This document shows, one piece after another, positions 1 to 64,000 of a DNA stretch of 64,000 nt (within the stretch, counting starts at the first letter, position 1; each line of letters begins with the position of its first letter). Both the position numbers and the translations under genes were made by a program. The notes below the pieces were generated by a model. That model was not told where the DNA came from. It did no database searches and saw only the letters and a list, made by a program, of their open reading frames with translations. Source of the DNA: a virus (taxonomy: Duplodnaviria > Heunggongvirae > Uroviricota > Caudoviricetes); IMG/VR virus record IMGVR_UViG_3300045591_000029, positions 1 through 64,000 of that record, one strand, 5' to 3'.

Positions 1-138
1 CAAAAGCGAGAAGAAGCGCGCCGGGAAATTTACTGGCAATCGTAGTCTTACCAGACTTAGGAGTGCCATAGAATAAAACTGAATATCCTCTTAAATCTCT
101 TGATACTTCATGTGGTTTAAGGTCAAGCAAACTCATAA
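1..138 (-). CDS. P-loop ATPase, N-terminal fragment (gene continues beyond window start); Sak4/RecA-like Walker A FYGTPKSGKTT
   Basis: ATG at 138 on minus strand, translation MSLLDLKPHEVSRDLRGYSVLFYGTPKSGKTTIASKF... runs off the window edge. Confidence 0.4.
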
Positions 139-180
139 TTATCTTTCTCCTTTAATTATTTTATTTATAATGAGGAAATG

Positions 181-204
181 AAAGGGGTAGATAACTACCC
201 CTTA
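181..204. terminator. GC-rich hairpin aaaggggtag-ataa-ctacccctt after stop of 210..1166
   Basis: perfect inverted repeat flanked by A/T runs. Confidence 0.4.
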
Positions 205-209
205 TTTAA

Positions 210-1166
210 TTAGAAGTTGTAGTCGCCCTTTGCAGGAGCCGCAGTTGCTTTAGAAGCACCGGCCGCAGCCGCGTTACCACGAGAAGCCTGATACTCGTCC
301 TGACGCTTCTTAATCTCAGCAAGATGAACCTCACGAGCGGTCATCATCTCACCCAGTTCAGAAGCCAACAAAGTATCTTCGCTATCCCACTCATAAGTCT
401 CAGGCTGTGCCCAGTTAATCACAAAGTCACGCTGAGAAGTACGAGTTTCCTTTACAACAGCTTCACCAAATGCGCTCTCTTCCTCGGTCTTGCGTACAAT
501 AGTTTTGGATACCTGAATACCCTGAACTCTGGTGAAGACAGGAGAACTAGAGGAAGCGCCGAGATTTTCGAAATAATCGAGAGCTTTTGCGGGAGCGTAT
601 GGCTCATAAACACTAAACTCAACAGGGAGCAGAGCATTGCGGAAGTCAAACACGCAACCCTTAACAATTACCTTTTCGGGAGTTTCCTTTTCTTCATCGG
701 CCTCAACACGACGGACATTAGTAATCACCATATCAGTGTTGAAAGTTGCACGACTCTTAGGCTCGCACAGTTCCTGTACCTGATGTACGAAACCTCCCTC
801 GTTACGACGGACAGACACCAGATTACCATCCTTATCATACCACTCATTTAGACCAATGGCAGTATCAATACGGACCTTACCTGCGTTCTCTTTGCCGTGT
901 TCCATTACAGAACCAATCTTGCCATCAATGATAGATTGCAGAACATTAAAGGTGTTATTAGGCTTGCCCTTAGCGGTCACCGCAGTTACATAAGTGAAAT
1001 GCACTTGCACAACATTGAGCATCTCGTCATCAGTTGCCACACTAAGAGTACCACTAATAAACTCAGTACCGGGATTCTTAGAGTTAGGACCGCTCTCCTT
1101 CATTTCCAGCTTGTGCTCGTAAACATAACCTTCGACATGGGATTCATTCTTCATTTTCTTACTCAT
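210..1166 (-). CDS. hypothetical protein, possibly ssDNA-binding (acidic Ala-rich C-terminal tail ending in Phe, as in gp2.5-type SSB)
   Basis: 318 aa intact ORF; C-terminus ...KGDYNF; no motif I can name with certainty. Confidence 0.35.
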   Translation of the reverse strand: MSKKMKNESHVEGYVYEHKLEMKESGPNSKNPGTEFISGTLSVATDDEMLNVVQVHFTYVTAVTAKGKPNNTFNVLQSIIDGKIGSVMEHGKENAGKVRIDTAIGLNEWYDKDGNLVSVRRNEGGFVHQVQELCEPKSRATFNTDMVITNVRRVEADEEKETPEKVIVKGCVFDFRNALLPVEFSVYEPYAPAKALDYFENLGASSSSPVFTRVQGIQVSKTIVRKTEEESAFGEAVVKETRTSQRDFVINWAQPETYEWDSEDTLLASELGEMMTAREVHLAEIKKRQDEYQASRGNAAAAGASKATAAPAKGDYNF

Positions 1167-1539
1167 TGTTCAAATTCTCCTTATAAGCGTTAATATCAAA
1201 ATTTTTGCCCTTTTCCGTCAAGCTATAAATGACAGGATTCTGGCCATATTTATCTACAAACCCATCAGATACGAGTTTTCGAATAGCTCCCGATACTTTG
1301 CGAGATGAAATAACCATTCCATCTGCGATATCTTTTGCTTTCAAATTCGTAGTATCGCAAGTCTGTAAATACTCAAGGATTGAAAGTCCACTTTCTGTGA
1401 ACATGGGTTTCTCCATACCTTGCTGAGCAAGGAGGAGATTATAGACATCTTGTACTTCATCGGGAAGTACAACTGGCTCCTTGCAATTCTGCACTAGCCA
1501 GTCGAAGTAATCAGTAAATGCTTTGTACTTATTATTCAT
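1159..1539 (-). CDS. small winged-helix-like DNA-binding protein (putative regulator)
   Basis: 126 aa; segment SSRKVSGAIRKLVSDGFVDK resembles MarR-type recognition helix. Confidence 0.35.
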   Translation of the reverse strand: MNNKYKAFTDYFDWLVQNCKEPVVLPDEVQDVYNLLLAQQGMEKPMFTESGLSILEYLQTCDTTNLKAKDIADGMVISSRKVSGAIRKLVSDGFVDKYGQNPVIYSLTEKGKNFDINAYKENLNNE

Positions 1540-1594
1540 TTAATCCATTTCCTTACCTTTTATACATATATAATAACATAAAATTAAAGAAAAA

Positions 1595-2113
1595 TCAACT
1601 GACCCTATCATACCGCCAAAATTGATATTTGATGTCGTTATATGAGGCCATTAGGTCTTCCTCAATAGCATTCCATTCTTTTGATTCATCGAGATTAGGG
1701 AAAAAGGTATCAATATTATCATGGCTTGCATAGATTTTTGTTACATAAACTCTATCACAATAGGGGAGAAGAGCATTGTAAATCTGTCCTCCACCAATAA
1801 CAAAAATATCCATATCACTAGCCTTAATGTAATTAAGAGTTCCCTCTAATGGCATTGCAACAGTTAGATCTCCAAGAATAGAAATCACCCCATTTGAAAC
1901 CATTGAGTTAGAAACAATAATATTGATACGGTCTGGAAGCCTTGGCAGAGCATCCTTTTTAGGAAGACTCTCCCAAGTATTGCGTCCCATTACTACAACA
2001 TTATATTTGGTCAGCTCTTTAAAATGTTTTAGATCAGCTGGGATATGTTCTAATAGTTGACCTTGATAGCCAATCCCCCAATTCTCGTCTACCGCAACAA
2101 TAGCAGAAATCAT
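1595..2113 (-). CDS. frd: dihydrofolate reductase
   Basis: MISAIVAVDENWGIGYQGQLL...VVMGRNTWESLP...VIGGGQIY, classic DHFR motifs; overlaps start of downstream TS-family gene as in frd-td operons. Confidence 0.8.
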   Translation of the reverse strand: MISAIVAVDENWGIGYQGQLLEHIPADLKHFKELTKYNVVVMGRNTWESLPKKDALPRLPDRINIIVSNSMVSNGVISILGDLTVAMPLEGTLNYIKASDMDIFVIGGGQIYNALLPYCDRVYVTKIYASHDNIDTFFPNLDESKEWNAIEEDLMASYNDIKYQFWRYDRVS

Positions 2114-2961
2114 ATACCCAACTCCAACTTTAACTGCGGCTTCATGGGAGAGTAATTCTCTATCGTAAAATCATCAATGGTCATGTCATAGAAATTAGTT
2201 TTCTCAGGATTTAGATGCAATACAGGATTCTTGCAAGCATCATCGCCAAAGAACATACTATTGAAAAATCTTGAAATCATTTCATGTGCAGCATCCATAT
2301 GACGGTCATAAATCTGTTCATTAGCCACTACATGACTAAATACTCCAGGTTTATAACCAGTATGACGAGCAATCATCATCAAGAGCGCTGCATACTGAAT
2401 TTCATTGATACCACCGGGACCAGAAGCGGTAAGCATATCGCCGCTACGTTGAACCAGCATCATATCAAGATATTCTCCACGAACATTCCAGATGGTTAGA
2501 AACGCACAAGGTGCCAATCCCGCGGTTTCATGGAGATCAGCCTCCTGCCATAAAGAAACTACCTTGCGGCGACCATATGGATCATTTTCAATATCCTTAA
2601 TCAAATTATTGATTAAATCATATCGACTTACTGTTGCTCCATAGCGCTGACCGATCGTACCATCACCAATATCCCAGTCACCCCACCAATTAACACCCAT
2701 TTCCTCCATCTTAGCGATTTCATTCGTGGGCTTTTGATAGATAGTGAAGATTTCCTTGATACCAGTCTTCCAAGCCATCGGCCGCAGGGTACAAATAGGA
2801 AATTCTCCTTTGGATAAATCATAAGTGCGGAAATTATGATTTACAGAGAGAGTATGCGCGGGAGTGCCATCTGCATAATGCGGTCTTGGGTTAATATCCT
2901 TATATCCATTATCAAGAATAAGATTGATTGTCTCAACCATATAATTATCTGCTTTATTCAT
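2110..2961 (-). CDS. thymidylate synthase family enzyme (ThyA-like; active-site PCA instead of PCH, so a dNMP hydroxymethylase cannot be excluded)
   Basis: LAPCAFLTIW...QRSGDM...NEQIYDRHM aligns with ThyA PCHAF...QRS.D...HLY.NH. Confidence 0.7.
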   Translation of the reverse strand: MNKADNYMVETINLILDNGYKDINPRPHYADGTPAHTLSVNHNFRTYDLSKGEFPICTLRPMAWKTGIKEIFTIYQKPTNEIAKMEEMGVNWWGDWDIGDGTIGQRYGATVSRYDLINNLIKDIENDPYGRRKVVSLWQEADLHETAGLAPCAFLTIWNVRGEYLDMMLVQRSGDMLTASGPGGINEIQYAALLMMIARHTGYKPGVFSHVVANEQIYDRHMDAAHEMISRFFNSMFFGDDACKNPVLHLNPEKTNFYDMTIDDFTIENYSPMKPQLKLELGI

Positions 2962-3273
2962 TCAGTTATCGTCTCCCACAGTATTTGTGTATCCTACGAT
3001 GTTGAATTGATTGAGCCAAGAATCTAGCTCATCAATAACAGCAATATATTTCATACCTCTAGCTTTTGTTAGAAAATATCCATAGCTGATAAATCCTAAA
3101 TTTTGAGGTAGATTACGCTCTTTTGTTAACTCTAAGAACTTTTTAACCATCAGCTGAGGGTGTTGAGTAACAAAGAGTACCATCTTATCAGGATACTTAT
3201 GCGCTAAATCATTTGCGTAGTGCATTAAGCTAGTTGTCTTACCTGTACCACGACTTGCAATTACCTTAAACAT
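2962..3273 (-). CDS. small P-loop NTPase-like protein
   Basis: Walker A SRGTGKTT near N-terminus; 103 aa. Confidence 0.45.
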   Translation of the reverse strand: MFKVIASRGTGKTTSLMHYANDLAHKYPDKMVLFVTQHPQLMVKKFLELTKERNLPQNLGFISYGYFLTKARGMKYIAVIDELDSWLNQFNIVGYTNTVGDDN

Positions 3274-4187
3274 TATGAACCTCCACGAGTTCCATTCATA
3301 CCTAGCTCTTTAGTCTTATAGAACTCAATCCAATAAGTCTCTCGTTCATTTAACTAATCTCTAGGCACTTCTTCCAAAACCTCAAATATAAAATTATATT
3401 GACCAGATTTTTGCATCGCCTAATATAACTTATTAGTCGCAGGTCCGTATGCTAAAGAGGTTTTAATGTGCTGTCTAAAACGCTCTTTAATATCAACAGA
3501 CTAACCAATATAAGCCTAACCAGTTGTTAAATCGGTAATCTTATAGATGCCGCAGACCTTCGCTGCTTTAGAGAATAATCTTGCCATAAGCGTATCATAT
3601 GAAGGTTTATAATAAGTTTCCCAAATTAGCTTATCTATTGCTTCTTTCTTAAAGAAACGCTTCTATAATTCACGGAGCAATTCAATATCACTAATATCTA
3701 TTTCATCAATAGCAAGACGATAATAGTCCTAATCTGCGGCAATCGCTTCTTGGCGTTGCTAAGCCTAGATATAAGACAACTATTTAGCTTCTAATTCGTG
3801 GAGTTTGTCTTGCTGATAAGAGATTTGATTAGTTATCTATTGAAGTTCTGCTAAATGATACTTTTCTTTGGCTTGATATGTTTCATCCAGCTCTTTAGTT
3901 TTCTTTTCAAATTGAGCTCTAGCGCTCTCTTCTGCTCGCTACTCAGCGCTTTCCCGCAACTTATTCGCAGTATCGTTCAAAGAATTGACAATTTCATTAT
4001 GTGATGCAATATCTTCTTTTACTTTTGCTAATTCTCTCTATTTCAATGCAATATCTTGTTCAATGCGTTTATTCTCTTCTTGTCTTTCTTTATTTATCAA
4101 TACTACCTAAAGCCGATTATTGCGAAGATATAAAACATATCCGATTAGCGCAAGAATAACCAGGCCTGATAATATGTAATAAATCAT
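3274..4187 (-). CDS. TAG-recoded gene: N-terminal TM helix plus coiled coil, C-terminal GIY-YIG nuclease domain (13 in-frame TAG)
   Basis: hand translation on minus strand: MIYYILSGLVILALIGYVLYLRNNRL*... GIYKITDLTTG*AYIG*SVDIKERFRQH...ETYWIEFYKTKELGMNGTRGGS; only TAG interrupts, ends with TAA; invisible in standard-code ORF track. Confidence 0.55.
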
Positions 4188-4198
4188 AAGTAAAAGAA

Positions 4199-4228
4199 AT
4201 CGGTAAGAGGCATAATCCTCTTACCGAT
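4199..4228. terminator. hairpin atcggtaagagg-cataatcc-tcttaccgat downstream of 4237..4500
   Basis: 10-bp perfect inverted repeat. Confidence 0.4.
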
Positions 4229-4236
4229 CTAATTTA

Positions 4237-4500
4237 TTACTCCTGGGCGTCAGGATCGAAAGCCAAGCCCTTATCAGTCAAGCGAAGATACTTAACTTTC
4301 TGATGGGAGCCATCGGCAAGCTCAACCTCAGCGGGCTCACGCACACCATAGTCCTTGCGCTGTAGAGCGGAGGTAAAAATACCATCAACCTGGCGCTTCT
4401 CAAGACCAAGAGCTTCAGCCACATCAGCGGCAGTCAGATCCTTGTCAGTATTGTCCTTTAGATAATCAAAAACCTTACGAGTATTTTCCTTCATAGCCAT
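4237..4500 (-). CDS. hypothetical protein
   Basis: 87 aa intact ORF with RBS. Confidence 0.45.
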   Translation of the reverse strand: MAMKENTRKVFDYLKDNTDKDLTAADVAEALGLEKRQVDGIFTSALQRKDYGVREPAEVELADGSHQKVKYLRLTDKGLAFDPDAQE

Positions 4501-4792
4501 TGTAATAATCTCCTCTAAAATGTATTATTTAATTCTCGATGCAATTAAAGCATCAATTTCCAGTAAAGCATTTATCCCATCGGGAAAAGCCATAATCTAG
4601 TTAGTTAACTGCATAATTCGGTCTTCTGCGTGGGCTTTTTCCTCTTTTGAGGAATTTTCATCTTGGTGAATAAGTTCGCATTTATAGATTTCATCTGCGA
4701 ACCGCTTCATCTGTTTACGGGTCATACAATCTGTCCTTTTACTATTGCTTTTCTGAATTACATATATATTATATCAGAAAATATTTTTTAAG

Positions 4793-6004
4793 TCAACAAA
4801 AAATTTCTGATATAACGCAATCTTTAGCATCCTTATCTTCTCGTTTACACTTGAATACTGGATGTCGCAAAGTATGCTCTTTCTTATCAATTTGCATACA
4901 ATCAAGAGCTACAACATGACCAAGCCACAAATCGGGATTCTCAGTCATTTCTCTTTTGTTATCGTCAGTTAATCCAGAACTAACTGTACCTAAATCAACT
5001 AATTCACCCTTATCATTGTATGCGCCAATCTTAATTGCGGTTTTCCAGCCTAAATAATAAGGCTTAGTTACCGGAGTATAAAATCTATCCGCTTCGTCCA
5101 ACCACTTAGAACCATTAGCGGGAGGATTGTTGAAATACTTCTCATATAGATTACCCTCAACTAAGCGGGGATTGCACCATCCACCAAAGCAATGGTCTTC
5201 CTCAAAGCAATCATAGAATGAAGGTTGCGTCTCTTCCCAGTATTCCCAAGTAGCTAACTCTTTACCAGTATACTCTTTTGTAGCATCGCAAAAGCCAGTG
5301 CAGATTAAATCAATAGAATCCATCTGCTTGACTTTAATAGTCGACCACGCAGGTCTTTTACCGGGAGTGTATGGATAATCCTTCTTCTTTAAAACTGCAC
5401 CCTCGCCGCCAGATTTCAAGATACGAGAGATTTCAGCTTCCATATCTTCGTCAACACGAGTAGCAAGTCTCAAGAAACTGTACTGGTCGAGATTATGTTT
5501 CTTCCAAATTGCTGCAAGAATTTTATAGCGCAAATCCGCAGGTGAGTCAATAAGATTGACCGTATCATATGCAATAATATCATGCACATAATAATGGATT
5601 GGTTCTTTTTCTTGTCTCTTGATAGCAAGAGCAGGTAAACATCCCATAATACTTACAGTATCTTTCGATGTACCTCCGGGAACATAGATTTCTCCAATAA
5701 GGATAGTTCCTGCGGGAAGGCAGTTCAACGCCTCTTTTAAGTGAGGTACATTGTCACTTTTTTCTGTAAGGATACCAGATAGTTTACTTACTGTGCGACC
5801 AAAAAGATAAGAATGATTTTCAGTTTTTACAAACTGATAAAATGCTCCATCAATCTTCTCTTCAAGAAAATATTCCCCATTAGAGCATACTTCAGAGAGC
5901 ATGGATTCCTTTCCCGCAGGTAACTTCCAAATAAGCATTGGCTCAATCATTAAGTTTTCTGCTTCAGGATATAATTCATGTATCTTATCTTTATCAAAAC
6001 TCAT
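4793..6004 (-). CDS. ATP-dependent polynucleotide ligase (DNA ligase-like nucleotidyltransferase)
   Basis: motif I EEKIDGAF (KxDG) plus downstream ligase-like motifs; 403 aa. Confidence 0.6.
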   Translation of the reverse strand: MSFDKDKIHELYPEAENLMIEPMLIWKLPAGKESMLSEVCSNGEYFLEEKIDGAFYQFVKTENHSYLFGRTVSKLSGILTEKSDNVPHLKEALNCLPAGTILIGEIYVPGGTSKDTVSIMGCLPALAIKRQEKEPIHYYVHDIIAYDTVNLIDSPADLRYKILAAIWKKHNLDQYSFLRLATRVDEDMEAEISRILKSGGEGAVLKKKDYPYTPGKRPAWSTIKVKQMDSIDLICTGFCDATKEYTGKELATWEYWEETQPSFYDCFEEDHCFGGWCNPRLVEGNLYEKYFNNPPANGSKWLDEADRFYTPVTKPYYLGWKTAIKIGAYNDKGELVDLGTVSSGLTDDNKREMTENPDLWLGHVVALDCMQIDKKEHTLRHPVFKCKREDKDAKDCVISEIFC

Positions 6005-6096
6005 TTATTGTTATTCCCTTTCTTTATATAAATATATTATAATAATTAAAAAGAAAAGTCAACTAAGAGAAAGAATGGGTATACCCATTCTTTCTC

Positions 6097-8460
6097 TTAT
6101 ACTTGCGTAATAGAAATCACTTGTTCGTTGTTCTTCAGCATGATATTGCCCATGGAAACTCGACCAAGAGTGGGAATGTCTTTACCGCTAATAACAATAG
6201 AAGACTTGTCACCATTGATAAGGAGATTATCACTTTCTTTGATAATCTCCGCTCCGGCGATTTCTCCCTTATAGCAGAGTAATCCCTTGCCTCCACGATT
6301 CTGTAAAGTAAGTTCATCAATCTGCATTTTCTTACCCAAGCCATTCTTGGAAACAATAGCGAGATAATCTGCGGGATCTACGATCGGCAATGCCGCGATT
6401 ACGCTGTCGCCATCATTTAGTTTCATGCCCTTAACACCTTGCGCTGTGCGCGAAGAGATAGGCATTTCCGTGGTTCCAAATCGAATAGCCATACCATTCT
6501 TTGTTACCAATAACATCTGCTCTTGATTGATAAATGTAACATCTGCAAGTTCATCGCCATCTTTAAAACTGATAGCGATAATACCCGTACGTTTCATCTT
6601 ATCATATTCATCAAGAGGAACCTTCTTGATAGTACCATTCTTTGTGGCAAAGAAGATAAACTTCTTGTCAGTATCTCTGGTCATTGTTGTAAATGCCATA
6701 GGTTTCTCGCCATTCTCAAACTCAATTAGAGTGGAGATAGGCGTTCCGTTAGACGCATTTGTACCTTCTGGAATATTATCCACTAATACACGATACATCT
6801 TGCCCTTAGAGGAGAATACCATCAAGGTATCTTGCGTATTAGTCTTCTGTGAGAAGAGAACAATGTCGCCTGTCTTAACGCCAGTAGTATTACGCTTTTG
6901 AGCCTTAAAATTCTTAGCATCAATACGCTTAATAGTGTTCTTCTTTGTCACTACAACTACGCAATCCTTCGGCTCAACGACAACTACTTCTTTCTCTTGC
7001 TTTGGAATGTCGGTGTTAAGCAGCTTAGTTCTACGAGCATCACCATAAGTGTCTCTTAACTGAGTAATCTTAGAGATTAAGACTTTATTTCTTACTTCCT
7101 TATTAGTTAAGATTTCAATACACTTAGCAATAAACTCTTTCTTTTCTTTTAACTCATTGACTAATTCTTCTTTATCAATACGAGTTAATTTGCCGAGCTT
7201 CATATCGAGGATTGCGTTTGCTTGCACTTCATCAACAGAGAGGAAATCCATTAGCTTAGTTCTCGCATCAGCGCGTCCCGCAGATTGTTTAATCAATGCA
7301 ATTACTTCATCAATCTTATCAACTGCGGCAATCAGACCCTCAAGGATATGTGCTCTTGCTTCAGCTTTCTCTTTATCGAAAGTTGTGGCATTGACGAGGA
7401 CTTCTTCTTGATGGTCAACATACGCATGGAGTAAATCAACCATAGAACAGAGCTTAGGTGTGCCATTGACAATATAGTTCATGTTATAGGATAAAGTAGA
7501 CTGTAAATCTGTCAGCAAGAACAACTTATTCAATGCCTTAGATACAGACACTCCATCTTTTACATGGAATACCAACTTGTTCTGACCGATATTAGACTCA
7601 TCATCAAAGTCATCAATCAGCTCACTTAGAACATCAATATTCTTCTCAATCTGCTCTTTAATCTTATTGCGGTAGGTACGATAAGGAATACTGGTGAAGA
7701 CGATATCCTGCCCATCAATCTCATAATCGCCCTGAATTTTCAGAGAGATATTAGATTTACCGGACGCAAAAGCTGTCCGCACATCCTTAATGTTAAGAAC
7801 TGTACCACCGAGAGGGAAATCTGGTCCGGGAATATAAGACAACACTTCATCAATAGTCAGTTCGCCCTTCTCGATTAAAGCAATAGCAGCATTACATACC
7901 TCTGTCAGATTGTGCGGGGCAGAGTTATGCGCCATAGAAATGCCGATTGCTTGACGACCGTTACAGATTGCGTTGGGAAATAGTGAGGGAAGAACGATAG
8001 GCTCTTGGAACTCACCATTGTAAGTCTCTTTAGTAGGAACAACATTCTTACTAAAGTCATTCATCATCAGGTCGGTAAACTTAGAAGGCTTAGCCTCAGT
8101 ATAACGAGAAGATGAGAACATATCGTTATTTTCCTGTGTACCCAACTGTCCCTGCCCAGTTACAAGAGGATAGCGCATGAGAAACTCCTGCGCCATCTTC
8201 CGCAGAACACCATAGCAAGCAATATCGCCATGGAAGTAGGAGGTTGCCAGAGTAGAACCAATGATAGCATTACACTTCTTAGTCTTACTCTTGTTATCCA
8301 TCTTTAGATAATCTTCCATTGTCCAAAGAATCTTTCGCTGAGCACTAAGGAGACCATCTTCCGCGGCAGGAATCGCACGATCGGTTAGAACTTCTTCTGC
8401 ATAAGTTAGAAAGTTATCTTTAGCTTCATCAAGAATATCAACTTCTGTAATCAAACTCAT
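6097..8460 (-). CDS. type IIA topoisomerase subunit A (GyrA/ParC-like)
   Basis: RAIP..DGL..QRKIL, HGD, active-site SSRYTEAK, YIPGPDFPLGG; 787 aa. Confidence 0.85.
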   Translation of the reverse strand: MSLITEVDILDEAKDNFLTYAEEVLTDRAIPAAEDGLLSAQRKILWTMEDYLKMDNKSKTKKCNAIIGSTLATSYFHGDIACYGVLRKMAQEFLMRYPLVTGQGQLGTQENNDMFSSSRYTEAKPSKFTDLMMNDFSKNVVPTKETYNGEFQEPIVLPSLFPNAICNGRQAIGISMAHNSAPHNLTEVCNAAIALIEKGELTIDEVLSYIPGPDFPLGGTVLNIKDVRTAFASGKSNISLKIQGDYEIDGQDIVFTSIPYRTYRNKIKEQIEKNIDVLSELIDDFDDESNIGQNKLVFHVKDGVSVSKALNKLFLLTDLQSTLSYNMNYIVNGTPKLCSMVDLLHAYVDHQEEVLVNATTFDKEKAEARAHILEGLIAAVDKIDEVIALIKQSAGRADARTKLMDFLSVDEVQANAILDMKLGKLTRIDKEELVNELKEKKEFIAKCIEILTNKEVRNKVLISKITQLRDTYGDARRTKLLNTDIPKQEKEVVVVEPKDCVVVVTKKNTIKRIDAKNFKAQKRNTTGVKTGDIVLFSQKTNTQDTLMVFSSKGKMYRVLVDNIPEGTNASNGTPISTLIEFENGEKPMAFTTMTRDTDKKFIFFATKNGTIKKVPLDEYDKMKRTGIIAISFKDGDELADVTFINQEQMLLVTKNGMAIRFGTTEMPISSRTAQGVKGMKLNDGDSVIAALPIVDPADYLAIVSKNGLGKKMQIDELTLQNRGGKGLLCYKGEIAGAEIIKESDNLLINGDKSSIVISGKDIPTLGRVSMGNIMLKNNEQVISITQV

Positions 8461-8474
8461 AAAATCACTCCTTA

Positions 8475-10373
8475 TTACTCAAAATTGAAACCGAGTTCGT
8501 TGGCATTATCGTAGATATACTGCTTGCGGGGTTCAACTGCGCTGCCCATTAGAATGTTGAGTAATTCCGTAGTTTTCTCTGCATCAGAGATAGAAATACG
8601 CTTATATCTCTCATTCATAAAGCAAACTTTTTGCAAATCTTCAGGATTCAACTCGCCAAGGCCCTTAGCACGCAGTAAATCATACGAGCCGTTATGACTA
8701 TTCTTCCACTCTGTTAATTCATCTTCGGAGTAACAGTAATACTCTTTTCCCTTTTGACGAATAATATACAATGGAGTTACAGCCCTGTATAGCTTACCCG
8801 CTTCCACGAGAGGCCGCATATAAGTATAGAAGAAAGTGATAAGCAGAAGCTCAATGTCTGCGCCATCACTATCTGCATCGGAAGTAATAACAATCTTGTC
8901 AAAATTCATCTTATTGACATCAAAAGAAGAATCAAATCCAGCGCTAATTACACGCACAATATCTGACATCTCTTGATTCGCAAGAATCTTGTCTACCGCA
9001 GTTTTCAACGGAGAGACAATCTTTCCTCGCAACATATAGATGCAGTCAGTCTTAGGATTGCGGGCCTCCACCGCAGACGCACCTGCAGACAAGCCCTCTA
9101 CGAGAAGGAGGTTACGGTTTTTAGGATTCTTATTCGTGCAATCAATAAACTTGTTACTGATTTGCATTTTTGCCTTAAGACCGGTTTCCTTTTTCGCTTT
9201 TACTCCACGAGCCGCGTCTCTTGCCTTACGAGCAGCTTCTCTCGCTTTACGGGCATTAAGCGCCTTATCTGCGATTCCCTTAATATCTTTCTCGTTTGCG
9301 GCGAACCAGTATTGAAGTTCCTCTGCAATTGCCGCGGTAAAGGGCTTCATATCGAGTTTAACTACTCTACTCTTAGTCTGAGCATCATATGCAACACCAG
9401 GAGCGGTCACATTAAAGGCAATATACATACCTTCCTGACAATCTTCACCAGTGAGATTTTCGTCCTTATCTTTTAGCCACCCTTTTTCACGGAAGAATTT
9501 ATTCATCTCTCTCGTGAGGATGGTTTTAATTTGCGTAATATGCGGACCTGAATCTGTAAGGCCAGTATTTACATAAGGGACAATGGTTGCAGAATAAGCA
9601 TTTGTATAAGTTAGAACTAAATCTAACTTGTTCTTGCCATCAGAAAAATTGAAGTTTAAGCGGTTCTTCAAGATTTCCTTACCTTTAACTGCTTCATCTA
9701 CTAAGTCCATAAGACCATTCTTAGAAGCGAAGATAACCTGCGGTTGTCCTTCTCTATTCAACTCGATAGTCAGGCCTGGGCACAAGCACGCAATTACCTT
9801 AAAAAGATTGGTAATGACAGACATATCTACCTCCGGATGTGTGAAGAACTCTTCATTAGGCTGCCACTGAACCAAAGTACCAGAGGGACTATTCTTGTTA
9901 TCCCATGTGCCCGTATCTCGTTTATCAAAGACGCCTTCCTTGAACCAGATATGCTCGTACTTACCATTTCGATGAGTAATTACCTCAAGCCAATGAGATA
10001 GATAAGTTGTCAGCTTACTACCAATACCATTCAAACCAAGAGCAGTACCTTCATAAACGCCATCGTCAGAATACTTACCAGAAGTATTTAGCACGCTAAA
10101 GGATGCTTCGAGCACAGTCTTACCATCATCACGCATGGCATTAGGAATAAATCCCTGACCGTTATCTTCTACAATAATCGTATTATCCTTTTTAATGGTA
10201 ACAATAATTTTATTACCGTGACCTGCCTTAAATTCATCGACTGCGTTAGAGACAATCTCAATCAATAGCTGAGTAGAATACTCAGTGCTACCGACGTAAA
10301 CGCCTGGCCGCAGTCTTGTAAACTCTAATGGAGAAAGTGACTCGATTGATTTCTCGTCATATAGTTTTCCCAT
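8475..10373 (-). CDS. type IIA topoisomerase subunit B (GyrB/ParE-like, ATPase plus Toprim)
   Basis: LLVEGLSAGASA (Toprim EGDSA), ITSDADSDGADI (DxDxDG), GHKL-type N-terminus; 632 aa. Confidence 0.85.
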   Translation of the reverse strand: MGKLYDEKSIESLSPLEFTRLRPGVYVGSTEYSTQLLIEIVSNAVDEFKAGHGNKIIVTIKKDNTIIVEDNGQGFIPNAMRDDGKTVLEASFSVLNTSGKYSDDGVYEGTALGLNGIGSKLTTYLSHWLEVITHRNGKYEHIWFKEGVFDKRDTGTWDNKNSPSGTLVQWQPNEEFFTHPEVDMSVITNLFKVIACLCPGLTIELNREGQPQVIFASKNGLMDLVDEAVKGKEILKNRLNFNFSDGKNKLDLVLTYTNAYSATIVPYVNTGLTDSGPHITQIKTILTREMNKFFREKGWLKDKDENLTGEDCQEGMYIAFNVTAPGVAYDAQTKSRVVKLDMKPFTAAIAEELQYWFAANEKDIKGIADKALNARKAREAARKARDAARGVKAKKETGLKAKMQISNKFIDCTNKNPKNRNLLLVEGLSAGASAVEARNPKTDCIYMLRGKIVSPLKTAVDKILANQEMSDIVRVISAGFDSSFDVNKMNFDKIVITSDADSDGADIELLLITFFYTYMRPLVEAGKLYRAVTPLYIIRQKGKEYYCYSEDELTEWKNSHNGSYDLLRAKGLGELNPEDLQKVCFMNERYKRISISDAEKTTELLNILMGSAVEPRKQYIYDNANELGFNFE

Positions 10374-10375
10374 AT

Positions 10376-10879
10376 TTAACCTCCATACATATCTAATACT
10401 TGCTGTTCTGTAATCTTGCCTGTTGCTAATTGGTCAGCAAGCTCATTAAACAGCGTTCCATTATGTCCTTTTACATATCTTAAATCAACCCGTAATCCTT
10501 CTTTAGTGGTTAATCTATCATATTCGAGAATTAAGTCCTTATTCTCTAAGGGTTTATTACCGGCACGAACCCAGCCATTCGCCTTCCAATTCTTAATCCA
10601 ATTAGTGAAACTATTGACACAATACATAGAATCACTATAAACAATAGGAATGAAGAAATCGCCGTCTTTCGCGCCATAATGAGTTAATGCCCACAAAATT
10701 GCAGACATTTCCATTCTATTGTTTGTTGTCCCATCTGCGCGTTCAGAATATGCGGCGATAACTTTATAGGTTGACGGATCTTGATGCGGTTCCGCTTCGC
10801 AAACCACAACTCCAAAACCACCTTTTGCGTCTTTCGCGCCATTCTTTAAGGTTGAGCCGTCTGTATATATTACTATCAT
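10376..10879 (-). CDS. rnh: ribonuclease H (RNase HI family)
   Basis: MIVIYTDGS...ILEYDR...HNGTLFNELAD typical RNase HI residues. Confidence 0.75.
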   Translation of the reverse strand: MIVIYTDGSTLKNGAKDAKGGFGVVVCEAEPHQDPSTYKVIAAYSERADGTTNNRMEMSAILWALTHYGAKDGDFFIPIVYSDSMYCVNSFTNWIKNWKANGWVRAGNKPLENKDLILEYDRLTTKEGLRVDLRYVKGHNGTLFNELADQLATGKITEQQVLDMYGG

Positions 10880-11052
10880 TCGCTATACCTCAAATACTTC
10901 ATTTATTTTTAAGTTCTCCTTTTTTATTTCTGAATATATAATACCATATATTTTATAAAAAATCAAGCTTAAAATAAGAAAAGGCTTAGTAGATTATTAA
11001 ATCTACTAAGCCTTCAATATTAGATGGTTGCCTCATCCTAGATTATTTGCTG

Positions 11053-11259
11053 CTATTGTTGCTCACACATAGCTAAATCATAGGTAATTCCACCCTTGCG
11101 ATGATCAGATTTACTCATATTTAAGTAAAAAGAACAAACAATACCATGCGCAGACCAGGGTAATCCTACTAATGCACTAATCCATGGAAGAGTGCCTAAA
11201 TAACCGAGATGTACGCAATAGAAAGCAAGAGCAATACCAGAGATAGTTACAATCCACAA
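11053..11259 (-). CDS. small membrane protein, putative holin (adjacent to endolysin)
   Basis: 68 aa, two hydrophobic segments, location immediately downstream of endolysin. Confidence 0.3.
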   Translation of the reverse strand: MWIVTISGIALAFYCVHLGYLGTLPWISALVGLPWSAHGIVCSFYLNMSKSDHRKGGITYDLAMCEQQ

Positions 11260-11342
11260 TAAAGAGCGAATATCGCAAATAAGTTGTTTAGAAAATTCTC
11301 TCTTCTAGTTGTGTCTTCTTTTCCCTCTTGTTTGACGAGTCA

Positions 11343-12749
11343 TTATTGACCACTCTTTTCAGCATAACGTTTTAGAACGGCTGCAAATTCACCACGAGTC
11401 ATAAAGCGTTTTGGCATCAACTGACCTTTTTCATTGCCATTGATTAAGCCATTAGCTTGTGCCCAAGTCATTGCGTCTTGCTCCCAGGTGACTGGTTGCG
11501 CAGCGAGCTGACTAAGATATACATTCATCATTTCATTGAATTTTTCTTGAGTCATGTCTTCATCATCCTCCTCGATACCTTTAGACTGCATTAAAGCAGC
11601 AACATCTTTGCGGACGGTTGTCATATCTTTGCCATATTTCTTGAACCAATGGTATACATCAGCATGGTTGCTACCGAGACCTAGTTGATAGCTATCTTGA
11701 TGGCAGAGAATAGTTGGAACCGTTACACCATTTACATTTACAGAACCATTTGGATTGATATTATATGTCTTGCATAAGTAAGCTGTCAATTCGCAAGCTT
11801 CTTTGTAGACTTTAGCGAAGTAATCGGGGTCACTTAGATTGTCTTCGCAGATTTCAAACTGAATCCATCCAGTATTACAGCTACCTTTAGATCCTGAACC
11901 GCAACCCCAAGGTCTATAATTCCAAGGTAGTGTTTGTACTGCGGCTACGCTTCCGTCAGCAAGAGCACCAATCCAAGCGTTTACACCAGCCTGCTATGAA
12001 CTATGATTCCAATCGGTTCTACTGGTATTTTTACCAATTTTAGTAATCAGAGATTGATAGTTCTTGTCGTTCTCAGACGGTTGAACATAACGCTTAATGG
12101 TCTTATTATTAGCGCCTGTACTGTGCCAGAGGACGCCTTTAATATCCATCTTGCGGGTTTGCTTATAACAAGTGCTATTAGTCATCATACAAACCAATGG
12201 TTGATTAGCGTTTGAATATTTCATCTTAGCTACTTCCTCCTTTTGCGTTGAATAAGTATTGAAGTAACGTTGGCCATATAACGCACGCTATTTTAGTGTG
12301 CTAGAGCTCTGATCTGCCGGTCTTTCGAACTGAGTGACCACCAAATTAGATGCTTCTTCAACAGATGAGGTAGTCTTCAAGATTTTTAATAGCTGGGAGT
12401 AACTTGTAGTTAGTTCCTGATATAAAAAATCTAGTTGGGTGTTTAAGTCACCAATAGACTTTCCTCGACTTTTACACAGCTAAAATAGACCTTGCTTGCG
12501 GCTCCAATATGTCCATTGAGCTAAACCATATCCCGCAGAATCATGCGTGAAATTGGTATAGGAGCCGTTATCAACAGCCGCAGTATACGAGGCATCATTC
12601 ATTCCTAACTCACTCTCATATGAGTTCTATAAGTTAGTTGGAATAAGTCCGCTTTCCGCGAATAGATTCCCCATTAGACCTGCGGCGCCGCAGTTACTTA
12701 ATCCTTTTGATTTGAGATAATCCCAAATAACTTGAGCATTATCCGCCAA
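11343..12749 (-). CDS. multidomain endolysin (cell-wall hydrolase) with C-terminal SLH domain; 4 in-frame TAG, TTG start
   Basis: continuous frame through TAGs: ...CGAAGLMGNLFAESGL... MKYSNANQPLVCMM...GVLWHSTGANNKT... ...TWEQDAMTWAQANGLINGNEKGQLMPKRFMTRGEFAAVLKRY (SLH-type motif). Confidence 0.6.
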
Positions 12750-12811
12750 TGACCTCACCTCCAATTAGGGTATAAAAATAGGTCGAGGGAAAAATTCCCT
12801 CGACCTCGTTA

Positions 12812-14185
12812 TTAAATTTTATCAGCGATAGAAGCAATCTTACTACGATAGATATTCTTAAGAGTTACCTCTCCATAAATATCCTTACCTCTAAATACTT
12901 TTGATACTCTCCGCATACCGTTATTTGCACCAGAGAAGTGAATATCATCAACCTGAGTTTTTTCATCACCATCAATAATACAAATACAATCTTCGCCAAC
13001 ACGCTGTAGAGCGAGTTTCATCAGTGTGCGGTCAAGGTTTTGAGCTTCAGAAATATAGATACCTGCGTTCATACCAGAAGTATCATAACCACGAATATCA
13101 GAGAATGGTAGTAAAACTAATTTACCTTCTGCGATTAGTCTCTCAACTTCCTCTCGACCGCCGAACTTACTACTTAGCAAGTTGCCAATCTGAGAGTCAA
13201 GTAGCTTTTCGTCTTTTGTTCCCGGATAATATCCGAGACGAGCAGAGTTAGCAGTAGCAACAGTATTGCAGAAGATAATAATTTTATCTAGTTCATGGGC
13301 TTCCATTTTTGCCATTAAATAAGCCAGAGAAACGAAAGTCTTTCCGCTACCAGCTGGACCTTTAACAAGAGTTAGCTTGTTATTACGCAAACTATCAAAT
13401 AGCATCTTTTGATAAATATCTCCAGAGTATGGAGAAATCTTACCAAACCACTTAGAGTTAATGGTCTTAGAAGAAAGGTATCTGAACTCTTCGCCTGTCC
13501 AAACCCGCAAATCAACAATCTCTCCATTGCTATTTTTCAGGATAAGATACTGTCCTGGTAATAGGTTAAAGGAATTATCGTTCGGATTCTGATAAAACTC
13601 TGCTAGAGCTTCGTCGCTATAAGTAACTTCAATATAACCAGTATAATTGTCTACTTCTTCTGGAACGCTCTCAATCATTCCATTACCAAAGAAGCAGTTA
13701 GCGATATGCTTTAGACTTAAATCGTTAGTTACAAAGACAATATCTTTTTCTTTGTCGCACGCAATGGCATCAGACAAGATGCGAGTATCATCAGTAACAT
13801 CGAAACCCGCTTCTTTAATTACGAACTCATTGTCTACTTTGTGCGGGATTACTTCATACTTATCTGGATATTCTTCAAACAAATGAAGCAATAGACGAGC
13901 TGAATACTTGATGTCAGCATCCTTATTTGAAGCCGTCTTAATTCTCTCTAATTCTTTTAATGTAATTGAGGAAACTAAGAAGGGCTTCTTGTCCTGCTCA
14001 AATAGACTTTCTCCGGCCAACAAAAGGGAGCAAGTATCGTAGAAGTATCTATCTGTTGGAAACCGTACATCATAGTTCATGTTCATCTTCCTCTTCGTAT
14101 GTAGTGGCAAATCCGATTGCCCTAGATTGAGTTTCTCCTTCACTAAGTTTATTAATCGCAACATTGTGACGAACAATTCTTTCAT
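12812..14185 (-). CDS. phoH: PhoH-like ATPase with N-terminal PIN-like domain
   Basis: LVKGPAGSGKTFVSLA Walker A, PhoH family architecture; 457 aa. Confidence 0.75.
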   Translation of the reverse strand: MKELFVTMLRLINLVKEKLNLGQSDLPLHTKRKMNMNYDVRFPTDRYFYDTCSLLLAGESLFEQDKKPFLVSSITLKELERIKTASNKDADIKYSARLLLHLFEEYPDKYEVIPHKVDNEFVIKEAGFDVTDDTRILSDAIACDKEKDIVFVTNDLSLKHIANCFFGNGMIESVPEEVDNYTGYIEVTYSDEALAEFYQNPNDNSFNLLPGQYLILKNSNGEIVDLRVWTGEEFRYLSSKTINSKWFGKISPYSGDIYQKMLFDSLRNNKLTLVKGPAGSGKTFVSLAYLMAKMEAHELDKIIIFCNTVATANSARLGYYPGTKDEKLLDSQIGNLLSSKFGGREEVERLIAEGKLVLLPFSDIRGYDTSGMNAGIYISEAQNLDRTLMKLALQRVGEDCICIIDGDEKTQVDDIHFSGANNGMRRVSKVFRGKDIYGEVTLKNIYRSKIASIADKI

Positions 14186-14303
14186 TTATATTAGCTTTAA
14201 TAAGTTCTGTAATAGCACTTATAATTTCACTAATACTATTGAGTAAGGTGGCACCTACTGTGATAAGGAGAACTCCAATTAAAATATTTACCAATAAAAC
14301 CAC
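14070..14303 (-). CDS. small membrane protein (overlaps PhoH start; may be spurious)
   Basis: 77 aa hydrophobic ORF. Confidence 0.25.
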   Translation of the reverse strand: MVLLVNILIGVLLITVGATLLNSISEIISAITELIKANINERIVRHNVAINKLSEGETQSRAIGFATTYEEEDEHEL

Positions 14304-14337
14304 CTCTTATGTTATTATAATAAATAAGAGAAGTTTG

Positions 14338-14802
14338 TTAATTATTATCGGCCTTCTGTCTAAAGCGTTTGACAGATTCAATAGCTTTATCTTGACCAAG
14401 AATATATTTATGTAACATATTTTTCTCTTTATCAAGAGCCTCTTTAAGTGCGTCGGCTCTATATTTGCAGCGCATCATATTTCGATTAAAAGCGCCTAAT
14501 GGGTCCACTTCCGCAGGAGTTTTAACGCCAAGACCTAATACCTCTTGATAAAACTGATTGCGGACATTAAACTTATCTCTCTCTTGCTTATAAAAATATT
14601 CAAGGGCTTCAATTCTTGCTTTTGATAGAGCAATATTATATCCAACTTTTTTAGAGTAGAAACCTTCATCACCCTTACTTAGTACAGCAGCGCCATGAAA
14701 AGTATGCCCTTGATAGCAAATCTTTACATTGGTGATACCTTCTTCTTCCTAATAATCTTTCATAATCACAGGAGCTTTATATATAGCTTTAACCAAATTC
14801 AT
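14338..14802 (-). CDS. hypothetical protein with one in-frame TAG
   Basis: hand translation MNLVKAIYKAPVIMKDY*EEEGITNVKICYQGHTFHG...FRQKADNN; no ORF on track because of TAG. Confidence 0.45.
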
Positions 14803-14981
14803 ATAGTTTTGTTCTCCTTATTTAATTCTTTATCTATATGATAGCAAAATTTTATAGATAAATCAAATTTGCCCTATTTCTCCGAAAAATTTGCTGGGCC
14901 TATGTGCGCGGAAACTCGGAGATCGACGATGCTAGCGACAAAAAAAAAGAGCCGCGCTCTTACGAACGCGGTTCTTCAAAA

Positions 14982-16478
14982 TTACTCCTTATTGGAGGAG
15001 TCTGCCAACTTGCCACCGAGGAAACCGGTGAGCAAGGTTTTCACATCAATACCGAGGGATTCGCTCAGTCCCTCAGAAACCTGAGCGACATTCTTGATAA
15101 TGTTGCCAGACAGCTTGCTGGTGTCATCACCGAACATCACAATCTTGTCAACATTGGTGTACGCCTGGCCGGTAGCCTGAGCAATAGCAGGCAACTGCTG
15201 GAAGTACAGCTTGAGGGCTTCCATCTGCATATCCATCTTTGCGGCTTCGCCGTACTGCTTCATAGCTTCCGCTTTCTTCATAAGACCTTCGGCTTCTGCC
15301 TCAGCCTTAGCCTGAATCGCAGCAGCCTCAGCTTCACCACGGGCCTTAGTAGCCGCAGCTTCTGCCTCACCCTGAACACGAACAGCTTCAGCAGTAGCAC
15401 GCTGGGCTTCAGCTCTCTGCTCTGCCTCAAAACGCTCGGCTTCCGCAGTCTTCTGACGCTCATACAGATCTGCCTCAGACTGCTTCTGAGTAGCGTACAG
15501 CTTAGCATCAGCTTCCTGCTGGGCAGCATACTTCTTAGCTTCCGCAGTCTTCTTGACCTCAGCCTCCAGAGCACGTTCCTTAATGGCAACTTCGCGCTCC
15601 TTCAGGTCGATTTCCTTTTCCTGACGAGCAATGTCAGCATCTGCCGCAGCCACATCACGCAGTTTACGCTGGTTCTCAGACTCAATCTCCATAGCAGCAT
15701 TAGCCTGAGCCTGCTTGGTATCAGCTTCCTGCTTCAACTGAGCCTTCTGAATAGCCAGACTATTGTTGCGCTTGGCAATCTCTTCCTCAGCCTTTACGCG
15801 GGCATCGTTAGAAGCCTTAGCGTTCTCAGCCTCGGCAACCGCAATCTCACGCTGGGCATTAGATTTAGCGATTGCGGCGTCCTTGCGGATCTGCTCGACG
15901 TTATCAATACCGAGGTTGGTGATAACATCATTGTCGTCAGAGAAGTTCTGGACATTGAAGGAAACCAGTTCCAGACCGAAACGAGCCAGGTCAGGCACAG
16001 CATTTTCCTGCACCTTTTCGGAGAATGCCTTGCGATCACCGACCATCTCGGTCAGCTTCATCTGACCCACAATCTCACGAATATTACCTTCCAGAAGGTC
16101 GTTAATCTTCTGCGCAATCTGCTCACGAGAGACATTTAGGAAGTTCTGAGCAGCAAGAGCAATCATCCCTTCACTCTGACCTACGCGCACAGAAACGGTA
16201 GAATCAACTCGCACATTGATGTATTCCGCAGTCGGCACGGCAGAGCCAGTCTTAACATCAATCTGGATAGCTCCGAGTGCCAGCTTATCCATTCGTTCCA
16301 AGAAGGGAATCTTGACACCAGCCTTACCGACCAGAATACGAGGTTTCTTGTGCAGACCGGAAATGATATAGGCAACATCGGGCGGAGCCTTTACATAACC
16401 AGAAGCCAAGAGGGCGATAAGAGCAATAGCAATAATCACCACAGGGACAAAAGGAAGAATAGTCATCAAAATTTCCAT
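14982..16478 (-). CDS. SPFH/band 7 (flotillin-like) membrane protein
   Basis: N-terminal TM, SPFH core, long Ala/Glu-rich coiled coil; 498 aa. Confidence 0.75.
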   Translation of the reverse strand: MEILMTILPFVPVVIIAIALIALLASGYVKAPPDVAYIISGLHKKPRILVGKAGVKIPFLERMDKLALGAIQIDVKTGSAVPTAEYINVRVDSTVSVRVGQSEGMIALAAQNFLNVSREQIAQKINDLLEGNIREIVGQMKLTEMVGDRKAFSEKVQENAVPDLARFGLELVSFNVQNFSDDNDVITNLGIDNVEQIRKDAAIAKSNAQREIAVAEAENAKASNDARVKAEEEIAKRNNSLAIQKAQLKQEADTKQAQANAAMEIESENQRKLRDVAAADADIARQEKEIDLKEREVAIKERALEAEVKKTAEAKKYAAQQEADAKLYATQKQSEADLYERQKTAEAERFEAEQRAEAQRATAEAVRVQGEAEAAATKARGEAEAAAIQAKAEAEAEGLMKKAEAMKQYGEAAKMDMQMEALKLYFQQLPAIAQATGQAYTNVDKIVMFGDDTSKLSGNIIKNVAQVSEGLSESLGIDVKTLLTGFLGGKLADSSNKE

Positions 16479-16536
16479 GTGTTACTCCTTAATATATTAA
16501 ATTGTTTTTATTTATAAATCAATGCGTTAGTATTGT

Positions 16537-17223
16537 TTATCCGTAGTAACCTCCATCGGGAGGATCTCGTTTATAAGAGGTGCAAAGTTCAGGGATACAG
16601 CCACAATTAGGATAGGTATACACGCACTTATCGCATCTAATCACAGGCTTTGGTTTTTCAACCTACAGCTGAGCCTTGCACTCTTCTACCTTCTCGTTCA
16701 TTTCTTTGATAACATCATCAAGGAGAACGGGATAGCACTCGTGGGAATCGACTCCCACATGATACATGAAAGGAATTTCATTGTAGAAATTACTTGTTTG
16801 ATGGGTATGACCAAAGAGATTGCAAGTCACCTGCTTAAGTGACTCTTTCTCAAGATTGCCTGTTAAAGTAGGATAATGAGAAGCATAGAAATGATACTTG
16901 CGATAAGTGAAAGCATAAGCGTCAAACACGGGAATACCAGCTCTAAGATAGGCTTCTCTGCGGTTAGCAGTATCATGGTTACCACCAACCACGAGTTTAC
17001 GACCATTCATGCGATTGAGCAAAGCAATCCCTTCCTCAAGCTTATCAGCTCCGCCGAGCATGAGGTCGCCGCAGATAATAAGAGTGTCTTCAGGGGCCAC
17101 GCACTCATTATTCTTCTTTACGATAGTCTCATTCATCTCTTCAACACTCTCAAAACCACGAGCTTTCCAGATAAATTCCTTATCGTGATTATAATGGTAA
17201 TCTGATGATAGCCAAATTTTCAA
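16537..17223 (-). CDS. calcineurin-like metallophosphoesterase with TAG read-through C-terminal Cys-rich extension
   Basis: GDLMLGG...GNHD motifs; ORF ends at TAG 16663-16665, same frame continues VEKPKPVIRCDKCVYTYPNCGCIPELCTSYKRDPPDGGYYG to TAA. Confidence 0.55.
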
Positions 17224-17229
17224 TATAAG

Positions 17230-17934
17230 TCACTTCCTTTTGGGTGTTGTAATGGCTTCAATTCTCGACATTCCATTTTTCATACGCTTGTATACCGAAT
17301 TTTTTGAAATATTATAAATGGAACACCAATCTTTGAAATTGTGAAATTCTCCATTGATTTCAATTAACTTGCTGGCTTCTTCTATGGGGATGTTATTTGG
17401 AATGATTTCCAGTGTTTCTGGATTATATTCCCTAAATATAAATCCCTTTACTGTTTTATATCTGTTACTACCGGATGCGCATTTTCTAATACTAGCTCTA
17501 TCAGTTCCTAACTCATGAGCTGCGGCAGTTATTGTAGGAAAAAATTTCTTTTCTCCACTTGTTTCTGAAATGGCACAAATGGGTGTTGCCAATTTAGCTC
17601 GTACTTCTGGATCATCAAATGGATATTCTGTGTTTAGAGTTTGATTATATCCATGCTAAGAGGTTAAGCTATTATATTCAATGATTGCATCATGCTCTAA
17701 TTTATATCTTTCTTCTGGAGTTTGAATATCTTTTATTAAGATTTGAAAATCAAAATTCTCTATACCATATTTTCTTATGGCTCGATATAATGGATATTCA
17801 TATCCTGCGCGAGATTCGAGACGAGCATTTTGCTAATGTTCATACCACCTTGTTGTAAATCCTCGTGACTAGTCACTGGAACCAATATAGGTTTTATGGT
17901 TAATCAGATTTTCGATTTTATAAATGAAATACAT
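17230..17934 (-). CDS. GIY-YIG homing endonuclease with C-terminal HTH (3 in-frame TAG)
   Basis: MYFIYKIENLINHKTYIGSSD*SRGFTTRWYEH*QNARL...; C-terminal part equals track ORF 17230..17592. Confidence 0.6.
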
Positions 17935-18023
17935 TTTATCACCTTCCATTTATAAATGGAAATTCTTACAGACTCTTTTATTACTTCTGACCTCATCTTT
18001 GATAGTCATTGAAAAACTTATTC

Positions 18024-18557
18024 TTAATGGTGCACACGCACCTCGATATTAGAAAATCCCCAATTGGTCTTAGGAAACTCTTTTTCAGTAGGAATAGAAA
18101 ATCCCTTCTTCATCTTCTTAATTGCGGAATCGGGGATTCTGGCAACGCCAGTCCGCTGAGCATTACGCTCAAGAGCGGTTTCGACAGGAACATCAATGAC
18201 TTCAAAGGTCAATTTGGTATGCGGATCTGCGATCAACCGACCAAGGAGCTTTGCACGAGAAGCGGGGCTAATATGAGTCGCATCCGCAAACACAACATCA
18301 ATATCAAGTTCCATAGCTTCATTAATCTGTCGGACAAATTCGTCGAATACTTCAACTTCTTTGTCAAAGTAGCTATCACGATCGGTCAAGATGGACTGCC
18401 GCACGAAATCTCTGGAAACTACACAAGTGGTGCGATGCTCTTCTTCAATTCGGGCTACCTCTTGCTTCACCCAAGTAGATTTTCCGCTACCGGGTACCCC
18501 AACCATGACTTTCAGTTCAGTTGTCATTCTTTTCGCCTCCATCCATTTTTGCCCCAC
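18024..18557 (-). CDS. P-loop polynucleotide kinase (Pnk-like kinase domain)
   Basis: VMVGVPGSGKSTW Walker A, AAA_33-like kinase layout; 177 aa. Confidence 0.55.
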   Translation of the reverse strand: MGQKWMEAKRMTTELKVMVGVPGSGKSTWVKQEVARIEEEHRTTCVVSRDFVRQSILTDRDSYFDKEVEVFDEFVRQINEAMELDIDVVFADATHISPASRAKLLGRLIADPHTKLTFEVIDVPVETALERNAQRTGVARIPDSAIKKMKKGFSIPTEKEFPKTNWGFSNIEVRVHH

Positions 18558-18792
18558 AATGTGAACAATACTCCCAGAAGTTACTCTTGATTACTTTCTT
18601 ACATACCGGACAAATTCGTTCCGTATGATAATTCATGCCAACTTCAATATCCCATTTACTGTGAGTTACTGGAATAACATCTGCAGCTGGTATTGCCATC
18701 AGTGCAGCAGCACTCACGTACACATCGTCCCAACGACCATGTATGAAATTGGCTTGCGATACAGCCACAGCACGGTCAATGTATTCTGGCAT
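18517..18792 (-). CDS. zinc-ribbon protein
   Basis: CPVCKK...CSHCGAKM; 91 aa. Confidence 0.4.
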   Translation of the reverse strand: MPEYIDRAVAVSQANFIHGRWDDVYVSAAALMAIPAADVIPVTHSKWDIEVGMNYHTERICPVCKKVIKSNFWEYCSHCGAKMDGGEKNDN

Positions 18793-19054
18793 TAGCTAAC
18801 CTCCGTTCAACTTCAGCCATCACCCAAGCAATATCTTCATCAGATACCTCGGTTTCAAACTGAATAGAGCAGTTCTCACCTTTTACTCTTGCTTCAATGA
18901 GCAAATTAACAGCATCTTCAAGGTCCTGTTGATGCTCTATGAAAGGAGAAAAAGCTCGATTCTCTTGAGCACAAGGACATGGGACAGGAGACCAAAGATC
19001 GGATTTGCATCTTGGGTTATCGTGATAATCTAACATACCATGCGGATGAGTCAT
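18776..19054 (-). CDS. hypothetical protein
   Basis: 92 aa intact ORF. Confidence 0.4.
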   Translation of the reverse strand: MTHPHGMLDYHDNPRCKSDLWSPVPCPCAQENRAFSPFIEHQQDLEDAVNLLIEARVKGENCSIQFETEVSDEDIAWVMAEVERRLANARIH

Positions 19055-19220
19055 TACTTTTCCTCCTGTTCAATAAACTGCTGAATGATAGCCATTGATT
19101 TTTCAATATCATTTAGCTCGTCATCAATGAACACGCCGCTCCAATCCAGACTATCAATAATGCCATCGAGGGTTTCCAACGCTTTAACAGCGTCATTTTT
19201 AGTGACCATACCTCATGACT

Positions 19221-19262
19221 TCCTTTCTTAACTTTCTATAAATATTATAATATATATTTATA
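19221..19262 (-). promoter_or_regulatory. same promoter-like motif
   Basis: tcctttcttaactttctataaatattataatatat. Confidence 0.45.
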
Positions 19263-19305
19263 ATAAAATCAAAAGGTTCTAAGAATTAGAACCTTTTGAT
19301 TTTAT

Positions 19306-19803
19306 TTAATTAGTTTGATCAGTAAAATAGACTTGTGAAAGTTCACCAATGTCATCAATCTCACAATCGTTTATTTCAAATGGCCAATCTACCCATAAAT
19401 CAATATGATTTTCTAAAAAATTTAATGGATCTTTCTTAAAAGTTTTATAATCTTCCTCAGATAGCTCAAGTTCTCCATGGTAATATCCGCCTCGTAGATA
19501 ACCAGTAACCCAATCTACTTCTGCATCTATATTAACTTTATGAGTTACCTCAGTTGGATTGTCAAGAGAGATATAATATTTTTTGCCATTGATTTTTTTC
19601 CAGAATGAATAACTACTTTTTGGATAGCCAACTTTTTTTTCTAGAATATCTTCCTTGGTATTAGATTGCAACACAATAACTGGGTTTTTACGCGGATCTT
19701 GACCAATTGGGTGAAAATCTACTCCATCGGCGCCGGTAATTTCAAACCATTCTTTCCATCCTGTTCCTTTTTGCCATTCAGCCATTATTATTCCTCCTGA
19801 CAT
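19306..19803 (-). CDS. hypothetical protein
   Basis: 165 aa intact ORF. Confidence 0.45.
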   Translation of the reverse strand: MSGGIIMAEWQKGTGWKEWFEITGADGVDFHPIGQDPRKNPVIVLQSNTKEDILEKKVGYPKSSYSFWKKINGKKYYISLDNPTEVTHKVNIDAEVDWVTGYLRGGYYHGELELSEEDYKTFKKDPLNFLENHIDLWVDWPFEINDCEIDDIGELSQVYFTDQTN

Positions 19804-20612
19804 TGGATTAGAGATTCGATATACTCGCGTCCTTCTCCGACAAATAGCGGGATACTTTTATCAATTTCCCAGCTAGAGCGAGTTACACCATCGGTCTCAG
19901 TTGTAACCTTGATGCAACAAGAGCCATGCTTATACATAGGATGAAAGTTTTCCCAAGAAATCCCTTTCTCCGTGATTAGCATCTCTTTGATTTTCTCACA
20001 AGACTTACCTTGGAGTTCTTTATGAGAGAAATTAGCCTGGCCTACCATTTGAATAGAATTGCGGGTTGCATCTAGCTGACGCCAATAGACGAGGTTGGTG
20101 ACCTCTTCTTTGGGAATATTGAAGCAACGAGCATCAAACATGGCGCCCATTTGTGTTTTTACTGCATAAGTCTGGCCCAAATCATCTTGTGGGTAAGGGT
20201 TATCCATAGTCGCATGAGCGGCATAATAATCTAGATTCCTATGCCGGACTCCTTCATTAAATGCTTTATTGAAAGCCATCGTTGCCATAGAAGCAGCGAT
20301 AGAGCACATTTTCTGTACCTCGTAATCAAACCAAGCAGAGCTGTTGAGCCGCTTGTAATCAACAAGGATAAGAGTGATTTCATCACTTTGTGTATACCCT
20401 AACACGCACCCTTGAATGTTTTCACAGAGATATTTCATGGTATCCTGCATTGTGTTAATCAATACATCATCAAAAGGCTTGCTGAAACCACGGGTAAAGG
20501 TGTGGAAAGCTTTACCGTCAATGCGAATTGCAACCGGTGTACGACGCATTAGCTTAGTCTTAGGAACGCTTTCGTAATCTTTCATTCTTTTAGCCAGATC
20601 TGACGTATCCAT
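19788..20612 (-). CDS. Thg1-like protein (tRNA-His guanylyltransferase family; 3'-5' nucleotidyl transferase for tRNA 5'-end repair)
   Basis: VAIRIDGKAFHTFTRGFSKPFDDVLINTMQDTM...LGYTQSDEITLILV matches Thg1 core (RxDG..FH.F...KP.D...QSDE). Confidence 0.6.
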   Translation of the reverse strand: MDTSDLAKRMKDYESVPKTKLMRRTPVAIRIDGKAFHTFTRGFSKPFDDVLINTMQDTMKYLCENIQGCVLGYTQSDEITLILVDYKRLNSSAWFDYEVQKMCSIAASMATMAFNKAFNEGVRHRNLDYYAAHATMDNPYPQDDLGQTYAVKTQMGAMFDARCFNIPKEEVTNLVYWRQLDATRNSIQMVGQANFSHKELQGKSCEKIKEMLITEKGISWENFHPMYKHGSCCIKVTTETDGVTRSSWEIDKSIPLFVGEGREYIESLIQCQEE

Positions 20613-20613
20613 A

Positions 20614-21387
20614 TTATACCTCCTTTATAAATACACTAGTTTCTAACAATAAATCTTCTAAACAAATATCTTGTTCGTGAGTATATGGAATCCTGATAAT
20701 CTTTATTCCGTTAGTAGAACACCATTGATTTTTTATTTTGTCATGCAATACTGTTTTTTTGAATTGTTCTTTGGTATTCCATCCTCGTCCGACATAGGAA
20801 AAATGTTGTTCTCCATCAAACTCAATAATGTATTCATCGTTTACATAAAAATCAAAACGAGCTAGTTGCTTAGTATCAGGGAAAACACAATCAGGAAAGG
20901 TTTTTTCTTTTTCAAAGCTGATATTATTAGCAGTTAGTATCTTTTCTATTGTGTATGCTCCATGAGATTGCTTCATACAGCCACAGGAGAATGTTTTCCC
21001 GCTTACCAAGTTGTAACTACGGACTTCGGTCTCATTTCCGCAATCGCATAAACAATGCCATACTACCTGTCCATTCAGTCTTTTACTAGTTGGATATTGA
21101 GCTACCAATTTGCCGAATCTCTAATTAGATAAATCTTTAATTGGAGTTTTCTTGCCGGCACGCTCTTTCTACAAGCATCCACAAGACTATGTTAATCCTT
21201 TTCGCAGGTTAGAACTAAGCACATCTTTTTCATTTCCGCAGTCGCAAATACAATGCCAGATAGTCTCTCCTCGGCTATCTTTTCCAGCGATATTAAGTGC
21301 TGTTAAGCGTCCGAATTTCTGTCCAGTAATATCAATTCTTCTTCCCATAATCTCATAAAACTCCTTTATATTTATTTTTTCTACCAT
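20614..21387 (-). CDS. putative homing endonuclease of the FGRLT...WxCxCDCGN zinc-module family (three modules; 3 in-frame TAG); joins track ORFs 20614..21108 and 21187..21387
   Basis: frames identical (573 nt apart), intervening sequence ...KGLT*SCGCL*KERAGKKTPIKDLSN*RFGKLVAQYPT... has only TAG stops. Confidence 0.5.
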
Positions 21388-21497
21388 AAATGAATTTTAT
21401 GAAATAGAGATTAAACTTTTCTGTCCTTAGATATTCATGGCTGGTAGAATCTTCCCCTTTCTTATACATATATTATATAATAAAATAATAAAAAAAT

Positions 21498-21520
21498 CAA
21501 GGGAGCAAAAAGCTCTCTTG
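21498..21520. terminator. hairpin caagggagc-aaaa-agctctcttg flanked by T/A runs (bidirectional)
   Basis: 9-bp stem with one G.U, poly-A upstream and poly-T downstream. Confidence 0.45.
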
Positions 21521-21622
21521 ATTCTTCTTTTAATCCTTGCTCTTTCCGAGATTACTAGTCTTGAAATAGCTGCCAATCCAACCGAGCGTACCGGCGCAAA
21601 GTGGAATCATATCCTTGGTAAA

Positions 21623-21793
21623 TCAAGTTGTCTGGAACAAAGTATTTAGACCATCAGTGAGAATATTACCAATGGTAATAGAAGCCACCTATCCTCCGAA
21701 ATAGCACAGCCAAAAAGAGATAAAGGGGAGAACGAGTACTGTTGCGATTATCAAAGCAATAGCTCCCAGAATAGCCAGAAAATCATCCATCAT
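21623..21793 (-). CDS. small membrane protein with one in-frame TAG
   Basis: MMDDFLAILGAIALIIATVLVLPFISFWLCYFGG*VASITIGNILTDGLNTLFQTT. Confidence 0.3.
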
Positions 21794-21808
21794 AATAAAC
21801 TCCTTATA

Positions 21809-22090
21809 TTAAAATAGAATATCGCGCTCAAACTGAACGCTATAAGCAGAGCTGGGATGGCTTTTACATCTATTAACCCATTCACAATGCCCCAGCACAG
21901 CTTCTTCTCTAGTGGCATAACGAGCCACAATAATCATATTATGGTCAGCGACCCAAACCGCGGTTTCATAACCCTGGTCTGCGGTTAGACAAGTGTCGAT
22001 AGTATAATCATCGACTTGATCGCGCCCAACGAGATCAGCGTCGTGATTGTTGCAAGCAATGCCAAACATTAAACTCATAAGATTATCCAT
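21809..22090 (-). CDS. hypothetical protein
   Basis: 93 aa. Confidence 0.4.
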   Translation of the reverse strand: MDNLMSLMFGIACNNHDADLVGRDQVDDYTIDTCLTADQGYETAVWVADHNMIIVARYATREEAVLGHCEWVNRCKSHPSSAYSVQFERDILF

Positions 22091-22814
22091 TGCGTTTCCT
22101 CTTTTCCTTCTTTTTCGTAGCTACATCAATAGTCTGTCGATGTACAGAGTAGATTTTTGAGGTAAGCCCATTCTTCATCAATTTATTTAGATTGACCGGG
22201 CTGTAGTTAATTGCGTCAGAGCAAACATTCAGATGTCTGTCGTCATTTTTATGACGACGATCATGGATATGACCATGAATATTAAACACCCAAGGCATCA
22301 TAGGAAGAGGTTCATGGGAGAGAATAAGTTTTTCTCCAATCATGAGAGGCCCCTCATAGATCTCGTCAAAGAGATTATTGTCTGCGGAAACTTCCCAATA
22401 ATCAAAAGGAAAATTGAAGTCATATACATCAGTAATGGAATACTGACAATCGGGGTAGATGCGTTTCATTTCATCAAGAGCCTCAGATTTCTGAAAGACT
22501 TCTTTGGGGAACTTACGAGAAATCTTTTTGCGCTCATAATTACTGCGGCCGGCGTCATGGTTCCCCATAATGAGCACCTTATAACCACGAAGTTTAGCGC
22601 ACATAGCCGGGTCGCCGCAGTCTCCCAAGATAATCAGAACATCTTTCTTACCAACTTTGCTATTGATAAGTTTAACCTGCTCTTCATCGGAAGGACGACC
22701 TGGAGTTCCAGCGGCGAGTTCTTTATCACCAAAATGAGGATCTGAATATACCCAAGTTGTCTGTCCATTCCATCTTTCGTTAAAAACTTTATACAGTCCG
22801 GGAATCATCACCAT
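22083..22814 (-). CDS. calcineurin-like metallophosphoesterase
   Basis: GDCGD...GNHD...HGHIH motifs. Confidence 0.7.
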   Translation of the reverse strand: MVMIPGLYKVFNERWNGQTTWVYSDPHFGDKELAAGTPGRPSDEEQVKLINSKVGKKDVLIILGDCGDPAMCAKLRGYKVLIMGNHDAGRSNYERKKISRKFPKEVFQKSEALDEMKRIYPDCQYSITDVYDFNFPFDYWEVSADNNLFDEIYEGPLMIGEKLILSHEPLPMMPWVFNIHGHIHDRRHKNDDRHLNVCSDAINYSPVNLNKLMKNGLTSKIYSVHRQTIDVATKKKEKRKRNG

Positions 22815-23551
22815 TCCTCCTTCTTAGAAAGGTCAATTGCGTCGGCAGCATTAAAGATATGTTCATCAAAGCTATCTAAATCTAACAATACAGTATAACC
22901 AGTATACCAGCTTGCACAGTCCAAATCAACTTTGTGGTCTTGTGCATACCACCAAGCTCCACCATCCCAATCTGGAATTTCATCGCTCCAATTATTTCGT
23001 TTTAACAGATATGGAATAGGAGTATGACCGTGCACGCAAATTTCTTTATCACCAAAAATAGGTTCCTTAGAGTGCCAATGGCATCTATCCCAAAGTAGAT
23101 CGTCGTCATTAGGGATAGCATCATCCTGCATTGGATTAAAGCCAGCATGACAGAGATGGATAGTGATTCCCTGTTCATTTACATATTTCTTATAGGTTGG
23201 TAGTTTCTTGAGATAATTCCACCAGCCAGTTTTCATTGGTTCTAAAAGCCAGTCAAGGAAAGTTTCTCCACCACCATTTTGAGAAAGCAAAGCAAAATTT
23301 TTCCCAAGGACTCCGCATCCTTCTCTCCGCACTTCATCTTCCATGGCTTTTACCAGCATATCTTCGTGATTACCTTTAAGATAGATAAAACGCTTATCTT
23401 GAGCAACTGCCTTGATAGTCTCCCAAGGATTTGGACCTCTATCTCCGGCATCGCCGAGAAAATAAACCGTATCATCGGGTTGTAAGAAATCCTGAATCTG
23501 CTTCAATAGATCCAATCTACCGTGCAAATCTGAACACGCATATGTTGCCAT
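22808..23551 (-). CDS. metallophosphoesterase (PP2B/PrpE-like Ser/Thr phosphatase or Ap4A hydrolase family)
   Basis: DLHGR...GDAGDRGP...GNHE...HGHT motifs. Confidence 0.7.
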   Translation of the reverse strand: MATYACSDLHGRLDLLKQIQDFLQPDDTVYFLGDAGDRGPNPWETIKAVAQDKRFIYLKGNHEDMLVKAMEDEVRREGCGVLGKNFALLSQNGGGETFLDWLLEPMKTGWWNYLKKLPTYKKYVNEQGITIHLCHAGFNPMQDDAIPNDDDLLWDRCHWHSKEPIFGDKEICVHGHTPIPYLLKRNNWSDEIPDWDGGAWWYAQDHKVDLDCASWYTGYTVLLDLDSFDEHIFNAADAIDLSKKEEW

Positions 23552-23700
23552 TATTCTTCCATCTCCTTTTCAATGATTTCAATAGCTTCTTGCAAATCGT
23601 TAGCAAGACAAATTGGAGCTACCCACTCATTAGCTTCTGCCCATTCAAGATCAAGCTTGAGATTCTCAAGTAGTGAAAATAAATCCATTATATACCTCCT

Positions 23701-23946
23701 TTAGTGTAACTTCATCAGATCAGAAAGATAGCACCAATCTTTGATATACTGAGGGAAAAACTCCATGTACTGTTCGCCAGAATCTTCGATAAAATGGATA
23801 TGTCCATCACGCCAAGTCTGCACAGAAACAATAGAGGCTTCAGGATAAGCATATCCACGAGTAGTTTCTTCATCGAGACGGATAAACACCTTACTACTAG
23901 GCACAGGCAATTCACCATTCTTAATGTTATGGAACATTTCTTTCAT
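23701..23946 (-). CDS. hypothetical protein
   Basis: 81 aa. Confidence 0.4.
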   Translation of the reverse strand: MKEMFHNIKNGELPVPSSKVFIRLDEETTRGYAYPEASIVSVQTWRDGHIHFIEDSGEQYMEFFPQYIKDWCYLSDLMKLH

Positions 23947-24037
23947 ACTCTTTCTCCCCTCTCTTATACATATATTATATAATATATTATTATAAAAATA
24001 AAGAGACTCTTACTGGCTAGGTAAGAGTCTCTTGCAT

Positions 24038-24424
24038 TTAGTTTTCTAATCCGATGGGAACGACATCCATGACACTATCGGGGTACATACTCCATTCGCC
24101 CCAAGCTTTCTTACTACCTTGAATTTCAGCTAGCTTTTGATTAGCATCAATCATATCCGCTACATAGATAAGCGTATCATCGTTAAACTGGTGTGACTGT
24201 GACATTTGCGTAATAATTGTTCGTTGAGTTTCAAAAGAAGCTAGAAAGCTTCTATACTCGCAGGTAGTTAAAAGCATTGCCAATGCAATAATAACTGCTA
24301 CCACTCCAGTAAGAAGCGTACTTACAAGATAGAGTGTGCTATCCCAGCAACTCTTATTGAGTGCCTTCAATGAAACAACACAGACGATGGTACAAATAAA
24401 AAGAATAATACCCCAGTAAAGCAT
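24038..24424 (-). CDS. membrane protein
   Basis: two TM helices; 128 aa. Confidence 0.45.
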   Translation of the reverse strand: MLYWGIILFICTIVCVVSLKALNKSCWDSTLYLVSTLLTGVVAVIIALAMLLTTCEYRSFLASFETQRTIITQMSQSHQFNDDTLIYVADMIDANQKLAEIQGSKKAWGEWSMYPDSVMDVVPIGLEN

Positions 24425-24438
24425 AATCTATACTCCTT

Positions 24439-24591
24439 AATCTTTAAATTGAGAGGCAAAGTGTAAGAGTATTAAAGAGAGAGTCCCTGTCGTAAAACCG
24501 GTAAGATAGACGGCTGAAGGAGGAACTATTGTTCCTAGAATAGAACCAGCAACAATAGTAGCCAGCCACAAACCATAGAGGATAATTCTCA
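24439..24591 (-). CDS. small membrane protein (50 aa, below track threshold)
   Basis: MRIILYGLWLATIVAGSILGTIVPPSAVYLTGFTTGTLSLILLHFASQFKD with RBS. Confidence 0.3.
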
Positions 24592-25322
24592 TACCTCGTC
24601 CTGCGCCTCCTCCATATCGGGAGCAGTCTCAGTCTCTTTGATAATACCCTCTAAATAATTTATATTCAAGTTATCAAACTCCTTATAAGATATTCTAACA
24701 AGTTTTATATTGTGGGTTTTGCAATACTCGGTTTTATAAGCATCTCTTTTTTGGATAATAGCCAAAGAGTCTTTTCTGTGTTGCCATCCAACTTCATGCT
24801 GTTCTCCATCATATTCAATAAGGCATATAAGTTTATTATTATTGTCAAATATTGCATAATCAAAGCTCGCAGATTTTCCACTATCTGGAAATATACAGTC
24901 TGAAATCTTATACTGTGAGATAAAGTGAATATTCATCTAAGTCAACAGTTCGTTAATTTTTAATTCGGCCTTCGACTTCAAGCATCCACATGATTGTGTA
25001 TTACCATCCATTAAATTATCTGTTTGAACAATAACAATATTACCGCACTCACATAAACATTTCTAACTTCCTGGCGGTACTCGCTCTAAGACAGTGAGTT
25101 TTCCAAATTTTTTACCTTTTAGGTCATAGGTTTTGAAATGTATTGCTTTATCGCATCCACAAGACCCGGTATGTCCATTTCGTAGAAAATCTGTTCTTAC
25201 TTCTGTTATATTCCCACAATCACACTAACATATCCATCTAGTATATTTATCATTGCGCTTAGGAGCACGTTCGAGCGCTACTAATTTCCCGAAGCGTTGA
25301 CCAGTTAAATCCAATGCTTTCA
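24589..25322 (-). CDS. putative homing endonuclease of FGKL...CDCGN family (3 in-frame TAG); track ORF 24589..24936 is its C-terminal part
   Basis: MKALDLTGQRFGKLVALERAPKRNDKYTRWIC*CDCGN...GKKFGKLTVLERVPPGS*KCLCECGN...LT*MNIHF... paralogous to 20614 gene. Confidence 0.5.
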
Positions 25323-25404
25323 TATATAATACCTCCTTGGTTTTCTATTATATATGAAATCTCTGGAGGGTATATTATTTATTTTTGCCCTCCAGAGATA
25401 AATA

Positions 25405-26667
25405 TTACTCTTGAGCTTCCTCAATATCAGGACTGTCAGAAGTTTCCTTAATGATACCTTCAAGGACGCGGAACTCGTAAGTCTTAGACTTGAAAGCAGT
25501 GAAAGTGCGACGGTTGACGATACGAACCACAACGCCCTCTTTAACATGAGTTTTGCCGATAGGATCGGCCAAGTCCTCGAAATACTTGTTAATGCGGTCC
25601 TGCAGGTCCTCGGCAGTAGTGAACTTGAAGTTCTCAATCACCGGGACACGATTAAAGCCATGCTTCTCACACCAAGCGGTAATCTCGTCAGGAGTCCACT
25701 CACGCTGACCGTTCTCGGAAGTGATGCGATAAATCCACATATGAGACTCACCGGGCTTGCAGCCGTAGGAGAAGATAGACTTTTTACCGAACAGCTTTTG
25801 GAAAGCCTTATCTTTTAGCTTGGAGTTATCGCCGATAGGCATGATGGTATCGTTCTCAGAGGGGCCGTAGTACCCTACTACCTCGTAGAAGACCTCCATA
25901 CCGGGATCAAGATGGGGTTTCAATGCCTCATGGTGAGACATACGGAATAGATCATTGCCGTAGTAGCCCTGAGAGTTCTCAGTTACAACACACCGGCGCG
26001 TACCGAGAACATAAGCCTGCTTCAGACGCTTCTTCATATGAAATAGACGACGGAAGAAGCCATTGGGAAGCTCAGCAAAGGTGTTCATGGAACGCTGAGA
26101 AGTGCCATGCATCTTAAGAGTCATATTCAGCTCATCACCTGGACGGAACTTATCCAGATTGTATGCAAGCTGCTCAGTGTCAGTATGCATTGCAAACTCA
26201 GGATAGGTAATACCCTCTGCCTTACGACCCTTGTAGGAAGTTTTAGGAGTGGTGCTCGGAGTCTTACGCTTAGGAATATACTTACGGCAGAACTCCTTGT
26301 CATTGATAGTGTTTACCTTGTCGCCGTCCTCCCAGTGCTGATCGCCAAAAGTCTCATAGATGCGCTCAAGAGCGATGACGATGCCAGAACTCTCGTTGCC
26401 ACGAAGCTTGATAGCCCGCACGTGAGAACTATTTTCCAAGTATCCGCCCTGAGGAGTGCCATCGAGATTTTTTCGATATAAGGTGAAAGCATCACCAAAC
26501 CATCTCTCAATTTCTCCGTCGGTAGGAAGATAAAGCACTAGCTCATTTTCTTTCATGTTGGGTCCAACAATAACCCCTTCGTTAAAACAATCTGCCAACC
26601 ACAGATTATCAGAATTAGGGTCTTTATGGAGATTATTTAGTTTTGTCACTAGAGCGTAATAAGCCAT
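25405..26667 (-). CDS. RNA ligase, Rnl2-like family (nucleotidyltransferase)
   Basis: motif I LKMHGTS (KxHG as in T4 Rnl2 KIHGT); 420 aa. Confidence 0.6.
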   Translation of the reverse strand: MAYYALVTKLNNLHKDPNSDNLWLADCFNEGVIVGPNMKENELVLYLPTDGEIERWFGDAFTLYRKNLDGTPQGGYLENSSHVRAIKLRGNESSGIVIALERIYETFGDQHWEDGDKVNTINDKEFCRKYIPKRKTPSTTPKTSYKGRKAEGITYPEFAMHTDTEQLAYNLDKFRPGDELNMTLKMHGTSQRSMNTFAELPNGFFRRLFHMKKRLKQAYVLGTRRCVVTENSQGYYGNDLFRMSHHEALKPHLDPGMEVFYEVVGYYGPSENDTIMPIGDNSKLKDKAFQKLFGKKSIFSYGCKPGESHMWIYRITSENGQREWTPDEITAWCEKHGFNRVPVIENFKFTTAEDLQDRINKYFEDLADPIGKTHVKEGVVVRIVNRRTFTAFKSKTYEFRVLEGIIKETSDSPDIEEAQE

Positions 26668-27382
26668 TTAATTCCTGTTCCTCCTCTTTACTAATTCGTT
26701 TATAGATAAAACCTTTATATGTATTTCTCTATCCATTTAATACTCGATAAATTGCTTTATCGGTCTTTGCTTCTGGACAAAATTCTCGATACGCCGAAAT
26801 TGCAGTAGGAAAAATAGCTAATAATTGACCATCTTTATCATACTTCGCAATCGGCTATCTTCTTGCTTCCAGTGCCTTTTTCTTTGCATCTTCTCGATGA
26901 CCATCTTGATAGGCTTGCTTTAATTTTTCACTTCGCTCTTCTTTTAAGGAAGGATTGTCAATAAACTTCTATTTTAGAGAGTTGCTAATCTTTTCATTTC
27001 TTTCGTGACTATAAGTCCGATTTTTAGCAGCTAAAGTCATATGCTGTCGATACTCTGGATCTTCCCATAGCAACTTAACAGACTCGCCTATCTATTTTCT
27101 AATTTCTTCCGTTTGATAATTTCCACCCGGAGAGACATTGTAACCAAAATCTGTATCTAAAAGATTTAATTCTTTGATTGTATCTATCTCTTTTTGTCGA
27201 ATTAAATCTTCATTATCAGATTCTAATATTACTTCCTTAGTTACATTTTCCCAGCCATATTTTTCTATAGCGTATCCGACGCGCTACCCTTTATATCTCC
27301 CCGACGCTCGCTGTTCAATAGAATTTCTAGTAATTCCGCAGTATTTTTTCCCATTTGGGAAAGTGTATAAATAACAGATCAT
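26633..27382 (-). CDS. GIY-YIG homing endonuclease (5 in-frame TAG)
   Basis: MICYLYTFPNGKKYCGITRNSIEQRASGRYKG*RVGYAIEKYGWENV...; five TAG, terminates at TAA; no ORF on track. Confidence 0.6.
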
Positions 27383-27465
27383 CTAAATAACCTCCTAAAT
27401 CTTTCTACTTATATTAAAAGTCATTAGGAGGTTATTTAGAAGTTTTGTCCAATCGCTACTTCATT

Positions 27466-27756
27466 TTATTCCTCTTCGTTTACATCGTAGCCTTGACTAA
27501 TCATGACTGCTACAGCCTTATAAACCATGCGTCCGAGGCTTTTAGACTTGCCTTTCCGCACAAGTCCCATTTCAATCAGATTGCCGATAAGTCTTGCCAT
27601 TTTCTGAGAAGTCAACGGCTGAAGAATCATATCTTGGCTTTTGATTTCATCAATCGTCATGGCTTCCTCGGACTCATTCAAGATGCTAAGAATACGCATC
27701 TTGTATTCTCCCTCTTTTTCGGGAGAAGGGCGATGAACTCTTACTCTTCCGGGCAT
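27466..27756 (-). CDS. small winged-helix-like protein
   Basis: 96 aa; MARLIGNLIEMGLVRKGK segment. Confidence 0.35.
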   Translation of the reverse strand: MPGRVRVHRPSPEKEGEYKMRILSILNESEEAMTIDEIKSQDMILQPLTSQKMARLIGNLIEMGLVRKGKSKSLGRMVYKAVAVMISQGYDVNEEE

Positions 27757-28014
27757 TTACTTAACCTCCTTGTAGGAAATGACCTCAAGATTTTCAATCT
27801 TTGTGGAGATAGATGCCTTACCAGTATAGACTACTGCAATCTTGGTGTTTCTATCAACGCAGATGACTCTACCAGTGCGGCCGTCTCTCACTCTTACGAT
27901 AGTTCCATCACAAACATAGGGCATCATATAGCTATCTCCTCTCTTGTTACATCGTAATGTCGATACCTTTTTCGTGCAGGATATTGATACACTCCTGCAA
28001 ATAAGCATCATCAT
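27757..28014 (-). CDS. hypothetical protein
   Basis: 85 aa. Confidence 0.4.
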   Translation of the reverse strand: MMMLICRSVSISCTKKVSTLRCNKRGDSYMMPYVCDGTIVRVRDGRTGRVICVDRNTKIAVVYTGKASISTKIENLEVISYKEVK

Positions 28015-28351
28015 GTTCAGGATAAATCATATTACCCTGCTTGGCAGATTCATAAATCTCTTCATACTTAGAATCAGAAATCCATGTATCTTCGCCCAAT
28101 GTACTTCCTCGCCAGTTCGGATTCTTCCAAATCTTATCTGGATGGTAACCACGCTTCTCCATCTCGTCCATAATCAGATAATGATAAGCGACAAGCAAGG
28201 CAGGGTCATGTGTAAAAGCATAGTCTACAGTTGCGTGTTTCTTGCCCCAGCCTTTTCCTCTCAGAGCCGCACATTCTCGATGCTGACCTAAGAGACGCTG
28301 ACGGTCAAGATAGGGAATAAGTTTTTGATGCCAGATACGAATGGTTATCAC
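27947..28351 (-). CDS. denV: pyrimidine-dimer DNA glycosylase (T4 endonuclease V / DenV family)
   Basis: N-terminal ITIRIWHQKLIPYLDRQRLLGQHRECAAL resembles DenV TRINLTLV..LADQHL.AEYREL. Confidence 0.6.
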   Translation of the reverse strand: MITIRIWHQKLIPYLDRQRLLGQHRECAALRGKGWGKKHATVDYAFTHDPALLVAYHYLIMDEMEKRGYHPDKIWKNPNWRGSTLGEDTWISDSKYEEIYESAKQGNMIYPEHDDAYLQECINILHEKGIDITM

Positions 28352-28400
28352 TTCTTTCTTCCTTAACTTTCTATATATATTATAATATATTTTATAACAT
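28352..28400 (-). promoter_or_regulatory. same promoter-like motif upstream of denV-like gene
   Basis: cttccttaactttctatatatattataatatatttt. Confidence 0.45.
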
Positions 28401-28491
28401 TTTTCAAATAGGTATTTATTTTGGCCAAAAGCTGATATACACTCATTATCATTTTTTAGATAACAATAGAGAAAATAATGAAAGGGGCAGA

Positions 28492-28761
28492 TTGTCTATG
28501 TATTCTCAGATGATGAGTGGGGAGAAAATCACTCCCTATCTAGTTCGTCTACTAGTTGATACCGAAGACGAAATTGCCACCCTTCCTACCCACTTTACCC
28601 CTGGCAGCACTTGCGAGGTTGTCGCAACTTCTAGCACTTATAGATTGAACAACCAGGGTCAATGGATTAAACAAAAGTCAAGTGGCGACGGAGGCGGTGG
28701 GACAGTTGTCGTTGAAGGCAGCTTAGCCGACATTGCAGACATTGATAAACTATTTGGTTAA
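28492..28761 (+). CDS. hypothetical protein (plus-strand island)
   Basis: 89 aa with RBS. Confidence 0.4.
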   Translation: MSMYSQMMSGEKITPYLVRLLVDTEDEIATLPTHFTPGSTCEVVATSSTYRLNNQGQWIKQKSSGDGGGGTVVVEGSLADIADIDKLFG

Positions 28762-28774
28762 GGAGTGATTCCTA

Positions 28775-29032
28775 ATGGCAGTCGCATTAGAAAACCTTAT
28801 TGACCTTAACCTTTTATCTCACTATGATACAAAACTCAAAGAATGGGTTAAGGAACAGATTAAAAATGGTGGAAGCATTGAAGTAACACAGCGTTCTGAG
28901 CTTCCTGAAGTTGGTGAAGAAGGCAAGATCTACTTTGTAGAAGATGCCATCTTGCAATATACCACAGCAAATGGCTATCAAAAGATCGGCGGAACTGGAA
29001 GCCCGCAGAAAATTGAGTGGCATGACTTTTAA
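28775..29032 (+). CDS. hypothetical protein (plus-strand island)
   Basis: 85 aa with RBS aaggagtgattcctaATG. Confidence 0.4.
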   Translation: MAVALENLIDLNLLSHYDTKLKEWVKEQIKNGGSIEVTQRSELPEVGEEGKIYFVEDAILQYTTANGYQKIGGTGSPQKIEWHDF

Positions 29033-29040
29033 TTAAAAGG

Positions 29041-29063
29041 GTCGAAGTATTAAATACTTCGAC
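29041..29063. terminator. hairpin gtcgaagta-ttaaa-tacttcgac followed by T-run
   Basis: 9-bp perfect stem then ctttattttttt. Confidence 0.5.
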
Positions 29064-29074
29064 CCTTTATTTTT

Positions 29075-29827
29075 TTATTCAATTAAATTATTAAGAGTAA
29101 TATTGCCAATTTGAGTATATGGAATACGTAATAACGGAATATTGTTTTTCTTACAATATTCATCTTTTAATTTATCTCTCTGCTAAATAGTTTCTAATGA
29201 ATCTGACTAAGACCATGTTGCATCAGGTCCTAAAAAATGCTATCTTCCATCAAATTCAATTAATTTGTAAAGTTTATCTTCTTTAAAGATAGCAAAATCG
29301 AATCTTAATAGACCATTTTTTTCTGTTCTTAAATCATTAAAGGTATATTGCTAAATAAAGTTTATATTATTTTTTCTTAATAAGTCGGCAATAACTCTTT
29401 CGCCTCTGGATTTAACGCATCCACAAGATTGAGTTCCTCCACTTTTTAGATTGTTATTACTTACTTCAATAAAATTTCCACAGTCACATTGACATAAAGC
29501 CCATCTTATCTATTTATCTCGACTGGCCTCTTTTCGATATCCCAAGTCTTTTATAAAAGTTAAATGGCCAAATTTAGTTCCGGGGTCAATAATTCCTCTA
29601 TTAAAATTTTCTTGCGATAATTGTTCATTTCTTAAACATCCGCAAGATAAAGACCGACCAGAGTATAAATCTCTATATTCCTTATATCTCTTTGTGCCAC
29701 AATCGCACTAACATAAAGCCATTTTTGGAGGTTTTTTAGCCTTACTATTAGGATTTACTGTATTAACCTATAAAATAGTCCATCTTCCGAATTTAGCCCC
29801 TACCTTAATAAGATCAGATTTTTTCAT
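29075..29827 (-). CDS. putative homing endonuclease of FGRWT...CDCGN family (about 7 in-frame TAG)
   Basis: MKKSDLIKVGAKFGRWTIL*VNT...W ALCQCDCGNFIEV...LIEFDGR*HFLGPDATWS*...; EFDGR*HF aligns with EFDGEQHF in paralog 20614. Confidence 0.5.
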
Positions 29828-29895
29828 CATAATCACTCTCCTTAAAATTGGAGAGACGGACATTAATGTCCGTCTCTCCAAAAGTATATAAAATT

Positions 29896-30729
29896 TTATG
29901 ATAACTCTTTATATTCTTTTGCCCAAGGAGTATCATCAAAATAAAAGTTAGGAGATTTATTTAGCCACCATTCATGCTTAAATGTTTTTTCTCCATTCCA
30001 ACGGTTCCAAATTGTATCTAACTCCTCAATATCTTGAAATAGCATCTCGCAATGAGGTCTCTCAACTCGATCAGAGTGAAAATGAGCAAAAAGCCATACC
30101 TCCCAATCAACTTTACTCTTGATATCCTCAAGCCAAAGTTCCATACTTTTATCTACTTTGGATTGGTCAAGACCAGAGAGAAACAAATCTCTTGGCTCCC
30201 AAGAAATGGGACAAGTATGGGTTAGGACAAAATCATAACGCTTACCCTCAACCCATGCGCCAATTTCATCCATTTCCTTTTTGGTTAGCTGTTCATCCTT
30301 GAACCAGCCAGTCCAACTATCTGTATCTTCTGGACGATCTCTAAGTCGATACCACTTATCTACGGAATACGCTCCGCCGATAGCAAAGACAGAGTAGCCA
30401 TGAATGTTATAACTCTCTCCATCAAAGAGGTATCTGATATTCGGAAACTCTGGCTCATAATAGACGCCACCATCGACGTCTTCATCATACATTTGCTCCA
30501 TGGAAAGATTTTCTGGACGCTCTTCATGGTTTCCGCGAACCGCGTAAATGCGGAAGCCTGTATTGTTTACGTTTCTCTTATTCTTGCGATCGGTCTTATT
30601 CAGATAGAAATTAAGCCCCATATCGCCAAGAATAATCAATGCAGTTTCATCAGGAGGATATCCAATATGACTAAGTCTTTCAAGGACTTGACCATGAGTG
30701 TCTCCTGTAACGAGCCAGTTCTTAATCAC
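29896..30729 (-). CDS. calcineurin-like metallophosphoesterase
   Basis: GDTHG...GDMG...GNHEERP motifs; 277 aa. Confidence 0.7.
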   Translation of the reverse strand: MIKNWLVTGDTHGQVLERLSHIGYPPDETALIILGDMGLNFYLNKTDRKNKRNVNNTGFRIYAVRGNHEERPENLSMEQMYDEDVDGGVYYEPEFPNIRYLFDGESYNIHGYSVFAIGGAYSVDKWYRLRDRPEDTDSWTGWFKDEQLTKKEMDEIGAWVEGKRYDFVLTHTCPISWEPRDLFLSGLDQSKVDKSMELWLEDIKSKVDWEVWLFAHFHSDRVERPHCEMLFQDIEELDTIWNRWNGEKTFKHEWWLNKSPNFYFDDTPWAKEYKELS

Positions 30730-30743
30730 TAGTTATCACTTCC

Positions 30744-31406
30744 TTACAATTCATCAATATTGGGTAAAGTATTTTTGGTCTTCCAGTAGAAGCCATGAGA
30801 AATAGACGGCATATCTTTATATTTACTTATATGATTACCTATCGCTCTTGCACTAGCTCCAGGTGGACAGATAGCTCTAGCTGCCGCAGAAATTGATTCA
30901 TATATTGCAATAATTTCTTTTGTATTTGGGTCGATCGCGGCAACGCGTTTAGATAGCTTTTTAGGACCAGCATTGGTATCCACTTTAATTCCTTTTGCTT
31001 CTAATTTAGGCTTAAAAGAAGCATAATCATAATGGAACTCTTTGCAAAGTTTATCTAATCGTTCTCCATTATTATATCTTTGGATAATTTCATCCATGTG
31101 TTCGTGATAATCTTTTATGCCGCCTTCTCCACCGCCAGTACAATTATAGCCAGCTCCATAACTGCCATAATAAGCAATCCAGTAAATTTCTCTATTGTCA
31201 ATATTAGAAGTATCACACTCTTCGATCGTTTCAATGGCGAAATTTTCTTTTCCATATTTTGCCATAGCTTTATAAAGCGGTAGTCTATCGCTATATTTAG
31301 AGACATTCCGTAGATGCTCTGCCCAACGCTATTCAACTGTGCGTTCTGTTTTGCCAACATACACTTTATTGTTGATAGTGTTGGTAATTTTATAAATAAA
31401 TCCCAT
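30744..31406 (-). CDS. GIY-YIG homing endonuclease (1 in-frame TAG); track ORF 30744..31265 is the C-terminal part
   Basis: MGFIYKITNTINNKVYVGKTERTVE*RWAEHLRNV...AMAKYGKENFAIETIEEC...REIYWIAYYGSYGAGYN. Confidence 0.6.
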
Positions 31407-31481
31407 ATAAATTCCTCCTTATTGTGCTATTATATAAAAATTAGAAGAATTTAATGAAACTCTTTCGCCCAAACATTTCCA

Positions 31482-32285
31482 TCACTTAGTAATTTCCTCT
31501 AAGAGGGCTTTCTTTACAATATTATATTGTACTTCGTTGAGTAAAGTATCAACTTCTGTATCCACATCATTCTTATTATGAGTGTTGCAAAACTCGTCTG
31601 CCTCGTTTACAACTAACTTTAGATATTTATCAGCAATTTTTCGAGCCTCATCTAAAGAATATTTACCAAGTTTAATGTCCATGATAAAATCTTTATCTTT
31701 TGGATAAAGACATTCTTCATACGGGTAACCGGCGAGGTAAGAACTAATGAAATTCTGAACTCTTACTAGATGTGAAACTTGTTTTGGATCGTATCCATAC
31801 TCGGCTAGTACTTCCAATTTGCTAGGATATTCATGCTCCATAGCATGATATTTCTCCATAGCGATACCCTTCATGGTCTTAACTGCGCCATATGGAGAGT
31901 AGTGAGCAATCTGCTCGCGCGCCGCAGTCAGACGACCCCATTCACTTTCAAAAAGAGGGTTTACCCAAGCATAAGGGGTAAAGAGAATTTCAATGAAGTT
32001 GAGATTCTGTTTGCGGAAGGTGGCGAGCATCAATCGAATATCCTTCAGATCGGTATGCTCGTTGTTTGCTCTTACATGAGTGGTGCTGATAGGCTTCTTG
32101 TTAAGAACCACTTCATCAAAAGTAGGAGTAACAATCAGCTTTGTATCAACATCACTCTTAGGAGTTTCAAGACCATAGTTCTGAGAGCCTTGCAGGAAGA
32201 TACCGACGATTCTAGATTCGTCGAATCTTTGCAAACTTTCATCGAGATGGTCATAGACTCTACTCATAACATCAGTCATCACCAA
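31482..32285 (-). CDS. Pol-beta-superfamily nucleotidyltransferase
   Basis: LQGSQNYGLETPKSDVDT (GS..DxD motif); 267 aa. Confidence 0.5.
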   Translation of the reverse strand: MVMTDVMSRVYDHLDESLQRFDESRIVGIFLQGSQNYGLETPKSDVDTKLIVTPTFDEVVLNKKPISTTHVRANNEHTDLKDIRLMLATFRKQNLNFIEILFTPYAWVNPLFESEWGRLTAAREQIAHYSPYGAVKTMKGIAMEKYHAMEHEYPSKLEVLAEYGYDPKQVSHLVRVQNFISSYLAGYPYEECLYPKDKDFIMDIKLGKYSLDEARKIADKYLKLVVNEADEFCNTHNKNDVDTEVDTLLNEVQYNIVKKALLEEITK

Positions 32286-32574
32286 TAGCCTCCATTTCTT
32301 TAATATATCTTTCGGGGATAGGGTGTGCAGTAATCAGTGTATCTTTGCCACGCCAGATATAAATGTTACCTCGATACACTCTAATAGAACAGGTATTAGT
32401 CTGATCTCTCTTGTTCTGAAGATACGAGAAAAACTTAGGGAATTTCTGAAACTGATTGATAGTCGCGCCAGATCGCTTAGCTTGTTTAGCCAACTTCTTA
32501 GCTTCTGCGAAACTCTCACATCCCTCAGTTCTCTGAACAATACGCTCTTTGCTATGACGAGTAATTTTTCCCAT
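32272..32574 (-). CDS. hypothetical protein
   Basis: 100 aa. Confidence 0.4.
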   Translation of the reverse strand: MGKITRHSKERIVQRTEGCESFAEAKKLAKQAKRSGATINQFQKFPKFFSYLQNKRDQTNTCSIRVYRGNIYIWRGKDTLITAHPIPERYIKEMEAIGDD

Positions 32575-32576
32575 TA

Positions 32577-32807
32577 TTACAATACTTCCTCTCTTTCTGT
32601 CGCATCCAGATAGGTTCGAATAACATCAGCCTTACTCTCAAGGCTATTTGCTTCCTCGATTAGATTCTGCGCTTTCCAGTATAGCTGGGTTGCAAACTTG
32701 TCTAGTTCTTCTCTTGATTTATCGAAAAGACCCGGATATTCGGCTTCGAGGTCTTCTAAATCTTCCTCTTCATACCATCTTAGATTGAGTTCCGAAAACT
32801 TACCCAT
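32577..32807 (-). CDS. hypothetical protein
   Basis: 76 aa. Confidence 0.4.
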   Translation of the reverse strand: MGKFSELNLRWYEEEDLEDLEAEYPGLFDKSREELDKFATQLYWKAQNLIEEANSLESKADVIRTYLDATEREEVL

Positions 32808-33059
32808 TTAACACACTCCTGTATAATGAATCCCATAGAGGATAATACCTATTTCATCGGAGTAAAGATGCTCAACGCAATCACACTCACCAACGTGATT
32901 ATACCCCCAAGAGTCTAAAGCATTGTTGTTATCTTGCCGAATGAAATTATCAATGATTTCATTTGCTTGTATTGCACTATCCGCAGCTACCAACCCTTTT
33001 CCATCATAGCTATATTTAGGTTCAACTAAATATACTTTATGCATTAAATCTCCCTCCAT
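32808..33059 (-). CDS. hypothetical protein
   Basis: 83 aa. Confidence 0.4.
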   Translation of the reverse strand: MEGDLMHKVYLVEPKYSYDGKGLVAADSAIQANEIIDNFIRQDNNNALDSWGYNHVGECDCVEHLYSDEIGIILYGIHYTGVC

Positions 33060-33352
33060 TCATTCTTCTTAATGATCGTTCTCATATTCTGAACGCCGAC
33101 AGGATTCATACTATGAATATGAAAGCTATATCCTGTGTCAACAATGTTTTTAGCTTCTAGCCAATCAAGTAACTTAATATAGTCCCCGCCTTCAGATACA
33201 TAGTCACCAGCATCATGATCAAGGTCAATCAAGATATTATCATCTATCATGTTATGTTCATACTGCCAGATTGCGGTCTTAGCTGCTTTTACGCTTTTAA
33301 CCCAGATATATCCACTTGGCGCCGGCCGCGAGTCATCAACCCACAGTTTCAT
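33044..33352 (-). CDS. hypothetical protein
   Basis: 102 aa. Confidence 0.4.
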   Translation of the reverse strand: MKLWVDDSRPAPSGYIWVKSVKAAKTAIWQYEHNMIDDNILIDLDHDAGDYVSEGGDYIKLLDWLEAKNIVDTGYSFHIHSMNPVGVQNMRTIIKKNEWREI

Positions 33353-33367
33353 TATATACCTTCTTTC

Positions 33368-33688
33368 TTAGTTAAACAGTTCAGGAGCAACTCGTGGGCT
33401 GTAGTTACGAGTTTCAATCAGGTGATTATGATTGTTATGTGCGTTAAGAATATCCTTTCCCTTAGCATTGCCAATAGCAATCATATAACCGAGATGATCT
33501 TTAGCTTCTCTTCTCTTAATTCGACAAGTTTTAAGCATACGACCCAGCTTGACGAAAATGATGTTTCCAGGAGAGGTAAACTCAAACTTGTGGAGCAAAT
33601 CTTCTTGCAGCTTATCCTGCTCAGATTGCGCTGGTGCTTCAAACGAAGATGTAAGCCAACTTGGAAATGGCATTTCAAATGGATTCAT
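33368..33688 (-). CDS. hypothetical protein
   Basis: 106 aa. Confidence 0.4.
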   Translation of the reverse strand: MNPFEMPFPSWLTSSFEAPAQSEQDKLQEDLLHKFEFTSPGNIIFVKLGRMLKTCRIKRREAKDHLGYMIAIGNAKGKDILNAHNNHNHLIETRNYSPRVAPELFN

Positions 33689-33807
33689 CTATGTAACTTC
33701 CTTTCCTTACCTTATATATTTATTATATCATAAATTAAATTATTTTTCAATAAATAGAAAAGACGGGGAAATGGCAATTTTCTTGCCATTTCCCCGTTTG
33801 AGAGGGT

Positions 33808-35340
33808 TTAGTGAATCTGAGCGTAACGCTCGCTGTCCAGCTTCTCAAGGACCAGATCGAGTCCGTCCTTGCCGCTGAGAATCTCCTGAATCATAACAGG
33901 GCTAAAGCCACTTACATAGCTAAAGCCGTCACCGATTGCGGGAATGTTGTTATTGCGGGCGTTCAGGTTCCAGAAGATGCAGCTAGGTATCTTGTAACCG
34001 TAGCGTGCCCACTTAGCCCTCATAGCCTCAAAGAGAGTCTGGATGGCATCGCTGTGCATACCATACCCACAGCCACCCCGATCAGTAGAGTTACTGGTAA
34101 CACACTGGTCAAACTCCATATCAGAGAAGATATAGACGCGAGTAGGCATATCCTCAGGCTTTACACTTTGCTTCATTGCGGTGCTGAGCAGCATATCGAA
34201 GACAGCTTCGATATTAGTATTCATACCCCAATCTGCACCAATGCAACGGCACAACTTATCGGTAATGTCTGCTCCCTCGAACTTCACCAGCTTAGGATGA
34301 CCAGAGAAGGTAATGAAGTGGTTGGCGAAAGGACCATGCGCCTTATCTGCGATGTACGCACCCATAGAAACCGCAGCCTCCATAGGAACACCGGTCATAG
34401 AGCCAGAAACATCGACAACAGCAATGCCATTCTCGGTATTATCACCGTAGTAGTTAGGAAGGTTCTCCCAATACTTCTGAAGCATCAGACGATCAGGATC
34501 GCCCAATCCCTTACGATTGGCTTCAAAGGCACGATGTGCAATGTCGTGAGGATAGAGAGCACTGGCATTAACCTTAGTCTCAGTATCCTTAGCGAAAGCC
34601 TCATACTTAGCCTTAATCATATCGCGGCGAGCAAACGCATTGCGATAAATTACGCCGGCACGAGAAGGAATCTTATCGAACTCAATCTCGTCCCACCGAT
34701 TCTCAGACATAAGGCGCTCAACGATGCGGATACGCTCACGCAGAGTAGAGAGAGTCTTACGGTACTGCTTGGCAGTCATGCCGAAGTGATTACGGGTAAT
34801 CACCGCCAGATGGCGAGATTCCTTAGAGCTGGTATTCTCAGACTTCAACCACTTAGCAAGCAGAGAAGGAGTCTTACAAGAAACATCCAAGGCCAGCTGA
34901 TGACGCATCAGATTGAAAGCGTCCTTCTCCAGAGGAGTGCCAACGAAGATATACAGGTCGTCCCAGCGACCGTACTCAGGCACGAACCGGAGGTTACGAC
35001 GCATAGCTTCAGTCTCATAGGAAGCCATCCAATGAGTCACAACGCGGAAGAAGCGACGCTCACCCTGTCCACCACGCACATCGCGCAGATAGAATAGGCA
35101 CTTCAGGGCATGAGCCTCATCCTCCTTAAAAGCGGCCTTAAACAGAGTGATGCAATCCTCGTCAGAGCGATTGCGGTAAGAGCCGCCGAGCGCAAACAGA
35201 TCCATAAGCCCATTGAGAGTAGACTTATGGGTGACAGCACCATTTTCAGTCAGAGTATAATTGTCGTTCTGCTTCATAGCATTGAGAAAAGTGTTCATAG
35301 TATCAGTCTCCTTTTGATTTTTAGTTTCTCCCTTGGACAA
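33808..35340 (-). CDS. rsr: Ro60/Rsr-like RNA-binding protein (TROVE domain plus C-terminal vWA with MIDAS DVSGSM)
   Basis: N-terminus ...TENGAVTHKSTLNGLMDLFALGGSYRNRSDEDCITLFKAAFKEDEAHALKCLFYLRDVRGGQGERRFFR fits TROVE consensus; C-terminus VVDVSGSMTG vWA; 510 aa. Confidence 0.6.
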   Translation of the reverse strand: MSKGETKNQKETDTMNTFLNAMKQNDNYTLTENGAVTHKSTLNGLMDLFALGGSYRNRSDEDCITLFKAAFKEDEAHALKCLFYLRDVRGGQGERRFFRVVTHWMASYETEAMRRNLRFVPEYGRWDDLYIFVGTPLEKDAFNLMRHQLALDVSCKTPSLLAKWLKSENTSSKESRHLAVITRNHFGMTAKQYRKTLSTLRERIRIVERLMSENRWDEIEFDKIPSRAGVIYRNAFARRDMIKAKYEAFAKDTETKVNASALYPHDIAHRAFEANRKGLGDPDRLMLQKYWENLPNYYGDNTENGIAVVDVSGSMTGVPMEAAVSMGAYIADKAHGPFANHFITFSGHPKLVKFEGADITDKLCRCIGADWGMNTNIEAVFDMLLSTAMKQSVKPEDMPTRVYIFSDMEFDQCVTSNSTDRGGCGYGMHSDAIQTLFEAMRAKWARYGYKIPSCIFWNLNARNNNIPAIGDGFSYVSGFSPVMIQEILSGKDGLDLVLEKLDSERYAQIH

Positions 35341-35410
35341 GGGAGTTAAGTTCTAGACCTATTGTTTTTGGCTCCGTTGGGTTTAACCACTTCCCTACCT
35401 CCGCCATATA

Positions 35411-35489
35411 GTGGTGGGGAGGGCAGGATTCGAACCTGCGTAGCATAAGCGACGGATTTACAGTCCATGCTATTGCTGTTAAGGTCTTA
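35411..35489 (-). ncRNA. tRNA-like element: 3' two-thirds of a class II tRNA-Tyr(GUA) scaffold (acceptor 3' strand, T arm, long variable arm, anticodon arm CUGUAAA) with no matching 5' acceptor strand; adjacent to rsr
   Basis: plus strand tggtggggagg-gcagg-attcgaa-cctgc...; downstream sequence lacks complement of ggggagg. Confidence 0.35.
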
Positions 35490-35558
35490 TGGAGCGAACG
35501 GTGAGATTCGAACTCACGCCCTTACGGGTCACACGGCTTTGCAGGCCGGGATCTTAAA
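35488..35558 (-). tRNA. atypical class II tRNA-like gene, anticodon loop CUGCAAA (nominal GCA) with long variable arm
   Basis: acceptor gcgaacg/cgttcgc, T arm gtgag-ttcgaat-ctcac, D arm and AC stem irregular. Confidence 0.35.
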
Positions 35559-35581
35559 CCACTTGACTACGTTCGCATAAG

Positions 35582-35597
35582 AGCGGCAAAAGCCGCT
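35582..35597. terminator. short hairpin gagcggc-aaaa-gccgctt downstream of lipoprotein gene
   Basis: 7-bp stem directly after stop codon. Confidence 0.3.
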
Positions 35598-35848
35598 TAA
35601 TCGGTCATCAAGACCACATTGGAGATATGAGTAAGATAGGTTACGCCATCAATTTTAATTTGAATGGTATCACCATCATCAAAGTCTTTCCAAGACTGGA
35701 CTTCACCTTCGATAACTGTTCCATCCGGAATTACGATAACCGCTCGATTGAATGTATAGTTGGTATCGAGGATTTGACGATTGCCGCATCCCGCCAAACA
35801 AAGTGTTAAACTAATTGCCGCGGCAAAGGCCACAACTCTTTTTTTCAT
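35597..35848 (-). CDS. small lipoprotein
   Basis: signal peptide with lipobox LAGC (MKKRVVAFAAAISLTLCLAGCGN). Confidence 0.5.
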   Translation of the reverse strand: MKKRVVAFAAAISLTLCLAGCGNRQILDTNYTFNRAVIVIPDGTVIEGEVQSWKDFDDGDTIQIKIDGVTYLTHISNVVLMTD

Positions 35849-35874
35849 TTTTTTTGTTACCTTTCAATGAATTA

Positions 35875-35957
35875 TGGTACCCAAGGTGGGATTCGAACCC
35901 ACATGCCATAGGCGGAAGTTTTTGAAACTTCTGTGTCTACCATTCCACCACTCGGGC
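35875..35957 (-). tRNA. tRNA-Leu(CAA)
   Basis: hand fold: acceptor gcccgag/cttgggt with G.U pairs, D arm gtggaatggtagacac, AC loop UUCAAAA, long variable arm, T loop ttcgaat, CCA encoded. Confidence 0.8.
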
Positions 35958-35959
35958 GA

Positions 35960-36265
35960 TTAAATAAAAGCCCAGAGAATATCAAAAGCACGTTTGTGTT
36001 CATCATTCTCCAAAGGATTATTGGCAGGAATATCTGCTAATTTTCCGTAGCAGTCCATCAGAATAGCGCTATCTTCGAGATTACCATAGAAACAATCTTT
36101 AACATTGTAGGTTGCTGTGTGCGGACCGCAGATGGTTTTCATAAAACTTTTCTCTGTCTTGAGCCAAATACTTTTAGCAGATTGAACCACATAAAGTTCG
36201 TCCTCAGTTAAATGCAAAACTTTAAGTTCCATACCTTCAACAACCTTTCTGTAATTATTATACAA
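35960..36265 (-). CDS. hypothetical protein
   Basis: 101 aa. Confidence 0.4.
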   Translation of the reverse strand: MYNNYRKVVEGMELKVLHLTEDELYVVQSAKSIWLKTEKSFMKTICGPHTATYNVKDCFYGNLEDSAILMDCYGKLADIPANNPLENDEHKRAFDILWAFI

Positions 36266-36288
36266 AAAATTTTTACGAAAATCAAAAA

Positions 36289-36380
36289 TGGCGGAGGGCG
36301 AGAGACTCGAACTCTCACGCCGATGTTCTCGGTTACTGGCGGTTTTCAGGACCGCTCCCTTGCCAATTAGGGTTAGCCCT
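36289..36380 (-). tRNA. tRNA-Ser(UGA), class II (anticodon loop CCUGAAA, C33 instead of U33)
   Basis: acceptor ggagggc/gccctcc, G73, long variable arm, T arm gagag-ttcgagt-ctctc. Confidence 0.65.
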
Positions 36381-36419
36381 CCAAATAGAGCAGTTTTATA
36401 TCTTACTCAGGATAGCGAC

Positions 36420-36752
36420 TTACAGGCTGTCAAGCAGATCGTTCTTGGCAGTGATAACCTCGTCCAGCTCATAGATGGCGTCATCTTTATAATCGCACAT
36501 CTTGTCGAGATATGCCTCGGCATTCACGTGAGCCCAATAGGCCTCATCAACCTTTTGATTGGCACGGGCAACACGCTTCTTGGCAATCTTCTCTGCACAC
36601 CGCAGAGCAGCAAGCTGCTTACCCTTCTCCAGAGAGAACTCGTCGCCATCATGACAGACTGCAATACCTCGGACAGTACGGCCGGCATAGGTGGAAACCG
36701 CAATCACGCGAGTGCCATTAGTATAGAACTTGTACTTCTCAATCGGATACAT
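36420..36752 (-). CDS. hypothetical protein
   Basis: 110 aa. Confidence 0.45.
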   Translation of the reverse strand: MYPIEKYKFYTNGTRVIAVSTYAGRTVRGIAVCHDGDEFSLEKGKQLAALRCAEKIAKKRVARANQKVDEAYWAHVNAEAYLDKMCDYKDDAIYELDEVITAKNDLLDSL

Positions 36753-36945
36753 AACTTGTAACTCCTTTTCTCATTTACTATATATATTATATTATAATTT
36801 TTAAGATTTTTCAAATCGGCCTCTTGATGGAGAGTCATTGCTTCTTCTTTTATCTTATATACATATAATACAATATATTTTGAGAAAATGCAAAAAAAAA
36901 AAAAAAAAATAAGGGTTAAAGCTCAAAGAACTTTAACCCTTATAA

Positions 36946-37407
36946 TTAAGTCAAATCAGTAAATGCTCCCCAGGAGAGATCGGTAGAAGGAGAACCCCAC
37001 GTTCCATCACCCTTAAGATACTTCTCAGATTCCCCTGCCGCAGGAGCTGGAACTAATCCTCGTGTACCAGCTTTTGCGGATGTAGCACCTACCATTGTAT
37101 CTACGTTATTCTGAACCACTGTCCAGTCACTTGCTTTATAGCTAGAACTATAATCACTAACGCAGATAATCATGTCACCTGCTTCCATTGTTCCAATAGA
37201 TGGAATTTCAAAAGCAGTATTGGCTTTATATGTCCAACCTTGTTTATAATTGGTTAGAGAGGTAATTCCGGCAGCACTAGAGACGACACCTTTAAAGACT
37301 AGAGAAGAAGCAACCGCGGTTTGCAATGCAGTGACCGCGGCTCTTACTTCTTCATCTTTAAGGGAGTAAATGGTACTGCCGAGTTTAATTTTGGAAATAT
37401 CCGCCAT
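36946..37407 (-). CDS. fibre-like structural protein (tail/head fibre; YLKGDGTW motif)
   Basis: MADISKIKLGSTIYSLKDEEVRAAV... and ...EKYLKGDGTWGSP similar to phage fibre collar motif. Confidence 0.5.
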   Translation of the reverse strand: MADISKIKLGSTIYSLKDEEVRAAVTALQTAVASSLVFKGVVSSAAGITSLTNYKQGWTYKANTAFEIPSIGTMEAGDMIICVSDYSSSYKASDWTVVQNNVDTMVGATSAKAGTRGLVPAPAAGESEKYLKGDGTWGSPSTDLSWGAFTDLT

Positions 37408-37460
37408 TTACTCACCATCCTTTATTTTCATAAACGAGCATTTAGCTCGCTAGTGCCAAA

Positions 37461-38678
37461 TTACTCTACGGTAACTTCCTTGGCGGCAACTGTGATGTCA
37501 CCAACATTGAGCTCAACCTCATCAGCAGTAAACTTGGTATCAGCAGCGTTAACAGTGGCCTTGTCATAAGTAACACCAGAAACAACCTGAACCTCAGTGC
37601 CAGTAAAGGCAGCGTTGACAGTGTTCTTGTCACCAGTAAAGGTAGCAGCGAACTTATCACCAGTAAACACAGGAGCAGTAGCGGTAGCACTGGTAATACC
37701 AGTAACAACGGCAGTACCCTCAGCAGCCAGCTCAGGAAGCGTACCAGCATCAAATGTACCCTCGACATAGGAAGCCTTAGCACCCTGCTTGAAGGTAGGT
37801 AGATCGTTAGCGGTGAAGGAGAAGCTCAAAGTTTCGCTTGTCTCATCAACATTGGCACTCCAAGCAGCCTTAGAACCAGCGGTAAAGGTATCATCACCAT
37901 TAGCAGTGAAAGTATCAGCAGCCTTAGTGGGAAGAGTGCCCACAGAAGTGACCTTCTTAATGCTATCGGTAGCAGGAGTTACAGTCACAGTAGGAGCAGA
38001 CACGGAACCAGAAATCTGAACACCGTTCTCAGCGTCTTTAGCGATAGCAACCTTACCAGTAGCAGTTACGTCAGCTGCAATACTACCAGCAGGAGTGTAT
38101 GCGCTCTTAGCAAGAGTAGCAGCAGTGGCAGTCTGATTCAGAGCAACAGCAATAGAACCAGTAACATTACCAGTAGCCTTCACACCGCTGATGGTCTGGC
38201 CTGCAACAGTACCAGTAGCAGAGTCCTTCTTAGCAAGCTTGCCAAGACCCATATCGGTAGCAAGAGTATCAAGATTGATATTAGCAGAAAGATTCTGAGT
38301 ACCAATAGTGACAGTCTTTAGAGCATAGATGCTCTCATCGCCGAGCTCATGCCAAGTAGCAGGCTCGCCACCATACACATATTCTTTAACGCCAATGATG
38401 ATTACGTCACCTGCGGCAGGATCAGTAATATCATCAAAGGAGGTGACTACGCCACGGAAGTGCATAGAGCCGGAAATACCAGCAATAGTTGCCTGAACCT
38501 GAGCACCAGTTACGAGACCCTGCTCATCTGCGCCAACGCCAGCAGCGACGTCTTTCTTAGCAGCATTACCAAGAGTAGCAAGAAGCTCACGAGCCTCAGC
38601 GTCCTTCAGATAATAAGTCTTCTCACCAATAGTGAGTTTAGAAATCACAGGAACATTCTTAGGATCAAAAATAGGCAT
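37461..38678 (-). CDS. fibre-like structural protein with Thr/Ala-rich repeats; N-terminus paralogous to 36946 gene
   Basis: PVISKLTIGEKTYYLKDAEARELLATL vs ISKIKLGSTIYSLKDEEVRAAVTAL; 405 aa. Confidence 0.5.
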   Translation of the reverse strand: MPIFDPKNVPVISKLTIGEKTYYLKDAEARELLATLGNAAKKDVAAGVGADEQGLVTGAQVQATIAGISGSMHFRGVVTSFDDITDPAAGDVIIIGVKEYVYGGEPATWHELGDESIYALKTVTIGTQNLSANINLDTLATDMGLGKLAKKDSATGTVAGQTISGVKATGNVTGSIAVALNQTATAATLAKSAYTPAGSIAADVTATGKVAIAKDAENGVQISGSVSAPTVTVTPATDSIKKVTSVGTLPTKAADTFTANGDDTFTAGSKAAWSANVDETSETLSFSFTANDLPTFKQGAKASYVEGTFDAGTLPELAAEGTAVVTGITSATATAPVFTGDKFAATFTGDKNTVNAAFTGTEVQVVSGVTYDKATVNAADTKFTADEVELNVGDITVAAKEVTVE

Positions 38679-38701
38679 AATTAAATTTCCTCCTAAATAG
38701 A

Positions 38702-39214
38702 TTATTTGAAGACAACGGTTTCGTCTTCTAAATTAACTGAAGCACTAACCTTAGTGTTCAGTTCATCTGTAATCGCTTTTTGCGTCATTGCACCATCCAC
38801 ATTCTCTCCAGTAGTAGAGTAAAGCTTCATAATACCTGCGGTTTCCGCTGACGCGGTCGGAAGCGAACCCGGCCCAATTAAAACAAACTCAACGCCATTG
38901 TAATAATACAAGTCGTTGGTGTTATTGGCATCAATATAAATTTTATTTTCATTAGGAGTGATTTCCTAAATACCATCAGCATCCTTGAAAATCTTTCCGC
39001 CAATGAAATAAACGCGTTGGAAGATAGTATTCTCATACTCAAGACTTCCATAAGTTGATACACCATCACCAACAATTACGCAAAGACCTTGTCTAGCAGT
39101 ATCTACTAAACAGATTTCTCCTTTTTTGGGAATAAAACTATCTTTTACCTTCTCGTAATTGTAATCATTGTCGCGGCGTAACTTAAAAACAACTTCAAAT
39201 GTTTTAATAGCCAT
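38702..39214 (-). CDS. structural-region protein with one in-frame TAG; joins track ORFs 38966..39214 and 38702..38911 (same frame, separated only by TAG at about 38964-38968)
   Basis: frames 264 nt apart; downstream track ORF has only a TTG pseudo-start. Confidence 0.5.
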
Positions 39215-39229
39215 ATATTTTAACCTCCT

Positions 39230-39435
39230 ATTGTTGCAGGAGCGCCGCCAGCATCTAAAATGATTGTATCAGTATTCTCAATTGCTGGAGAAGTTATCTA
39301 TACTCTGGTACTGTCATCAGTATCTAAAAAAATCAAACGATTATCCTCGTCTGTTGTAAAGATCAACTAACCTTCTTTAATTGGAATATTATTGAGATTG
39401 GCAAAAGAACCTTTAAGAACTACTAATTCAGCCAT
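39230..39435 (-). CDS. small protein with 2 in-frame TAG
   Basis: MAELVVLKGSFANLNNIPIKEG*LIFTTDEDNRLIFLDTDDSTRV*ITSPAIENTDTIILDAGGAPATIGG. Confidence 0.4.
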
Positions 39436-39567
39436 TCTTACAAATCCCTCCTCTCACATAGATATAAAAACTAATGCAAATCACTTTGCCACATTTGGCC
39501 TGAAAAATTCTAAAGCCACTTTGCGTTTGCACCGAGCGCGGTCCACTCCTGTTCATATACAAAAAGA

Positions 39568-39592
39568 AACCCCTGTCACGAATGACAGGGGT
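39568..39592 (-). terminator. rho-independent terminator aacccctgtca-cgaa-tgacaggggtt followed by T-run on minus strand (downstream of tRNA-Met)
   Basis: 10-bp GC-rich stem then tcttttt on transcribed strand. Confidence 0.6.
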
Positions 39593-39667
39593 TAGGCAGA
39601 ACACTTGCAGGTGTTAAGCTCTCTCGGTTTTCTCATATATATGATAAACATTGCTGCAACAATGAAC

Positions 39668-39743
39668 TGGTGCCAGCTCTGAGAGTTGAACTCAGTCCTC
39701 TCGCCGTATGAAGGCGGCATCTTAACCATTTGACCTAGCTGGC
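39668..39743 (-). tRNA. tRNA-Met(CAU) (or Ile2/initiator type)
   Basis: acceptor gccagct/agctggc, AC stem tcgcc/ggcgg, loop plus gtatgaa giving CAU, T loop agttgaa, CCA encoded. Confidence 0.75.
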
Positions 39744-39768
39744 ATATAGCCTCTTGCGAGGGCTATTC

Positions 39769-40905
39769 TTAAAAATTATCGAACTTGTTTACCATAGAGA
39801 TGCTTACTTTTGTTAGAGTACAAGACTCAACAGTCGTGTTTTTCATCCACTGTCTACGAGCAATTTCTGCATCATCGTCAGACATTGACTCCTCAAAAGC
39901 GTCATAGGCTAAAGTCAACTTAATCTTCTGCGGATTGATGGTTAAAGCGCCATCAGCAACCGTGACATTAGAGGGAGAGAAAGTAATCCAATAACGGACT
40001 TTATCCTTCTCAAAAGAAATGTTATACTCATCCTTAGAGTAGAGATCAATCTTCTTGTAATAAGCTGTAGTGACCCACCCATTAGACAATCTAACGGTAA
40101 CATCATAAGAGCTATTACGCTCGTAATTGATGTTCAAATCCATGAGGGTCTCTTCCAGAGGATAACCCTGCTTTAGATCGAAAGCAATTGCGCGCAGACA
40201 ATCAAAAGTAATGTCAGCTACTTGAGACAGCTTAACAACCTTTTCAATGTCCTCTTCCCAACCAGTACCGAGCTTATCAGCCATATAAGCACGAACTTCG
40301 TCAGGAGAGGGGCAGGTAATCTCAAAATGATAATGGAAACGGCCAGGACGGTTAATAAGAAATTCATTCAACTGACAAGGATCGTTACAGGTAATGACAA
40401 ACAGCTTCTTACCATTATCCATACCATCGAACAGACTAAGCATCTCAACCTGCGGATCGTCCTTCTCTGTCTTGGCGAAAGTCTTTTCAAACTCGTCAAA
40501 AATAATCGTTACCTCTTGCTGAATAGAGGCAAGAAAATTGCTGATGCCGGGAATAGCGGTGTCAACGATAATGACTGGCATATCGGCCTTAATAGACTCT
40601 TCCGCAATCATGCGAGCAAGTAGAGATTTACCGATACCTTTCTTACCAGAAAGAATGACACCAAAGTTACGCTCGCTGACAGCAAAAGACTTGAGAATCT
40701 TTTCAGCGCGACGAGCATGATTGCCGTAAATAGTGCCCTCATTGACAGCGAGGTCATTGTGCTTTGTCAGCCAAAATCCCATCTGCGGATGGAAACCAAC
40801 AGTATAGGTTGCAACTGGCAATTCATTATAGGTCTTTACATCTTCGCCATAGACCTGATAACGAGAACCTGCATTTACTATGTTCATTCCTTTACTTCCT
40901 TTCAA
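39769..40905 (-). CDS. AAA+ family ATPase
   Basis: Walker A GKKGIGKS, Walker B IIFDEFE; 378 aa. Confidence 0.65.
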   Translation of the reverse strand: MKGSKGMNIVNAGSRYQVYGEDVKTYNELPVATYTVGFHPQMGFWLTKHNDLAVNEGTIYGNHARRAEKILKSFAVSERNFGVILSGKKGIGKSLLARMIAEESIKADMPVIIVDTAIPGISNFLASIQQEVTIIFDEFEKTFAKTEKDDPQVEMLSLFDGMDNGKKLFVITCNDPCQLNEFLINRPGRFHYHFEITCPSPDEVRAYMADKLGTGWEEDIEKVVKLSQVADITFDCLRAIAFDLKQGYPLEETLMDLNINYERNSSYDVTVRLSNGWVTTAYYKKIDLYSKDEYNISFEKDKVRYWITFSPSNVTVADGALTINPQKIKLTLAYDAFEESMSDDDAEIARRQWMKNTTVESCTLTKVSISMVNKFDNF

Positions 40906-40912
40906 TATGTAT

Positions 40913-48770: not shown

Positions 48771-48947
48771 CCATAACTCGCACTTCTTCTTGCGAAGCTA
48801 TTCAGGGGACGCGGCGTCACGCACCATTACCGTTTTCGTTTCGTTATATAAGGGGAAAGAAAAGGGTAATCAAACCAAACCTAAACTGGTTTTTAACTAT
48901 AATCACTAATAAATATAACCGAGAAGAACCAATTGAAAACTTCTCTT

Positions 48948-49023
48948 TGGTGGAACCTGCGGGACTTGAACCCGCTACCTCCTGCTTGCAAGGCAGGCGC
49001 TCTCCCAGATGAGCTAAGGCCCC
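48948..49023 (-). tRNA. tRNA-Ala(UGC)
   Basis: AC stem cctgc/gcagg loop plus ttgcaag giving UGC; acceptor pairs with two G.U. Confidence 0.8.
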
Positions 49024-49145
49024 ATAAGATATATAGAGAAAAGTGAAGAGTGGTAGTACCATCACTTATCAGTACCTCGTACATTAAACCACTAAGGTCG
49101 AGTTCTAGTTAACGACAACGCTCGAAAAATGTCAGGAGGTGTTGC

Positions 49146-49236
49146 TGGCAGCCCCGCTGGGGTTCGAACCCAGACTTACTCCTTCAGAGGGATACGGTTT
49201 TAGAGACCGCCGTGCTAACCATTACACCACGGGGCA
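49146..49236 (-). tRNA. amber suppressor tRNA, anticodon CUA (loop CUCUAAA), class II scaffold (about 20-nt variable arm), G73, unpaired U1.U72
   Basis: plus strand ...gatacggt-tttagag-accgc...: AC stem gcggt/accgt (G.U closing), rc loop CTCTAAA; acceptor tgccccg/cggggct, D arm gtgtaatggttagcac, T arm ctggg-ttcgaac-cccag, CCA encoded. Confidence 0.7.
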
Positions 49237-49254
49237 ATATTCAGCAAGACACAG

Positions 49255-49330
49255 GTTTTTGCACTGGACTCGAACCAGTTATCATTTTCGTGGCAAGAAA
49301 AGAATTATCCCATTAAAAAACTTGCTGTAC
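49255..49330 (-). tRNA. probable tRNA-Gly(GCC) with weak acceptor pairing
   Basis: T arm actgg-actcgaa-ccagt, AC stem ttttc/gaaaa loop plus gtggcaa giving GCC. Confidence 0.4.
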
Positions 49331-49335
49331 TGTGT

Positions 49336-49375
49336 CTTTCTTACTTTCTATAAATATTATATCATAATATTTATT
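49336..49375 (-). promoter_or_regulatory. same promoter-like motif upstream of tRNA-Gly/suppressor tRNA cluster
   Basis: ctttcttactttctataaatattatatcataatatttat. Confidence 0.45.
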
Positions 49376-49587
49376 ATTTTTCAAATAAAGAGAATACTAA
49401 AGTCTAGGCGGGTGGTCATATTTCAGCCACACGCTTACGCTACTCCGACTTCGCAAAATTCCACTTCCAGAATTTCAGGCGTAGGTTTTTTTACGCTAAT
49501 TCAAGGGATTTCCACCGCAACTTACCTCACTCTACCTCGCCTGCCTAGACGGCCGATAAGACCTGAACCGTTTCAATATTCTCTTAT

Positions 49588-49664
49588 TGGCGATCCCGAC
49601 GGGACTTGAACCCGTGACCTCTAGCGTGACAGGCTAGCGTTCTACTCTTCTGAACTACGAGACC
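49588..49664 (-). tRNA. tRNA-Asp(GUC)
   Basis: AC stem ctagc/gctag loop plus gtgacag giving GUC, T arm acggg-acttgaa-cccgt. Confidence 0.8.
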
Positions 49665-49857
49665 AAATACTTGGGGAGAGTCATTCCCCTAACGGTAAGT
49701 GATACCGATTAGTTTTATTTAAGTAACAAAGCTAATAAAAGACTATCCAGATCCATGGACAAGGAAAGGTTTCTGAACTCGCACCCACAATCGGCAACCT
49801 CCGTAAGGTAAGCGGTTGACACCAGCTTGTTTTGACTAAGAGTAAGCCAAACTCTTT

Positions 49858-49944
49858 TGGTGCGGCTAGTGAGATTTGAACTCACACGACCTTTCGGCCA
49901 CAAGCACCTCAAGCTTGCTTGTCTACCGATTCCAACATAGCCGC
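49858..49944 (-). tRNA. tRNA-Leu(GAG), class II
   Basis: acceptor gcggcta/tagccgc exact, AC stem caagc/gcttg loop plus acctcaa giving GAG. Confidence 0.75.
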
Positions 49945-50083
49945 ATATTCACGATTGGTTACTTTGCTTTCTTATATTTAGACAGGCGTTGTCCACTAAG
50001 CCACATATCTTCGCTGCTTGGCATTGCCGCGCATTGGATGCCGGTGGTAGTTTACCAATCAAAATCCATGTTAACGCCTCATT

Positions 50084-50165
50084 GGTACGGGATAAGGGAC
50101 TCGAACCCTTACGCCATAGACACTAGATCCTAAATCTAGCGCGTCTACCATTCCGCCAATCCCGC
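50084..50165 (-). tRNA. tRNA-Leu(UAG), class II
   Basis: AC stem ctaga/tctag loop plus tcctaaa giving UAG, T arm aaggg-actcgaa-ccctt. Confidence 0.75.
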
Positions 50166-50418
50166 ATATTTTGGAAGCTTCCCCATAGGAGGTTTACCAA
50201 CCCAAGCAGCTCTAGTGTTTTTCTTTTCTGCCGCCAAAACTACAAAAACCGGCACAAGTTCATTTTGCTTTACCTTTCATTTTGAAAGACTTTAAGGAGT
50301 TCTTGCTTACCTCGTTTTCAAAGTCAGAAACTTGTAGCTATTTCCTGCCACTAAAGCGATATAATAATTTCATCTGTTAGCTACTCAGATACATAATTAT
50401 TATAACCTTTAGATTTTG

Positions 50419-50959
50419 TGGCTGTCCCGGAGGGATTCGAACCCTCGACCCCACGATTGCTTACACATCAGCTTACCAGTTCTTTACTACTTCCTCCAAT
50501 TCATAGTCTTTGGCCCAAGTGATACCTCTAACTTGACCATTTTTTGTAGGAAGAATACGAAGTCTTTTGTCAGCTCCACACTCTCCTACTGGGATTAGAT
50601 AACACTTTCCATTAAAAGTAGTCACGAAATAATCAATTTCTTCGCTAGTATATTGATGATGAACAATTTTTCCATCTTTTCTATGACAACTTCTACCAGA
50701 AAAGACAAAAGAAGCACCATCATCTTCGGTTCGTGATGTTTTTGCTTGAATTTTAATGAATTTTCCATTGACATCAACAACAAAATCATAACGCTCACAA
50801 TCTCCATAGGGAGTTAAAACATTATAACCAAGTTTAGCAAATGCCAACATCGTTTCAAGTTCTGTAATGTTACCTTTTTGCTTACTATTCATTTTATTTT
50901 CATAAAAACGATAAGGTCAGGTAAACAGTCGCGTGCTCTGCCAGCTGAGCTACAGGACA
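50419..50959 (-). tRNA. split tRNA-Asn(GUU) (Asp-GUC not fully excluded): 3' exon 50419..50458, insertion/intron about 50459..50923, 5' exon about 50924..50959
   Basis: 5' exon tgtcctg-ta-gctcagctggcagagc-a-cgcga-ctgtt; 3' exon aa-tcgtg-gggtc-gaggg-ttcgaat-ccctc-cgggaca-g-cca; acceptor and AC stems pair only across the 465-nt insertion. Confidence 0.55.
50473..50892 (-). CDS. PD-(D/E)xK nuclease (paralog of 41044..41454) encoded inside the tRNA-Asn insertion
   Basis: TELETMLAFAKLGYNVLTP....RYDFVVDVNGKFIKIQAKT; C-terminal LIPVGECG...LPTKNGQVRGI conserved between both copies. Confidence 0.55.
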   Translation of the reverse strand: MNSKQKGNITELETMLAFAKLGYNVLTPYGDCERYDFVVDVNGKFIKIQAKTSRTEDDGASFVFSGRSCHRKDGKIVHHQYTSEEIDYFVTTFNGKCYLIPVGECGADKRLRILPTKNGQVRGITWAKDYELEEVVKNW

Positions 50960-51140
50960 ATATCTACGAGTCTCTCGTTTCAAGCTGCCAACATTCAAGA
51001 CTCAGTATATTTGTTTTGCTCTTCAGCAAAAGGGGTTTTCTTCTCTCGGTTAAGTCTTTAATAGACCTTACAGCACCTTCCGTTAACCTCACCACGCATA
51101 CCTTATTTTTAAGAGTTAAGTGGGTGGCAACCATTTCTCT

Positions 51141-51175
51141 CAGTTTCTATAAATATTATACAATATTTTTTATTA
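51141..51175 (-). promoter_or_regulatory. same promoter-like motif upstream of split tRNA-Asn and downstream tRNAs
   Basis: cagtttctataaatattatacaatattttttatt. Confidence 0.45.
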
Positions 51176-51658
51176 GAAATCAAATTTCCTTTTTGGCTTC
51201 TTCTTTTCTGGAATCGGATATTCATTAACCTCGATTCCATGCTTCTTAAACCAATCAAACAACGCCCATCTTTCAGAGCAAGGATTAGTTGGTGCTTCAT
51301 GCACCAGCAGAACAATCTCTGGTTCATCACCATTGGTCACAACTCTTTGCGCTATACTTTCGAAGCGCCGCATGATATCATCAAAATCGAGAGCATCTAA
51401 TTGCTCTCTATAATGCTGCATAAAGCGACATTTAGAGTTGTCATGGTCGCAATTCCCGCAGTAACCTTCACCCTCTTGATGGTCTTTTGGAACGAAAGGC
51501 TCAGCCCGCAAGCCATTAAGCACTCCTCGCTTATCCAAATAGACATCACCTTGATGTTTGTTATAAAACCACTTTGGGTCCCACATCGCGGTAGAAAGGG
51601 CTACTGTATTCGGTTTCATAAACCGAACTGCGTAGAAATAAGAGATATAGAACTTCAC
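51173..51658 (-). CDS. hypothetical protein
   Basis: 161 aa. Confidence 0.5.
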   Translation of the reverse strand: MKFYISYFYAVRFMKPNTVALSTAMWDPKWFYNKHQGDVYLDKRGVLNGLRAEPFVPKDHQEGEGYCGNCDHDNSKCRFMQHYREQLDALDFDDIMRRFESIAQRVVTNGDEPEIVLLVHEAPTNPCSERWALFDWFKKHGIEVNEYPIPEKKKPKRKFDF

Positions 51659-51876
51659 AGGTCATCTCCTGCGATTTCAGAAACCAAATCTACCCAAAGT
51701 TCATAAGGAATAATAGGTACTACGCCATCATTCTTAGCATCTTCGATAACCTCCTCGATTTCAAAGATACCACCGCAGCAACCACAAATGATTTCATTCT
51801 TATATGCAATACCAGCAGTATAATGACCGCCGTCTACATCCCAGAACTTAACCTGAGTAGGTGTCTCAAAGAACAT
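51655..51876 (-). CDS. hypothetical Cys-rich small protein
   Basis: CGCCGG motif; 73 aa. Confidence 0.4.
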   Translation of the reverse strand: MFFETPTQVKFWDVDGGHYTAGIAYKNEIICGCCGGIFEIEEVIEDAKNDGVVPIIPYELWVDLVSEIAGDDL

Positions 51877-51944
51877 ATCATTTACTTCCTTTCCTTAACT
51901 TTCTATAAATATTATAACAAAAATATTATAATATTTCAAATAAG

Positions 51945-52030
51945 GTTTGAAGCTGGCATCAAGGGTACGAGTCGAACGCATTACCACGAGATTTGGAGTC
52001 ACGCCTCAGTCCCTCTGAGATTAAGGTTCC
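51945..52030 (-). ncRNA. tRNA-like structured element (acceptor atcaagg/ccttgat, CCA) with irregular arms
   Basis: hand fold gives good acceptor but poor T and anticodon arms. Confidence 0.25.
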
Positions 52031-52062
52031 CTTGATATATTCTTCCCTCCATAGGTGTCAGT

Positions 52063-52499
52063 CTAAGAATGACAATTAGGGCATAAAAATCTTAAATTTT
52101 CAAGCCTATGGTCATCATTTACTCCATTGATATGGTCTAATTGCAAACTAATGGGTTTACCTAACCATGAATCAATACCACAACAAGCGCATTTATATTC
52201 TAAATATCCTTCTCTTACTAGTCTGGACTTTAGACGACTAATATTATGATAAGTAGAATGTTCTACTAAAATTTCTTCAAGTGTATATTTTGCATTTGCC
52301 GCAGTTAATTTCTTTGTCCCAAAGTGGGAAATATCGCAAGATAATTCTTGAATACGCTCTTTGAGGATATCTGTAGAAGAACCACCTTTAGTAGTTAATC
52401 CCAGCATCCTTAAACAATCTGAATAACTATTCGCCTATGAAACAATGGTACGAAATTCTTCATCAGTAACTTGATAAATTTTACTTCTTCTAGCCATAT
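52063..52499 (-). CDS. HNH homing endonuclease (1 in-frame TAG); track ORF 52063..52407 is the C-terminal part
   Basis: MARRSKIYQVTDEEFRTIVS*ANSYSDCLRMLGLTT...LQLDHINGVNDDHRLENLRFLCPNCHS. Confidence 0.6.
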
Positions 52500-52569
52500 A
52501 TAATGACCTCCTTTATTTGTTCATTATATATGAAAATTATAGAAATTACCTTTACCAAAACTGACCAAC

Positions 52570-52640
52570 ATTTTACCGAATCTTGGATTTGAACCAAGAC
52601 TATTGCAAAGCAATTTTCTACCTATTGAAATAATTCGGTA
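52570..52640 (-). ncRNA. pseudo-tRNA: exact acceptor (accgaat/attcggt) and T arm cttgg-atttgaa-ccaag but anticodon arm collapsed to a 3-nt loop hairpin attgc-ttt-gcaat
   Basis: seen directly. Confidence 0.3.
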
Positions 52641-52892
52641 TATAACCCTCGAAACAGCCTTCTCGAGGGGCGCTCAATCTTAAATGCCGGAGCTATACAA
52701 ACGGCGAGCAGTCTTTCTTCATTCCCCGTAAAGAAAGTCTGTAAAGATAGCTTAGTCAACTTTCGCTATCGGCGCCATGCCTCACCTTTATGCCTAGGTC
52801 ATAAAAGGATTGCGCTATTGTTGATTGGCATTATGGAGCAAGATACCGGGTTCGAACCGGCCCTTTCAGTTTGTGGTGTCTCATATAAGATT

Positions 52893-53643
52893 TGAACTTA
52901 TATCTTTGACCACATTTCATCAGAATATTTTTTAATATCAGATTTACGATAAGGTAAATCGTAGGCTTTACACCATTTTTTAATGGTGTTATCAGAAACA
53001 GAAAAATTTTTTCCTATACTCACAAAAGTTTCTGCCCTAATCATATCTTTTAAGACTTCTCTACTCGGTCTTTCACACTTTTGTTGTCTAATATGGTCAC
53101 AGGCAGAACATCTAATTGCTCCCTTAGAAATTTCTTTTCCACAATCAACGCAATAATGATGCTATTTTGTTATATCTTTTACCTTGCGTAATGGATACTA
53201 TTCACCTTCAATAGTATGATAATCACCACGATTAAGATAATAAACCATGCTTAAGTCTAAACCATATTTTTCACTAATTTGTGAAAAAGATAGCTCAGAT
53301 TTTTTAATATCTTGAATAATACTATCCAAGACCTCTGGTGCATATCTCTTAAAAACTTGGTTCTATGAACTACCGCCAGATGTAATATTATATCCATTGG
53401 GAGTAATTGAGTTATACTTTTGAATATAGAATTTTTCTCTTGTATCTAAAAGATACTCTGGACATTCTTCGATAATGGAAAAAGCAAAATTATCTTTTCC
53501 TTCTCGTTGAATCGCCTACCCAATTAGCGAATTACTACGGCAATGCTCTGCAAATCGCTTTTCGATATGAAGGCTCTAACCCACATATACCTTACCATCA
53601 GTCAGATTTTCAATTTTATAAATACCAATAGACAAGTCTTTCA
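52893..53643 (-). CDS. GIY-YIG homing endonuclease, I-TevI-like with C-terminal zinc finger/HTH (5 in-frame TAG)
   Basis: MKDLSIGIYKIENLTDGKVYVG*SLHIEKRFAEHCRSNSLIG*AIQREGKDNFAFSIIEECPEYLLDTREKFYIQKYNSITPNGYNITSGGSS*... Confidence 0.6.
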
Positions 53644-53760
53644 TCTCCTCTACTATATTTACAATTTTGAACCGACTCTTTAATGAAATGTACCCAAAAT
53701 TTTTCTTAAACTAATGAAACGAAGACTGACGTGCTAGCCGCTAACACTAATCCTGCATAA

Positions 53761-53836
53761 TGGTGCGCCAGGCGGGACTTGAACCCACGACTCTCTGCTT
53801 AAAAGGCAGATACTCTACCGACTGAGTTACTGGCGC
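53761..53836 (-). tRNA. tRNA-Lys(UUU)
   Basis: acceptor gcgccag/ctggcgc exact, AC stem tctgc/gcaga loop plus ttaaaag giving UUU. Confidence 0.85.
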
Positions 53837-53912
53837 AAACCTCAACCTTGTATATTTATTATACAATAATTTTTAATTTATTGCAAATAAATCTTTTTTC
53901 TCTGAAAGAGGT

Positions 53913-53960
53913 TCTTCCCTTACTTTCTATATATATTATATAATATTTTTTATTATATAT
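53913..53960 (-). promoter_or_regulatory. same promoter-like motif upstream of tRNA-Lys
   Basis: cttcccttactttctatatatattatataatatttttt. Confidence 0.45.
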
Positions 53961-54262
53961 CAAGAGAAGAAATAATCCCGTTCGTCAGCATCCATACTCC
54001 GCTGTTTGCGGAGTTCGCTAATGCGATAATTAAGACTGGGAGAGTAGTTTCCATGCAGATTCCTACGCTTACCTTTATTACGCGTCTTAGCCGAACACAT
54101 AGAACAACTACAATGAATTTTATTTTTACTATACTGATGAAGATTATTATAATATGGATGCGTATCTCCATCATAGTAAACTTCTCTAGCAATACGACGC
54201 TTACGAAGAGCTTTCCGCATACTTACATCTCGATTATATGCCTGTGAACGCGGTTTCCGCAT
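53960..54262 (-). CDS. basic Cys/His-rich small protein
   Basis: 100 aa. Confidence 0.4.
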   Translation of the reverse strand: MRKPRSQAYNRDVSMRKALRKRRIAREVYYDGDTHPYYNNLHQYSKNKIHCSCSMCSAKTRNKGKRRNLHGNYSPSLNYRISELRKQRSMDADERDYFFS

Positions 54263-54346
54263 ACCTTACATCACCTCTCCAAGTATTTGGTAATAATAAT
54301 GAAAGAGAGGGGTAATTACTTTAATTACCCCGCCCAAAATTTTTGC

Positions 54347-54664
54347 TTAGATGCCCAAACGAGCGCACAGGTCTGCGACCTTCGCCTTATCTTCTGCACT
54401 CAGTTCTGTAGGAGTGGCAGGTTTACTCTCCCATGCCGCTGCATTTCCATCTGTTGTTGGGGTAGTAACAGGAACCGCAGATGCGCTCACTGGTGTCTTG
54501 GGCATTGTAAGTGCAATAGAAAGCTGAACAACTTCGCCATTCGGACCATCTTTCACATTTACATACAGCTTCTTGTCAATTAGACCAACGAAATCATCGC
54601 CAAAAGCTGCCTGAATAGTGGCGATAGCGGACTGCTTCGCCAAATCTCCTCGTCTCTGTGCCAT
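54347..54664 (-). CDS. hypothetical protein
   Basis: 105 aa. Confidence 0.4.
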   Translation of the reverse strand: MAQRRGDLAKQSAIATIQAAFGDDFVGLIDKKLYVNVKDGPNGEVVQLSIALTMPKTPVSASAVPVTTPTTDGNAAAWESKPATPTELSAEDKAKVADLCARLGI

Positions 54665-54665
54665 A

Positions 54666-55982
54666 TTAAATCTCCTCTTCCTCTTCTGCGGGCAGTAGTT
54701 CTTCGGTCATTGCACGGTGGCAACATCCGCAGAATGGCTCTGTCCCTTCAAAATAAATTTCATCTTCATCATATATTCTACGATAACAACTATGACAAGT
54801 CAAGAAAAAGTCAACATCTGCGTCTCTCTCTGCAATGCACTTGTCACATAAGAATTTATCGTCTCGATTCAAATACTCCTCGCCGCAAACTGGGCAGATT
54901 ACCTTTGCGCCGACTTTGATGCCGAATATCTCTTTGAATAGTTCTTCTTCCTTTTGTTTATTATCAGACGAATAGATCTCATTAAGGTAATTATCTATCA
55001 TAGAAAAGTTTACCGCAACAACAGGACTATATGTACTCGAAGAAACTAAGTCACAATATCCAAGATAATCGCTTGTATCGACAATATCTCGCATATCATA
55101 AGTTCGTCCGCCTGCGTTAATCTGATTATAGGTCATCATCCTATTTCCAAATTTTCCGATAGCTACTTTGAATCCATAGTCCGCAGGCGGTGCAAAGTCT
55201 ATTCGTGGAAATAGATTACTAACCATCCTATGAGTAGCTTCCAATAAGTCTGGAGAATCGTAGGGATACTGCCTATTATAGTAGATGCAAGTATATTGAT
55301 TTGTATGAATTAACATTCTCCATTTCTTGTCAAACCATTCACTATCTTGCGGCAAACAGTTAAAATGCTTCTTTTCATTGGCAAGGTAGGCAACAATAGT
55401 AGTACCATCTACCATATAGCTTAAATCTCCCGAACGATAATCTCCATCAAGAGACTGACAAGAATACCAGTTAGAATCGTTCTCCGACAATGTGAGAAAG
55501 TCTCTCGGATCAACAGAGAGATAGAGGTATCCTTCAATCTTATTTTCTTGGATATATCGTGATGCTGTATCCTGCGCCCATCTCGTTACCTCTTGATTGG
55601 GAAGAAACTTCTTGAAAGACTTAAGTATCTTCGCTCCTTGTGGGATATGGTATGTTGGATATGGTAAAACAACTTTATTCTCGAAAAATCCATCGGTGTT
55701 TACGCGAAGGAAAGTCTCAAAATCCTCGCTTAACACACCGTTATCATCAAGAGTAGAAATGAACTCATTGAACCTGCGGGATCGCTGCTCAGAGGAGAGA
55801 GTAACCTTAATAGGTTCCGCGCTTCTGATATATGTCTTGCCCTTAAACAACTTGATGAATGGAGCTTTTGCCTTTTCCCATTGCTCCATCATTTTTGTAG
55901 CATCTACATCGAATGGGAAGTCTTGAGAATGGACAAGAATTGCTTCGACTTCCTCTTTAATTTGATTATAAGCTCCAGTCAA
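54666..55982 (-). CDS. hypothetical protein with C-terminal zinc ribbons
   Basis: CPVCGEEY...CDKC...CHSC...CGCCH; 438 aa. Confidence 0.5.
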   Translation of the reverse strand: MTGAYNQIKEEVEAILVHSQDFPFDVDATKMMEQWEKAKAPFIKLFKGKTYIRSAEPIKVTLSSEQRSRRFNEFISTLDDNGVLSEDFETFLRVNTDGFFENKVVLPYPTYHIPQGAKILKSFKKFLPNQEVTRWAQDTASRYIQENKIEGYLYLSVDPRDFLTLSENDSNWYSCQSLDGDYRSGDLSYMVDGTTIVAYLANEKKHFNCLPQDSEWFDKKWRMLIHTNQYTCIYYNRQYPYDSPDLLEATHRMVSNLFPRIDFAPPADYGFKVAIGKFGNRMMTYNQINAGGRTYDMRDIVDTSDYLGYCDLVSSSTYSPVVAVNFSMIDNYLNEIYSSDNKQKEEELFKEIFGIKVGAKVICPVCGEEYLNRDDKFLCDKCIAERDADVDFFLTCHSCYRRIYDEDEIYFEGTEPFCGCCHRAMTEELLPAEEEEEI

Positions 55983-56686
55983 TCGGTGTCCCTCCCATGT
56001 CCGTTAGCAACTTATTAGCTGTTGAAAATGGTTTGCTGCCTCGAAAAGCAGGCGTCCCACGACATGGTCTTGTTGCACTAAAAGGACTTGGGTGGGAGGA
56101 AAGCACATAGGCTTTCTTAATTAGATTTTCTTTTACAATATGTCCGCCATCTTCATATACTGCCGCGCAAGAAATTAAATCTTTCAATAAATCCTGTGCG
56201 TTAGAACCCCACAGTAAGAATACAACTGGCTGCGGGAGCTTAGTAGCGGCTTGTAGAACAGACTTAGTGAATCTATCCCATCCCCACCGCACACAACTAT
56301 TAGCTTGATGTTCATAAACTGTAAGTGAGGTATTTAGAAGTAAAACTCCATTTTCTGCCCACTTAGTCAAGTCACCACTTTCTGGTCGCTTAATACCAAC
56401 ATCCTCTTCCAGTTCTTTGAAGATATTTACCAACGAAGGTTGGAGAGGATTACCTGGAGCGATCGAGAAAGCTAATCCATTAGCCTGACCGGGTGTATGA
56501 TATGGGTCTTGCCCTACAAGGCAAACCCGCACATCTTCAGGCGTCGTCAACTGTAATGCTCTAAAGATTTGTTCCTGCGGTGGATACAAAATCTTGCCGT
56601 TATCTCGCTCCTCTTGAGCATGAGCCTCAAGCTCAGTTGCCAAGCAAAGAGCATCCTAAGGGAGAATCTCAGACCACTTAGACATT
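55966..56686 (-). CDS. ung: uracil-DNA glycosylase (family 1 UNG) with one in-frame TAG near N-terminus
   Basis: GQDPYHTPGQANGLAFSIAPG, HPSPFSATR; N-terminus MSKWSEILP*DALCLATELEAH reads through TAG. Confidence 0.75.
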
Positions 56687-56744
56687 AGAAACACTCCTTT
56701 TCTTTTATCTTATAATAATATTATATTATAATTAAAAAAGAAAA

Positions 56745-57506
56745 TCAATTAGATTTTTCAATTAGTTTGAGTGAATCTTCAATCACAGTGAAGTAATTAG
56801 AGCATAGATGGCAGGTTCTACCGGGCTCTTTACAGCGCTGTCCGCAATTAAGTCTATGAGTTGCGAAATCTTCTTTGAATAAAAGATTGTTAATGTCATA
56901 AGGTAAGTTGACCATTAAATCTTTTAAGCTATAATTAAATGTACCTCTGTTGTAAATAGAAAAAAGTACATCTTCCTTATCCTTGTCAGGCTCATTAAAA
57001 TCAATTACATCTATTGAAGTATAAAGTTTAAGGTCTTCCGGTCGGATAAAGAAGTCGTTAGCCTCTCCTCTTGTTAAACTACTATTAGGGGATAAAGTGG
57101 GAGATACGCGGATTTTAGTTTCTTTCTTACCTGCGGCAATCTTATCCATCTGAAAACCGAGCGGACCGTCGATATAAATATCTGATACGCCAAGGTCTTG
57201 AAGTTCAGAAAATGTCTCCCAATCTGTCGCAGGGAAAGCCAAATAGGCATGATAACCTTTAGTAAGCAACATTCGCAGTTGGTCTAGCTGGCCGCAACTA
57301 ATAGTATAATTGTCGGTAACAGTTTTAATTAAATCAATCTGCTCTTGTTCTTTTGCAGAGAAAGAGCTATTCTTCATTGTGATGTTGTATCGCTTATCAG
57401 GATTATCTTTAATAAAGGTAAAGATAGTTCCTAGCTGGTTGATAGGGCATCTAATCTCTTGTGCCTCTTGCTTATATTGTGAATGGTAATTAACGCTAAA
57501 AATCAT
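56745..57506 (-). CDS. hypothetical protein
   Basis: 253 aa. Confidence 0.45.
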   Translation of the reverse strand: MIFSVNYHSQYKQEAQEIRCPINQLGTIFTFIKDNPDKRYNITMKNSSFSAKEQEQIDLIKTVTDNYTISCGQLDQLRMLLTKGYHAYLAFPATDWETFSELQDLGVSDIYIDGPLGFQMDKIAAGKKETKIRVSPTLSPNSSLTRGEANDFFIRPEDLKLYTSIDVIDFNEPDKDKEDVLFSIYNRGTFNYSLKDLMVNLPYDINNLLFKEDFATHRLNCGQRCKEPGRTCHLCSNYFTVIEDSLKLIEKSN

Positions 57507-57786
57507 GTTTAAGCCTCCATTTCTTCTATATTTATAGTAGCATAATAATCTTTAATTGTCAAGCTATGAAATTGCCAACTAGATTGACAGTTTTAATTGT
57601 TTTTGTTATAATAAATATAGAAACTAAAAGAAAGGTTTGGAAGTCTCATGTTTCCTATTATTGTATTGATTATTGTGTACGCTATTTGCTGTGTTGTTTC
57701 ATTCCCTTGCGGGCCTCGTTTCTTCTTCTTTTGCTTAAAAAGAAAGCTCGGTCGAATGACCGAGCTTTCCAATATGAGCTATTCGA

Positions 57787-58212
57787 TTAAGCCAGCTTAC
57801 GATAGCCAGAGAGCTTCTTTGCCTTGCCAGCAACCTCGACAGACACGCTGTCCTTTTCAGCCAGCTCAGCCTTTACGCACTGGGTCAGACGAGCAGTCAC
57901 CATCTGAGCAGACACATCCTCGTCGCCGATAGCCTTGATAATCTCAGGGATAGTCATGAAGTTCTCAGTGGACATGACATCAAGGATACGAGCACGGAGA
58001 GCATCGCCCTCATCACGCTTAGCCTGAGCGCGCTTAGCAGCAGCCGCAGCCTTATTGTCCAGAAGCTCAATCTCATGAGCAATGAACTCGCGCAGAGCGT
58101 CGCAGGTCATGTCTTCGTTCTCGAAAGTAACACCCTCGGACTCAATCTGGTCCACCATGGTCATCAGGGTGTTGTAGCATTCGCGCTTGGTAATCTTCTT
58201 AGTGTTAGTCAT
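57787..58212 (-). CDS. hypothetical protein
   Basis: 141 aa. Confidence 0.45.
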   Translation of the reverse strand: MTNTKKITKRECYNTLMTMVDQIESEGVTFENEDMTCDALREFIAHEIELLDNKAAAAAKRAQAKRDEGDALRARILDVMSTENFMTIPEIIKAIGDEDVSAQMVTARLTQCVKAELAEKDSVSVEVAGKAKKLSGYRKLA

Positions 58213-58330
58213 AATAGGGTTCTCCTTTTCATCATTTTATGTATTTATTATACGAAAAAATTTCTCAAAAGTCAAGAGTTCGTCAAACATTTCCTTGCGG
58301 AATGGAATGTATCTTTGTTTTTCCTTTCCC

Positions 58331-58576
58331 TTAACTTCTATATATATTATAGAATATTTTTGAGATTTTTTCAAGTTTTATCTTGCGGCTAGCATCTACT
58401 TTACATAGTGGTGATGCCGATAATGGCGATGCTAGCAAAGAAGATACAAAAGCCAGCTTCGATAATCGCAGAAGCTCGATAACGCCGATCGACAGAAATG
58501 CCGCAGTTAAAGCCCCATAGAATAGCGGCAATAAGATTGAGAATGATAGTATGCTTAGGCATTGATATTGATCCAC
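58331..58576 (-). CDS. small membrane protein
   Basis: 81 aa hydrophobic. Confidence 0.3.
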   Translation of the reverse strand: MDQYQCLSILSFSILLPLFYGALTAAFLSIGVIELLRLSKLAFVSSLLASPLSASPLCKVDASRKIKLEKISKIFYNIYRS

Positions 58577-59037
58577 TCCTTATTCTTTGCTTTCTTGTCG
58601 AGGATCGCAGCTAGTTCAGCGGGCTTCTTCATATGGCGATCGTCGCCATTTCTGAACTCATCCCATCCGAGAATGAGATACTTGAGATGCTTAGGAGCAT
58701 CTTCGGGGAAAGTATCCGTGCTCACGATGTGCCAACCAATGCCGACAGCATAACGAGCGCAGGAATGCTTCAGCCACTCTTCATCGGTGGAACGAGCACC
58801 ACGAATAACGAGAATAGGGCCATTATCGAAACCACGAGCGTGCTTCAAACCATCCCAACCTCTGTCCTCGCCCTCTTCAAATTTCTTACCGTAGTTCTTG
58901 GCAAACTCTGCATCAGTATACCAACGCACGGAGCGAACAGTACCAGTCTTGGGGTTTTTCACATCGACATAATACTTGCCGCCCTTAACATACTGCTCTT
59001 TCACGATGGGAAAATCTTTGAAGCTAGGTGCTACCAT
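58555..59037 (-). CDS. hypothetical protein
   Basis: 160 aa. Confidence 0.45.
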   Translation of the reverse strand: MVAPSFKDFPIVKEQYVKGGKYYVDVKNPKTGTVRSVRWYTDAEFAKNYGKKFEEGEDRGWDGLKHARGFDNGPILVIRGARSTDEEWLKHSCARYAVGIGWHIVSTDTFPEDAPKHLKYLILGWDEFRNGDDRHMKKPAELAAILDKKAKNKEWININA

Positions 59038-59056
59038 ATCTCTTATCTCCTTTCAG

Positions 59057-59308
59057 TTACCAAGAAATCTTAACGAGAATGCTCTCATACTGCGGGAACA
59101 CGTCGCGCAGGTACTGCCGCACACACAGTTCCTCGCTCTCGCAGAATTCATCTTCACGAGTATTCTTGTAGGCGTACTCCTTGAAGCAATCATTCATGAA
59201 ATCTTCGGGGAACAGCAGAGTGGGAATCTCTACATCCAAGTCATACTGCTGCTTAATTGCTTCTTCAAGGTCATAAGAGCTAACCGTAGGCATCATTTTT
59301 ATTTCCAT
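59057..59308 (-). CDS. hypothetical protein
   Basis: 83 aa with promoter motif upstream. Confidence 0.4.
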   Translation of the reverse strand: MEIKMMPTVSSYDLEEAIKQQYDLDVEIPTLLFPEDFMNDCFKEYAYKNTREDEFCESEELCVRQYLRDVFPQYESILVKISW

Positions 59309-59404
59309 TTACTATCTCCCTCACTTTCTATATATATTATAATATATTTTTTATAAAAATACAAAGAGATTGATAGACGTGGTCTATCAATCTCTTACGG
59401 GTAT

Positions 59405-59779
59405 TTATTCTTCTTTTATTAGACATTTCAATTTCTCTTCCAGATAGGCTTTAGACTCATCATAGACATACTTATAGCAAGCTAAAGCGGTTACATCGCC
59501 AACTGCGAAGCCTGCATAGGGCCGTCCCGCATACATCAGGTCATAACTTAGAAAGTAACTGCCATTTTCATACTCAGGCGGATCACATTGAGGATTATAG
59601 GGGCGCTCATATTCCTCTTTAATTTCGCCATGCTGAAGCAACCAAGCTTTGTAGTCCTCAAGTTTCATTATCCTTAACCTCCTCAATCTTATAATCGTAC
59701 TCAGTCTCTTCGAGTAGTTTACCGAACTCGTAGCCCGAAGGTTTGCGACCACGCTCAGCGATTGCTCTTGTTTGGACAA
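59405..59779 (-). CDS. hypothetical protein
   Basis: 124 aa. Confidence 0.4.
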   Translation of the reverse strand: MSKQEQSLSVVANLRATSSVNYSKRLSTIIRLRRLRIMKLEDYKAWLLQHGEIKEEYERPYNPQCDPPEYENGSYFLSYDLMYAGRPYAGFAVGDVTALACYKYVYDESKAYLEEKLKCLIKEE

Positions 59780-59920
59780 ACATCAGAGCCAGTTGGAATG
59801 CCCGGTCCGCAATCTCATATTCTTTTGTTTCAGAGTCAATAGGAAAGCGATCCTCGAAGGTTTTGGAATGGAGAGACACGGAAATGACGGCAGTTCTCAT
59901 ATAACAGCACCAATCCTTTC

Positions 59921-60247
59921 TTACCAGTTGTCGTTAGCCTTACTTGCATCCTGATTCATAGTCGTTAATTCTTGACCTTCGCTATTACAAGGGATTTCAG
60001 TGGCAAATTTTCCTCCATCAATATAGTTACGAATGATATCGCGAGGAAGTGTGATAACATTTTGATCATCATGGATAAATTCAAGATTCTTGATACTCTT
60101 GAGCATTTCTCCATAAGTGGATTCTAAGATCGCGGCAGCTTCTCCAAAGTTATCAGCAAAACTCAGACCAGAGGTAATGAAGAAGTGACCGCGATTATCT
60201 TGGTCAGTATCATATAGAACAACTTCATAAGCGAATACTGTCTTCAT
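59921..60247 (-). CDS. hypothetical protein
   Basis: 108 aa. Confidence 0.4.
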   Translation of the reverse strand: MKTVFAYEVVLYDTDQDNRGHFFITSGLSFADNFGEAAAILESTYGEMLKSIKNLEFIHDDQNVITLPRDIIRNYIDGGKFATEIPCNSEGQELTTMNQDASKANDNW

Positions 60248-60558
60248 AGTTCTATCTCCTTAATATTGGTTTTAGTTTCAACCATCTCGGTGGTAGAAAC
60301 ATAATTATCGTAAAAGAACTGACCGAAGCCATTATCTTTATACGAGGTATGGAAAAGAGTTGTAGAATCATTTTTTACGAGGACATCGCCGCTATCAAAT
60401 GAGATAAAAATGAGTTGACAGCCATTTTTAATTTTTCGATAGATGTCATAAGGGATTCGGTTTTTGTATTGTTTGTTACTAATGGCATCTCCAAATTGTT
60501 CTAAGATGTGATTGATTCCATTTTGATTATAACAAAAATTTTCAGCCAAGTGTATCAC
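60244..60558 (-). CDS. hypothetical protein
   Basis: 104 aa. Confidence 0.4.
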   Translation of the reverse strand: MIHLAENFCYNQNGINHILEQFGDAISNKQYKNRIPYDIYRKIKNGCQLIFISFDSGDVLVKNDSTTLFHTSYKDNGFGQFFYDNYVSTTEMVETKTNIKEIEL

Positions 60559-60568
60559 TTCCTTTTGT

Positions 60569-61354
60569 TTAGTCGCTCATCCAGTCAAGGATGATAGGGA
60601 GTTCGACCTCGGGCGTCCGCAAGAACCCAATGTTATCTTCATGCAGATCCCAAATATGCCAATCGTCACAGAAGATAGCGAACTTTTCGAAGAACTCCTT
60701 GCCATAATTCTCGACGATAGACTTTAACCAAGTGAGATTACGCGTAGGAATACGCCGCACGACAGTCATGGAGATACCCGGAATGACCTCGCCTTGTTCG
60801 TCCCAGCCAATATTCTCATAAGCAACATGAGAAGCAGGGACAACAATAGGTTGAATCTCCAGATAATTTAACTCGAAGGCTTCAATATCGGGGTTCTGGC
60901 GCCATGTATGATAGTGGGAGTCATAGGTATATCGAGAAGAATTTGTATCATCGAGTTGAGTGACAGGCAGATTGACAGGGAGCTGATGAAAAAAGGTAGG
61001 CACGAACAGCTCCAGAATATTAGCTTCCTTCGCTGCGGCGAGAAGAGCCTGCTCCCTCTTGGTTTCGTTGTCAGTTGAGCAGAACTTTACCACGATAGAG
61101 TCAGAAGCATGATAAGCCTCCTTAAAAGCTCCACAAGAGAAACATTCAAACACTTCACCGGGAGCGCAATGCATTTCGAGACAGTTGCCGATACCCTCTA
61201 CCGTATCTCGCAACTGGACAGCTTCTTTCTCTTGCTGATCTGCGGGAACGCAGTTATTGAGCACCTGCAGGAAAGACTTCTCGATCTCTCGTAAGAAGGT
61301 TTGAATCTCTGGCGAGTAAGTCTCAATGCCGCGAAGTTCAAGCATATTTACCAT
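60569..61354 (-). CDS. hypothetical protein (likely true start MVNMLELRG with RBS aaggagagg; track ORF extends further upstream)
   Basis: about 261 aa from internal Met. Confidence 0.45.
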   Translation of the reverse strand: MVNMLELRGIETYSPEIQTFLREIEKSFLQVLNNCVPADQQEKEAVQLRDTVEGIGNCLEMHCAPGEVFECFSCGAFKEAYHASDSIVVKFCSTDNETKREQALLAAAKEANILELFVPTFFHQLPVNLPVTQLDDTNSSRYTYDSHYHTWRQNPDIEAFELNYLEIQPIVVPASHVAYENIGWDEQGEVIPGISMTVVRRIPTRNLTWLKSIVENYGKEFFEKFAIFCDDWHIWDLHEDNIGFLRTPEVELPIILDWMSD

Positions 61355-61467
61355 TTCTTTTCTCCTCTCCTTTCTTATATAAATATAATAACATATAATT
61401 ATAATAATTTCTAATAGAGCGGTAAGGTTGAGTAATAGTACGGAAAACACGAAGATAAGACGGTAAT

Positions 61468-61492
61468 TGAGAACTTCGAAGAAGTTCTCATG
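61468..61492. promoter_or_regulatory. operator-like inverted repeat tgagaacttc-gaa-gaagttctca in divergent intergenic region
   Basis: 10-bp perfect IR between minus-strand and plus-strand gene blocks. Confidence 0.4.
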
Positions 61493-61800
61493 CGGGTTGG
61501 CAAAAAATTTGGTGATAAAATTGCCAGGCCGCAGGCAAAGAAAAGATTCGGATGGACAGCCAAAAATTTAACAGAATTTTTTAACATTTTTCTTAGTGCG
61601 ATAGAAGAGAAATAACGAGGTTAGAAGAGATAGAAAGAGGTAAAAATTTTAGGTAATTTTTCATACTATGATGGCGACTATGTTGCATTTATTCTTAATA
61701 TATGTTATTATTATTTCATAAAAAAGAATAAAATTTAGGACAAACGCAGTTAATCTCCCTATATTGCTTTTCAAGTATTAGTGGAAGGAGGGTTTTAATA

Positions 61801-61956
61801 GTGGATAATAAGAAAGAGTATTACACTATTTCTACTCGATTAAAGAGAGAACAAAAAGAGTAGTTAGAGCAATTTGCAAAAGAGCAAGACTTAACTATGT
61901 CCCAAGTCGTGCGCAAAGCGATTGAGATGTATATAAATTCTACTACTGAAGAATAA
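61801..61956 (+). CDS. ribbon-helix-helix (CopG-like) small DNA-binding protein, GTG start, 1 in-frame TAG
   Basis: VDNKKEYYTISTRLKREQKE*LEQFAKEQDLTMSQVVRKAIEMYINSTTEE; RBS ggaaggaggg. Confidence 0.45.
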
Positions 61957-62148
61957 TTTGGGGGCATAAAAACAAAATGAAAACAAAGATAATCTATTCG
62001 TTGAAAATTTATACTTAGCTGATAGTCTTAGGATTCTAGCCCATTGCTACAATGCCAAACCCTAAAGATTCAAAATATACTTGTTGGGTTTTTGAAGATA
62101 CCGAAGAGTTTGAAGAGGCTCTTGGCCCTATTCTTGGAGGACTAAGCC

Positions 62149-62760
62149 ATGGCAGTAAGTAATCAGAATATTGTAAGGGTTGGAACCAGAGACGCCTTTG
62201 ATAAGTCTCATACATATTGCTTAATGCATATAGATAGCTTGCAAGCCGCAATGTGTAATCTAAAAGGTGAAACTTTAAAACTCTGGTTATATTGCAACAA
62301 GAATCAAGATGGATATCAGTTTGAGTTAAGCCAGAAGGCATTACAAGAATGGGGTTTGAAAAAAGATGCGTATTAGACAGCTAAAAAGAAGCTAATGGAG
62401 CTTGGCTATCTAGTCCCCGCAAGTGAGGATAGTAATGTCTTAATTTTTTATGAAACTTTGTCTGAAAAACCGACTAATCCGACCGAATCTGTTTTTCAGA
62501 TTCAATCTGAAAAACCGACAAAGTAGTCTGAAAAACAGACAATAACTGGTGAAGAGATCGGGTCTGAAAAACCGACTTCATCTGAAATTCAGACAAAAAT
62601 AGAGACTAGTGAATCTGAAAAACCGACAAAATGCTTAGGCAAAATGTCTGAAAAACCGACAATGTTGTCTGGATTTCCGACAAGTTAGTCTGAAAAAGCA
62701 TAGAGAAATAATACAATAGTACATGATAGTACATTAAAGGATAGTACAAATATGATTTTT
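62149..62760 (+). CDS. putative replication initiator/organizer with iteron array inside its coding sequence (several in-frame TAG; 3' end uncertain)
   Basis: track ORF 62149..62376 continues after TAG as ...TAKKKLMELGYLVPASEDSNVLIFYETLSEKPTNPTES...SEKPT... repeats. Confidence 0.35.
62455..62700. repeat. iteron-like direct repeats: at least seven copies of TCTGAAAAACCGAC(A/T) spaced about 30-45 bp
   Basis: seen directly: gtctgaaaaaccgactaatc, caatctgaaaaaccgacaaag, tctgaaaaacagacaat, gggtctgaaaaaccgacttc, gaatctgaaaaaccgacaaaatg, atgtctgaaaaaccgacaatg, tctgaaaaagcatag. Confidence 0.6.
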
Positions 62761-63232
62761 GGCGAGAGAGAAGAGGAACGGAACGATTCTTATCCCACTA
62801 TTTCACGTGATGTAGTGGAGTAGATATTTGTGAATCCGGAGTATTTAGAGGGAGGTCTTATTAAGAATGGAGACAAGATTTTTAGATTAGAAAATTGAGA
62901 TGGAAAAGTGCGAGGAAGGTTACAGAAATTTCGATCTAAAACCTCTTACAGAAGAGGAAGAGCATTTTATAAAGAATATGATAGACGTGTTATTAGTGGA
63001 GATTGGTCCTAAGCCTGTAGTAGAGGGAGGAGAGCTTCTAGATTTTAGAAGCAAGATTCCGAGAGGATAGAGAAGAAGGCTTTAGCTCTATGGAGATAAA
63101 GGGGAAAGAGAGTCATAAGAATAGCGGAGTGTGTGCTAAAATAGGAAGGTGGCGTGCCGATCGGGTCTAGCTAGACCTCTCTCAATTCCCTGTCACCGAG
63201 ATCGCTACCCTGGCTCCCGCAATTTATATATA

Positions 63233-63263
63233 AAAAAAGAGAGGGTATTAACCCTCTCTTATT
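63233..63263. terminator. bidirectional hairpin aaaaaagagagggt-atta-accctctctt-att between converging plus and minus blocks
   Basis: 10-bp stem flanked by A-run and T-rich tail. Confidence 0.55.
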
Positions 63264-63264
63264 C

Positions 63265-63720
63265 TTATAGACCGATCTCCCGCAGGAAATCAGCGATCTT
63301 CTCATTGTCACTCTTATCCTTGCTCTTAGGAACGGCATCAAAGAGATTATCAACCTTGTCCAGGAGAGCCTGGAGGAGCTCATCTGGTTCCTTACCGACC
63401 ATAGTCGCGGTAGTCTCCGCGTTCAGCTTAATGATCTGGAAATAATCCTTGATATTTTCAGCAGTCCAATCGGGATACTTTTCTGCCATAGTAAGAGTAT
63501 ACAGGGCAGCCGCGTCAGTGCAATCAAGATGTCCCTTAGAAACAGCGGTCTCAAACTGATCCTTCATGTGCTCAATCAGTTCAGTGCGGGCATCCACGAT
63601 TGCCTTCTTCTTTTGATCCTCCTGCTGGACCGCGTTAAGAGTCTTAGAGAACATCTTTGCGATGTCATCAATAGACAGTCCATTCTTCTGGGCATCTCGA
63701 ATCATAGCTTCAAAATCCAT
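63265..63720 (-). CDS. hypothetical protein
   Basis: 151 aa with promoter motif upstream. Confidence 0.45.
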   Translation of the reverse strand: MDFEAMIRDAQKNGLSIDDIAKMFSKTLNAVQQEDQKKKAIVDARTELIEHMKDQFETAVSKGHLDCTDAAALYTLTMAEKYPDWTAENIKDYFQIIKLNAETTATMVGKEPDELLQALLDKVDNLFDAVPKSKDKSDNEKIADFLREIGL

Positions 63721-64000
63721 GCTTTATCACCATAGTTCTTCTACTGGGAAGAACCAATTCCTTTCTTAATTTCTATATATATTATATAATATTTTTTAAT
63801 ATATGCCAACCCGATCGGAAATTAGTCCAAAAATTTTCTCTCCGGTATGGATTTTTGCTAGGTAATAGCATTTATGTAGTTGGCTACAGAGAATTTGAAG
63901 TAGGAAATATGAATACTTGATGGATTTAAAGTGCGTTTTCTTAATTTTTAAGTCAAAAAGCTTAGATTTTTGCGTTATTTTACCTCGTTTTTAGCAATTT

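Follow-up and report, generated by a model that had tools for sequence, protein, structure and literature searches.

Eleven mobile homing-endonuclease genes in a TAG-recoded gut phage: gene families, codon usage and inserts in tRNA genes

How does one region of a phage genome come to hold a dozen homing-endonuclease-like genes, and under which code are they read? The window analyzed here (the whole stretch of DNA, 64,000 nucleotides long) belongs to the genome of a gut phage, roughly 145 kb in size, whose replication module is SPbeta-like. Its context genes include ThyA, DNA ligase, GyrA/B, PhoH, RNA ligase, a Pnkp-like kinase, a Thg1-like gene, YorF/YorH and Pol III alpha, and no structural genes were found in the window or in the flanks examined.

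Features of the window, in genome order
Feature	Coordinates	Strand	In-frame TAG	Details
Membrane-anchored coiled-coil protein, C-terminal GIY-YIG catalytic domain	3273..4187	(-)	13	304 aa; Pfam GIY-YIG 4.9e-8
Endolysin-like gene	11343..12674	(-)	4	Pfam Phage_lysozyme2 + Amidase_2 + SLH
Free-standing GIY-YIG + NUMOD-like homing endonuclease	17230..17934	(-)	3	Pfam I-HmuI_NUMOD-like 6.4e-9, GIY-YIG 1.3e-3; phrog_314/7168; 2 relatives with gene, 15 without (14 bp at empty site)
Free-standing EDxHD/Vsr-like endonuclease, two N-terminal Cys4 zinc beta-modules	20614..21387	(-)	3	
EDxHD/Vsr-like zinc-module endonuclease, paralogue	24589..25323	(-)	3	41% identity to 20614-21387; Pfam DUF2726 1e-5; PHROG matches; missing in 9/9 relatives
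ATP-dependent RNA ligase	25405..26667	(-)	0	Pfam RNA_ligase PF09414 6.4e-10; partial TIGR02306 match
Free-standing GIY-YIG homing endonuclease	26633..27382	(-)	5	Pfam 3.1e-4; phrog_314 7e-22; 2 relatives with gene, 9 without
EDxHD/Vsr-like zinc-module endonuclease, third paralogue	29075..29827	(-)	7	DUF2726 4.7e-4; phrog_559 6.6e-36; missing in 11/11 relatives
Free-standing GIY-YIG homing endonuclease	30744..31406	(-)	1	Pfam GIY-YIG 4.2e-11, SegE_GIY-YIG 5e-4; missing in 14/14 relatives
tRNA-Met(CAU) gene with insert	40990..41520	(-)		454-nt insert 41030-41483, between positions 36 and 37
I-Ssp6803I-like PD-(D/E)xK ORF in tRNA-Met insert	41044-41454	(-)	0	PF11645 E = 1e-22
NAGPA+SPOR gene	44192-45301		used	Second cell-wall/lysis-type non-nuclease gene using TAG
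Free-standing single-motif LAGLIDADG endonuclease	45364..45762	(-)	1	phrog_5046 7e-19; Pfam LAGLIDADG_3 E = 1.8e-4, 22.1 bits vs cut-off 22.5; 3 relatives with gene, 11 without
Suppressor tRNA, anticodon CUA	49146..49236	(-)		ARAGORN; Rfam tRNA 54.5 bits
tRNA-Asn(GUU) gene with insert	50419..50959	(-)		465-nt insert 50459-50923, between positions 36 and 37
I-Ssp6803I-like PD-(D/E)xK ORF in tRNA-Asn insert	50473-50892	(-)	0	PF11645 2.9e-30; PDB 2OST (I-Ssp6803I) 5e-10
Free-standing HNH endonuclease	52021..52497	(-)	2	phrog_10822 1.5e-54; Pfam HNH 4.3e-4; 1 relative with gene, 9 without
Free-standing GIY-YIG endonuclease, zinc ribbon + HTH	52898..53644	(-)	5	Pfam GIY-YIG 1.7e-12; 1 relative with gene, 10 without (6 with 0 bp at site)

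Identity and mobility of the nuclease genes

A sequence-only reading of this DNA had listed at least 12 homing-endonuclease-like genes, most of them TAG-recoded. Pfam and PHROG searches bear this out: nuclease domains are present in 12/12 genes, all on the minus strand, and 10 of these carry in-frame TAG codons. Eight of the 12 coordinate pairs stand, and four were off by 1–42 nt (3274..4187 becomes 3273-4187, 24589..25322 becomes 24589-25323, 52063..52499 becomes 52021-52497 and 52893..53643 becomes 52898-53644). Pfam E-values for the five GIY-YIG genes range between 1.7e-12 and 1.3e-3; three of the genes pass the Pfam cut-off, and all five strongly match PHROG homing-endonuclease families. 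The zinc-module family with the ‘EFDGEQH’ motif has a Vsr/I-Bth0305I-like (EDxHD) nuclease fold, and a T5orf172-like assignment is rejected. PDB sequence searches with these proteins gave no match. I-Bth0305I and other EDxHD homing endonucleases carry NUMOD/HTH elements, whereas the phage family has two N-terminal Cys4 zinc beta-modules for DNA binding, and its homologues have up to several.

Eleven of the 12 genes are missing from most close relatives. The empty sites measure 0–300 bp, their flanks still align at 75–98% identity and the junctions are clean, so the synteny comparison proposed earlier reveals presence/absence polymorphism for these 11. Nine are free-standing between genes and two interrupt tRNA anticodon loops in the manner of introns; by family, the mobile set comprises four GIY-YIG, one HNH, three Vsr-like EDxHD, one LAGLIDADG and two I-Ssp6803I-like PD-(D/E)xK genes. 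The gene at 17230..17934 is flanked by a metallophosphatase gene and the Pnkp-like kinase gene. On the coding strand, the RNA ligase gene has 24589..25323 close by on its downstream (3’) side and 26633..27382 on its upstream (5’) side, the 3’ end of the latter overlapping the ligase start codon region. The LAGLIDADG gene sits between the tmRNA gene and tRNA-Ser, and 52898..53644 adjoins tRNA-Lys. The 3’ end of the HNH gene overlaps a degenerate tRNA-Trp-like sequence (51958-52035), at a site where relatives such as L103 keep an intact tRNA-Trp(CCA).

The twelfth gene, 3273-4187, had been counted among the homing genes and singled out for joining a TM helix and coiled coil to a GIY-YIG domain. 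The architecture stands, whereas the homing role does not: because the gene is kept in 18/18 close relatives spanning the site, it encodes a domesticated GIY-YIG protein, fixed and non-mobile. Homologues occur in 58/68 related loci, and relatives have CAA/CAG where this gene has TAG. The group I intron endonuclease model TIGR01453 matches its catalytic part only (69 bits; cut-off 56).

The 11 mobile genes cover 6.8 kb, or 10.7% of the window, as compared to 0–4 mobile nuclease genes over the same 57–67 kb in related contigs (n=7). This density exceeds both chance and the family norm. As with the free-standing and intron-encoded genes of phage T4 (seg, mob, I-Tev), many GIY-YIG and HNH genes lie between conserved genes, including those of the tRNA cluster, and are polymorphic among relatives. 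T4 has 15 homing endonuclease genes, making up 11% of its coding sequence (PMC3943268), and the load of about 11% of the window is on par with this, high and with precedent. Unlike in T4, five nuclease families occur within about 50 kb, the load is 3–10 times that of close relatives and the genes use a recoded genetic code.

Inserts in tRNA anticodon loops

ARAGORN in intron mode, together with sequence inspection, called tRNA-Met and tRNA-Asn as the interrupted genes, in agreement with the earlier placement of the PD-(D/E)xK genes inside tRNA genes. Uninterrupted counterparts are found in relatives L089 and L095 for tRNA-Met and in L109 for tRNA-Asn. Such inserts number at least 47 and span 13 anticodon classes; they always lie at 36/37, are 450–498 nt long and leave only 25–55 non-coding nt. 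No group I match was obtained on the tRNA-Met insert (41030-41483) or, at E <= 1, in 20 diverse loci, and the tRNA-Asn insert matched no relevant Rfam family, group I included, at E <= 10. The last insert base is variable (C 12, A 9, G 9, U 4), with no conserved G.

Across the 13 classes, anticodon bases 34–36 pair with the last three bases of the insert as part of a helix, H1. It is 90% paired with compensatory changes at 9/9 pairs, and its covariation score is 1.10 as compared to 0.24 in shuffles (0/500 reach 1.10); shifted registers give 34–41% pairing. The excess of G.U over A.C pairs (49 vs 5) suggests that selection acts on the RNA of the sense strand. Pairing energies are -18.8 kcal/mol for cognate insert ends and -9.9 for non-cognate ones. 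Excision in silico yields an intact tRNA in 35/35 cases from widely diverged phages. ORF-less derivatives were not found, and 0/220 shorter ARAGORN calls obey the pairing rule. Searchable literature gave no description of ribozyme-less, intron-like endonuclease inserts in tRNA anticodon loops, and these inserts are the most novel result of the analysis. The absence of a ribozyme and the pairing rule had both been overlooked by the earlier reading.

The encoded proteins belong to the family of I-Ssp6803I (PF11645; PDB 2OST, E = 5e-10), and the target is again a tRNA anticodon loop, with tRNA-Met and fMet among the phage inserts. The Synechocystis tRNA-fMet group I intron spans 655 nt, in which a ribozyme of some 200 nt surrounds an ORF of 150 aa (PMC1995217); it is longer than the phage inserts and has more non-coding sequence. 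Unlike that intron, the inserts have neither a group I match nor a terminal G, and carry the covarying anticodon–insert helix instead. Archaeal bulge-helix-bulge introns with LAGLIDADG genes are ribozyme-less, their ORF being closed off by a stem in which the exon–intron junctions lie, and archaeal and eukaryal tRNA introns lie at 37/38, next to the anticodon, which pairs with the intron. The phage inserts are likewise ribozyme-less, stem-closed, anticodon-paired and beside the anticodon. However, they lie at 36/37, not 37/38, and their host is a bacterial virus, a setting in which we know of no EndA-type splicing endonuclease. By inspection, no canonical 3-4-3 bulge-helix-bulge could be built at their junctions; the 5’ junction is located within the helix, the 3’ one at the helix base.

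These inserts may be a novel type of genuine intron, a reading that bears only on insert function and to which we give a chance close to even and slightly below it. A protein endonuclease would cut at both ends of H1 and an RNA ligase would rejoin the halves; the former could be the encoded I-Ssp6803I-like enzyme or a host enzyme, and the latter the phage’s own. Fixed position and size, the lack of a group I match and terminal G, the covariation and G.U bias of H1, the stronger cognate pairing, the restored tRNAs and the failure to find ORF-less derivatives all support this reading. In addition, a 3-bp offset across H1 separates the two splice sites. Genes for an RNA ligase and a Pnkp-like kinase are also present in the phage, which would make the ligase (25405..26667) the candidate sealing enzyme. 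However, relatives free of inserts have these RNA-repair genes too, so there is no specific link between genes and inserts. The missing canonical bulge-helix-bulge also counts against splicing, and we know of no PD-(D/E)xK homing endonuclease that cuts RNA duplexes; on DNA, I-Ssp6803I leaves 3-nt 3’ overhangs.

Alternatively, the inserts may stay unspliced: the endonuclease genes would simply have inactivated the accessory phage tRNA genes that they invaded, the terminal helices serving the endonuclease mRNA, for example as a stabilizing tRNA scaffold or by masking the ribosome-binding site. We regard this as tenable and rather doubtful. Phage tRNAs are dispensable accessories, other tRNA-Met(CAU) genes are present in the window and the tRNA-Trp beside the HNH gene has degenerated. 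A second helix, H2, covers bases just upstream of the ATG, which resembles the translational masking of intron endonucleases such as I-TevI. However, a stabilizing stem need not begin exactly at base 34 with the last insert base in 13 anticodon contexts, both exons keep perfect cloverleaf potential in all 35 cases and no other normal tRNA-Asn is present in the window.

TAG codons in the nuclease genes

Window TAG codons correspond in relatives to TAG 381 times, to CAA/CAG 111 times and to AAA/AAG 35 times, and internal TAGs of otherwise conserved genes align with CAA/CAG. These alignments show that TAG encodes glutamine in this phage, which decodes it with its own tRNA-CUA. The tRNA-CUA folds with a 20-nt variable arm and is kept in 15/15 relatives covering the site. 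It reads TAG and is needed for translation of 10/12 nuclease genes, as the earlier reading had supposed for most of them. The two PD-(D/E)xK genes lack TAG, which means that not every mobile nuclease is recoded.

TAG makes up 43 of 2,571 codons in the nuclease genes as compared to 15 of 13,005 elsewhere (odds ratio 14.7, p = 4e-22; 11.6, p = 4e-15 without 3273-4187), or 38.7% of glutamine codons vs 3.6%. Among homologues in 128 loci, the stop-encoded share of glutamine is split similarly (30% vs 3.1%). Endolysin-like and NAGPA/SPOR homologues have 19–22% of glutamine sites stop-encoded (19% for those of 11343..12674, a marker of the TAG-rich class that is presumably late). TAG use is a property of gene class: nuclease and lysis-type genes are rich in it and adjacent replication and repair genes are almost free of it. 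This class-wide pattern had gone unremarked in the earlier reading.

We hold the following joint account to be very probable. A nucleotide-metabolism, RNA-repair and tRNA region would have been colonised by 11 mobile homing-endonuclease genes of five families, the free-standing ones in an AT-rich, TAG-rich code that, being TAG-rich, would be translated only while the suppressor tRNA is active. Because TAG-rich genes keep the company of lysis-type genes, we infer that this translation would come late in infection, alongside lysis genes. Late timing would hold nuclease expression away from early replication and restrict these elements to TAG-recoded phages, any benefit being equally conjectural.

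The AT-richness of the nuclease genes (GC3 25.7% vs 40.3% in others) could mean that part of the codon difference stems from origin or mutational bias rather than selection on timing. Taken further, TAG richness would be a neutral by-product, a possibility that we find somewhat doubtful and far from negligible: AT-rich elements circulating only among TAG-recoded phages would be under weak selection, so TAG would drift to mutational equilibrium, and early essential genes, which must be read before the suppressor acts, would lose their TAG codons to purging. The GC3 difference and the preference for CAA (CAA:CAG 57:11, as against CAG:CAA 247:159 in other genes) favor such drift, and the TAG-free PD-(D/E)xK genes indicate that a mobile nuclease can persist here without TAG. 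However, suppressor-dependent translation is implied either way, with equal functional consequence, and the non-mobile 3273-4187 keeps about 32% of its glutamine sites stop-encoded across 50 unique diverged homologues, which looks maintained rather than drifting. Finally, that the TAG-bearing genes are decaying pseudogenes of a standard-code genome is extremely improbable: code 11 does split them into short ORFs, yet this is contradicted by in-frame stops that are all TAG (43, with no TAA or TGA in the 2,571 codons of the 12 genes), by the match of TAG positions to CAA/CAG, by good full-length domain scores with TAG read as Q, by the conserved tRNA-CUA and by the TAA or TGA ends of all genes called with TAG read-through.

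Like the stop-codon-recoded (TAG to Gln) gut phages of Borges et al. (2021/2022), this phage encodes a suppressor tRNA and has recoded codons dense in lysis/late genes and avoided in replication genes. In their TGA-recoded Agate phages, the case described was of a single family, a group I intron endonuclease lying in an early gene, preferentially recoded and proposed to be translated late (10.1101/2021.08.26.457843). Here, unlike in the Agate case, 9/11 mobile nuclease genes (4/5 families) and the domesticated GIY-YIG gene are TAG-rich, a class whose 14.7-fold enrichment holds across about 100 related loci. This broadens what had been published for one recoded intron endonuclease.

Nuclease genes and their mobility

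All twelve nuclease-like genes listed in the sequence-only reading exist, with four of the coordinate pairs off by 1–42 nt, and annotation with Pfam and PHROGs supported nuclease domains across them. Each of the five GIY-YIG genes matched PF01541, three over the gathering score and the other two at 19.4 and 21.4 as compared to 22.6, and PHROG homing-endonuclease families were matched at 1e-16 to 1e-22. The HNH gene matched phrog_10822 (1.5e-54) and scored 20.8 bits against Pfam HNH (cut-off 21.4). The LAGLIDADG gene matched phrog_5046 (7e-19), displays a visible LAAIIDGEG motif and gave a marginal 22.1 bits with LAGLIDADG_3 (cut-off 22.5). The two PD-(D/E)xK genes matched PF11645 (PDDEXK_5) at 1e-22 and 2.9e-30, and the one within tRNA-Asn also matched I-Ssp6803I (PDB 2OST) at 5e-10.

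The zinc-module family, with three paralogues in the window, had been proposed as nuclease-like; the nuclease fold is supported, and it is predicted to be Vsr-like, of the EDxHD type. Structure prediction was performed on P0001, a database protein 98% identical to the window protein. Residues D166, E176, D178, H182 and D203 (P0001 numbering) are invariant in 44 homologues and occur in the order expected for EDxHD. Known EDxHD homing endonucleases carry a NUMOD/HTH DNA-binding region, whereas the window's genes gave no NUMOD match in Pfam and instead begin with a beta module, repeated twice, that contains an invariant Cys4 (C-x-C-x-C...C-G-C). The family is large, with approximately 6,000 members, and unannotated.

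Synteny was taken from IMG/VR contigs because megablast with 25 kb of the window as query found no match among GenBank phages. Relatives in IMG/VR are numerous (GyrB protein identity 42–99%), and 120 loci were collected from four anchor genes. The window was aligned to all loci, and relatives with both flanks conserved were scored for the presence of each gene. Eleven genes, including four of the GIY-YIG genes, are mobile, being present or absent at conserved sites, with 0–300 bp in place of the nuclease gene at the empty sites. Presence and absence with small empty sites is the pattern typical of homing-endonuclease genes. For the three zinc-module genes, the empty-site junctions fall at window positions 20585/21448, 24651/25409 and 29078/30092.

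Coordinates of window features, with the number of relatives in which each mobile nuclease gene is present or absent
Feature	Position	Strand	Present	Absent
GIY-YIG gene, fixed	3273-4187	-		
RNA/tRNA-repair gene cluster	16537-32279	-		
GIY-YIG gene	17230	-	2	15
Pnkp-like kinase	18024-18542	-		
Thg1-like enzyme	19788-20612	-		
Zinc-module gene	20614-21387	-	0	15
Zinc-module gene	24589-25323	-	0	9
RNA ligase	25405-26667	-		
GIY-YIG gene	26633	-	2	9
Zinc-module gene	29075-29827	-	0	11
GIY-YIG gene	30744	-	0	14
RlaP-like nucleotidyltransferase	31482-32279	-		
tRNA-like gene, ARAGORN 'taaa'	40913-40986	-		
Insert in tRNA-Met(CAU), 454 nt	41030-41483	-		
PD-(D/E)xK gene in tRNA-Met	41044-41454	-	0	8
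Non-coding stretch, 176 nt	41521-41696	-		
LAGLIDADG gene	45364	-	3	11
tmRNA	45841-46181	-		
Small basic ORF, 104 aa	46265-46799	-		
Twister-P1 ribozyme match	47783-47841	-		
tRNA-like gene, ARAGORN 'tgtt'	47955-48029	-		
tRNA-CUA	49146-49236	-		
Insert in tRNA-Asn(GUU), 465 nt	50459-50923	-		
PD-(D/E)xK gene in tRNA-Asn	50473-50892	-	1	11
Trp-like sequence	51958-52035	-		
HNH gene	52021	-	1	9
tRNA called by Rfam	52574-52639	-		
GIY-YIG gene	52898	-	1	10
Small basic ORF, 100 aa	53837-54346	-		
Region of coding-strand flip	61355-63264			
SEKPT-repeat protein gene	62146-62898	+		

The window holds eleven mobile nuclease genes, as compared to zero to four in the same 57–67 kb of seven related contigs. 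This load is 3–10 times that of genomes whose shared flanks are 75–98% nucleotide-identical. The eleven genes take up 10.7% of the window, nearly the same as the 11% given for homing-endonuclease genes in phage T4 (PMC3943268). The observation made from the sequence alone is confirmed and fell short in two respects, as the nuclease load stands out within the family and TAG use is a property of the gene class; the interpretation placed on it was partly supported. The density and its tie to recoding extend known phenomena in a new form. The eleven natural pairs of filled and empty sites lend themselves to homing studies and to the mining of new site-specific nucleases.

The fifth GIY-YIG gene (3273-4187) does not share this mobility. 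Its C-terminal 90 residues fit the catalytic part of TIGR01453 ('group I intron endonuclease') over the family cut-off, and the remainder consists of a transmembrane helix followed up by a long stretch of coiled coil, as had been described. The gene was kept in 18 of 18 close relatives spanning the site and is therefore not a homing gene, as it had been counted; 58 of 68 loci contain a homologue, with identity down to approximately 40%. The protein is a domesticated, non-mobile nuclease domain.

Inserts in the anticodon loops of tRNA genes

As first read, the two PD-(D/E)xK ORFs do sit within tRNA genes; these are a split tRNA-Met(CAU) at 40990-41520 and a split tRNA-Asn(GUU) at 50419-50959. 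Each insert splits the anticodon loop between positions 36 and 37, and both split tRNAs were recovered by ARAGORN in intron mode. Uninterrupted copies are found in relatives (Met in the IMG/VR loci L089 and L095, Asn in L109), and the empty allele in L109 makes the 36/37 junction unambiguous for tRNA-Asn. The window inserts are nearly all ORF, with 29–31 nt 5' of the ATG and 14 nt 3' of the stop codon. IMG/VR, searched with an alignment of PDDEXK_5, yielded 80 loci in large phage contigs. In 60 of these a split tRNA encloses the ORF, with an insert of approximately 450–530 nt, and two have inserts of approximately 650 nt. The non-coding part of the phage inserts amounts to only 25–55 nt.

No group I match was found at the gathering threshold, at E ≤ 1 in 13.5 kb of the window, at E ≤ 10 with the insert alone, or at E ≤ 1 in 20 diverse insert loci (64 kb). 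A terminal guanosine is not conserved, the last base being C in 12, A in 9, G in 9 and U in 4 of 34 unique inserts. What is conserved is pairing. In the anticodon-insert helix, H1, anticodon bases 34–36 pair with the last three insert bases, followed by +1 to +6 with -4 to -9; in a second helix, H2, the bases immediately 5' of the ATG pair with the end of the ORF. The pairing rule for the anticodon is obeyed by 13 anticodons (GUU, CAU, UGU, GUC, UGG, UUG, GAU, UGC, UUU, ACG, GCU, UAC and GGG). When 31 distinct junction sequences were aligned without gaps, H1 was 90% paired, as compared to 34–41% for registers shifted by 1–3 columns, with compensatory changes at 9 of 9 pairs. Its covariation score was 1.10 versus 0.24 for shuffled alignments, and none of 500 shuffles reached it. 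Mean pairing of the insert ends was -18.8 kcal/mol for cognate and -9.9 kcal/mol for non-cognate combinations. The pairs comprise 226 Watson-Crick, 49 G.U and 5 A.C; the excess of G.U over A.C points to selection on the sense-strand RNA, not to a DNA inverted repeat.

When the insert was removed in silico, all 35 unique cases gave back an intact tRNA. A rule-based scan recovered at least 47 unique inserts of 380–700 nt that obey the rule, plus three longer ones; across the 13 anticodon classes the 47 share a precise, covarying RNA architecture that leaves no room for a ribozyme. ORF-less mini-introns were not seen: the rule was obeyed by 0 of 149 ARAGORN calls of 12–140 nt and 0 of 71 calls of 140–380 nt. 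Since none of these 220 shorter calls obeys it, the rule is not reproduced by chance when ARAGORN calls chimeric introns in tRNA arrays.

At 701–846 nt, the three longer PDDEXK_5 inserts (loci L176, L180 and L189) must contain something more, whether another ORF or an RNA element. Long 'tRNA' matches in loci L137, L150 and L155 were considered as introns of this kind and rejected as tRNA-like genes with extended anticodon arms. In these genes (L137:2867-2968, L150:837-969 and L155:401-533, together with L142:2603-2760) 30–77 extra nt form a long anticodon-arm hairpin that violates the 36/37 rule. A ROOL RNA (L142:3111-3417; 142 bits, clipped by the locus end) adjoins an array with an intron-bearing tRNA, and an HDV-like ribozyme match (L137, 1973-2040; 38 bits versus a gathering score of 44) lies directly 3' of an intron-containing tRNA-Asn.

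Bacterial tRNA introns described in the literature are group I and rarely group II (PMC13011429), so that self-splicing is the rule in bacteria and phages that these inserts break. One comparison is with the Synechocystis tRNA-fMet intron of 655 nt, in which a 150-codon ORF encodes I-Ssp6803I (PMC1995217). I-Ssp6803I lies within a group I intron; the phage inserts share its PDDEXK_5 domain but lack the group I match. Archaeal and eukaryal tRNA introns have in common with the phage inserts the pairing of anticodon with intron and the absence of a ribozyme. In those introns both junctions lie in the 3-nt bulges of a bulge-helix-bulge, canonically at position 37/38. The phage inserts differ in position (36/37), and no canonical bulge-helix-bulge could be built at their junctions by inspection. 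Instead, the 3' junction falls at the base of H1 and the 5' junction three base pairs further in, so that the two are staggered by 3 bp across the helix. On DNA, I-Ssp6803I probably leaves 3-nt 3' overhangs.

It is tentatively suggested from these features that large phages carry an undescribed class of tRNA intron, 450–500 nt long, that would be removed by proteins and not by a ribozyme. The reading that we favour, although with somewhat limited confidence, is that both junctions are cut by a nuclease, which may be the encoded one, and that an RNA ligase closes the nick in the anticodon loop. In this scheme the encoded endonuclease may itself cleave the RNA helix at its two junctions, staggered by 3 bp, after which a phage or host RNA ligase may do the sealing. 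Three features favour protein-dependent splicing: H1 keeps its exact register across 13 anticodon contexts, the exons are intact, and no copies without an ORF were seen. The phage's own RNA ligase and Pnkp-like kinase would fit such a route, although relatives without inserts encode both enzymes too. If true, this would be a new splicing route in bacterial viruses and the first archaeal/eukaryal-style enzymatic tRNA splicing among them, with a homing endonuclease doubling as its own splicing enzyme.

Alternatively, there may be no splicing, the tRNA being sacrificed and the helices serving the nuclease mRNA. The same register and intact exons make this somewhat less likely, but were it so, these phages would tolerate systematic killing of tRNA genes by one nuclease family. 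What probability remains falls to an unrecognised ribozyme overlapping the ORF or some other mechanism.

The searchable literature (subscription journals outside its scope) contained no description of the insert architecture, and phage PDDEXK_5 genes have been catalogued as stand-alone (PMC12880540). Split tRNA genes of this kind are missed by standard tRNA finders, and annotation records their nucleases as stand-alone. The ribozyme-less tRNA inserts could be the truly new part of these results.

TAG codons in the nuclease genes

With TAG read as sense, window ORFs are longer and merged. In relatives, in-frame TAG codons of the window align to TAG (381), CAA (88), CAG (23) and AAA/AAG (35), and because of this substitution pattern TAG is read as glutamine. 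Ser, Leu or Tyr, hinted at by the long variable arm of tRNA-CUA, were ruled out since the substitutions favour Gln. The alignment of TAG in relatives, together with codon counts, also rejected the possibility that TAG-bearing genes are pseudogenes; neither TAA nor TGA occurs in frame in the nuclease ORFs. The tRNA-CUA was kept in 15 of 15 relatives covering the site. Its variable arm measures 20 nt, U1 and U72 appear to be mismatched alongside G73, and its D-arm reads GGUGUAAUGGUUAGCAC; this is an odd build for a Gln-accepting tRNA, and ARAGORN labels it Pyl as opposed to the Gln indicated by substitutions.

TAG use is sharply bimodal. The twelve nuclease-domain genes contain 43 TAG in 2,571 codons, as compared to 15 in 13,005 in the other genes (odds ratio 14.7, p = 4e-22; 11.6 without the fixed GIY-YIG gene), and the share of TAG among glutamine codons is 38.7% in these genes versus 3.6% elsewhere. 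Among unique homologues in all loci, stops occupy 30% of glutamine-or-stop positions in nuclease homologues versus 3.1% in others. Only two other genes were strong TAG users across homologues, one endolysin-like (19%) and the other encoding a cell-wall protein of the NAGPA/SPOR type (22%); these TAG-using genes contrast with replication genes, which do not use TAG in this way. No structural genes were found in the window and its 10-kb flanks.

The earlier statement that most nuclease genes need the suppressor tRNA holds for nine of the eleven mobile genes, but not for the two PD-(D/E)xK genes, in which the TAG count is zero. Nine of the eleven mobile nucleases are thus predicted to be producible only while the phage suppressor tRNA works. 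Recoded codons were reported to cluster in lysis and late genes, and one recoded group I intron endonuclease within an early gene was described in TGA-recoded phages, for which delayed translation was proposed (Borges et al., 10.1101/2021.08.26.457843). That case is a single endonuclease, whereas here nine nucleases of four families are affected in a TAG-recoded phage.

A neutral origin of the TAG richness, in AT-rich, weakly selected elements confined to recoded phages, is a plausible alternative. The nuclease genes are indeed more AT-rich (GC3 25.7% versus 40.3% in others), and their preferred Gln codon is CAA as compared to CAG in other genes. Suppressor dependence would explain why these elements remain limited to recoded phages, and code switching may serve, or be forced on, selfish elements. 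Suppressor-dependent nucleases also give a direct handle for testing whether recoding times expression.

The phage and its tRNA array

The minus strand holds nearly all window genes, and GC skew is negative up to approximately 60 kb. Larger genes include those for gyrase A and gyrase B, thymidylate synthase and an ATP-dependent DNA ligase, for RNA repair (Pnkp-like kinase, Thg1-like enzyme, RNA ligase, RlaP-like nucleotidyltransferase and several metallophosphatases), and for PhoH/PIN, an SPFH protein, uracil-DNA glycosylase and an endolysin-like protein. Contigs of 90–150 kb sharing identical proteins also encode YorF, YorH, DnaB, a RecJ-like protein, a PIF1-like helicase and DNA polymerase III alpha; the 10-kb flanks on either side of the window contain only replication genes and small unknown genes. 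The phage is approximately 145 kb, with an SPbeta-like replication module. The repair genes form a dense cluster that includes four or five metallophosphatases; all are without TAG, and six free-standing nuclease genes are interspersed among them. In four loci (L036, L039, L062 and L064) the gyrB match extends over 2155–2785 nt as compared to 1896 nt in the window, and the additional 260–890 nt suggest an intein or intron inside. The coding strand flips at approximately 61.4 kb; beyond this point, a small ribbon-helix-helix-like ORF carrying a single TAG leads into the SEKPT-repeat protein gene, which has five TAG codons.

ARAGORN gave 31 tRNA calls between 35.5 and 53.8 kb, an anticodon-CUA tRNA among them. 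The HNH gene occupies the site of an intact tRNA-Trp(CCA) in relatives (around 9966-10036 in locus L103). A divergent or degenerate Trp-like sequence with an aberrant D-arm, called by neither ARAGORN nor Rfam, is all that the window keeps and overlaps the HNH stop codon, so a nuclease gene next to it may have done damage to at least one tRNA.

The anticodon loop is 8 nt long in each of two tRNA-like genes; the one labelled 'tgtt' appears Asn-like (GUU), contains an additional U and has an acceptor stem that is weak. Another tRNA, identified by Rfam (52.7 bits) and uncalled by ARAGORN, appears to have an abnormal anticodon arm. Read along the coding strand, a tmRNA (Rfam, 76 bits) within the array comes directly before the LAGLIDADG gene, and a twister-P1 ribozyme match (40 bits versus a gathering score of 67) lies directly 5' of tRNA-Ser(GCU). 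The non-coding stretch between tRNA-Tyr and the interrupted tRNA-Met has neither an ORF nor an Rfam family and could be a structured RNA. Gaps in the array also hold two small, very basic ORFs.

Follow-up and report, generated by a model that had tools for sequence, protein, structure and literature searches.

A metallophosphoesterase (MPE) gene from a gut phage of about 147 kb carries a single in-frame TAG at the natural terminus of most of its tail-less homologues, followed in the same frame by a conserved tail that, judging from its pattern of conservation, is translated by decoding the TAG. We think it probable that selection has kept this TAG as a conditional stop, from which either a tail-less or a tailed enzyme would be made. 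The gene lies on the minus strand of the 64,000-nt stretch of DNA analysed here (the window; positions 1 to 64,000 of IMG/VR record IMGVR_UViG_3300045591_000029), which has a GC content of 40% and contains 31 tRNA genes.

The MPE catalytic domain occupies 16666..17223 (−), comprising 186 codons from a TTG start with an AAGGAAG motif upstream. Codon 187 is the junction TAG, at 16663..16665 (−), the sole TAG of the gene. Past it the frame continues as VEKPKPVIRCDKCVYTYPNCGCIPELCTSYKRDPPDGGYYG for 41 codons (16662..16540) to a TAA (16539..16537), coordinates and sequence agreeing exactly with an earlier note on this DNA, which had the ORF end at TAG 16663-16665 and its frame continue to the TAA. 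The tail begins with a fast-evolving linker of 8 codons, VEKPKPVI (16639..16662, −), and proceeds through a four-cysteine (Cys4) core with the spacing C10-x2-C13-x6-C20-x6-C27 (16582..16635, −), in which an extra Cys22 is not conserved, to an invariant peptide, YKRDPPDGGYYG (16540..16575, −), that is always the extreme C-terminus of the protein. The TAA at 16537..16539 (−) is the true terminator of the extended protein and is kept as TAA in the immediate relatives of the window (clade A, defined below). With its tail the whole gene spans 16537..17223 (−), for a long product of 228 aa and a short product of 186 aa; the junction-spanning peptide expected from read-through is AQLQVEKPKPVIR.

The same note's identification of the enzyme was borne out by Pfam matches above cut-off to PF00149 (33.6 bits, cut-off 21.5) and PF12850 (31.3, cut-off 27). 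The best PHROGs assignment was phrog_547 ‘phosphoesterase’ (1.5e-40), and the metal-motif residues D8, H10, GD53, GNH83 (N82, H83) and GHxH141 (H139, H141) were invariant in homologues. An AF2 model of the domain (pLDDT >90) has the MPE fold and a C-terminal helix, residues 168–190, whose last turn reaches the TAG. The gene product is, by these matches and this model, a calcineurin-like metallophosphoesterase of predicted activity. Its closest structure was 1xm7, Aquifex aq_1665, a protein of unknown function, and searches of the full-length protein by Foldseek and by PDB profile gave generic MPEs only (1xm7, 1s3l and GpdQ). A protein search of annotated phages gave only ~30%-identical MPEs, from Enterococcus and Staphylococcus myoviruses, and so offered no annotated precedent for the tail. 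At the DNA level, a search of window positions 14000..20000 against GenBank phages found one match only, of 450 nt at 65%, and a relationship to the phAss-1/Phassvirus group is therefore not shown.

That TAG is recoded in this genome was indicated by a predicted amber-suppressor tRNA with anticodon CUA at 49146..49236 (−), found by ARAGORN and scoring 54.5 bits against Rfam RF00005 (gathering score 29). This tRNA(CUA) has a U1.U72 mismatch, G73, an encoded CCA and an insertion of ~17–20 nt in its variable region. Many minus-strand frames of the window form long ORFs only when TAG is read through: an endolysin (11343..12764) with four in-frame TAGs and a holin-like membrane protein (11020..11358) with three both become full length, and several homing endonucleases (GIY-YIG and a Zn/Vsr-like type), with 3–13 TAGs each, are restored. 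Altogether, ~60 in-frame TAGs were counted in other genes of the window, with up to 13 in a single gene (3273..4220). The confident genes of the window terminate in TAA (49) or TGA (12), while all seven of the window ORFs that ‘end’ in TAG run on as coding sequence. The base after in-frame TAGs was G in 12 cases, A in 20, C in 13 and T in 15, a distribution not markedly different from that after CAA/CAG codons. Among ten large ORFs of the window scanned with Pfam, none matched a release factor or GlnRS.

Comparison within the clade revealed a TAG/CAA swap. Codon swaps at TAG sites inside the clade were not numerous enough to show which amino acid is inserted, so we turned to more distant lysin and PhoH homologues. 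The lysin TAG columns align with Gln, including that of an invariant NLQNSYE motif. Among PhoH orthologues, TAG is found in three lineages, each time at another conserved Gln (ISEAQN, LALQR and TQVDD); the window PhoH has Gln at all three sites and no TAG. The use of TAG varies between gene classes, as it can be the majority Gln codon in homing endonucleases and is also frequent in lysis genes, but is absent from the core genes gyrA, gyrB, ligase, PhoH, Band_7 and kinase. Together, the alignments and terminator counts establish, as far as sequence can, that TAG is read as Gln in this genome and is never a true terminator in the window.

The junction TAG departs from the ordinary behaviour of such codons seen in PhoH, where TAGs appear and disappear at various Gln sites. 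At least three divergent lineages have it as the gene's single TAG, at an identical column: clade A (the window group with L094; ~29 loci, all TAG at the junction column), clade B (L095, on a 327-kb contig, L029, L096, L097, L122 and L123; ~55% identical to the window) and L139. Loci L122, L123, L138, L139 and L144–155 were contributed by a single metagenome scan, and IMG/VR scans with P0037 and P0018 gave no new clade-B loci. Databases record ‘Q’ at the junction of P0001–3, P0006, P0018, P0037 and P0070, which is TAG translated by the gene caller. For most of these ‘Q’ proteins the junction DNA was read directly, and otherwise at a locus with the same junction sequence; for P0001, P0006, P0018, P0037 and P0070 the DNA translation also differed from the database protein. 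In the clade-B proteins P0026, P0041, P0105 and P0107 the junction ‘Q’ is known at the protein level only.

Neither CAA nor CAG was ever seen at the junction column in relatives read at the DNA level. Other tail-bearing lineages have Asp there (the majority, FLDEEP...), or Gly, Thr or Arg, the last as AGG in L087 and L088, themselves TAG-recoded. The expectation that relatives would encode the tail contiguously with CAG or CAA at this position was therefore right for contiguity, found in many of them, but wrong for the codon, which is TAG or one for Asp, Gly, Thr or Arg. Tail-less homologues usually have the same column as their end: 39 of 60 loci stop exactly there, directly after C-x3-[LIV] (TAA 26, TGA 11, TAG 2), and TAA is the codon in the nearest tail-less relatives (L005–7 and L018–20 for clade A, L124/125 for clade B). 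No TAG was present inside the catalytic domain in ~185 loci screened, and in a few loci the only TAG of the gene is shifted downstream of the junction, by 2 codons in L138 and by 11 in L030/31.

Across nine divergent sequences the TAG was identical in all nine. As an empirical null from the same nine, one codon was kept in 5 of 78 amino-acid-invariant degenerate columns, and Gln columns mixed CAA with CAG; TAG accounts for 3–7% of Gln-type codons in these loci. The linkers that follow the TAG are unalignable (VEKPKPVIRC, IEESSPIIRC, ILPKAPKQRC, PFIVSFPQKHLGC, ETVFFVEKGC and TLSTMNKC), and no nucleotide downstream of the TAG is conserved between lineages, the +4 base being G, A, A, A, C, G and A. 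Clades A and B separate in a rough NJ tree without support values, in which recombination is evident, so the TAG pattern reflects long retention or recurrence. The alignments thus establish that this codon occupies the column of the natural terminus and has stayed TAG in divergent lineages, an argument that concerns one codon in lineages that share ancestry and recombine.

Could this codon nonetheless be an ordinary code-15 sense codon, efficiently decoded as Gln, with only the 228-aa fusion of any importance and its position without function? Such a codon would be in keeping with a window in which TAG never terminates and ~60 in-frame TAGs lie elsewhere, some genes having 7–13, and with the lack of any conserved read-through-stimulating context. 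It would also accord with the AGG variant of L087/88 and the Asp-type lineages; as these have an amino acid codon at the junction, Asp in many lineages, a constitutive fusion is viable and workable. We nevertheless find a functionless position rather unlikely. Other core genes have no TAG, and the junction TAG has been kept in at least three divergent lineages despite saturated synonymous sites. Moreover, CAA and CAG never replace it, whereas PhoH shows neutral exchange between TAG and CAA/CAG, and it lies where tail-less homologues naturally stop. A TAG retained as a conditional stop accounts better for these observations.

The tail beyond the TAG has the properties of coding sequence. With the read-through protein as a query we found 2,786 homologues, many covering 100% of the query, and the tail is the contiguous C-terminus in dozens of full-length homologues. 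On the strength of this homology, the downstream frame is more than a product of chance. Four Cys together with D220, G224, G225 and Y227 were invariant in 56 tail-bearing MPE homologues. Among 14 unique clade sequences, pN/pS was lowest in the MPE domain (0.05), highest in the linker (0.84) and 0.17 in the tail core, whose variable sites were distributed 6/3/14 over the three codon positions; the last 13 tail codons varied only synonymously within the clade, at ~7 sites. In ~29 clade loci and in clade B the tail is without indels, frameshifts or stops. The second conserved Cys has been lost (CDKR) from a single clade-A variant, L001/L002 (P0001).

If translation instead terminated at the TAG, the tail might arise on its own, as a small protein started by re-initiation or coupling. 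An in-frame GTG within the linker (16642..16644), from which a 35-aa ORF had been listed, could yield a product near in size to a stand-alone module protein, P0299, and elsewhere the module is found as independently initiated genes (L090, L092) or as an ATGA-overlapping ORF (L093, L055). However, this GTG follows no Shine-Dalgarno-like motif and is not conserved, as relatives have ATC, ATA, GTA or ATT at its position. In most clade members the stretch from the TAG to the first Cys contains no in-frame ATG, GTG or TTG, and no Shine-Dalgarno motif; in one example without a start, IEESSPIIRC is encoded by ATT GAA GAG TCA AGC CCT ATC ATA AGA TGT. The claim in the earlier note of ‘no separate start or RBS’ can accordingly be kept for the ribosome-binding site and for any conserved start, but overlooked the GTG of the window. 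All TAG lineages keep the tail in frame with the MPE, whereas genuinely split versions have it in another frame, and the genome suppresses TAG; we regard a separately initiated tail as very improbable.

Because the selected tail is in frame and has no conserved start, read-through is the sole conserved route to the selected product. From these patterns we conclude that the tail is translated in the MPE frame, as a C-terminal extension, by decoding of the TAG. This upholds the extension that had been proposed under TAG recoding, to which the tRNA(CUA), the TAGs aligned with Gln, the contiguous tail of homologues and the purifying selection all point. A TAG that is a true nonsense or terminator codon, followed by 41 untranslated codons decaying from a once-fused tail, is strongly disfavoured and barely credible, for although the tail is wholly lost in the close relatives L005–7 and L018–20 and one variant lacks a conserved Cys, the tail core shows purifying selection, the last 13 codons change only synonymously, neither the ~29 clade loci nor clade B have indels or stops, the genome has a tRNA(CUA) and TAG does not serve as a terminator elsewhere.

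The tail also occurs away from this enzyme. A tail-only profile matched 152 of 1.84 billion representative proteins, and with few exceptions the 150 matches listed have the module at the extreme C-terminus. Its four Cys are invariant in 121 module sequences, the first pair as CxxC and the other two as single Cys, with a third-to-fourth spacing of C-x(4-13)-C. The terminal peptide has the form YKRDPPDGG[YF]YG-COOH, with D33, P35, D36, G37, G38, Y40 and G41 invariant. Most matches are small proteins of 35–150 aa, some with 2–3 Cys repeats; other carriers are MPEs, the polynucleotide-kinase-like P0329 and several unknown domains, and in P0288 a single ORF consists of a homing endonuclease running into linker and tail.

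Split arrangements were found as well. In the syntenic locus L093 the MPE homologue (38% identity) ends in TGA, with an ATGA overlap onto a 77-aa tail protein, and L055 (ATGA overlap), L143 and L172 are split likewise, with the tail in another frame. The module gene of L090 has its own ATG and an RBS-like GAGGAG, and that of L092 has its own ATG in a TAATG overlap; these genes lie beside an uncharacterised 199-aa ORF with no Pfam match, or, following an uncharacterised 349-aa ORF, between DnaB and RecJ/PolIII-alpha genes. Relatives that lack the tail or have it out of frame, which had been named beforehand as evidence against an extension, do exist; with the tail absent or a separate gene in some relatives, the module is separable from the enzyme and read-through in the window is left unrefuted. 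The tail is, by this distribution, a portable module that may be fused to the enzyme, encoded by a separate gene or absent. We also considered L028, which has a TAG inside the tail where relatives have TGG, as a further case of read-through, and set it aside, its genome not being clearly recoded.

No family in Pfam, PHROGs or NCBIfam matches the module, and a full-text literature search for ‘DPPDGG’ found nothing. AF2 gave the tail a pLDDT of 52–61 in context and ~53 alone (121-sequence alignment), with no strands and no confident fold. The tail had been described as a zinc ribbon; as it matches no family and has no confident AF2 fold (pLDDT ~53–60), and has one CxxC with two single invariant Cys, this description is unsupported. 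The module probably binds metal, through a Cys4 site, and probably docks onto a partner through its free C-terminal peptide.

The MPE gene lies in an RNA-repair neighbourhood. Its conserved upstream partner is a polynucleotide-kinase-like P-loop gene (AAA_33; 18024..18557, −; Pfam PF13671, 3.8e-16), which adjoins the MPE gene in L001, L005, L087, L093, L095, L096 and L097. In the window, a GIY-YIG/NUMOD homing-endonuclease gene with three in-frame TAGs (17230..17949, −) is inserted between kinase and MPE; it is absent from L001, where the two genes are 14 nt apart, and is context that stands outside the proposed mechanism. An RNA ligase (25405..26667) belongs to the same neighbourhood, and the region also holds a Thg1-like gene and an RlaP-family nucleotidyltransferase gene. 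The neighbours of the MPE gene (kinase, Thg1-like, RNA ligase, RlaP-family, PhoH and gyrase) are compatible with the standard code.

How might a conditional stop operate here? Where host RF1 reads the TAG, for instance before the suppressor tRNA accumulates, the 186-aa tail-less enzyme would be released; it would share its architecture with natural tail-less homologues, an architecture viable in relatives. Where the phage tRNA(CUA) suppresses the TAG, the 228-aa tail-bearing enzyme would be made, with Gln at the TAG. The code switch of the phage could in this way set the ratio or timing of two proteoforms. The suggestion in the earlier note that partial or timed suppression could yield two isoforms thereby gains some indirect comparative backing, from the retention of TAG as TAG at the natural terminus column. 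In the published ‘code switch’ model, standard-code-compatible genes such as the neighbours of the MPE would be translatable before the switch. Genes with up to 13 TAGs imply that suppression can be very efficient, which might leave a negligible amount of the short form at late stages of infection.

A more specific version, which we put forward tentatively as possible but short of probable, is that the code switch acts as a developmental timer, such that an RNA-repair phosphoesterase would be made tail-less first and then gain a previously undescribed, portable Cys4-YKRDPPDGGYYG docking module. In this timer reading the module would be one shared by phage phosphoesterases, polynucleotide kinases, replication-linked small proteins and stand-alone genes.

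Stop recoding in gut phages is currently viewed as an all-or-none gate on late genes. The MPE gene suggests a second use, in which one gene would give two proteoforms of one enzyme according to the state of the code switch. The test case is a single codon of a gut phage clade of high prevalence, for which sister lineages provide natural controls, being permanently fused (AGG or Asp), without a tail (TAA) or split into separate genes (ATGA). The unannotated module, with its invariant free C-terminus, recurs on proteins of nucleic-acid repair and replication and is a candidate interaction tag. Gene callers that use the standard code truncate the protein, and code-15 callers write ‘Q’, hiding the conserved stop.

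Recoding of TAG to Gln (‘code 15’) is known in gut phages of the crAss-like, Lak and ‘gemstone’ clades, and these studies treat recoded stops as switches for whole late genes (bioRxiv 10.1101/2021.08.26.457843; PMC9523058). In Borges et al. (bioRxiv 10.1101/2021.08.26.457843), a text search turned up nothing on isoforms, read-through or C-terminal extensions, and a narrower search of Peters et al. (PMC9523058) surfaced none; our literature search likewise returned no account of isoforms made by the code switch, or of a recoded stop kept at a domain boundary. TAG recoding is thus already known, and protein extension through a recoded stop is an expected consequence of it. The window phage resembles the code-15 phages in having a tRNA(CUA) and in-frame TAGs aligned with Gln, and in that its TAGs are concentrated in lysis genes, missing from replication genes and purged as terminators. 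It differs from those cases in that a lone TAG lies at a domain boundary of a standard-code-compatible core gene and is conserved as TAG.

Programmed stop-codon read-through produces isoforms with a C-terminal extension in the Q-beta A1 protein and retroviral Gag-Pol. The MDH1 extension is another such read-through isoform (PMC5133446; review PMC8310308). In common with these three, the phage gene has a stop codon of conserved identity at a domain boundary of one mRNA, in-frame downstream sequence under purifying selection, and a short product that would be a complete functional unit. The agent is different, being here a dedicated cognate tRNA of the phage that acts genome-wide, and the two products are inferred from sequence. 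Programmed read-through uses near-cognate decoding with local context or RNA structure, whereas the phage TAG has no conserved 3′ context.

Kinase and metallophosphoesterase are combined in end-healing enzymes of the Pnkp type, as in T4 Pnkp/Rnl and Clostridium thermocellum Pnkp. The phage region is similar in that a P-loop kinase gene adjoins the MPE gene, RNA ligase, Thg1-like and RlaP-family genes lie in the region, and the tail module also occurs on the polynucleotide-kinase-like P0329. Unlike in Pnkp, kinase and phosphoesterase are separate genes in the phage, and the phage MPE matches the Pnkp phosphatase specifically neither in sequence nor in structure. The tail itself is comparable to Cys4 zinc modules such as ribbons and knuckles, with four invariant Cys within ~18–30 residues, the first two as CxxC; it is distinguished from them by a second pair that forms no CxxC knuckle, and by its defining feature, the invariant terminal peptide.

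The heaviest TAG recoding among genes of the window was found in homing-endonuclease-like genes, with a maximum of 13 TAGs, and in some of these TAG was at least as frequent as CAA and CAG combined. Besides six TAG-rich genes of this kind (3273..4220, 20614..21396, 24589..25347, 26633..27460, 29075..29908 and 52898..53872, all on the minus strand), a GIY-YIG/NUMOD homing-endonuclease gene with three in-frame TAGs (17230..17949, minus strand) sits between the polynucleotide-kinase-like gene and the metallophosphoesterase (MPE) gene, which in relatives such as L001 are separated by only 14 nt. Core replication genes of the window, in contrast, carry no TAG. Selfish elements therefore appear to be tied to the phage's switch of genetic code.

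Mobile genes may also touch the junction between the MPE catalytic domain and its Cys-rich tail. In P0288, a protein of another phage, a homing-endonuclease ORF continues in frame into an MPE-type linker and tail (...VDTESCTKPIVLPRCERCV...YKRDPPDGGYYG; compare P0120 and L138), a sequence arrangement suggesting that mobile endonuclease genes insert at this junction too.

The tail itself varies among relatives. In the MPE gene of L001 and L002, two loci from the window's own clade (codons 196–208; P0001 cluster, 307 members), the tail has lost its second conserved Cys, with CDKR for CDKC, as well as the extra Cys (CGY); this variant is common in the clade. The putative metal site may be under relaxed constraint in the L001/L002 sub-lineage. 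Separately, the more distant 327-kb relative L095 carries a second MPE-like gene (6600..7289) ending in TAG followed at once by TAA; this end could be a former TAG terminator to which a TAA backup was added after the code change.

Downstream of the MPE gene lies a Band_7/flotillin-like gene (14982..16478, minus strand), encoding 498 aa with a long coiled-coil region rich in Ala, Glu and Lys and using CAG 33 times and CAA never; in close relatives it is called at only 323 aa (L001 10719..11690).

On top of the kinase and MPE pair, the window holds an RNA-repair set, all on the minus strand: an RNA ligase (25405..26667), an RlaP-family nucleotidyltransferase (31482..32285), a second metallophosphoesterase (29896..30729) and a Thg1-like gene (19788..20612). 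Together with the 31 tRNA genes of the window, this set points to a phage strongly committed to tRNA protection or repair.

A lysis cassette (11020..12764, minus strand) lies within the replication/repair gene block, flanked by PhoH and RNase H/gyrase. Its endolysin (Phage_lysozyme2, Amidase_2 and SLH domains) has four TAGs and its holin-like membrane protein three; the presence of an SLH domain is a hint that the host belongs to the Firmicutes.

No convincing ORF was found in 61600..62860, where 'SVFQT'-like translations recur in one frame and two short tandem repeats occur (61602..61641 and 62645..62697; periods of 20 and 21 nt); the stretch possibly has a regulatory or origin-like role.

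ARAGORN reported two minus-strand tRNA-like genes with four-base 'anticodons': taaa at 40913..40986, with an 8-nt anticodon loop (GUUAAAAG), and tgtt at 47955..48029, which is 32% GC and has an acceptor stem with an A.A mismatch. The amber suppressor tRNA (49146..49236, minus strand) has a U1.U72 mismatch, G73 and an insertion of ~17–20 nt in its variable region; its acceptor end resembles that of tRNA-Gln, whereas the long variable region does not.

Follow-up and report, generated by a model that had tools for sequence, protein, structure and literature searches.

Recoded phages that use genetic code 15, in which TAG is read as Gln, were reportedly described by Ivanova in 2014. Both the model for such phages and its validation have been published (bioRxiv 10.1101/2021.08.26.457843; PMC9523058), and code-15 recoding itself is not new, having been described earlier and validated by proteomics in other phages of the gut. 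How suppressor tRNAs are charged when the phage carries no synthetase of its own was left unanswered in the main survey of such phages (bioRxiv 10.1101/2021.08.26.457843). Another TAG-recoded gut phage, phAss-1 (proposed Phassvirus), has a genome of about 136 kb in which 28% of the ORFs contain TAG, and carries 36 tRNA genes, with two to three tRNA(CUA), and no phage aminoacyl-tRNA synthetase; a Clostridia-type host was suggested (Babkin et al. 2023, PMC10607447). The identity of its tRNAs was derived from tRNAscan-SE alone, and no structural feature was reported (PMC10607447).

The DNA analyzed here originates from an uncultured human-gut phage with a genome of about 145 kb that uses genetic code 15, TAG encoding Gln and only TAA and TGA acting as terminators. 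The host is probably a member of the Bacillota. The window, a stretch of 64,000 nucleotides (positions 1 to 64,000 of IMG/VR record IMGVR_UViG_3300045591_000029), had no match in GenBank phage DNA, near or distant. In a GenBank protein search the identity of GyrA did not exceed 36%, hence no annotated relative was usable.

An initial annotation of the window had proposed that at least 18 minus-strand genes are interrupted by TAG, never by TAA or TGA, and that these genes end at TAA or TGA. Curation confirmed all three points: 57 in-frame TAG codons were located in 18 of 42 curated minus-strand genes, none of the 42 required read-through of TAA or TGA, and the genes terminated at TAA (32) or TGA (10) and never at TAG. 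Coding coverage was compared between genetic codes, as had been suggested: greedy ORF coverage was 0.88 for code 15, 0.73 for code 11 and 0.78 for code 4, in which TGA is sense. A code-15-specific gain in coverage was likewise observed in every related locus with a GyrA identity of at least 75%. Same-frame ORF pairs split by one stop were as frequent at TAA and TGA junctions, which stem from tightly packed genes and antisense frames, and their count did not discriminate. Counts from six-frame queries with all stops masked as X were discarded, because the identity filter let through alignments of conserved DNA in the wrong frame.

All genes described in the following lie on the minus strand. 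The gene flagged at the outset (24589..25323) encodes a putative homing-type nuclease that combines Zn-ribbon repeats with a DUF2726 (E=1.2e-5)/PD-(D/E)XK-like C-terminus. It starts with ATG, ends with TGA and contains three TAG codons (25225-25227, 25063-25065 and 24937-24939). Paralogues of this nuclease are located at 20614..21387 (three TAGs) and 29075..29863 (seven TAGs, DUF2726-like). GIY-YIG endonucleases are encoded at 3273..4187 (N-terminal coiled coil, 13 TAGs), 17230..17949 (with a NUMOD-like part, three TAGs), 26633..27382 (five TAGs), 30744..31406 (one TAG) and 52898..53644 (with a Zn-ribbon, five TAGs), and a LAGLIDADG endonuclease with one TAG at 45364..45762. The HNH endonuclease gene, placed previously at 52063..52499 with a single TAG, does bear TAG, but it spans 52021..52497 and contains two. 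The lysis genes are affected as well. The endolysin gene (11343..12674; Phage_lysozyme2, Amidase_2 and SLH) carries four TAGs (12627-12629, 12480-12482, 12288-12290 and 11994-11996). The adjoining gene at 11020..11343, with three TAGs and no match in a Pfam search, probably encodes a holin-like membrane protein, judging from its transmembrane sequence and position. A second cell-wall enzyme (NAGPA and SPOR) is encoded at 44192..45052 with one TAG. The remaining TAG-bearing genes comprise a function-unassigned gene (14338..14802, 154 aa, one TAG), a metallophosphoesterase gene (16537..17136) whose single TAG is followed by a 42-aa Cys-rich tail and whose conservation was assessed among close relatives, a fibre-region gene (38702..39214, 170 aa, one TAG), a gene for a small protein of 71 aa (39220..39435, two TAGs) and the uracil-DNA glycosylase gene (55966..56685). 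The one TAG of the latter, at 56656-56658, corresponds in relatives to TAG (11), CAA (3) or TAT (1). The supposed gene at 61801-61956 was not supported, as it sits within a repeat-rich non-coding stretch of about 1.4 kb. The TAG near the RNase H gene (10376-10879) is upstream of its ATG.

Pfam domains run across many of these codons. The Phage_lysozyme2 match of the endolysin covers profile positions 1-139 of 140 and crosses three TAGs, and the Amidase_2 domain crosses the fourth. TAGs are also crossed by the GIY-YIG domains of five genes. The DUF2726 match lies past the TAGs in 24589..25323 and crosses four in 29075..29863; the NAGPA domain is situated downstream of the one TAG of its gene.

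Gln had been favored as the residue inserted at TAG on the basis of paralogue alignments. We compared, by likelihood, how well each amino acid predicts the residues found opposite TAG in 148 related IMG/VR loci, using the window's own substitution spectra; distinct states per site were counted, as relatedness among the loci inflates raw counts, which does not amount to a phylogenetic correction. Gln ranked top in every identity stratum: below 60% identity (-957.8; runner-up Lys, -989.6), at 60-80% (-88.1; Lys, -123.4), at 80-95% (-110.9; Asn, -164.1) and at 95% or more, where only eight changed states occurred and Trp lay less than 2 log units from Gln. Conversely, Gln residues of the window faced a TAG in relatives at 24-31 per 1000 Gln sites, and no other residue did so at more than 9 per 1000. 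The sense codons most frequent opposite TAG were CAA, which came top, and CAG. Since CAA is two changes away from TAG, the signal reflects selection and not just mutation between TAG and CAG.

Individual sites agree with this assignment. A word-indexed protein search with the endolysin returned nearly exclusively near-identical proteins which are already translated with Gln and hence are not independent; these were replaced by 150 representatives, one per 50%-identity cluster. Contigs of this kind are plentiful, and hundreds carry the endolysin. Among the 51 diverse homologues aligning at TAG 12627-12629, 46 have Gln, which provides an independent check. At the YIG[TAG]S motif of the GIY-YIG gene 3273..4187, only Q (35) or TAG (22) was present among relatives. 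The other three endolysin TAG sites are at variable positions (K/R/E/N/D/Q), as are all three sites of the flagged gene (TAG, K, R, Q or E in relatives), and carry little information singly. Pairs of TAG with Trp, noticed before, are real but few: the two strata of closest relatives contain three and two such sites. These pairs fit one A<->G transition each, at positions that vary. TAG is a sense codon in this phage, and Gln is the best-supported residue.

The phage has a suppressor of its own, encoded in a 31-tRNA array. The amber suppressor tRNA(CUA) (49146..49236, minus strand) was detected by ARAGORN and scored 54.5 bits with the Rfam tRNA model; it is 91 nt long with an encoded CCA, and its anticodon CUA is located at 49201-49203. 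The acceptor end is tRNA-Gln-like, with a U1·U72 mismatch and G73, and G10 is present too; a weak or openable 1:72 pair, G73 and G10 are among the features of a GlnRS substrate (PMC9976931). From the U35 and G36 of a bacterial tRNA-Gln anticodon it retains U35, position 36 being A, and a CUG within an anticodon-like loop is confined to the extra arm described below; its variable region measures 20 nt instead of the 4-5 nt of class I tRNAs. The phage also encodes an ordinary tRNA-Gln(CUG) (41941..42014, minus strand; anticodon loop CUCUGAC) and tRNA-Gln(UUG) (43171..43246, minus strand), both with A1-U72 and G73. Among 79 distinct phage tRNA(CUA), almost every one has U:A, A:U, A·C, U·U or U·C at 1:72, together with G or A as discriminator. 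No phage GlnRS or release factor was found within the window. A scan of genome contigs for long tRNA(CUA) gave 37 matches, of which eight genes on eight contigs are real and the remainder chance; seven of these contigs are assigned to lineages of the Bacillota and the eighth to Nanosyncoccus, a weak hint at the host. The suppressor, its Gln-like acceptor end and the hairpin described below were all absent from the initial annotation.

The variable region of the suppressor contains an extra hairpin (49180..49192, minus strand; UCC-CUCUGAA-GGA) with CUG at 49185-49187. Its 7-nt loop, CUCUGAA, matches the anticodon loop of tRNA-Gln(CUG). In loci of relatives fetched by protein anchors alone, the loop was kept in 11 of 11 distinct long tRNA(CUA), displaying CUG and, once, UUG, the other Gln anticodon. 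Across 42 distinct hairpins the inner two stem pairs were always paired, with four pair types each, and the covariation score of 0.494, compared with an average of 0.170 after shuffling, was reached in none of 500 shuffles. A scan of opal suppressors, for which no motif was specified beforehand, revealed the Trp anticodon UCCA in the same arm of 26 of 27 long tRNA(UCA) from other phages; the stems of these arms comprise 4-5 bp and likewise covary. Minimum-free-energy folding yielded the cloverleaf plus the extra hairpin with z-scores that were not significant; the hairpin is neither favored nor excluded by folding, which for the tRNA of the window preferred a sequence-specific 4-bp register unconserved in the family. 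Ten distinct short suppressors of 70-76 nt in relatives do without the arm, hence the arm is not required for suppression. We also considered the CUG hairpin as the true anticodon arm, with the CUA arm as an insertion. This arrangement was rejected: the genome needs UAG decoding, and the CUA arm has a canonical 5-bp stem straight after position 26, whereas the CUG stem has only 2-3 bp in most sequences.

TAG is distributed unevenly among gene classes. Homing-endonuclease genes contain 16.5 TAGs per 1000 codons, where TAG makes up 39% of Gln-type codons, and lysis genes contain 9.5. In replication and RNA-repair genes the value is 0.3-0.5, and TAG is near-absent from nucleotide-metabolism genes as well. 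The observation that the large replication and topoisomerase genes lack TAG was upheld: the block encoding an ATP-dependent DNA ligase and GyrA-like and GyrB-like proteins (4793..10373, minus strand) has no TAG in 1825 codons. This block is compatible with the standard code and presumably expressed early. Under the model published for such phages, genes free of TAG would be readable by the unmodified host, and TAG-containing genes would yield full-length protein only after the phage suppressor tRNA has built up. Recoding would therefore gate lysis and, here, also potentially toxic endonucleases, early and late classes being assumed from gene function. With TAG so concentrated in homing endonucleases, recoding may curb selfish nuclease genes besides timing lysis.

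Could TAG still terminate, the interrupted frames being decaying pseudogenes or unrelated fragments? Many affected genes are homing endonucleases, an often-decaying class, and the fragments are short under code 11. We nevertheless give this explanation next to no credence: TAG is the sole interrupter and no gene ends in it, complete domains cross TAGs, essential lysis genes are hit and a cognate suppressor tRNA is encoded. Moreover, of the 204 TAG sites in the window that tblastn alignments to relatives reach, 187 have TAG in some relative as well, and the alignment runs on both sides. Hardly more credible is a host that itself uses code 15 and is merely matched by the phage, for which the data hold no direct support. 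The phage brings along a suppressor and a nearly complete set of tRNAs, and its replication genes lack TAG, as expected if a standard-code host must read them; according to the survey, hosts of TAG-recoded phages use the standard code (bioRxiv 10.1101/2021.08.26.457843). That TAG is sense but encodes Ser, Leu, Tyr, Trp or pyrrolysine is very unlikely. The 20-nt variable region and G73 resemble the three tRNA-Ser genes of the phage, and TAG stands opposite TGG at five sites in close relatives; but Ser, Leu, Tyr and Trp are outside the top-ranked candidates save in the stratum of at least 95% identity, and the conserved endolysin site argues for Gln. A tRNA-Ser identity was rejected, despite the long arm and G73, since Ser fits the residues opposite TAG poorly, the D arm is class-I-like and the extra arm, rather than being Ser-type, carries the loop of a Gln anticodon. 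Leu and Tyr identity in bacteria requires A73, which the suppressor lacks. ARAGORN labels any CUA tRNA 'Pyl' from the anticodon alone; the normal 8-nt D loop and the long variable region speak against tRNA-Pyl, and no Pyl genes were present among the 40 larger window ORFs scanned.

Identity elements of GlnRS are 1-72, 3-70, G73, 10-25, U35 and G36, and amber suppressors in which the 1-72 pair is weakened insert Gln (PMC9976931). We propose that the host enzyme, be it GlnRS or a non-discriminating GluRS together with GatCAB, charges the suppressor with Gln through the retained tRNA-Gln acceptor features (weak or mismatched 1:72, G73 and G10), and that the second hairpin in the variable region displays the Gln anticodon loop, Y-U-(C/U)-U-G-A-R, to the host synthetase. 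The G36 determinant, missing from the CUA anticodon, would thereby be restored. GlnRS is a class I enzyme, described as approaching its tRNA from a side that leaves the variable region turned to the solvent. Because of this orientation, a hairpin in the variable-arm position may miss the anticodon-binding domain without rearrangement; the enzyme could gain access by alternative stacking of the two adjacent hairpins, or by direct contact with the arm in its position. Stop-codon suppressors of phages may thus split the anticodon used for identity from that used for decoding, the hairpin showing a Gln triplet (CUG or UUG) in amber suppressors and the Trp triplet CCA in opal ones, and an unmodified host GlnRS or TrpRS would accept the suppressor because its second hairpin carries the cognate loop. 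We advance this split tentatively, as a proposal just short of evenly balanced.

Alternatively, the hairpin is real without being a synthetase identity element, and serves folding or stability, binds some other factor of phage or host, acts as a decoy for an anticodon-directed nuclease or modification enzyme, or is left over from an anticodon-arm duplication. We regard this as doubtful, though well within the possible. It is not obvious that the geometry of GlnRS permits contact, the stem is short, armless suppressors exist, and the tRNA-repair genes of the phage (RNA ligase, kinase and Thg1-like) hint at conflict with anticodon nucleases. Yet the loop follows the inserted amino acid, with CUG or UUG in suppressors of amber and CCA in those of opal, and the anticodon is read by both GlnRS and TrpRS (PMC9976931). 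A neutral remnant is disfavored by the conservation of the loop on covarying stems, and the ThrRS operator is a precedent for synthetases binding anticodon-like hairpins outside tRNA (PMC9976931). We infer that the extra arm supplies the cognate anticodon to the host synthetase, a role that is new as far as we know; no prior description of such an arm was found in the literature, subscription journals being largely beyond the search, so that novelty is unproven.

Taken jointly, code 15, gating by TAG and charging with Gln through acceptor features and the extra hairpin very probably provide the best explanation of the data. The recoding matters chiefly for annotation, as under the standard code about one fifth of the phage genes, lysis genes included, look broken. 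Public pipelines already translate close endolysin relatives with Gln at the TAG positions. The larger point is mechanistic and concerns suppressor charging. If true, the proposal describes a new tRNA architecture and explains how suppressors are charged in recoded phages without their own synthetase; a hairpin for Gln/UAG and for Trp/UGA amounts to a specific charging hypothesis. If correct, it would also constitute a natural design rule for efficient suppressor tRNAs used with anticodon-reading synthetases.

Akin to the code-15 gut phages of the crAss-like, Lak, Garnet, Amethyst, Topaz and Agate clades (Borges et al., bioRxiv 10.1101/2021.08.26.457843; Peters et al., PMC9523058), the present phage reads in-frame TAG as Gln and encodes a tRNA(CUA), and in both TAG is poor in replication genes and rich in lysis genes. 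Those phages have no phage GlnRS or release factor, a likeness judged here within the window only. Unlike them, the present lineage has no close GenBank relative (GyrA at most 36%, no DNA match) and bears its heaviest TAG load in homing-endonuclease genes; a Gln-anticodon-like arm of the suppressor is not mentioned in the accessible papers on these phages. phAss-1 shares the gut habitat, a large tRNA set, tRNA(CUA) and the lack of phage synthetases, but no DNA-level relation to it was detected in the phage collection. E. coli supE (glnV) tRNA-Gln(CUA) is a tRNA-Gln body with CUA that GlnRS charges despite the change of G36 to A, the weak 1:72 pair and G73 being key (PMC9976931). It is an ordinary class I tRNA of 75 nt, to which the phage tRNA(CUA) adds a 13-nt hairpin displaying CUG. 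A long variable arm is shared with class II tRNAs (Ser, Leu and bacterial Tyr), where it is an identity element for SerRS, and with allo-tRNAs (Mukai et al., PMC5389517); the phage tRNA differs from these in its 7-nt anticodon-like loop, its class-I Gln-like acceptor and D arms and the insertion of Gln instead of Ser. Hairpins that copy an anticodon loop and are bound via the anticodon-reading site of a synthetase occur in the E. coli thrS operator and in yeast synthetase mRNAs (PMC9976931). These mimics reside in mRNAs and regulate translation, whereas the phage mimic lies inside a decoding tRNA, where its proposed role is in aminoacylation.

When TAG is read as a sense codon, the window resolves into long minus-strand frames running from an ATG to a TAA or TGA. 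The initial annotation had proposed that TAG is recoded in at least 18 genes. In the gene flagged there, a putative homing-type nuclease with a DUF2726-like C-terminus (24589-25323, minus strand), in-frame TAGs lie at 25225-7, 25063-5 and 24937-9. Altogether, 57 in-frame TAGs were found in 18 of the 42 curated genes, while TAG served as terminator in none of them (0/42). Pfam domains run across these codons: in the endolysin, Phage_lysozyme2 (profile positions 1-139 of 140) covers three TAGs and Amidase_2 one, and TAGs also lie inside the GIY-YIG domains of five genes. Greedy ORF coverage rose from 0.73 under code 11 (standard) to 0.88 when TAG was read as sense; reading TGA as sense gave 0.78, and reading TAA as sense 0.85, the latter reached only through added plus-strand ORFs. 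A coverage gain specific to code 15, in which TAG is read as Gln, was seen in every related locus with a GyrA identity of at least 75%. The earlier observation is confirmed and its interpretation supported.

The amino acid read at TAG was analyzed by comparing all TAA/TGA-delimited frames of the window with 148 related loci (tblastn) and recording which codon of the relative faced each codon of the window. Opposite window TAG, the codons found were, by frequency, TAG first, then CAA, AAA and CAG. A likelihood test was carried out on non-overlapping genes only, counting distinct states per site and using each amino acid's own substitution spectrum as predictor. Gln, the residue favored by the initial annotation, was the best predictor in all four identity strata: below 60% identity (-957.8; next Lys, -989.6), at 60-80% (-88.1; Lys, -123.4), at 80-95% (-110.9; Asn, -164.1) and at 95% or above (-27.0; Trp, -29.2). 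The reverse comparison favors Gln as well: in the two most diverged strata, 24-31 of every 1000 window Gln sites stood opposite a TAG of the relatives, against no more than 9 per 1000 for any other residue. At the GIY-YIG motif Y-I-G-[TAG]-S, relatives show Q (35) or TAG (22) and nothing else. An independent test used a full-library search reduced to 150 representatives, one per distinct 50%-identity cluster. Here, the endolysin TAG at 12627-9 stood opposite Gln in 46 of 51 representatives, and the remaining three endolysin sites were variable, with polar residues. TAG occurs where homologues have Gln. Public protein sets already contain the endolysin with Gln at all four TAG positions, indicating that automatic callers assigned code 15 to these contigs.

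The TAG load differs between gene classes. Homing-endonuclease genes carry 16.5 TAG per 1000 codons (39% of their TAG+CAA+CAG codons), followed by lysis genes (9.5), fibre-region genes (4.6), RNA-repair genes (0.5), other genes (0.4) and replication and nucleotide-metabolism genes (0.3). This distribution agrees with published work in which late and lysis genes are recoded and early genes keep the standard code (bioRxiv 10.1101/2021.08.26.457843); the new element is that, here, the endonucleases bear most of the load. The 12 homing-endonuclease-type genes are very dense (3273-53644: five GIY-YIG, three DUF2726-like, two PDDEXK_5, one HNH and one LAGLIDADG), several being placed within the tRNA array; both PDDEXK_5 genes are TAG-free. 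In codon use the homing-endonuclease-type genes depart from the core genes, with a CAA:CAG ratio of 57:11 compared with about 1:1 to 1:3 in other classes. An SPFH/flotillin-like gene (14982-16478, minus strand) is unique in the window in encoding Gln by 33 CAG and no CAA, and may be a recent acquisition or contain a repetitive Gln-rich segment.

The phage encodes a tRNA that combines a CUA anticodon with the acceptor features of tRNA-Gln. This tRNA(CUA) (49146-49236, minus strand, 91 nt, CCA encoded) was aligned to the Rfam tRNA model. In the alignment, U1 and U72 are mismatched, the discriminator is G73, the D arm is of the normal class-I type and has G10, and the anticodon arm reads GCGGU-CUCUAAA-ACCGU. 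Both A1-U72 and G73 are found in the ordinary tRNA-Gln genes of this phage, whose CUG isoacceptor has the loop CUCUGAC. Of 79 distinct phage tRNA(CUA), nearly all have U:A, A:U or a mismatch at 1:72, with G or A as discriminator; a weak 1:72 pair and discriminator features are acceptor signals directing GlnRS (PMC9976931).

The 20-nt variable region of the suppressor reads A-UCC-CUCUGAA-GGA-GUAAGU and contains a hairpin whose loop, CUCUGAA, is built like a Gln anticodon loop. Loci retrieved through protein anchors only yielded 21 distinct tRNA(CUA). Ten were short (70-76 nt), and all 11 long ones (88-97 nt) had the hairpin, with the loop Y-U-C-U-G-N-N or, in locus L122, C-U-U-U-G-A-A, which contains the other Gln anticodon. 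An IMG/VR pattern scan brought the distinct long sequences up to 66. Both inner pairs form in every one of 42 distinct hairpins and show four pair types each; the third pair forms in 27. Covariation scored 0.494 compared with a shuffled mean of 0.170 (0/500 shuffles as high), and slid registers reached only 0.08-0.14. Full 5-bp arms exist, e.g. CACGG-CUCUGAC-CCGUG, with a compensated variant UACGG/CCGUA. Short (73-75 nt) and long (89-97 nt) tRNA(CUA) also occur together on several phage contigs, sometimes adjacent (loci L107/L108, L151, L171, L179, L156 and L270), so that the forms coexist rather than one simply replacing the other.

Opal suppressors have a comparable arm. A tRNA(UCA) scan with the motif specified returned 55 distinct genes (93-100 nt) whose variable arm has a covarying 4-5 bp stem and the loop N-U-C-C-A-A-A, the Trp anticodon loop. 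Some arms are identical to CCGGU-CUCCAAA-ACCGG, the anticodon arm of E. coli tRNA-Trp. The scan was repeated with a pattern that left the motif open and was anchored on just three elements, namely the UCA loop, a long spacer and the T loop; UCCA was present in the variable region of 26 of 27 distinct long tRNA(UCA), with a chance expectation of about 9% in a random 25-nt stretch, and the 27th retains CCA in its loop. Taken with its linker of 3-4 nt and the T arm, the second hairpin of the Trp type resembles the 3' half of a normal tRNA-Trp. These opal suppressor genes are found in unrelated phages (IMG/VR loci L291-L500, e.g. L366 and L313), with A1-U72 and G73 acceptor ends; individual ones may have a tRNA-Sec-like identity.

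We infer that host GlnRS, or a non-discriminating GluRS with GatCAB, would charge the phage tRNA(CUA), the extra arm providing anticodon determinants, notably G36, that are missing from the CUA anticodon. This model is supported by the loop sequence tracking the inserted amino acid in two suppressor types, by GlnRS and TrpRS both being anticodon readers, and by the binding of synthetases to anticodon-like hairpins outside tRNAs (PMC9976931). Counting against it are the short Gln-type stems, the existence of arm-less suppressors and a geometry in which contact between arm and enzyme is not evident. A speculative answer to the geometry is that the D arm can take either of the two adjacent hairpins as its stacking partner; the enzyme would then meet the cognate arm and the ribosome the stop-reading arm. 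A suppressor tRNA with a cognate-anticodon arm did not turn up in the full-text literature searched, which leaves most subscription journals outside; the novelty of the arm is likely, though not certain.

Other tRNA genes of the window are also atypical. The tRNA-Cys(GCA) (35490-35576, minus strand, 87 nt) has U73 and a long variable arm with a GUAA-type tetraloop, unusual for tRNA-Cys and not anticodon-like; this form is kept in relatives (27 copies, 11 variants). Two tRNA-like genes (40913-40986 and 47955-48029, minus strand), both kept in close relatives, have 8-nt anticodon loops, GUUAAAAG and CUUGUUAA, to which ARAGORN assigns 4-base anticodons; they may be frameshift-type tRNAs, Asn tRNAs or degenerate genes. 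A minus-strand RNA-repair-like set (Pfam) comprises an AAA_33 kinase (18024-18542), a Thg1-like 3'-5' polymerase (19788-20612), an RNA ligase (25405-26667), an RlaP-like nucleotidyltransferase (31482-32279) and four metallophosphoesterases (at 16537, 22083, 22808 and 29896), its sole TAG lying in 16537-17136. In principle, the suppressor's mismatched U1 could be a target for editing by the Thg1-like enzyme. At least seven copies of the iteron-like unit GTCTGAAAAACCGAC, in both orientations (62459-62704), may serve as an origin of replication or as an array of binding sites for a regulator. They sit in a repeat-rich, non-coding stretch of roughly 1.4 kb (61.6-63.0 kb) without a convincing gene, which includes 61801-61956, listed among the recoded genes by the initial annotation and unsupported here.

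The window has a G+C content of 40% and nearly all genes on the minus strand. Pfam assigns nucleotide-metabolism and replication functions (DHFR, thymidylate synthase, ATP-dependent DNA ligase, GyrA- and GyrB-like proteins, RNase H, PhoH and UDG), two cell-wall hydrolases and the roughly one dozen homing-endonuclease-type genes. An array of 31 tRNAs (35.4-53.8 kb) is accompanied by a tmRNA (45841-46181, minus strand; Rfam RF00023, 76 bits, full-length model), whose tag peptide, DNDYFDSYMAA, terminates at TGA (ARAGORN, relaxed threshold). It is speculation that the tmRNA is tied to recoding, e.g. by rescuing ribosomes stalled at TAG. GenBank phages gave no DNA match to the window and a best GyrA identity of at most 36%. 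In IMG/VR, many contigs of 75-150 kb, mostly from human-gut samples, encode 75-99% identical proteins, and hundreds of public contigs carry the endolysin. Among gut phages, the reading of TAG as Gln is an established, proteomically validated trait (PMC9523058; bioRxiv 10.1101/2021.08.26.457843), and a separate lineage of 136 kb that carries several tRNA(CUA) genes is on record (PMC10607447). The window is a new lineage of this already known kind; recoding is ordinary for the class, and what merits follow-up is the architecture of the suppressor tRNA.

What the first reader, a model, noticed from the sequence alone, without database searches (positions are those of the whole stretch)
33808..35560. 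Ro60/Rsr (TROVE+vWA) gene immediately flanked by atypical tRNA-like elements: candidate phage Y RNA locus
33808..35340 encodes a TROVE-domain protein with C-terminal vWA (MIDAS DVSGSM), the Ro60/Rsr architecture. Directly upstream on the same strand (35411..35558) lie two non-canonical tRNA-like units. One is a tRNA-Tyr-like 3' portion lacking a 5' acceptor strand. The other is a class II-shaped unit with a GCA loop and irregular D arm. Bacterial Y RNAs (YrlA type) are Ro-bound RNAs with a tRNA-like module and are typically encoded next to rsr. The genome also carries an RNA ligase, a Pnk-like kinase and a Thg1-like protein, consistent with an RNA quality-control or repair theme.
Basis: inference. 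Interest (0 to 1): 0.75.

Follow-up and report, generated by a model that had tools for sequence, protein, structure and literature searches.

The report
Phage Ro-like protein with tRNA-mimic RNAs
A phage gene for a Ro60-shaped RNA-binding protein sits next to a small RNA built like a rearranged tRNA, one of at least eight related RNAs in this genome that share a previously undescribed signature also found beside the same protein family in many unrelated phages.

Summary

Unit 1 (35490..35576) is an ordinary tRNA-Cys(GCA) and not part of the RNA. Unit 2 is not a truncated tRNA. Its 5' acceptor strand and D arm lie downstream, making a 135-nt circularly permuted tRNA mimic (35354..35488) with the YrlA layout: T arm, closed acceptor stem, D arm.

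It belongs to a family closed by a covarying 9-bp terminal stem followed by the motif ACAGCAA. The window has at least eight copies. One of them (42022..42133) matches Rfam YrlA below threshold.

The same frame lies next to DUF2828 genes in 9 of 14 cultured phage lineages sampled. It was not detected in the T4 and T5 tRNA regions. In one complete Staphylococcus phage genome, the only confident hits abut the gene.

Best reading: a divergent, widespread phage Ro-Y RNA system, here sitting among tRNA-repair genes. Protein-RNA binding and function are inferred, not shown.

The parts
33808..35298 (-). Ro60-like protein gene (496 aa): N-terminal helical-repeat domain (Pfam DUF2828) plus C-terminal vWA domain (DUF7788) with MIDAS DVSGS
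35328..35345 (-). 5'-UTR hairpin CUCCCUUGUCCAAGGGAG just upstream of the Shine-Dalgarno sequence of the Ro-like gene
   Evidence: Conserved with compensatory changes in distant loci, e.g. CCUCUUGUCCAAGAGG, GGUUAUGAAAGAUAACC and ACCUUGUAAUAAGGU. Coordinates verified.
35354..35488 (-). Element B (the finding's unit 2, extended): a framed, circularly permuted tRNA mimic. Order: 5' stem strand, ACAGCAA, anticodon-arm mimic, T arm, closed acceptor stem with ACCA, D arm, A-rich linker, 3' stem strand.
   Evidence: Sequence reading. RNAfold z = -2.64. Full-length R1 model hit of 26.4 bits, with 32.6 bits in relative L003. 92-94% conserved in 8 related contigs.
35482..35487 (-). Element B terminal stem, 5' strand AGACCU. 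It pairs with 35355..35360.
35473..35479 (-). Element B family signature ACAGCAA
35452..35468 (-). Element B hairpin AUGGA-CUGUAAA-UCCGU. It occupies the 'V' position and copies a tRNA-Tyr (GUA) anticodon stem-loop.
   Evidence: Mycobacteriophage Gardann has an analogous Asn-type loop, CUGUUAA.
35423..35439 (-). Element B T arm GCAGG-UUCGAAU-CCUGC
35398..35422 (-). Element B closed acceptor stem: CCUCCCC (35416..35422), ACCA (35412..35415), linker CUAUAUG (35405..35411), GCGGAGG (35398..35404). 6 of 7 pairs form, with one C-C mismatch.
   Evidence: Weak Rfam tmRNA_permuted match across T arm, acceptor, CCA and acceptor. Also.
35379..35395 (-). Element B D arm GGG-AAGUGGUUAAA-CCC
   Evidence: An identical D arm occurs in the Cronobacter phage S13 element.
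35355..35360 (-). Element B terminal stem, 3' strand AGGUCU
35490..35576 (-). tRNA-Cys(GCA), the finding's unit 1. A genuine tRNA with U73, an encoded CCA and an unusually long variable arm. Not part of the Y-like RNA. Its CCA is followed after 1 nt by element B.
   Evidence: ARAGORN. Rfam tRNA 54.6 bits. Variable-arm covariation in relatives.
42022..42133 (-). Element A: the best YrlA-like copy. It has the frame plus V hairpin, T arm, 7-bp closed acceptor-like stem and D arm, and lies 7 nt upstream of tRNA-Gln(CTG).
   Evidence: Rfam YrlA RF02553 full length, 27.5 bits, E 3e-4 in a local search, gathering score 69. Seed of model R1: 96.8% of cells paired and 18 of 25 pairs with compensatory changes.
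43255..43402 (-). Framed RNA with variant motif CCAGCGAA. It starts 1 nt after the CCA of tRNA-Val.
   Evidence: R1 E 0.72. Sequence and fold.
43734..43875 (-). Framed RNA (AAGACCUAU-ACAGCAA...GUGGGUCUU-G) with a module that is not tRNA-like
44042..44148 (-). Framed RNA with variant motif GCCGCAA. The module is a tRNA body (D arm, anticodon arm with loop CUACAAA, T arm) whose acceptor stem is replaced by the frame. ARAGORN calls it 'tRNA-Cys aca'.
45293..45357 (-). Minimal framed RNA (65 nt; AAGGCUCUU-UCAGCAA...GAGCCUU)
   Evidence: R1 28.2 bits, E 0.007. Also.
47943..48060 (-). Framed RNA whose module is an acceptor-less tRNA body with an 8-nt anticodon loop. ARAGORN calls it 'tRNA-??? tgtt'.
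   Evidence: R1 35.2 bits, E 2e-4. Also.
49247..49337 (-). Framed RNA with only a T arm as its tRNA-like part. ARAGORN calls it 'tRNA-Gly gcc'. It lies about 10 nt upstream of the CUA suppressor tRNA.
33763..33797 (-). Intrinsic terminator (15-bp stem plus T run) immediately after the Ro-like gene
36257..36285 (-). Nearest upstream sigma-70-like promoter (TTGATT-17-TATAAT). Predicted unit: ORF, tRNA-Leu, ORF, tRNA-Cys, element B, Ro-like gene.
   Evidence: a consensus match only
31482..32285 (-). Context: RlaP-like Pol-beta nucleotidyltransferase (borderline: 22.3 bits against a cut-off of 23)
   Evidence: RlaP function from PMC12776372.
25405..26667 (-). Context: RNA ligase (PF09414)
19788..20612 (-). 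Context: Thg1-family 3'-5' nucleotidyltransferase

Best explanation
The locus encodes a divergent phage version of the Ro60-Y RNA ribonucleoprotein.

Shown:
- The protein has the Ro60 fold (helical ring domain plus vWA/MIDAS).
- The RNA immediately upstream, in the same predicted transcription unit, is a 135-nt circularly permuted tRNA mimic with the YrlA arm order.
- It is one of at least eight paralogous small RNAs in this genome. They share a 'frame': a covarying terminal stem of about 9 bp (AAGRC-NNNN / NNNN-GYCUU-G) followed on the 5' side by ACAGCAA and a hairpin. The frame encloses interchangeable modules: none, a permuted T-acceptor-D module, or an acceptor-less D-anticodon-T tRNA body.
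- The same frame lies next to DUF2828 genes in unrelated phages.

Inferred:
- The frame (stem plus ACAGCAA) is the binding site for the Ro-like protein. It would play the role of the GNCGAA-bearing stem of YrlA or the GGUCCGA helix of animal Y RNAs.
- The tRNA-like modules would recruit or imitate substrates of tRNA-handling enzymes. The RNP would then act in tRNA or RNA quality control and repair, or in protection against anticodon nucleases, together with the neighbouring RNA ligase, phosphoesterases, RlaP-like and Thg1-like enzymes.
- Element B has a 7-bp acceptor stem with an encoded ACCA. By analogy with M. smegmatis YrlA, RNase P probably cleaves its acceptor loop, leaving a nicked tRNA-like molecule with a free CCA end.

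For: RNA family:
- Seed alignment of 5 sequences: 96.8% of cells paired and 18 of 25 pairs with double-sided changes. Slid controls give 33-45% paired.
- 26 hits from 19 sources: 94.1% paired and 24 of 25 pairs compensatory, against slid controls of 37-48%.
- ACAGCAA occurs in 18 of 26 hits.
- All 103 hits lie on the gene strand.

YrlA relation: Rfam YrlA hits full length at 27.5 bits in the window. In Enterococcus and Klebsiella phage copies it scores 47.8, 36.4, 35.8 and 34.3 bits (E 1e-7 to 9e-4).

Linkage to the gene:
- A framed RNA lies directly upstream of the gene in three metagenomic clades.
- It lies adjacent to the gene in Bacillus, Mycobacterium, Shigella, Klebsiella, Staphylococcus (two genera of phage), Campylobacter, Cronobacter and Enterococcus phages.
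- No full-length frame hit was found in the T4 and T5 tRNA regions.
- In the complete 89-kb genome of a Staphylococcus phage with a single tRNA, the only hits with E<0.01 are three frames right after the gene.
- A motif-first scan of IMG/VR found DUF2828 nearby for 5 of 16 closed frames against 1 of 65 unclosed motif instances (p = 9e-4).

Context: RNA-repair genes in the window. Precedents are YrlA next to Ro60 in bacteria and 22 phages (PMC4201824) and phage phiLo Ro60 binding two upstream Y-like RNAs and host PNPase (PMC12135203).
Against: - No direct evidence exists that the protein binds these RNAs or that they accumulate.
- No TROVE HMM hit was found.
- Element B itself gets no Rfam YrlA or Y_RNA hit at E<=10. 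Its R1 score is modest (26.4 bits, E 0.018 in 1.1 Mb). Its terminal stem is only 6 bp.
- Element B is confined to one narrow clade with no covariation within it. It is partly deleted or recombined in L008 and L011, so it is dispensable there.
- The YrlA motif GNCGAAN0-1G is absent.
- Most copies sit inside tRNA arrays, so part of the linkage to the gene could reflect the gene's own position next to tRNA arrays.
- 5 of 14 cultured lineages showed no frame within 3-4 kb.
- The alignment used was fitted to the model.
Confidence: 0.6

Rival explanations
1. The framed elements are real structured RNAs but have nothing to do with the Ro-like protein. They would be processing or punctuation cassettes, or independent small RNAs of phage tRNA operons. 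They would sit near the gene only because the gene itself is conserved next to tRNA arrays.
For: Most copies in the window and in related contigs lie between tRNAs. They often start 1 nt after a tRNA CCA or end 7-10 nt before a tRNA. The DUF2828 gene abuts a tRNA array in Bacillus, Listeria, Shigella, Klebsiella, Campylobacter and Enterococcus phages.
Against: Frames abut the gene where there is no tRNA array: Staphylococcus phages S-CoN_Ph10 and Alsa_2, and Mycobacterium phage Gardann. In the complete S-CoN_Ph10 genome they occur only there. The T4 and T5 tRNA clusters gave no full-length frame hit. Motif-first sampling recovers DUF2828 genes.
Confidence: 0.2
2. Element B is a non-functional remnant of two tandem tRNA-Tyr genes: the 3' half of one copy followed by the 5' half of the next. 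It would be kept only by recency.
For: The anticodon-stem 5' strand is present twice (AUGGA before the loop, ACGGA after the D arm), as expected from a tandem duplication with loss of the outer halves. The element is restricted to a narrow clade and is disrupted in L008 and L011. Chen et al. warn that tRNA dimers mimic YrlA.
Against: It carries the family frame at both ends (AAGACCUUA-ACAGCAA ... AGGUCUAG). The two acceptor strands are mutually complementary. The same design (7-bp stem, ACCA in the loop, identical D arm, proper frame) recurs in Cronobacter phage S13. Substitutions among relatives fall in linkers and not in the arms. It is not a copy of the phage's own tRNA-Tyr.
Confidence: 0.08
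3. Element B is a permuted tRNA-Tyr gene. The frame would bring the two ends together, an endonuclease and the phage RNA ligase would circularise the RNA, and RNase P plus 3' trimming would open the acceptor end to give a working tRNA, as in the alga Cyanidioschyzon merolae.
For: All four tRNA arms are present: a canonical Tyr anticodon loop, a 7-bp acceptor stem and A73-CCA. The genome encodes an RNA ligase, phosphoesterases and Thg1.
Against: Most family members with the same frame cannot become tRNAs, because they have no anticodon arm, 3-5 nt acceptor loops and no CCA. There is a C2-C71 mismatch. A normal tRNA-Tyr exists at 41697..41782. No bulge-helix-bulge motif or splicing endonuclease was identified (not searched systematically).
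Confidence: 0.05

Closest known systems
YrlA-type bacterial Y RNAs with Ro60/Rsr (Chen et al. 2014, PMC4201824; Rfam RF02553)
   Same: A small RNA encoded next to a Ro60-fold protein on the same strand. A 5'/3' terminal stem encloses a tRNA-like domain in the order V hairpin, T arm, closed acceptor-like stem, D arm. There are several paralogues per genome. The M. smegmatis copy has a 7-bp acceptor stem that RNase P cleaves and to which CCA is added, which parallels element B's encoded ACCA.
   Different: The protein is not detectable as TROVE by sequence (it matches DUF2828). All copies score below the Rfam gathering score (0-48 bits against 69). The 5' motif is ACAGCAA and not GNCGAAN0-1G. 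Modules are interchangeable, including copies with no module and acceptor-less tRNA bodies. There are at least eight copies, embedded in a tRNA array.
Thermus phage phiLo Ro60 with Yrl1/Yrl2 (PMC12135203; PDB 9KOP, 9L5Y)
   Different: phiLo Ro60 is annotated as TROVE, and its RNAs were picked by a CGAA motif in an internal bulge. No tRNA-array context or ACAGCAA frame is reported.
Deinococcus radiodurans Yrn1
   Same: A Y RNA whose tRNA-like part has the other topology, with an anticodon-like arm between the D-like and T arms. This resembles the window's acceptor-less D-anticodon-T framed copies (44042..44148, 47943..48060).
   Different: The Ro-binding helix differs. It is a single bacterial lineage with no shared sequence motif.
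Circularly permuted tRNA genes (Cyanidioschyzon merolae) and two-piece or permuted tmRNA
   Same: The 3' half (T arm, acceptor 3' strand, CCA) is encoded upstream of the 5' half (acceptor 5' strand, D arm). There is a weak Rfam tmRNA_permuted match across this junction.
   Different: There is no evidence of maturation to a functional tRNA or tmRNA. The window has its own standard tmRNA (45841..46181).
Stable RNAs of unknown function in the T4 (rnaC, rnaD) and T5 (RNA1, RNA2 and others) tRNA clusters
   Same: Small, partly tRNA-like RNAs interspersed among phage tRNA genes (annotations).
   Different: The R1 model finds no frame in them. To my knowledge T4 and T5 lack a DUF2828 gene; this was not tested on their whole genomes.

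Membership tests
Ro60 / TROVE proteins | Match to the TROVE domain profile (Pfam PF05731) | tested here: not met
   No TROVE hit at E<=0.01 for the protein, nor at E<=10 for any of 40 family members. No sequence or profile hit to Ro60 chains in the PDB.
Ro60 / TROVE proteins | Helical-repeat ring domain followed by a vWA domain (the Ro60 fold) | tested here: met
Ro60 / TROVE proteins | MIDAS motif (DxSxS) in the vWA domain | tested here: met
   D296-V-S298-G299-S300, invariant in 40 homologues.
Ro60 / TROVE proteins | Binds Y RNA on the outer surface and misfolded RNA ends in the central hole | not testable with these tools
   Needs biochemistry or a structure.
YrlA RNA (Rfam RF02553) | Reaches the Rfam gathering score (69 bits) | tested here: not met
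   Element B: no hit at E<=10. Element A: 27.5 bits. Best relative: 47.8 bits.
YrlA RNA (Rfam RF02553) | Terminal 5'/3' stem enclosing V hairpin, T arm, closed acceptor-like stem and D arm, in that order | tested here: met
   Element B. Element A and relatives, with covariation in all four helices.
YrlA RNA (Rfam RF02553) | GNCGAAN0-1G motif near the 5' end (the proposed Ro contact) | tested here: not met
   Replaced by ACAGCAA in 18 of 26 aligned members, with the rest being close variants. Sequence of B shown.
YrlA RNA (Rfam RF02553) | Encoded within about 4 kb of the Ro60 gene and on the same strand | tested here: met
   Element B ends 56 nt before the start codon, on the same strand. Element A is 6.7 kb upstream on the same strand.
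YrlA RNA (Rfam RF02553) | Associated with Ro60 in vivo; carries tRNA modifications | not testable with these tools
   Needs immunoprecipitation and modification mapping.
tRNA (the finding's unit 1, 35490..35576) | Cloverleaf scoring above the tRNA model threshold, with identity elements | tested here: met
   ARAGORN tRNA-Cys gca. Rfam tRNA 54.6 bits against 29. U73 and CCA are visible in the sequence.
Permuted tRNA genes | 3' half upstream of the 5' half with complementary acceptor strands | tested here: met
   CCUCCCC-ACCA-CUAUAUG-GCGGAGG.
Permuted tRNA genes | Bulge-helix-bulge junction and maturation through a circular intermediate to a functional tRNA | not tested
   No BHB search was done, and no expression data are available.

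The most novel reading that the evidence does not exclude
DUF2828 proteins and 'ACAGCAA-frame' RNAs form a widespread phage ribonucleoprotein platform that has gone unrecognised. It is present in Felix O1-like, Twort-like and cluster L mycobacteriophage lineages, in other cultured lineages, and in large gut phages.

In this reading, one conserved protein-binding frame carries swappable tRNA-mimic cargo: permuted tRNAs, acceptor-less tRNA bodies, and faithful copies of Tyr or Asn anticodon loops. The cargo would serve as scaffolds, sensors or decoys in the conflict between host anticodon nucleases and phage tRNA repair.
Probability: 0.35. Interest if true: 0.85.

Novelty: new variant of a known kind. 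Interest (0 to 1): 0.75.

Why it matters
Ro60-Y RNA particles are well studied in animals and in a few bacteria, yet their function is still debated. In phages they are known only from TROVE-annotated genes.

This analysis links a large 'domain of unknown function' family to a specific partner RNA family with a simple, searchable signature.

If confirmed, the link would:
- greatly enlarge the known range of Ro-Y systems;
- show that the protein-binding motif co-varies with the protein subfamily (GNCGAA with TROVE, ACAGCAA with DUF2828);
- explain many mis-annotated 'pseudo-tRNAs', 'tRNA-OTHER' features and tiny ORFs in phage genomes;
- offer tractable model phages (Felix O1-like, Staphylococcus, mycobacteriophage LeBron, whose gp53 is toxic on overexpression) in which to test what tRNA-mimic Y RNAs do during infection.

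Tried and rejected
- Rfam at gathering threshold over the whole window gave only tRNAs and tmRNA. Rfam at E<=10 on 35280..35620 gave no Y_RNA or YrlA hit for element B.
- Sequence and profile searches of the protein against the PDB found no Ro60.
- BLASTN of element B against 80 related loci found it only in the closest clade. Covariation could therefore not be assessed on B itself and was assessed on the wider family.
- I considered that tRNA-Cys(GCA), which is the nearest upstream tRNA in most related loci, might be the partner RNA. I set this aside because it is a normal tRNA with Cys identity elements, and the pattern fits conserved gene order.
- I considered that the terminal repeats mark a MITE-like mobile element. 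I rejected this because copies within one genome share only the frame, and the variable 4 bp covary as in an RNA helix.
- A loose regular-expression scan for frames in Listeria, Vibrio, T4 and T5 loci gave only noise. The one exception is a possible mini-frame over the start codon in Vibrio phage VH7D.
- Literature searches for DUF2828, YrlA, Ro-like and related terms found no description of this RNA family. One review (PMC10870794) could not be retrieved.
- My first arm-parsing script failed. The second mis-registered a few stems (Kleb_a, Izhevsk, Sf13), so I rely on the covariance-model alignments for pair counts.
Full report
**1. What is at the coordinates**

On the minus strand, an ORF runs from 35340 (TTG) to 33808. 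Homologues align from the ATG at 35298, which has GGAG 8 nt upstream, so the gene is 33808..35298 and encodes 496 aa.

Pfam assigns DUF2828 to the N-terminal region and DUF7788 to the C-terminal region. PHROGs assigns phrog_850, 'RNA-binding protein'.

No TROVE profile hit appears, even at E<=10 in any of 40 family members. Only weak VWA_2 hits are seen, in 37 of 40 members. Neither a sequence search nor a profile search finds Ro60 in the PDB. The MIDAS residues D296, S298, G299 and S300 are invariant.

An AlphaFold2 model built on 40 homologues has pLDDT 77.7 and pTM 0.68. Its structural matches are:
- Foldseek: the 11 best PDB hits are all full-length Ro60 proteins (Thermus phage phiLo, Xenopus, Deinococcus, human; E 3e-7 to 4e-4). 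After them come matches to the vWA domain alone.

The 'TROVE+vWA' architecture is therefore right at the level of fold, but it fails the HMM test.

**2. The two 'tRNA-like units'**

Unit 1 (35490..35576) is a real tRNA. ARAGORN calls it tRNA-Cys(gca), and Rfam tRNA scores 54.6 bits against a threshold of 29. It has U73 and an encoded CCA. Its one oddity is a long variable arm, whose stem covaries among relatives.

Unit 2 was read as a tRNA-Tyr 3' portion with no 5' acceptor strand. In fact the strand continues. After T arm, CCUCCCC and ACCA comes a 7-nt linker, then GCGGAGG (complementary in 6 of 7 positions), UA, and a D arm GGG-AAGUGGUUAAA-CCC. The whole element is closed by AGACCU (35482..35487) pairing with AGGUCU (35355..35360).

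The element therefore spans 35354..35488. It is a circularly permuted tRNA-like RNA in which:
- the acceptor stem is closed by a loop;
- the RNA ends lie between the D arm and the anticodon arm;
- a faithful tRNA-Tyr anticodon stem-loop (AUGGA-CUGUAAA-UCCGU) sits in the position of the YrlA 'V' hairpin.

This is the arm order that defines YrlA (PMC4201824). Rfam's YrlA and Y_RNA models nevertheless do not detect it at E<=10. The only related signal is a weak tmRNA_permuted match across T arm, acceptor, CCA and acceptor.

**3. It belongs to a family**

Element B is 92-94% conserved in eight closely related viral contigs. This is too close for covariation to be assessed on B itself.

A descriptor scan and folding of 80 loci that encode relatives of the protein revealed better-preserved elements of the same design. 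One is a second copy in the window at 42022..42133. Rfam YrlA matches that copy over its full length at 27.5 bits (gathering score 69; E 3e-4 in a 201-nt search).

All these RNAs, and element B, share a frame: 5'-(A)AGRC-NNNN-ACAGCAA, then a hairpin, a variable module and an A-rich linker, then NNNN-GYCUU-G-3'. Across 38 distinct versions of the stem, positions 5-7 switch among CG, GC, UA and AU.

A covariance model (R1) was built from five sequences. On that seed, 96.8% of cells are paired and 18 of 25 pairs show changes on both sides, against 33-45% paired when the partners are slid.

Searched over the window plus 80 loci (1.1 Mb counting both strands), R1 gives 103 hits, all on the gene's strand. 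They include:
- element B (26.4 bits, E 0.018; 32.6 bits in relative L003);
- seven further window copies, at 42019..42136, 43252..43405, 43731..43878, 44039..44151, 45290..45360, 47940..48063 and 49243..49341 (sequences).

The modules differ between copies:
- none (59-66 nt minimal copies);
- T arm, closed stem and D arm (YrlA-like);
- D arm, anticodon arm and T arm with the frame replacing the acceptor stem, which is the Deinococcus Yrn1-like topology described;
- other folds.

Three of ARAGORN's 31 'tRNAs' in the window are such framed modules: 44053..44122, 47955..48029 and 49254..49319.

**4. Link to the protein family**

The protein family occurs in 709 deposited phage genomes from many host genera.

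In three metagenomic clades (95%, 61% and 55% protein identity), a framed RNA lies immediately upstream of the gene.

I sampled 14 cultured lineages. R1 finds full-length frames with the same ACAGCAA signature, on the same strand and usually within 20-300 nt of the gene, in nine of them:

| Phage | Frame position in locus | Note |
|---|---|---|
| Bacillus phage Izhevsk | 3455-3521, 3833-3917, 1684-1811 | |
| Mycobacterium phage Gardann | 5530-5657, 5664-5731 | first, 39.5 bits, is annotated as 'tRNA-Asn' |
| Shigella phage Sf13 | 5878-5942, 6446-6571 | |
| Klebsiella phage phi1_175008 | 5705-5826, 5839-5961 | 48 and 47 bits |
| Staphylococcus phage S-CoN_Ph10 | three copies | start 17 nt after the stop codon |
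| Staphylococcus phage Alsa_2 | 4644-4714, 4720-4824 | just downstream of the gene |
| Campylobacter phage NCTC12673 | 3893-3976 | 19 nt before the start codon |
| Cronobacter phage S13 | 5151-5291 | same 7-bp stem, ACCA and D arm as element B |
| Enterococcus phage ZJGS4 | two T-acceptor-D copies plus one minimal copy | 74 and 63 bits |

Rfam YrlA hits the Enterococcus and Klebsiella copies at 34-48 bits. These hits are significant (E 1e-7 to 9e-4) but below the gathering score.

No frame was found within 3-4 kb of the gene in Listeria LMTA-94, Vibrio VH7D, Erwinia pEa_SNUABM_49, Aeromonas Ahp1 or Acinetobacter ME3.

Three controls bear on whether the link is to the gene or to tRNA arrays:
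- The T4 and T5 tRNA clusters, with their classical stable RNAs, give only partial tRNA-dimer hits.
- In the complete 89,461-bp genome of S-CoN_Ph10, which has one tRNA, the only hits with E<0.01 are the three frames abutting the gene.
- A motif-first scan of IMG/VR (AAAGACNNNNACAGCAAA) returned 81 instances. Of the 16 with a complementary 3' strand, 5 had a DUF2828 gene on the same strand within 112-1453 nt in the short stretch retrieved. Of the 65 without one, only 1 did (one-sided Fisher p = 9e-4).

On a wider alignment of 26 hits from 19 sources, 94.1% of cells pair and 24 of 25 pairs show compensatory change. This alignment was fitted to the model, which biases it towards the structure.

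**5. Context**

A consensus promoter lies at 36285..36257, and a strong terminator (33797..33763) follows the gene. The predicted transcription unit is therefore ORF, tRNA-Leu, ORF, tRNA-Cys, element B, Ro-like gene. This is a prediction only.

Element B starts 1 nt after the CCA of tRNA-Cys.

Downstream genes include a borderline RlaP-like nucleotidyltransferase, three metallophosphoesterases, an RNA ligase and a Thg1-family enzyme. RlaP adds nucleotides to damaged tRNA halves before ligation (PMC12776372). Related phages carry RtcB or RNA ligase near the gene or elsewhere in the genome.

LeBron gp53, a member of this protein family, is annotated 'Ro-like RNA-binding protein'. It is toxic when overexpressed, and no partner RNA is reported for it (PMC13148394).

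**6. Interpretation**

Established:
- a Ro60-fold protein;
- a covarying, multi-copy RNA family with a conserved frame, some members of which are distant YrlA relatives;
- a recurrent physical linkage of the two across unrelated phages.

Inferred by analogy with Ro60-Y RNA systems (PMC4201824; PMC12135203):
- the frame is the protein's binding site;
- the tRNA-like modules tether or imitate tRNA-handling partners.

Speculative:
- a role in tRNA repair or as an anticodon-nuclease decoy. The repair-gene neighbourhood suggests this, as do the exact Tyr (window) and Asn (Gardann) anticodon-loop copies.

**7. Novelty**

Phage Ro60 with adjacent Y-like RNAs is a known kind of system. What appears to be new is:
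- the assignment of the DUF2828 family to that kind;
- the ACAGCAA frame, which replaces the YrlA motif;
- the modular, multi-copy organisation.

Rfam 15 has no family that captures these RNAs. The literature searches found no description.

I rate this a new variant of a known kind, with an interest score of 0.75.

Noticed in passing
window 35490..35576 (-): tRNA-Cys(GCA) with U73 and CCA but a class II-like long variable arm of 17-19 nt. The arm's stem covaries in relatives (CCC/GGG to CCU/AGG). The ortholog in L011 has a normal short variable region. A long arm is unusual for tRNA-Cys and could affect synthetase recognition.
   Followed up: partly
window 35328..35345 (-); also e.g. L016, L022, L033, L059, L067 just upstream of the gene: Conserved hairpin 20-30 nt upstream of the Shine-Dalgarno sequence of the Ro-like gene, with compensatory changes across clades. 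In distant loci a sigma-70-like promoter directly precedes it, so it would be the 5'-terminal hairpin of the mRNA. It might stabilise the mRNA or act as an autoregulatory site.
   Followed up: partly
window 49146..49236 (-); L009 and L011 ORFs upstream of the gene: A 91-nt tRNA with anticodon CUA, which ARAGORN calls 'Pyl'. In-frame TAG codons occur in HNH-like ORFs of related contigs. Together these suggest that the phage group reads TAG as a sense codon.
   Followed up: no
window 45841..46181 (-): A phage-encoded tmRNA (Rfam 76 bits, full length) lies inside the tRNA array.
   Followed up: no
window 40913..40986 (-): tRNA-like gene with its own acceptor stem but an 8-nt anticodon loop (ARAGORN 'taaa'; Rfam tRNA 36.2 bits). 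It is not a framed element. It could be a frameshift-type or non-standard tRNA.
   Followed up: no
L009 about 1563-1650 and L040 about 2372-2460: A different conserved, apparently structured stretch follows tRNA-Cys directly (GUAUGAGGUUAGCUACCUCCAGGUU...GAUGCUUGUGGGGCC), with compensatory differences between the two loci. It was not identified.
   Followed up: no
L088 (Vibrio phage VH7D) 3965..4005: A mini frame-like sequence (GACAUUUU-ACAGCAA...AUGUC) overlaps the ribosome-binding site and start codon of the DUF2828 gene itself. It could be an autoregulatory mimic of the protein's RNA target, or it could be chance.
   Followed up: no
L082 5534..5604; L091 4896..5138; L086 5519..5772; L094 4669..4773: Deposited annotations label framed RNAs as 'tRNA-Asn', 'tRNA-Ser' (121 nt), 'tRNA-OTHER' or tiny hypothetical proteins. 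These are probable mis-annotations.
   Followed up: partly
L008 2303..2459 and L011 1826..1905: In two close relatives, element B is rearranged. In L008 a complete tRNA-Leu(CAA) is fused through its T arm to B's downstream half. In L011 the tRNA-like core is deleted and an HNH-like ORF is inserted. The region is recombination-prone, and B is dispensable there.
   Followed up: partly
window 42790..42900 (-): A 5' half of a frame (AUAGACCACG-ACAGCAA) followed by a T-arm-like hairpin, with no matching 3' strand. It runs into a Shine-Dalgarno sequence and AUG, and is possibly a truncated family member.
   Followed up: no
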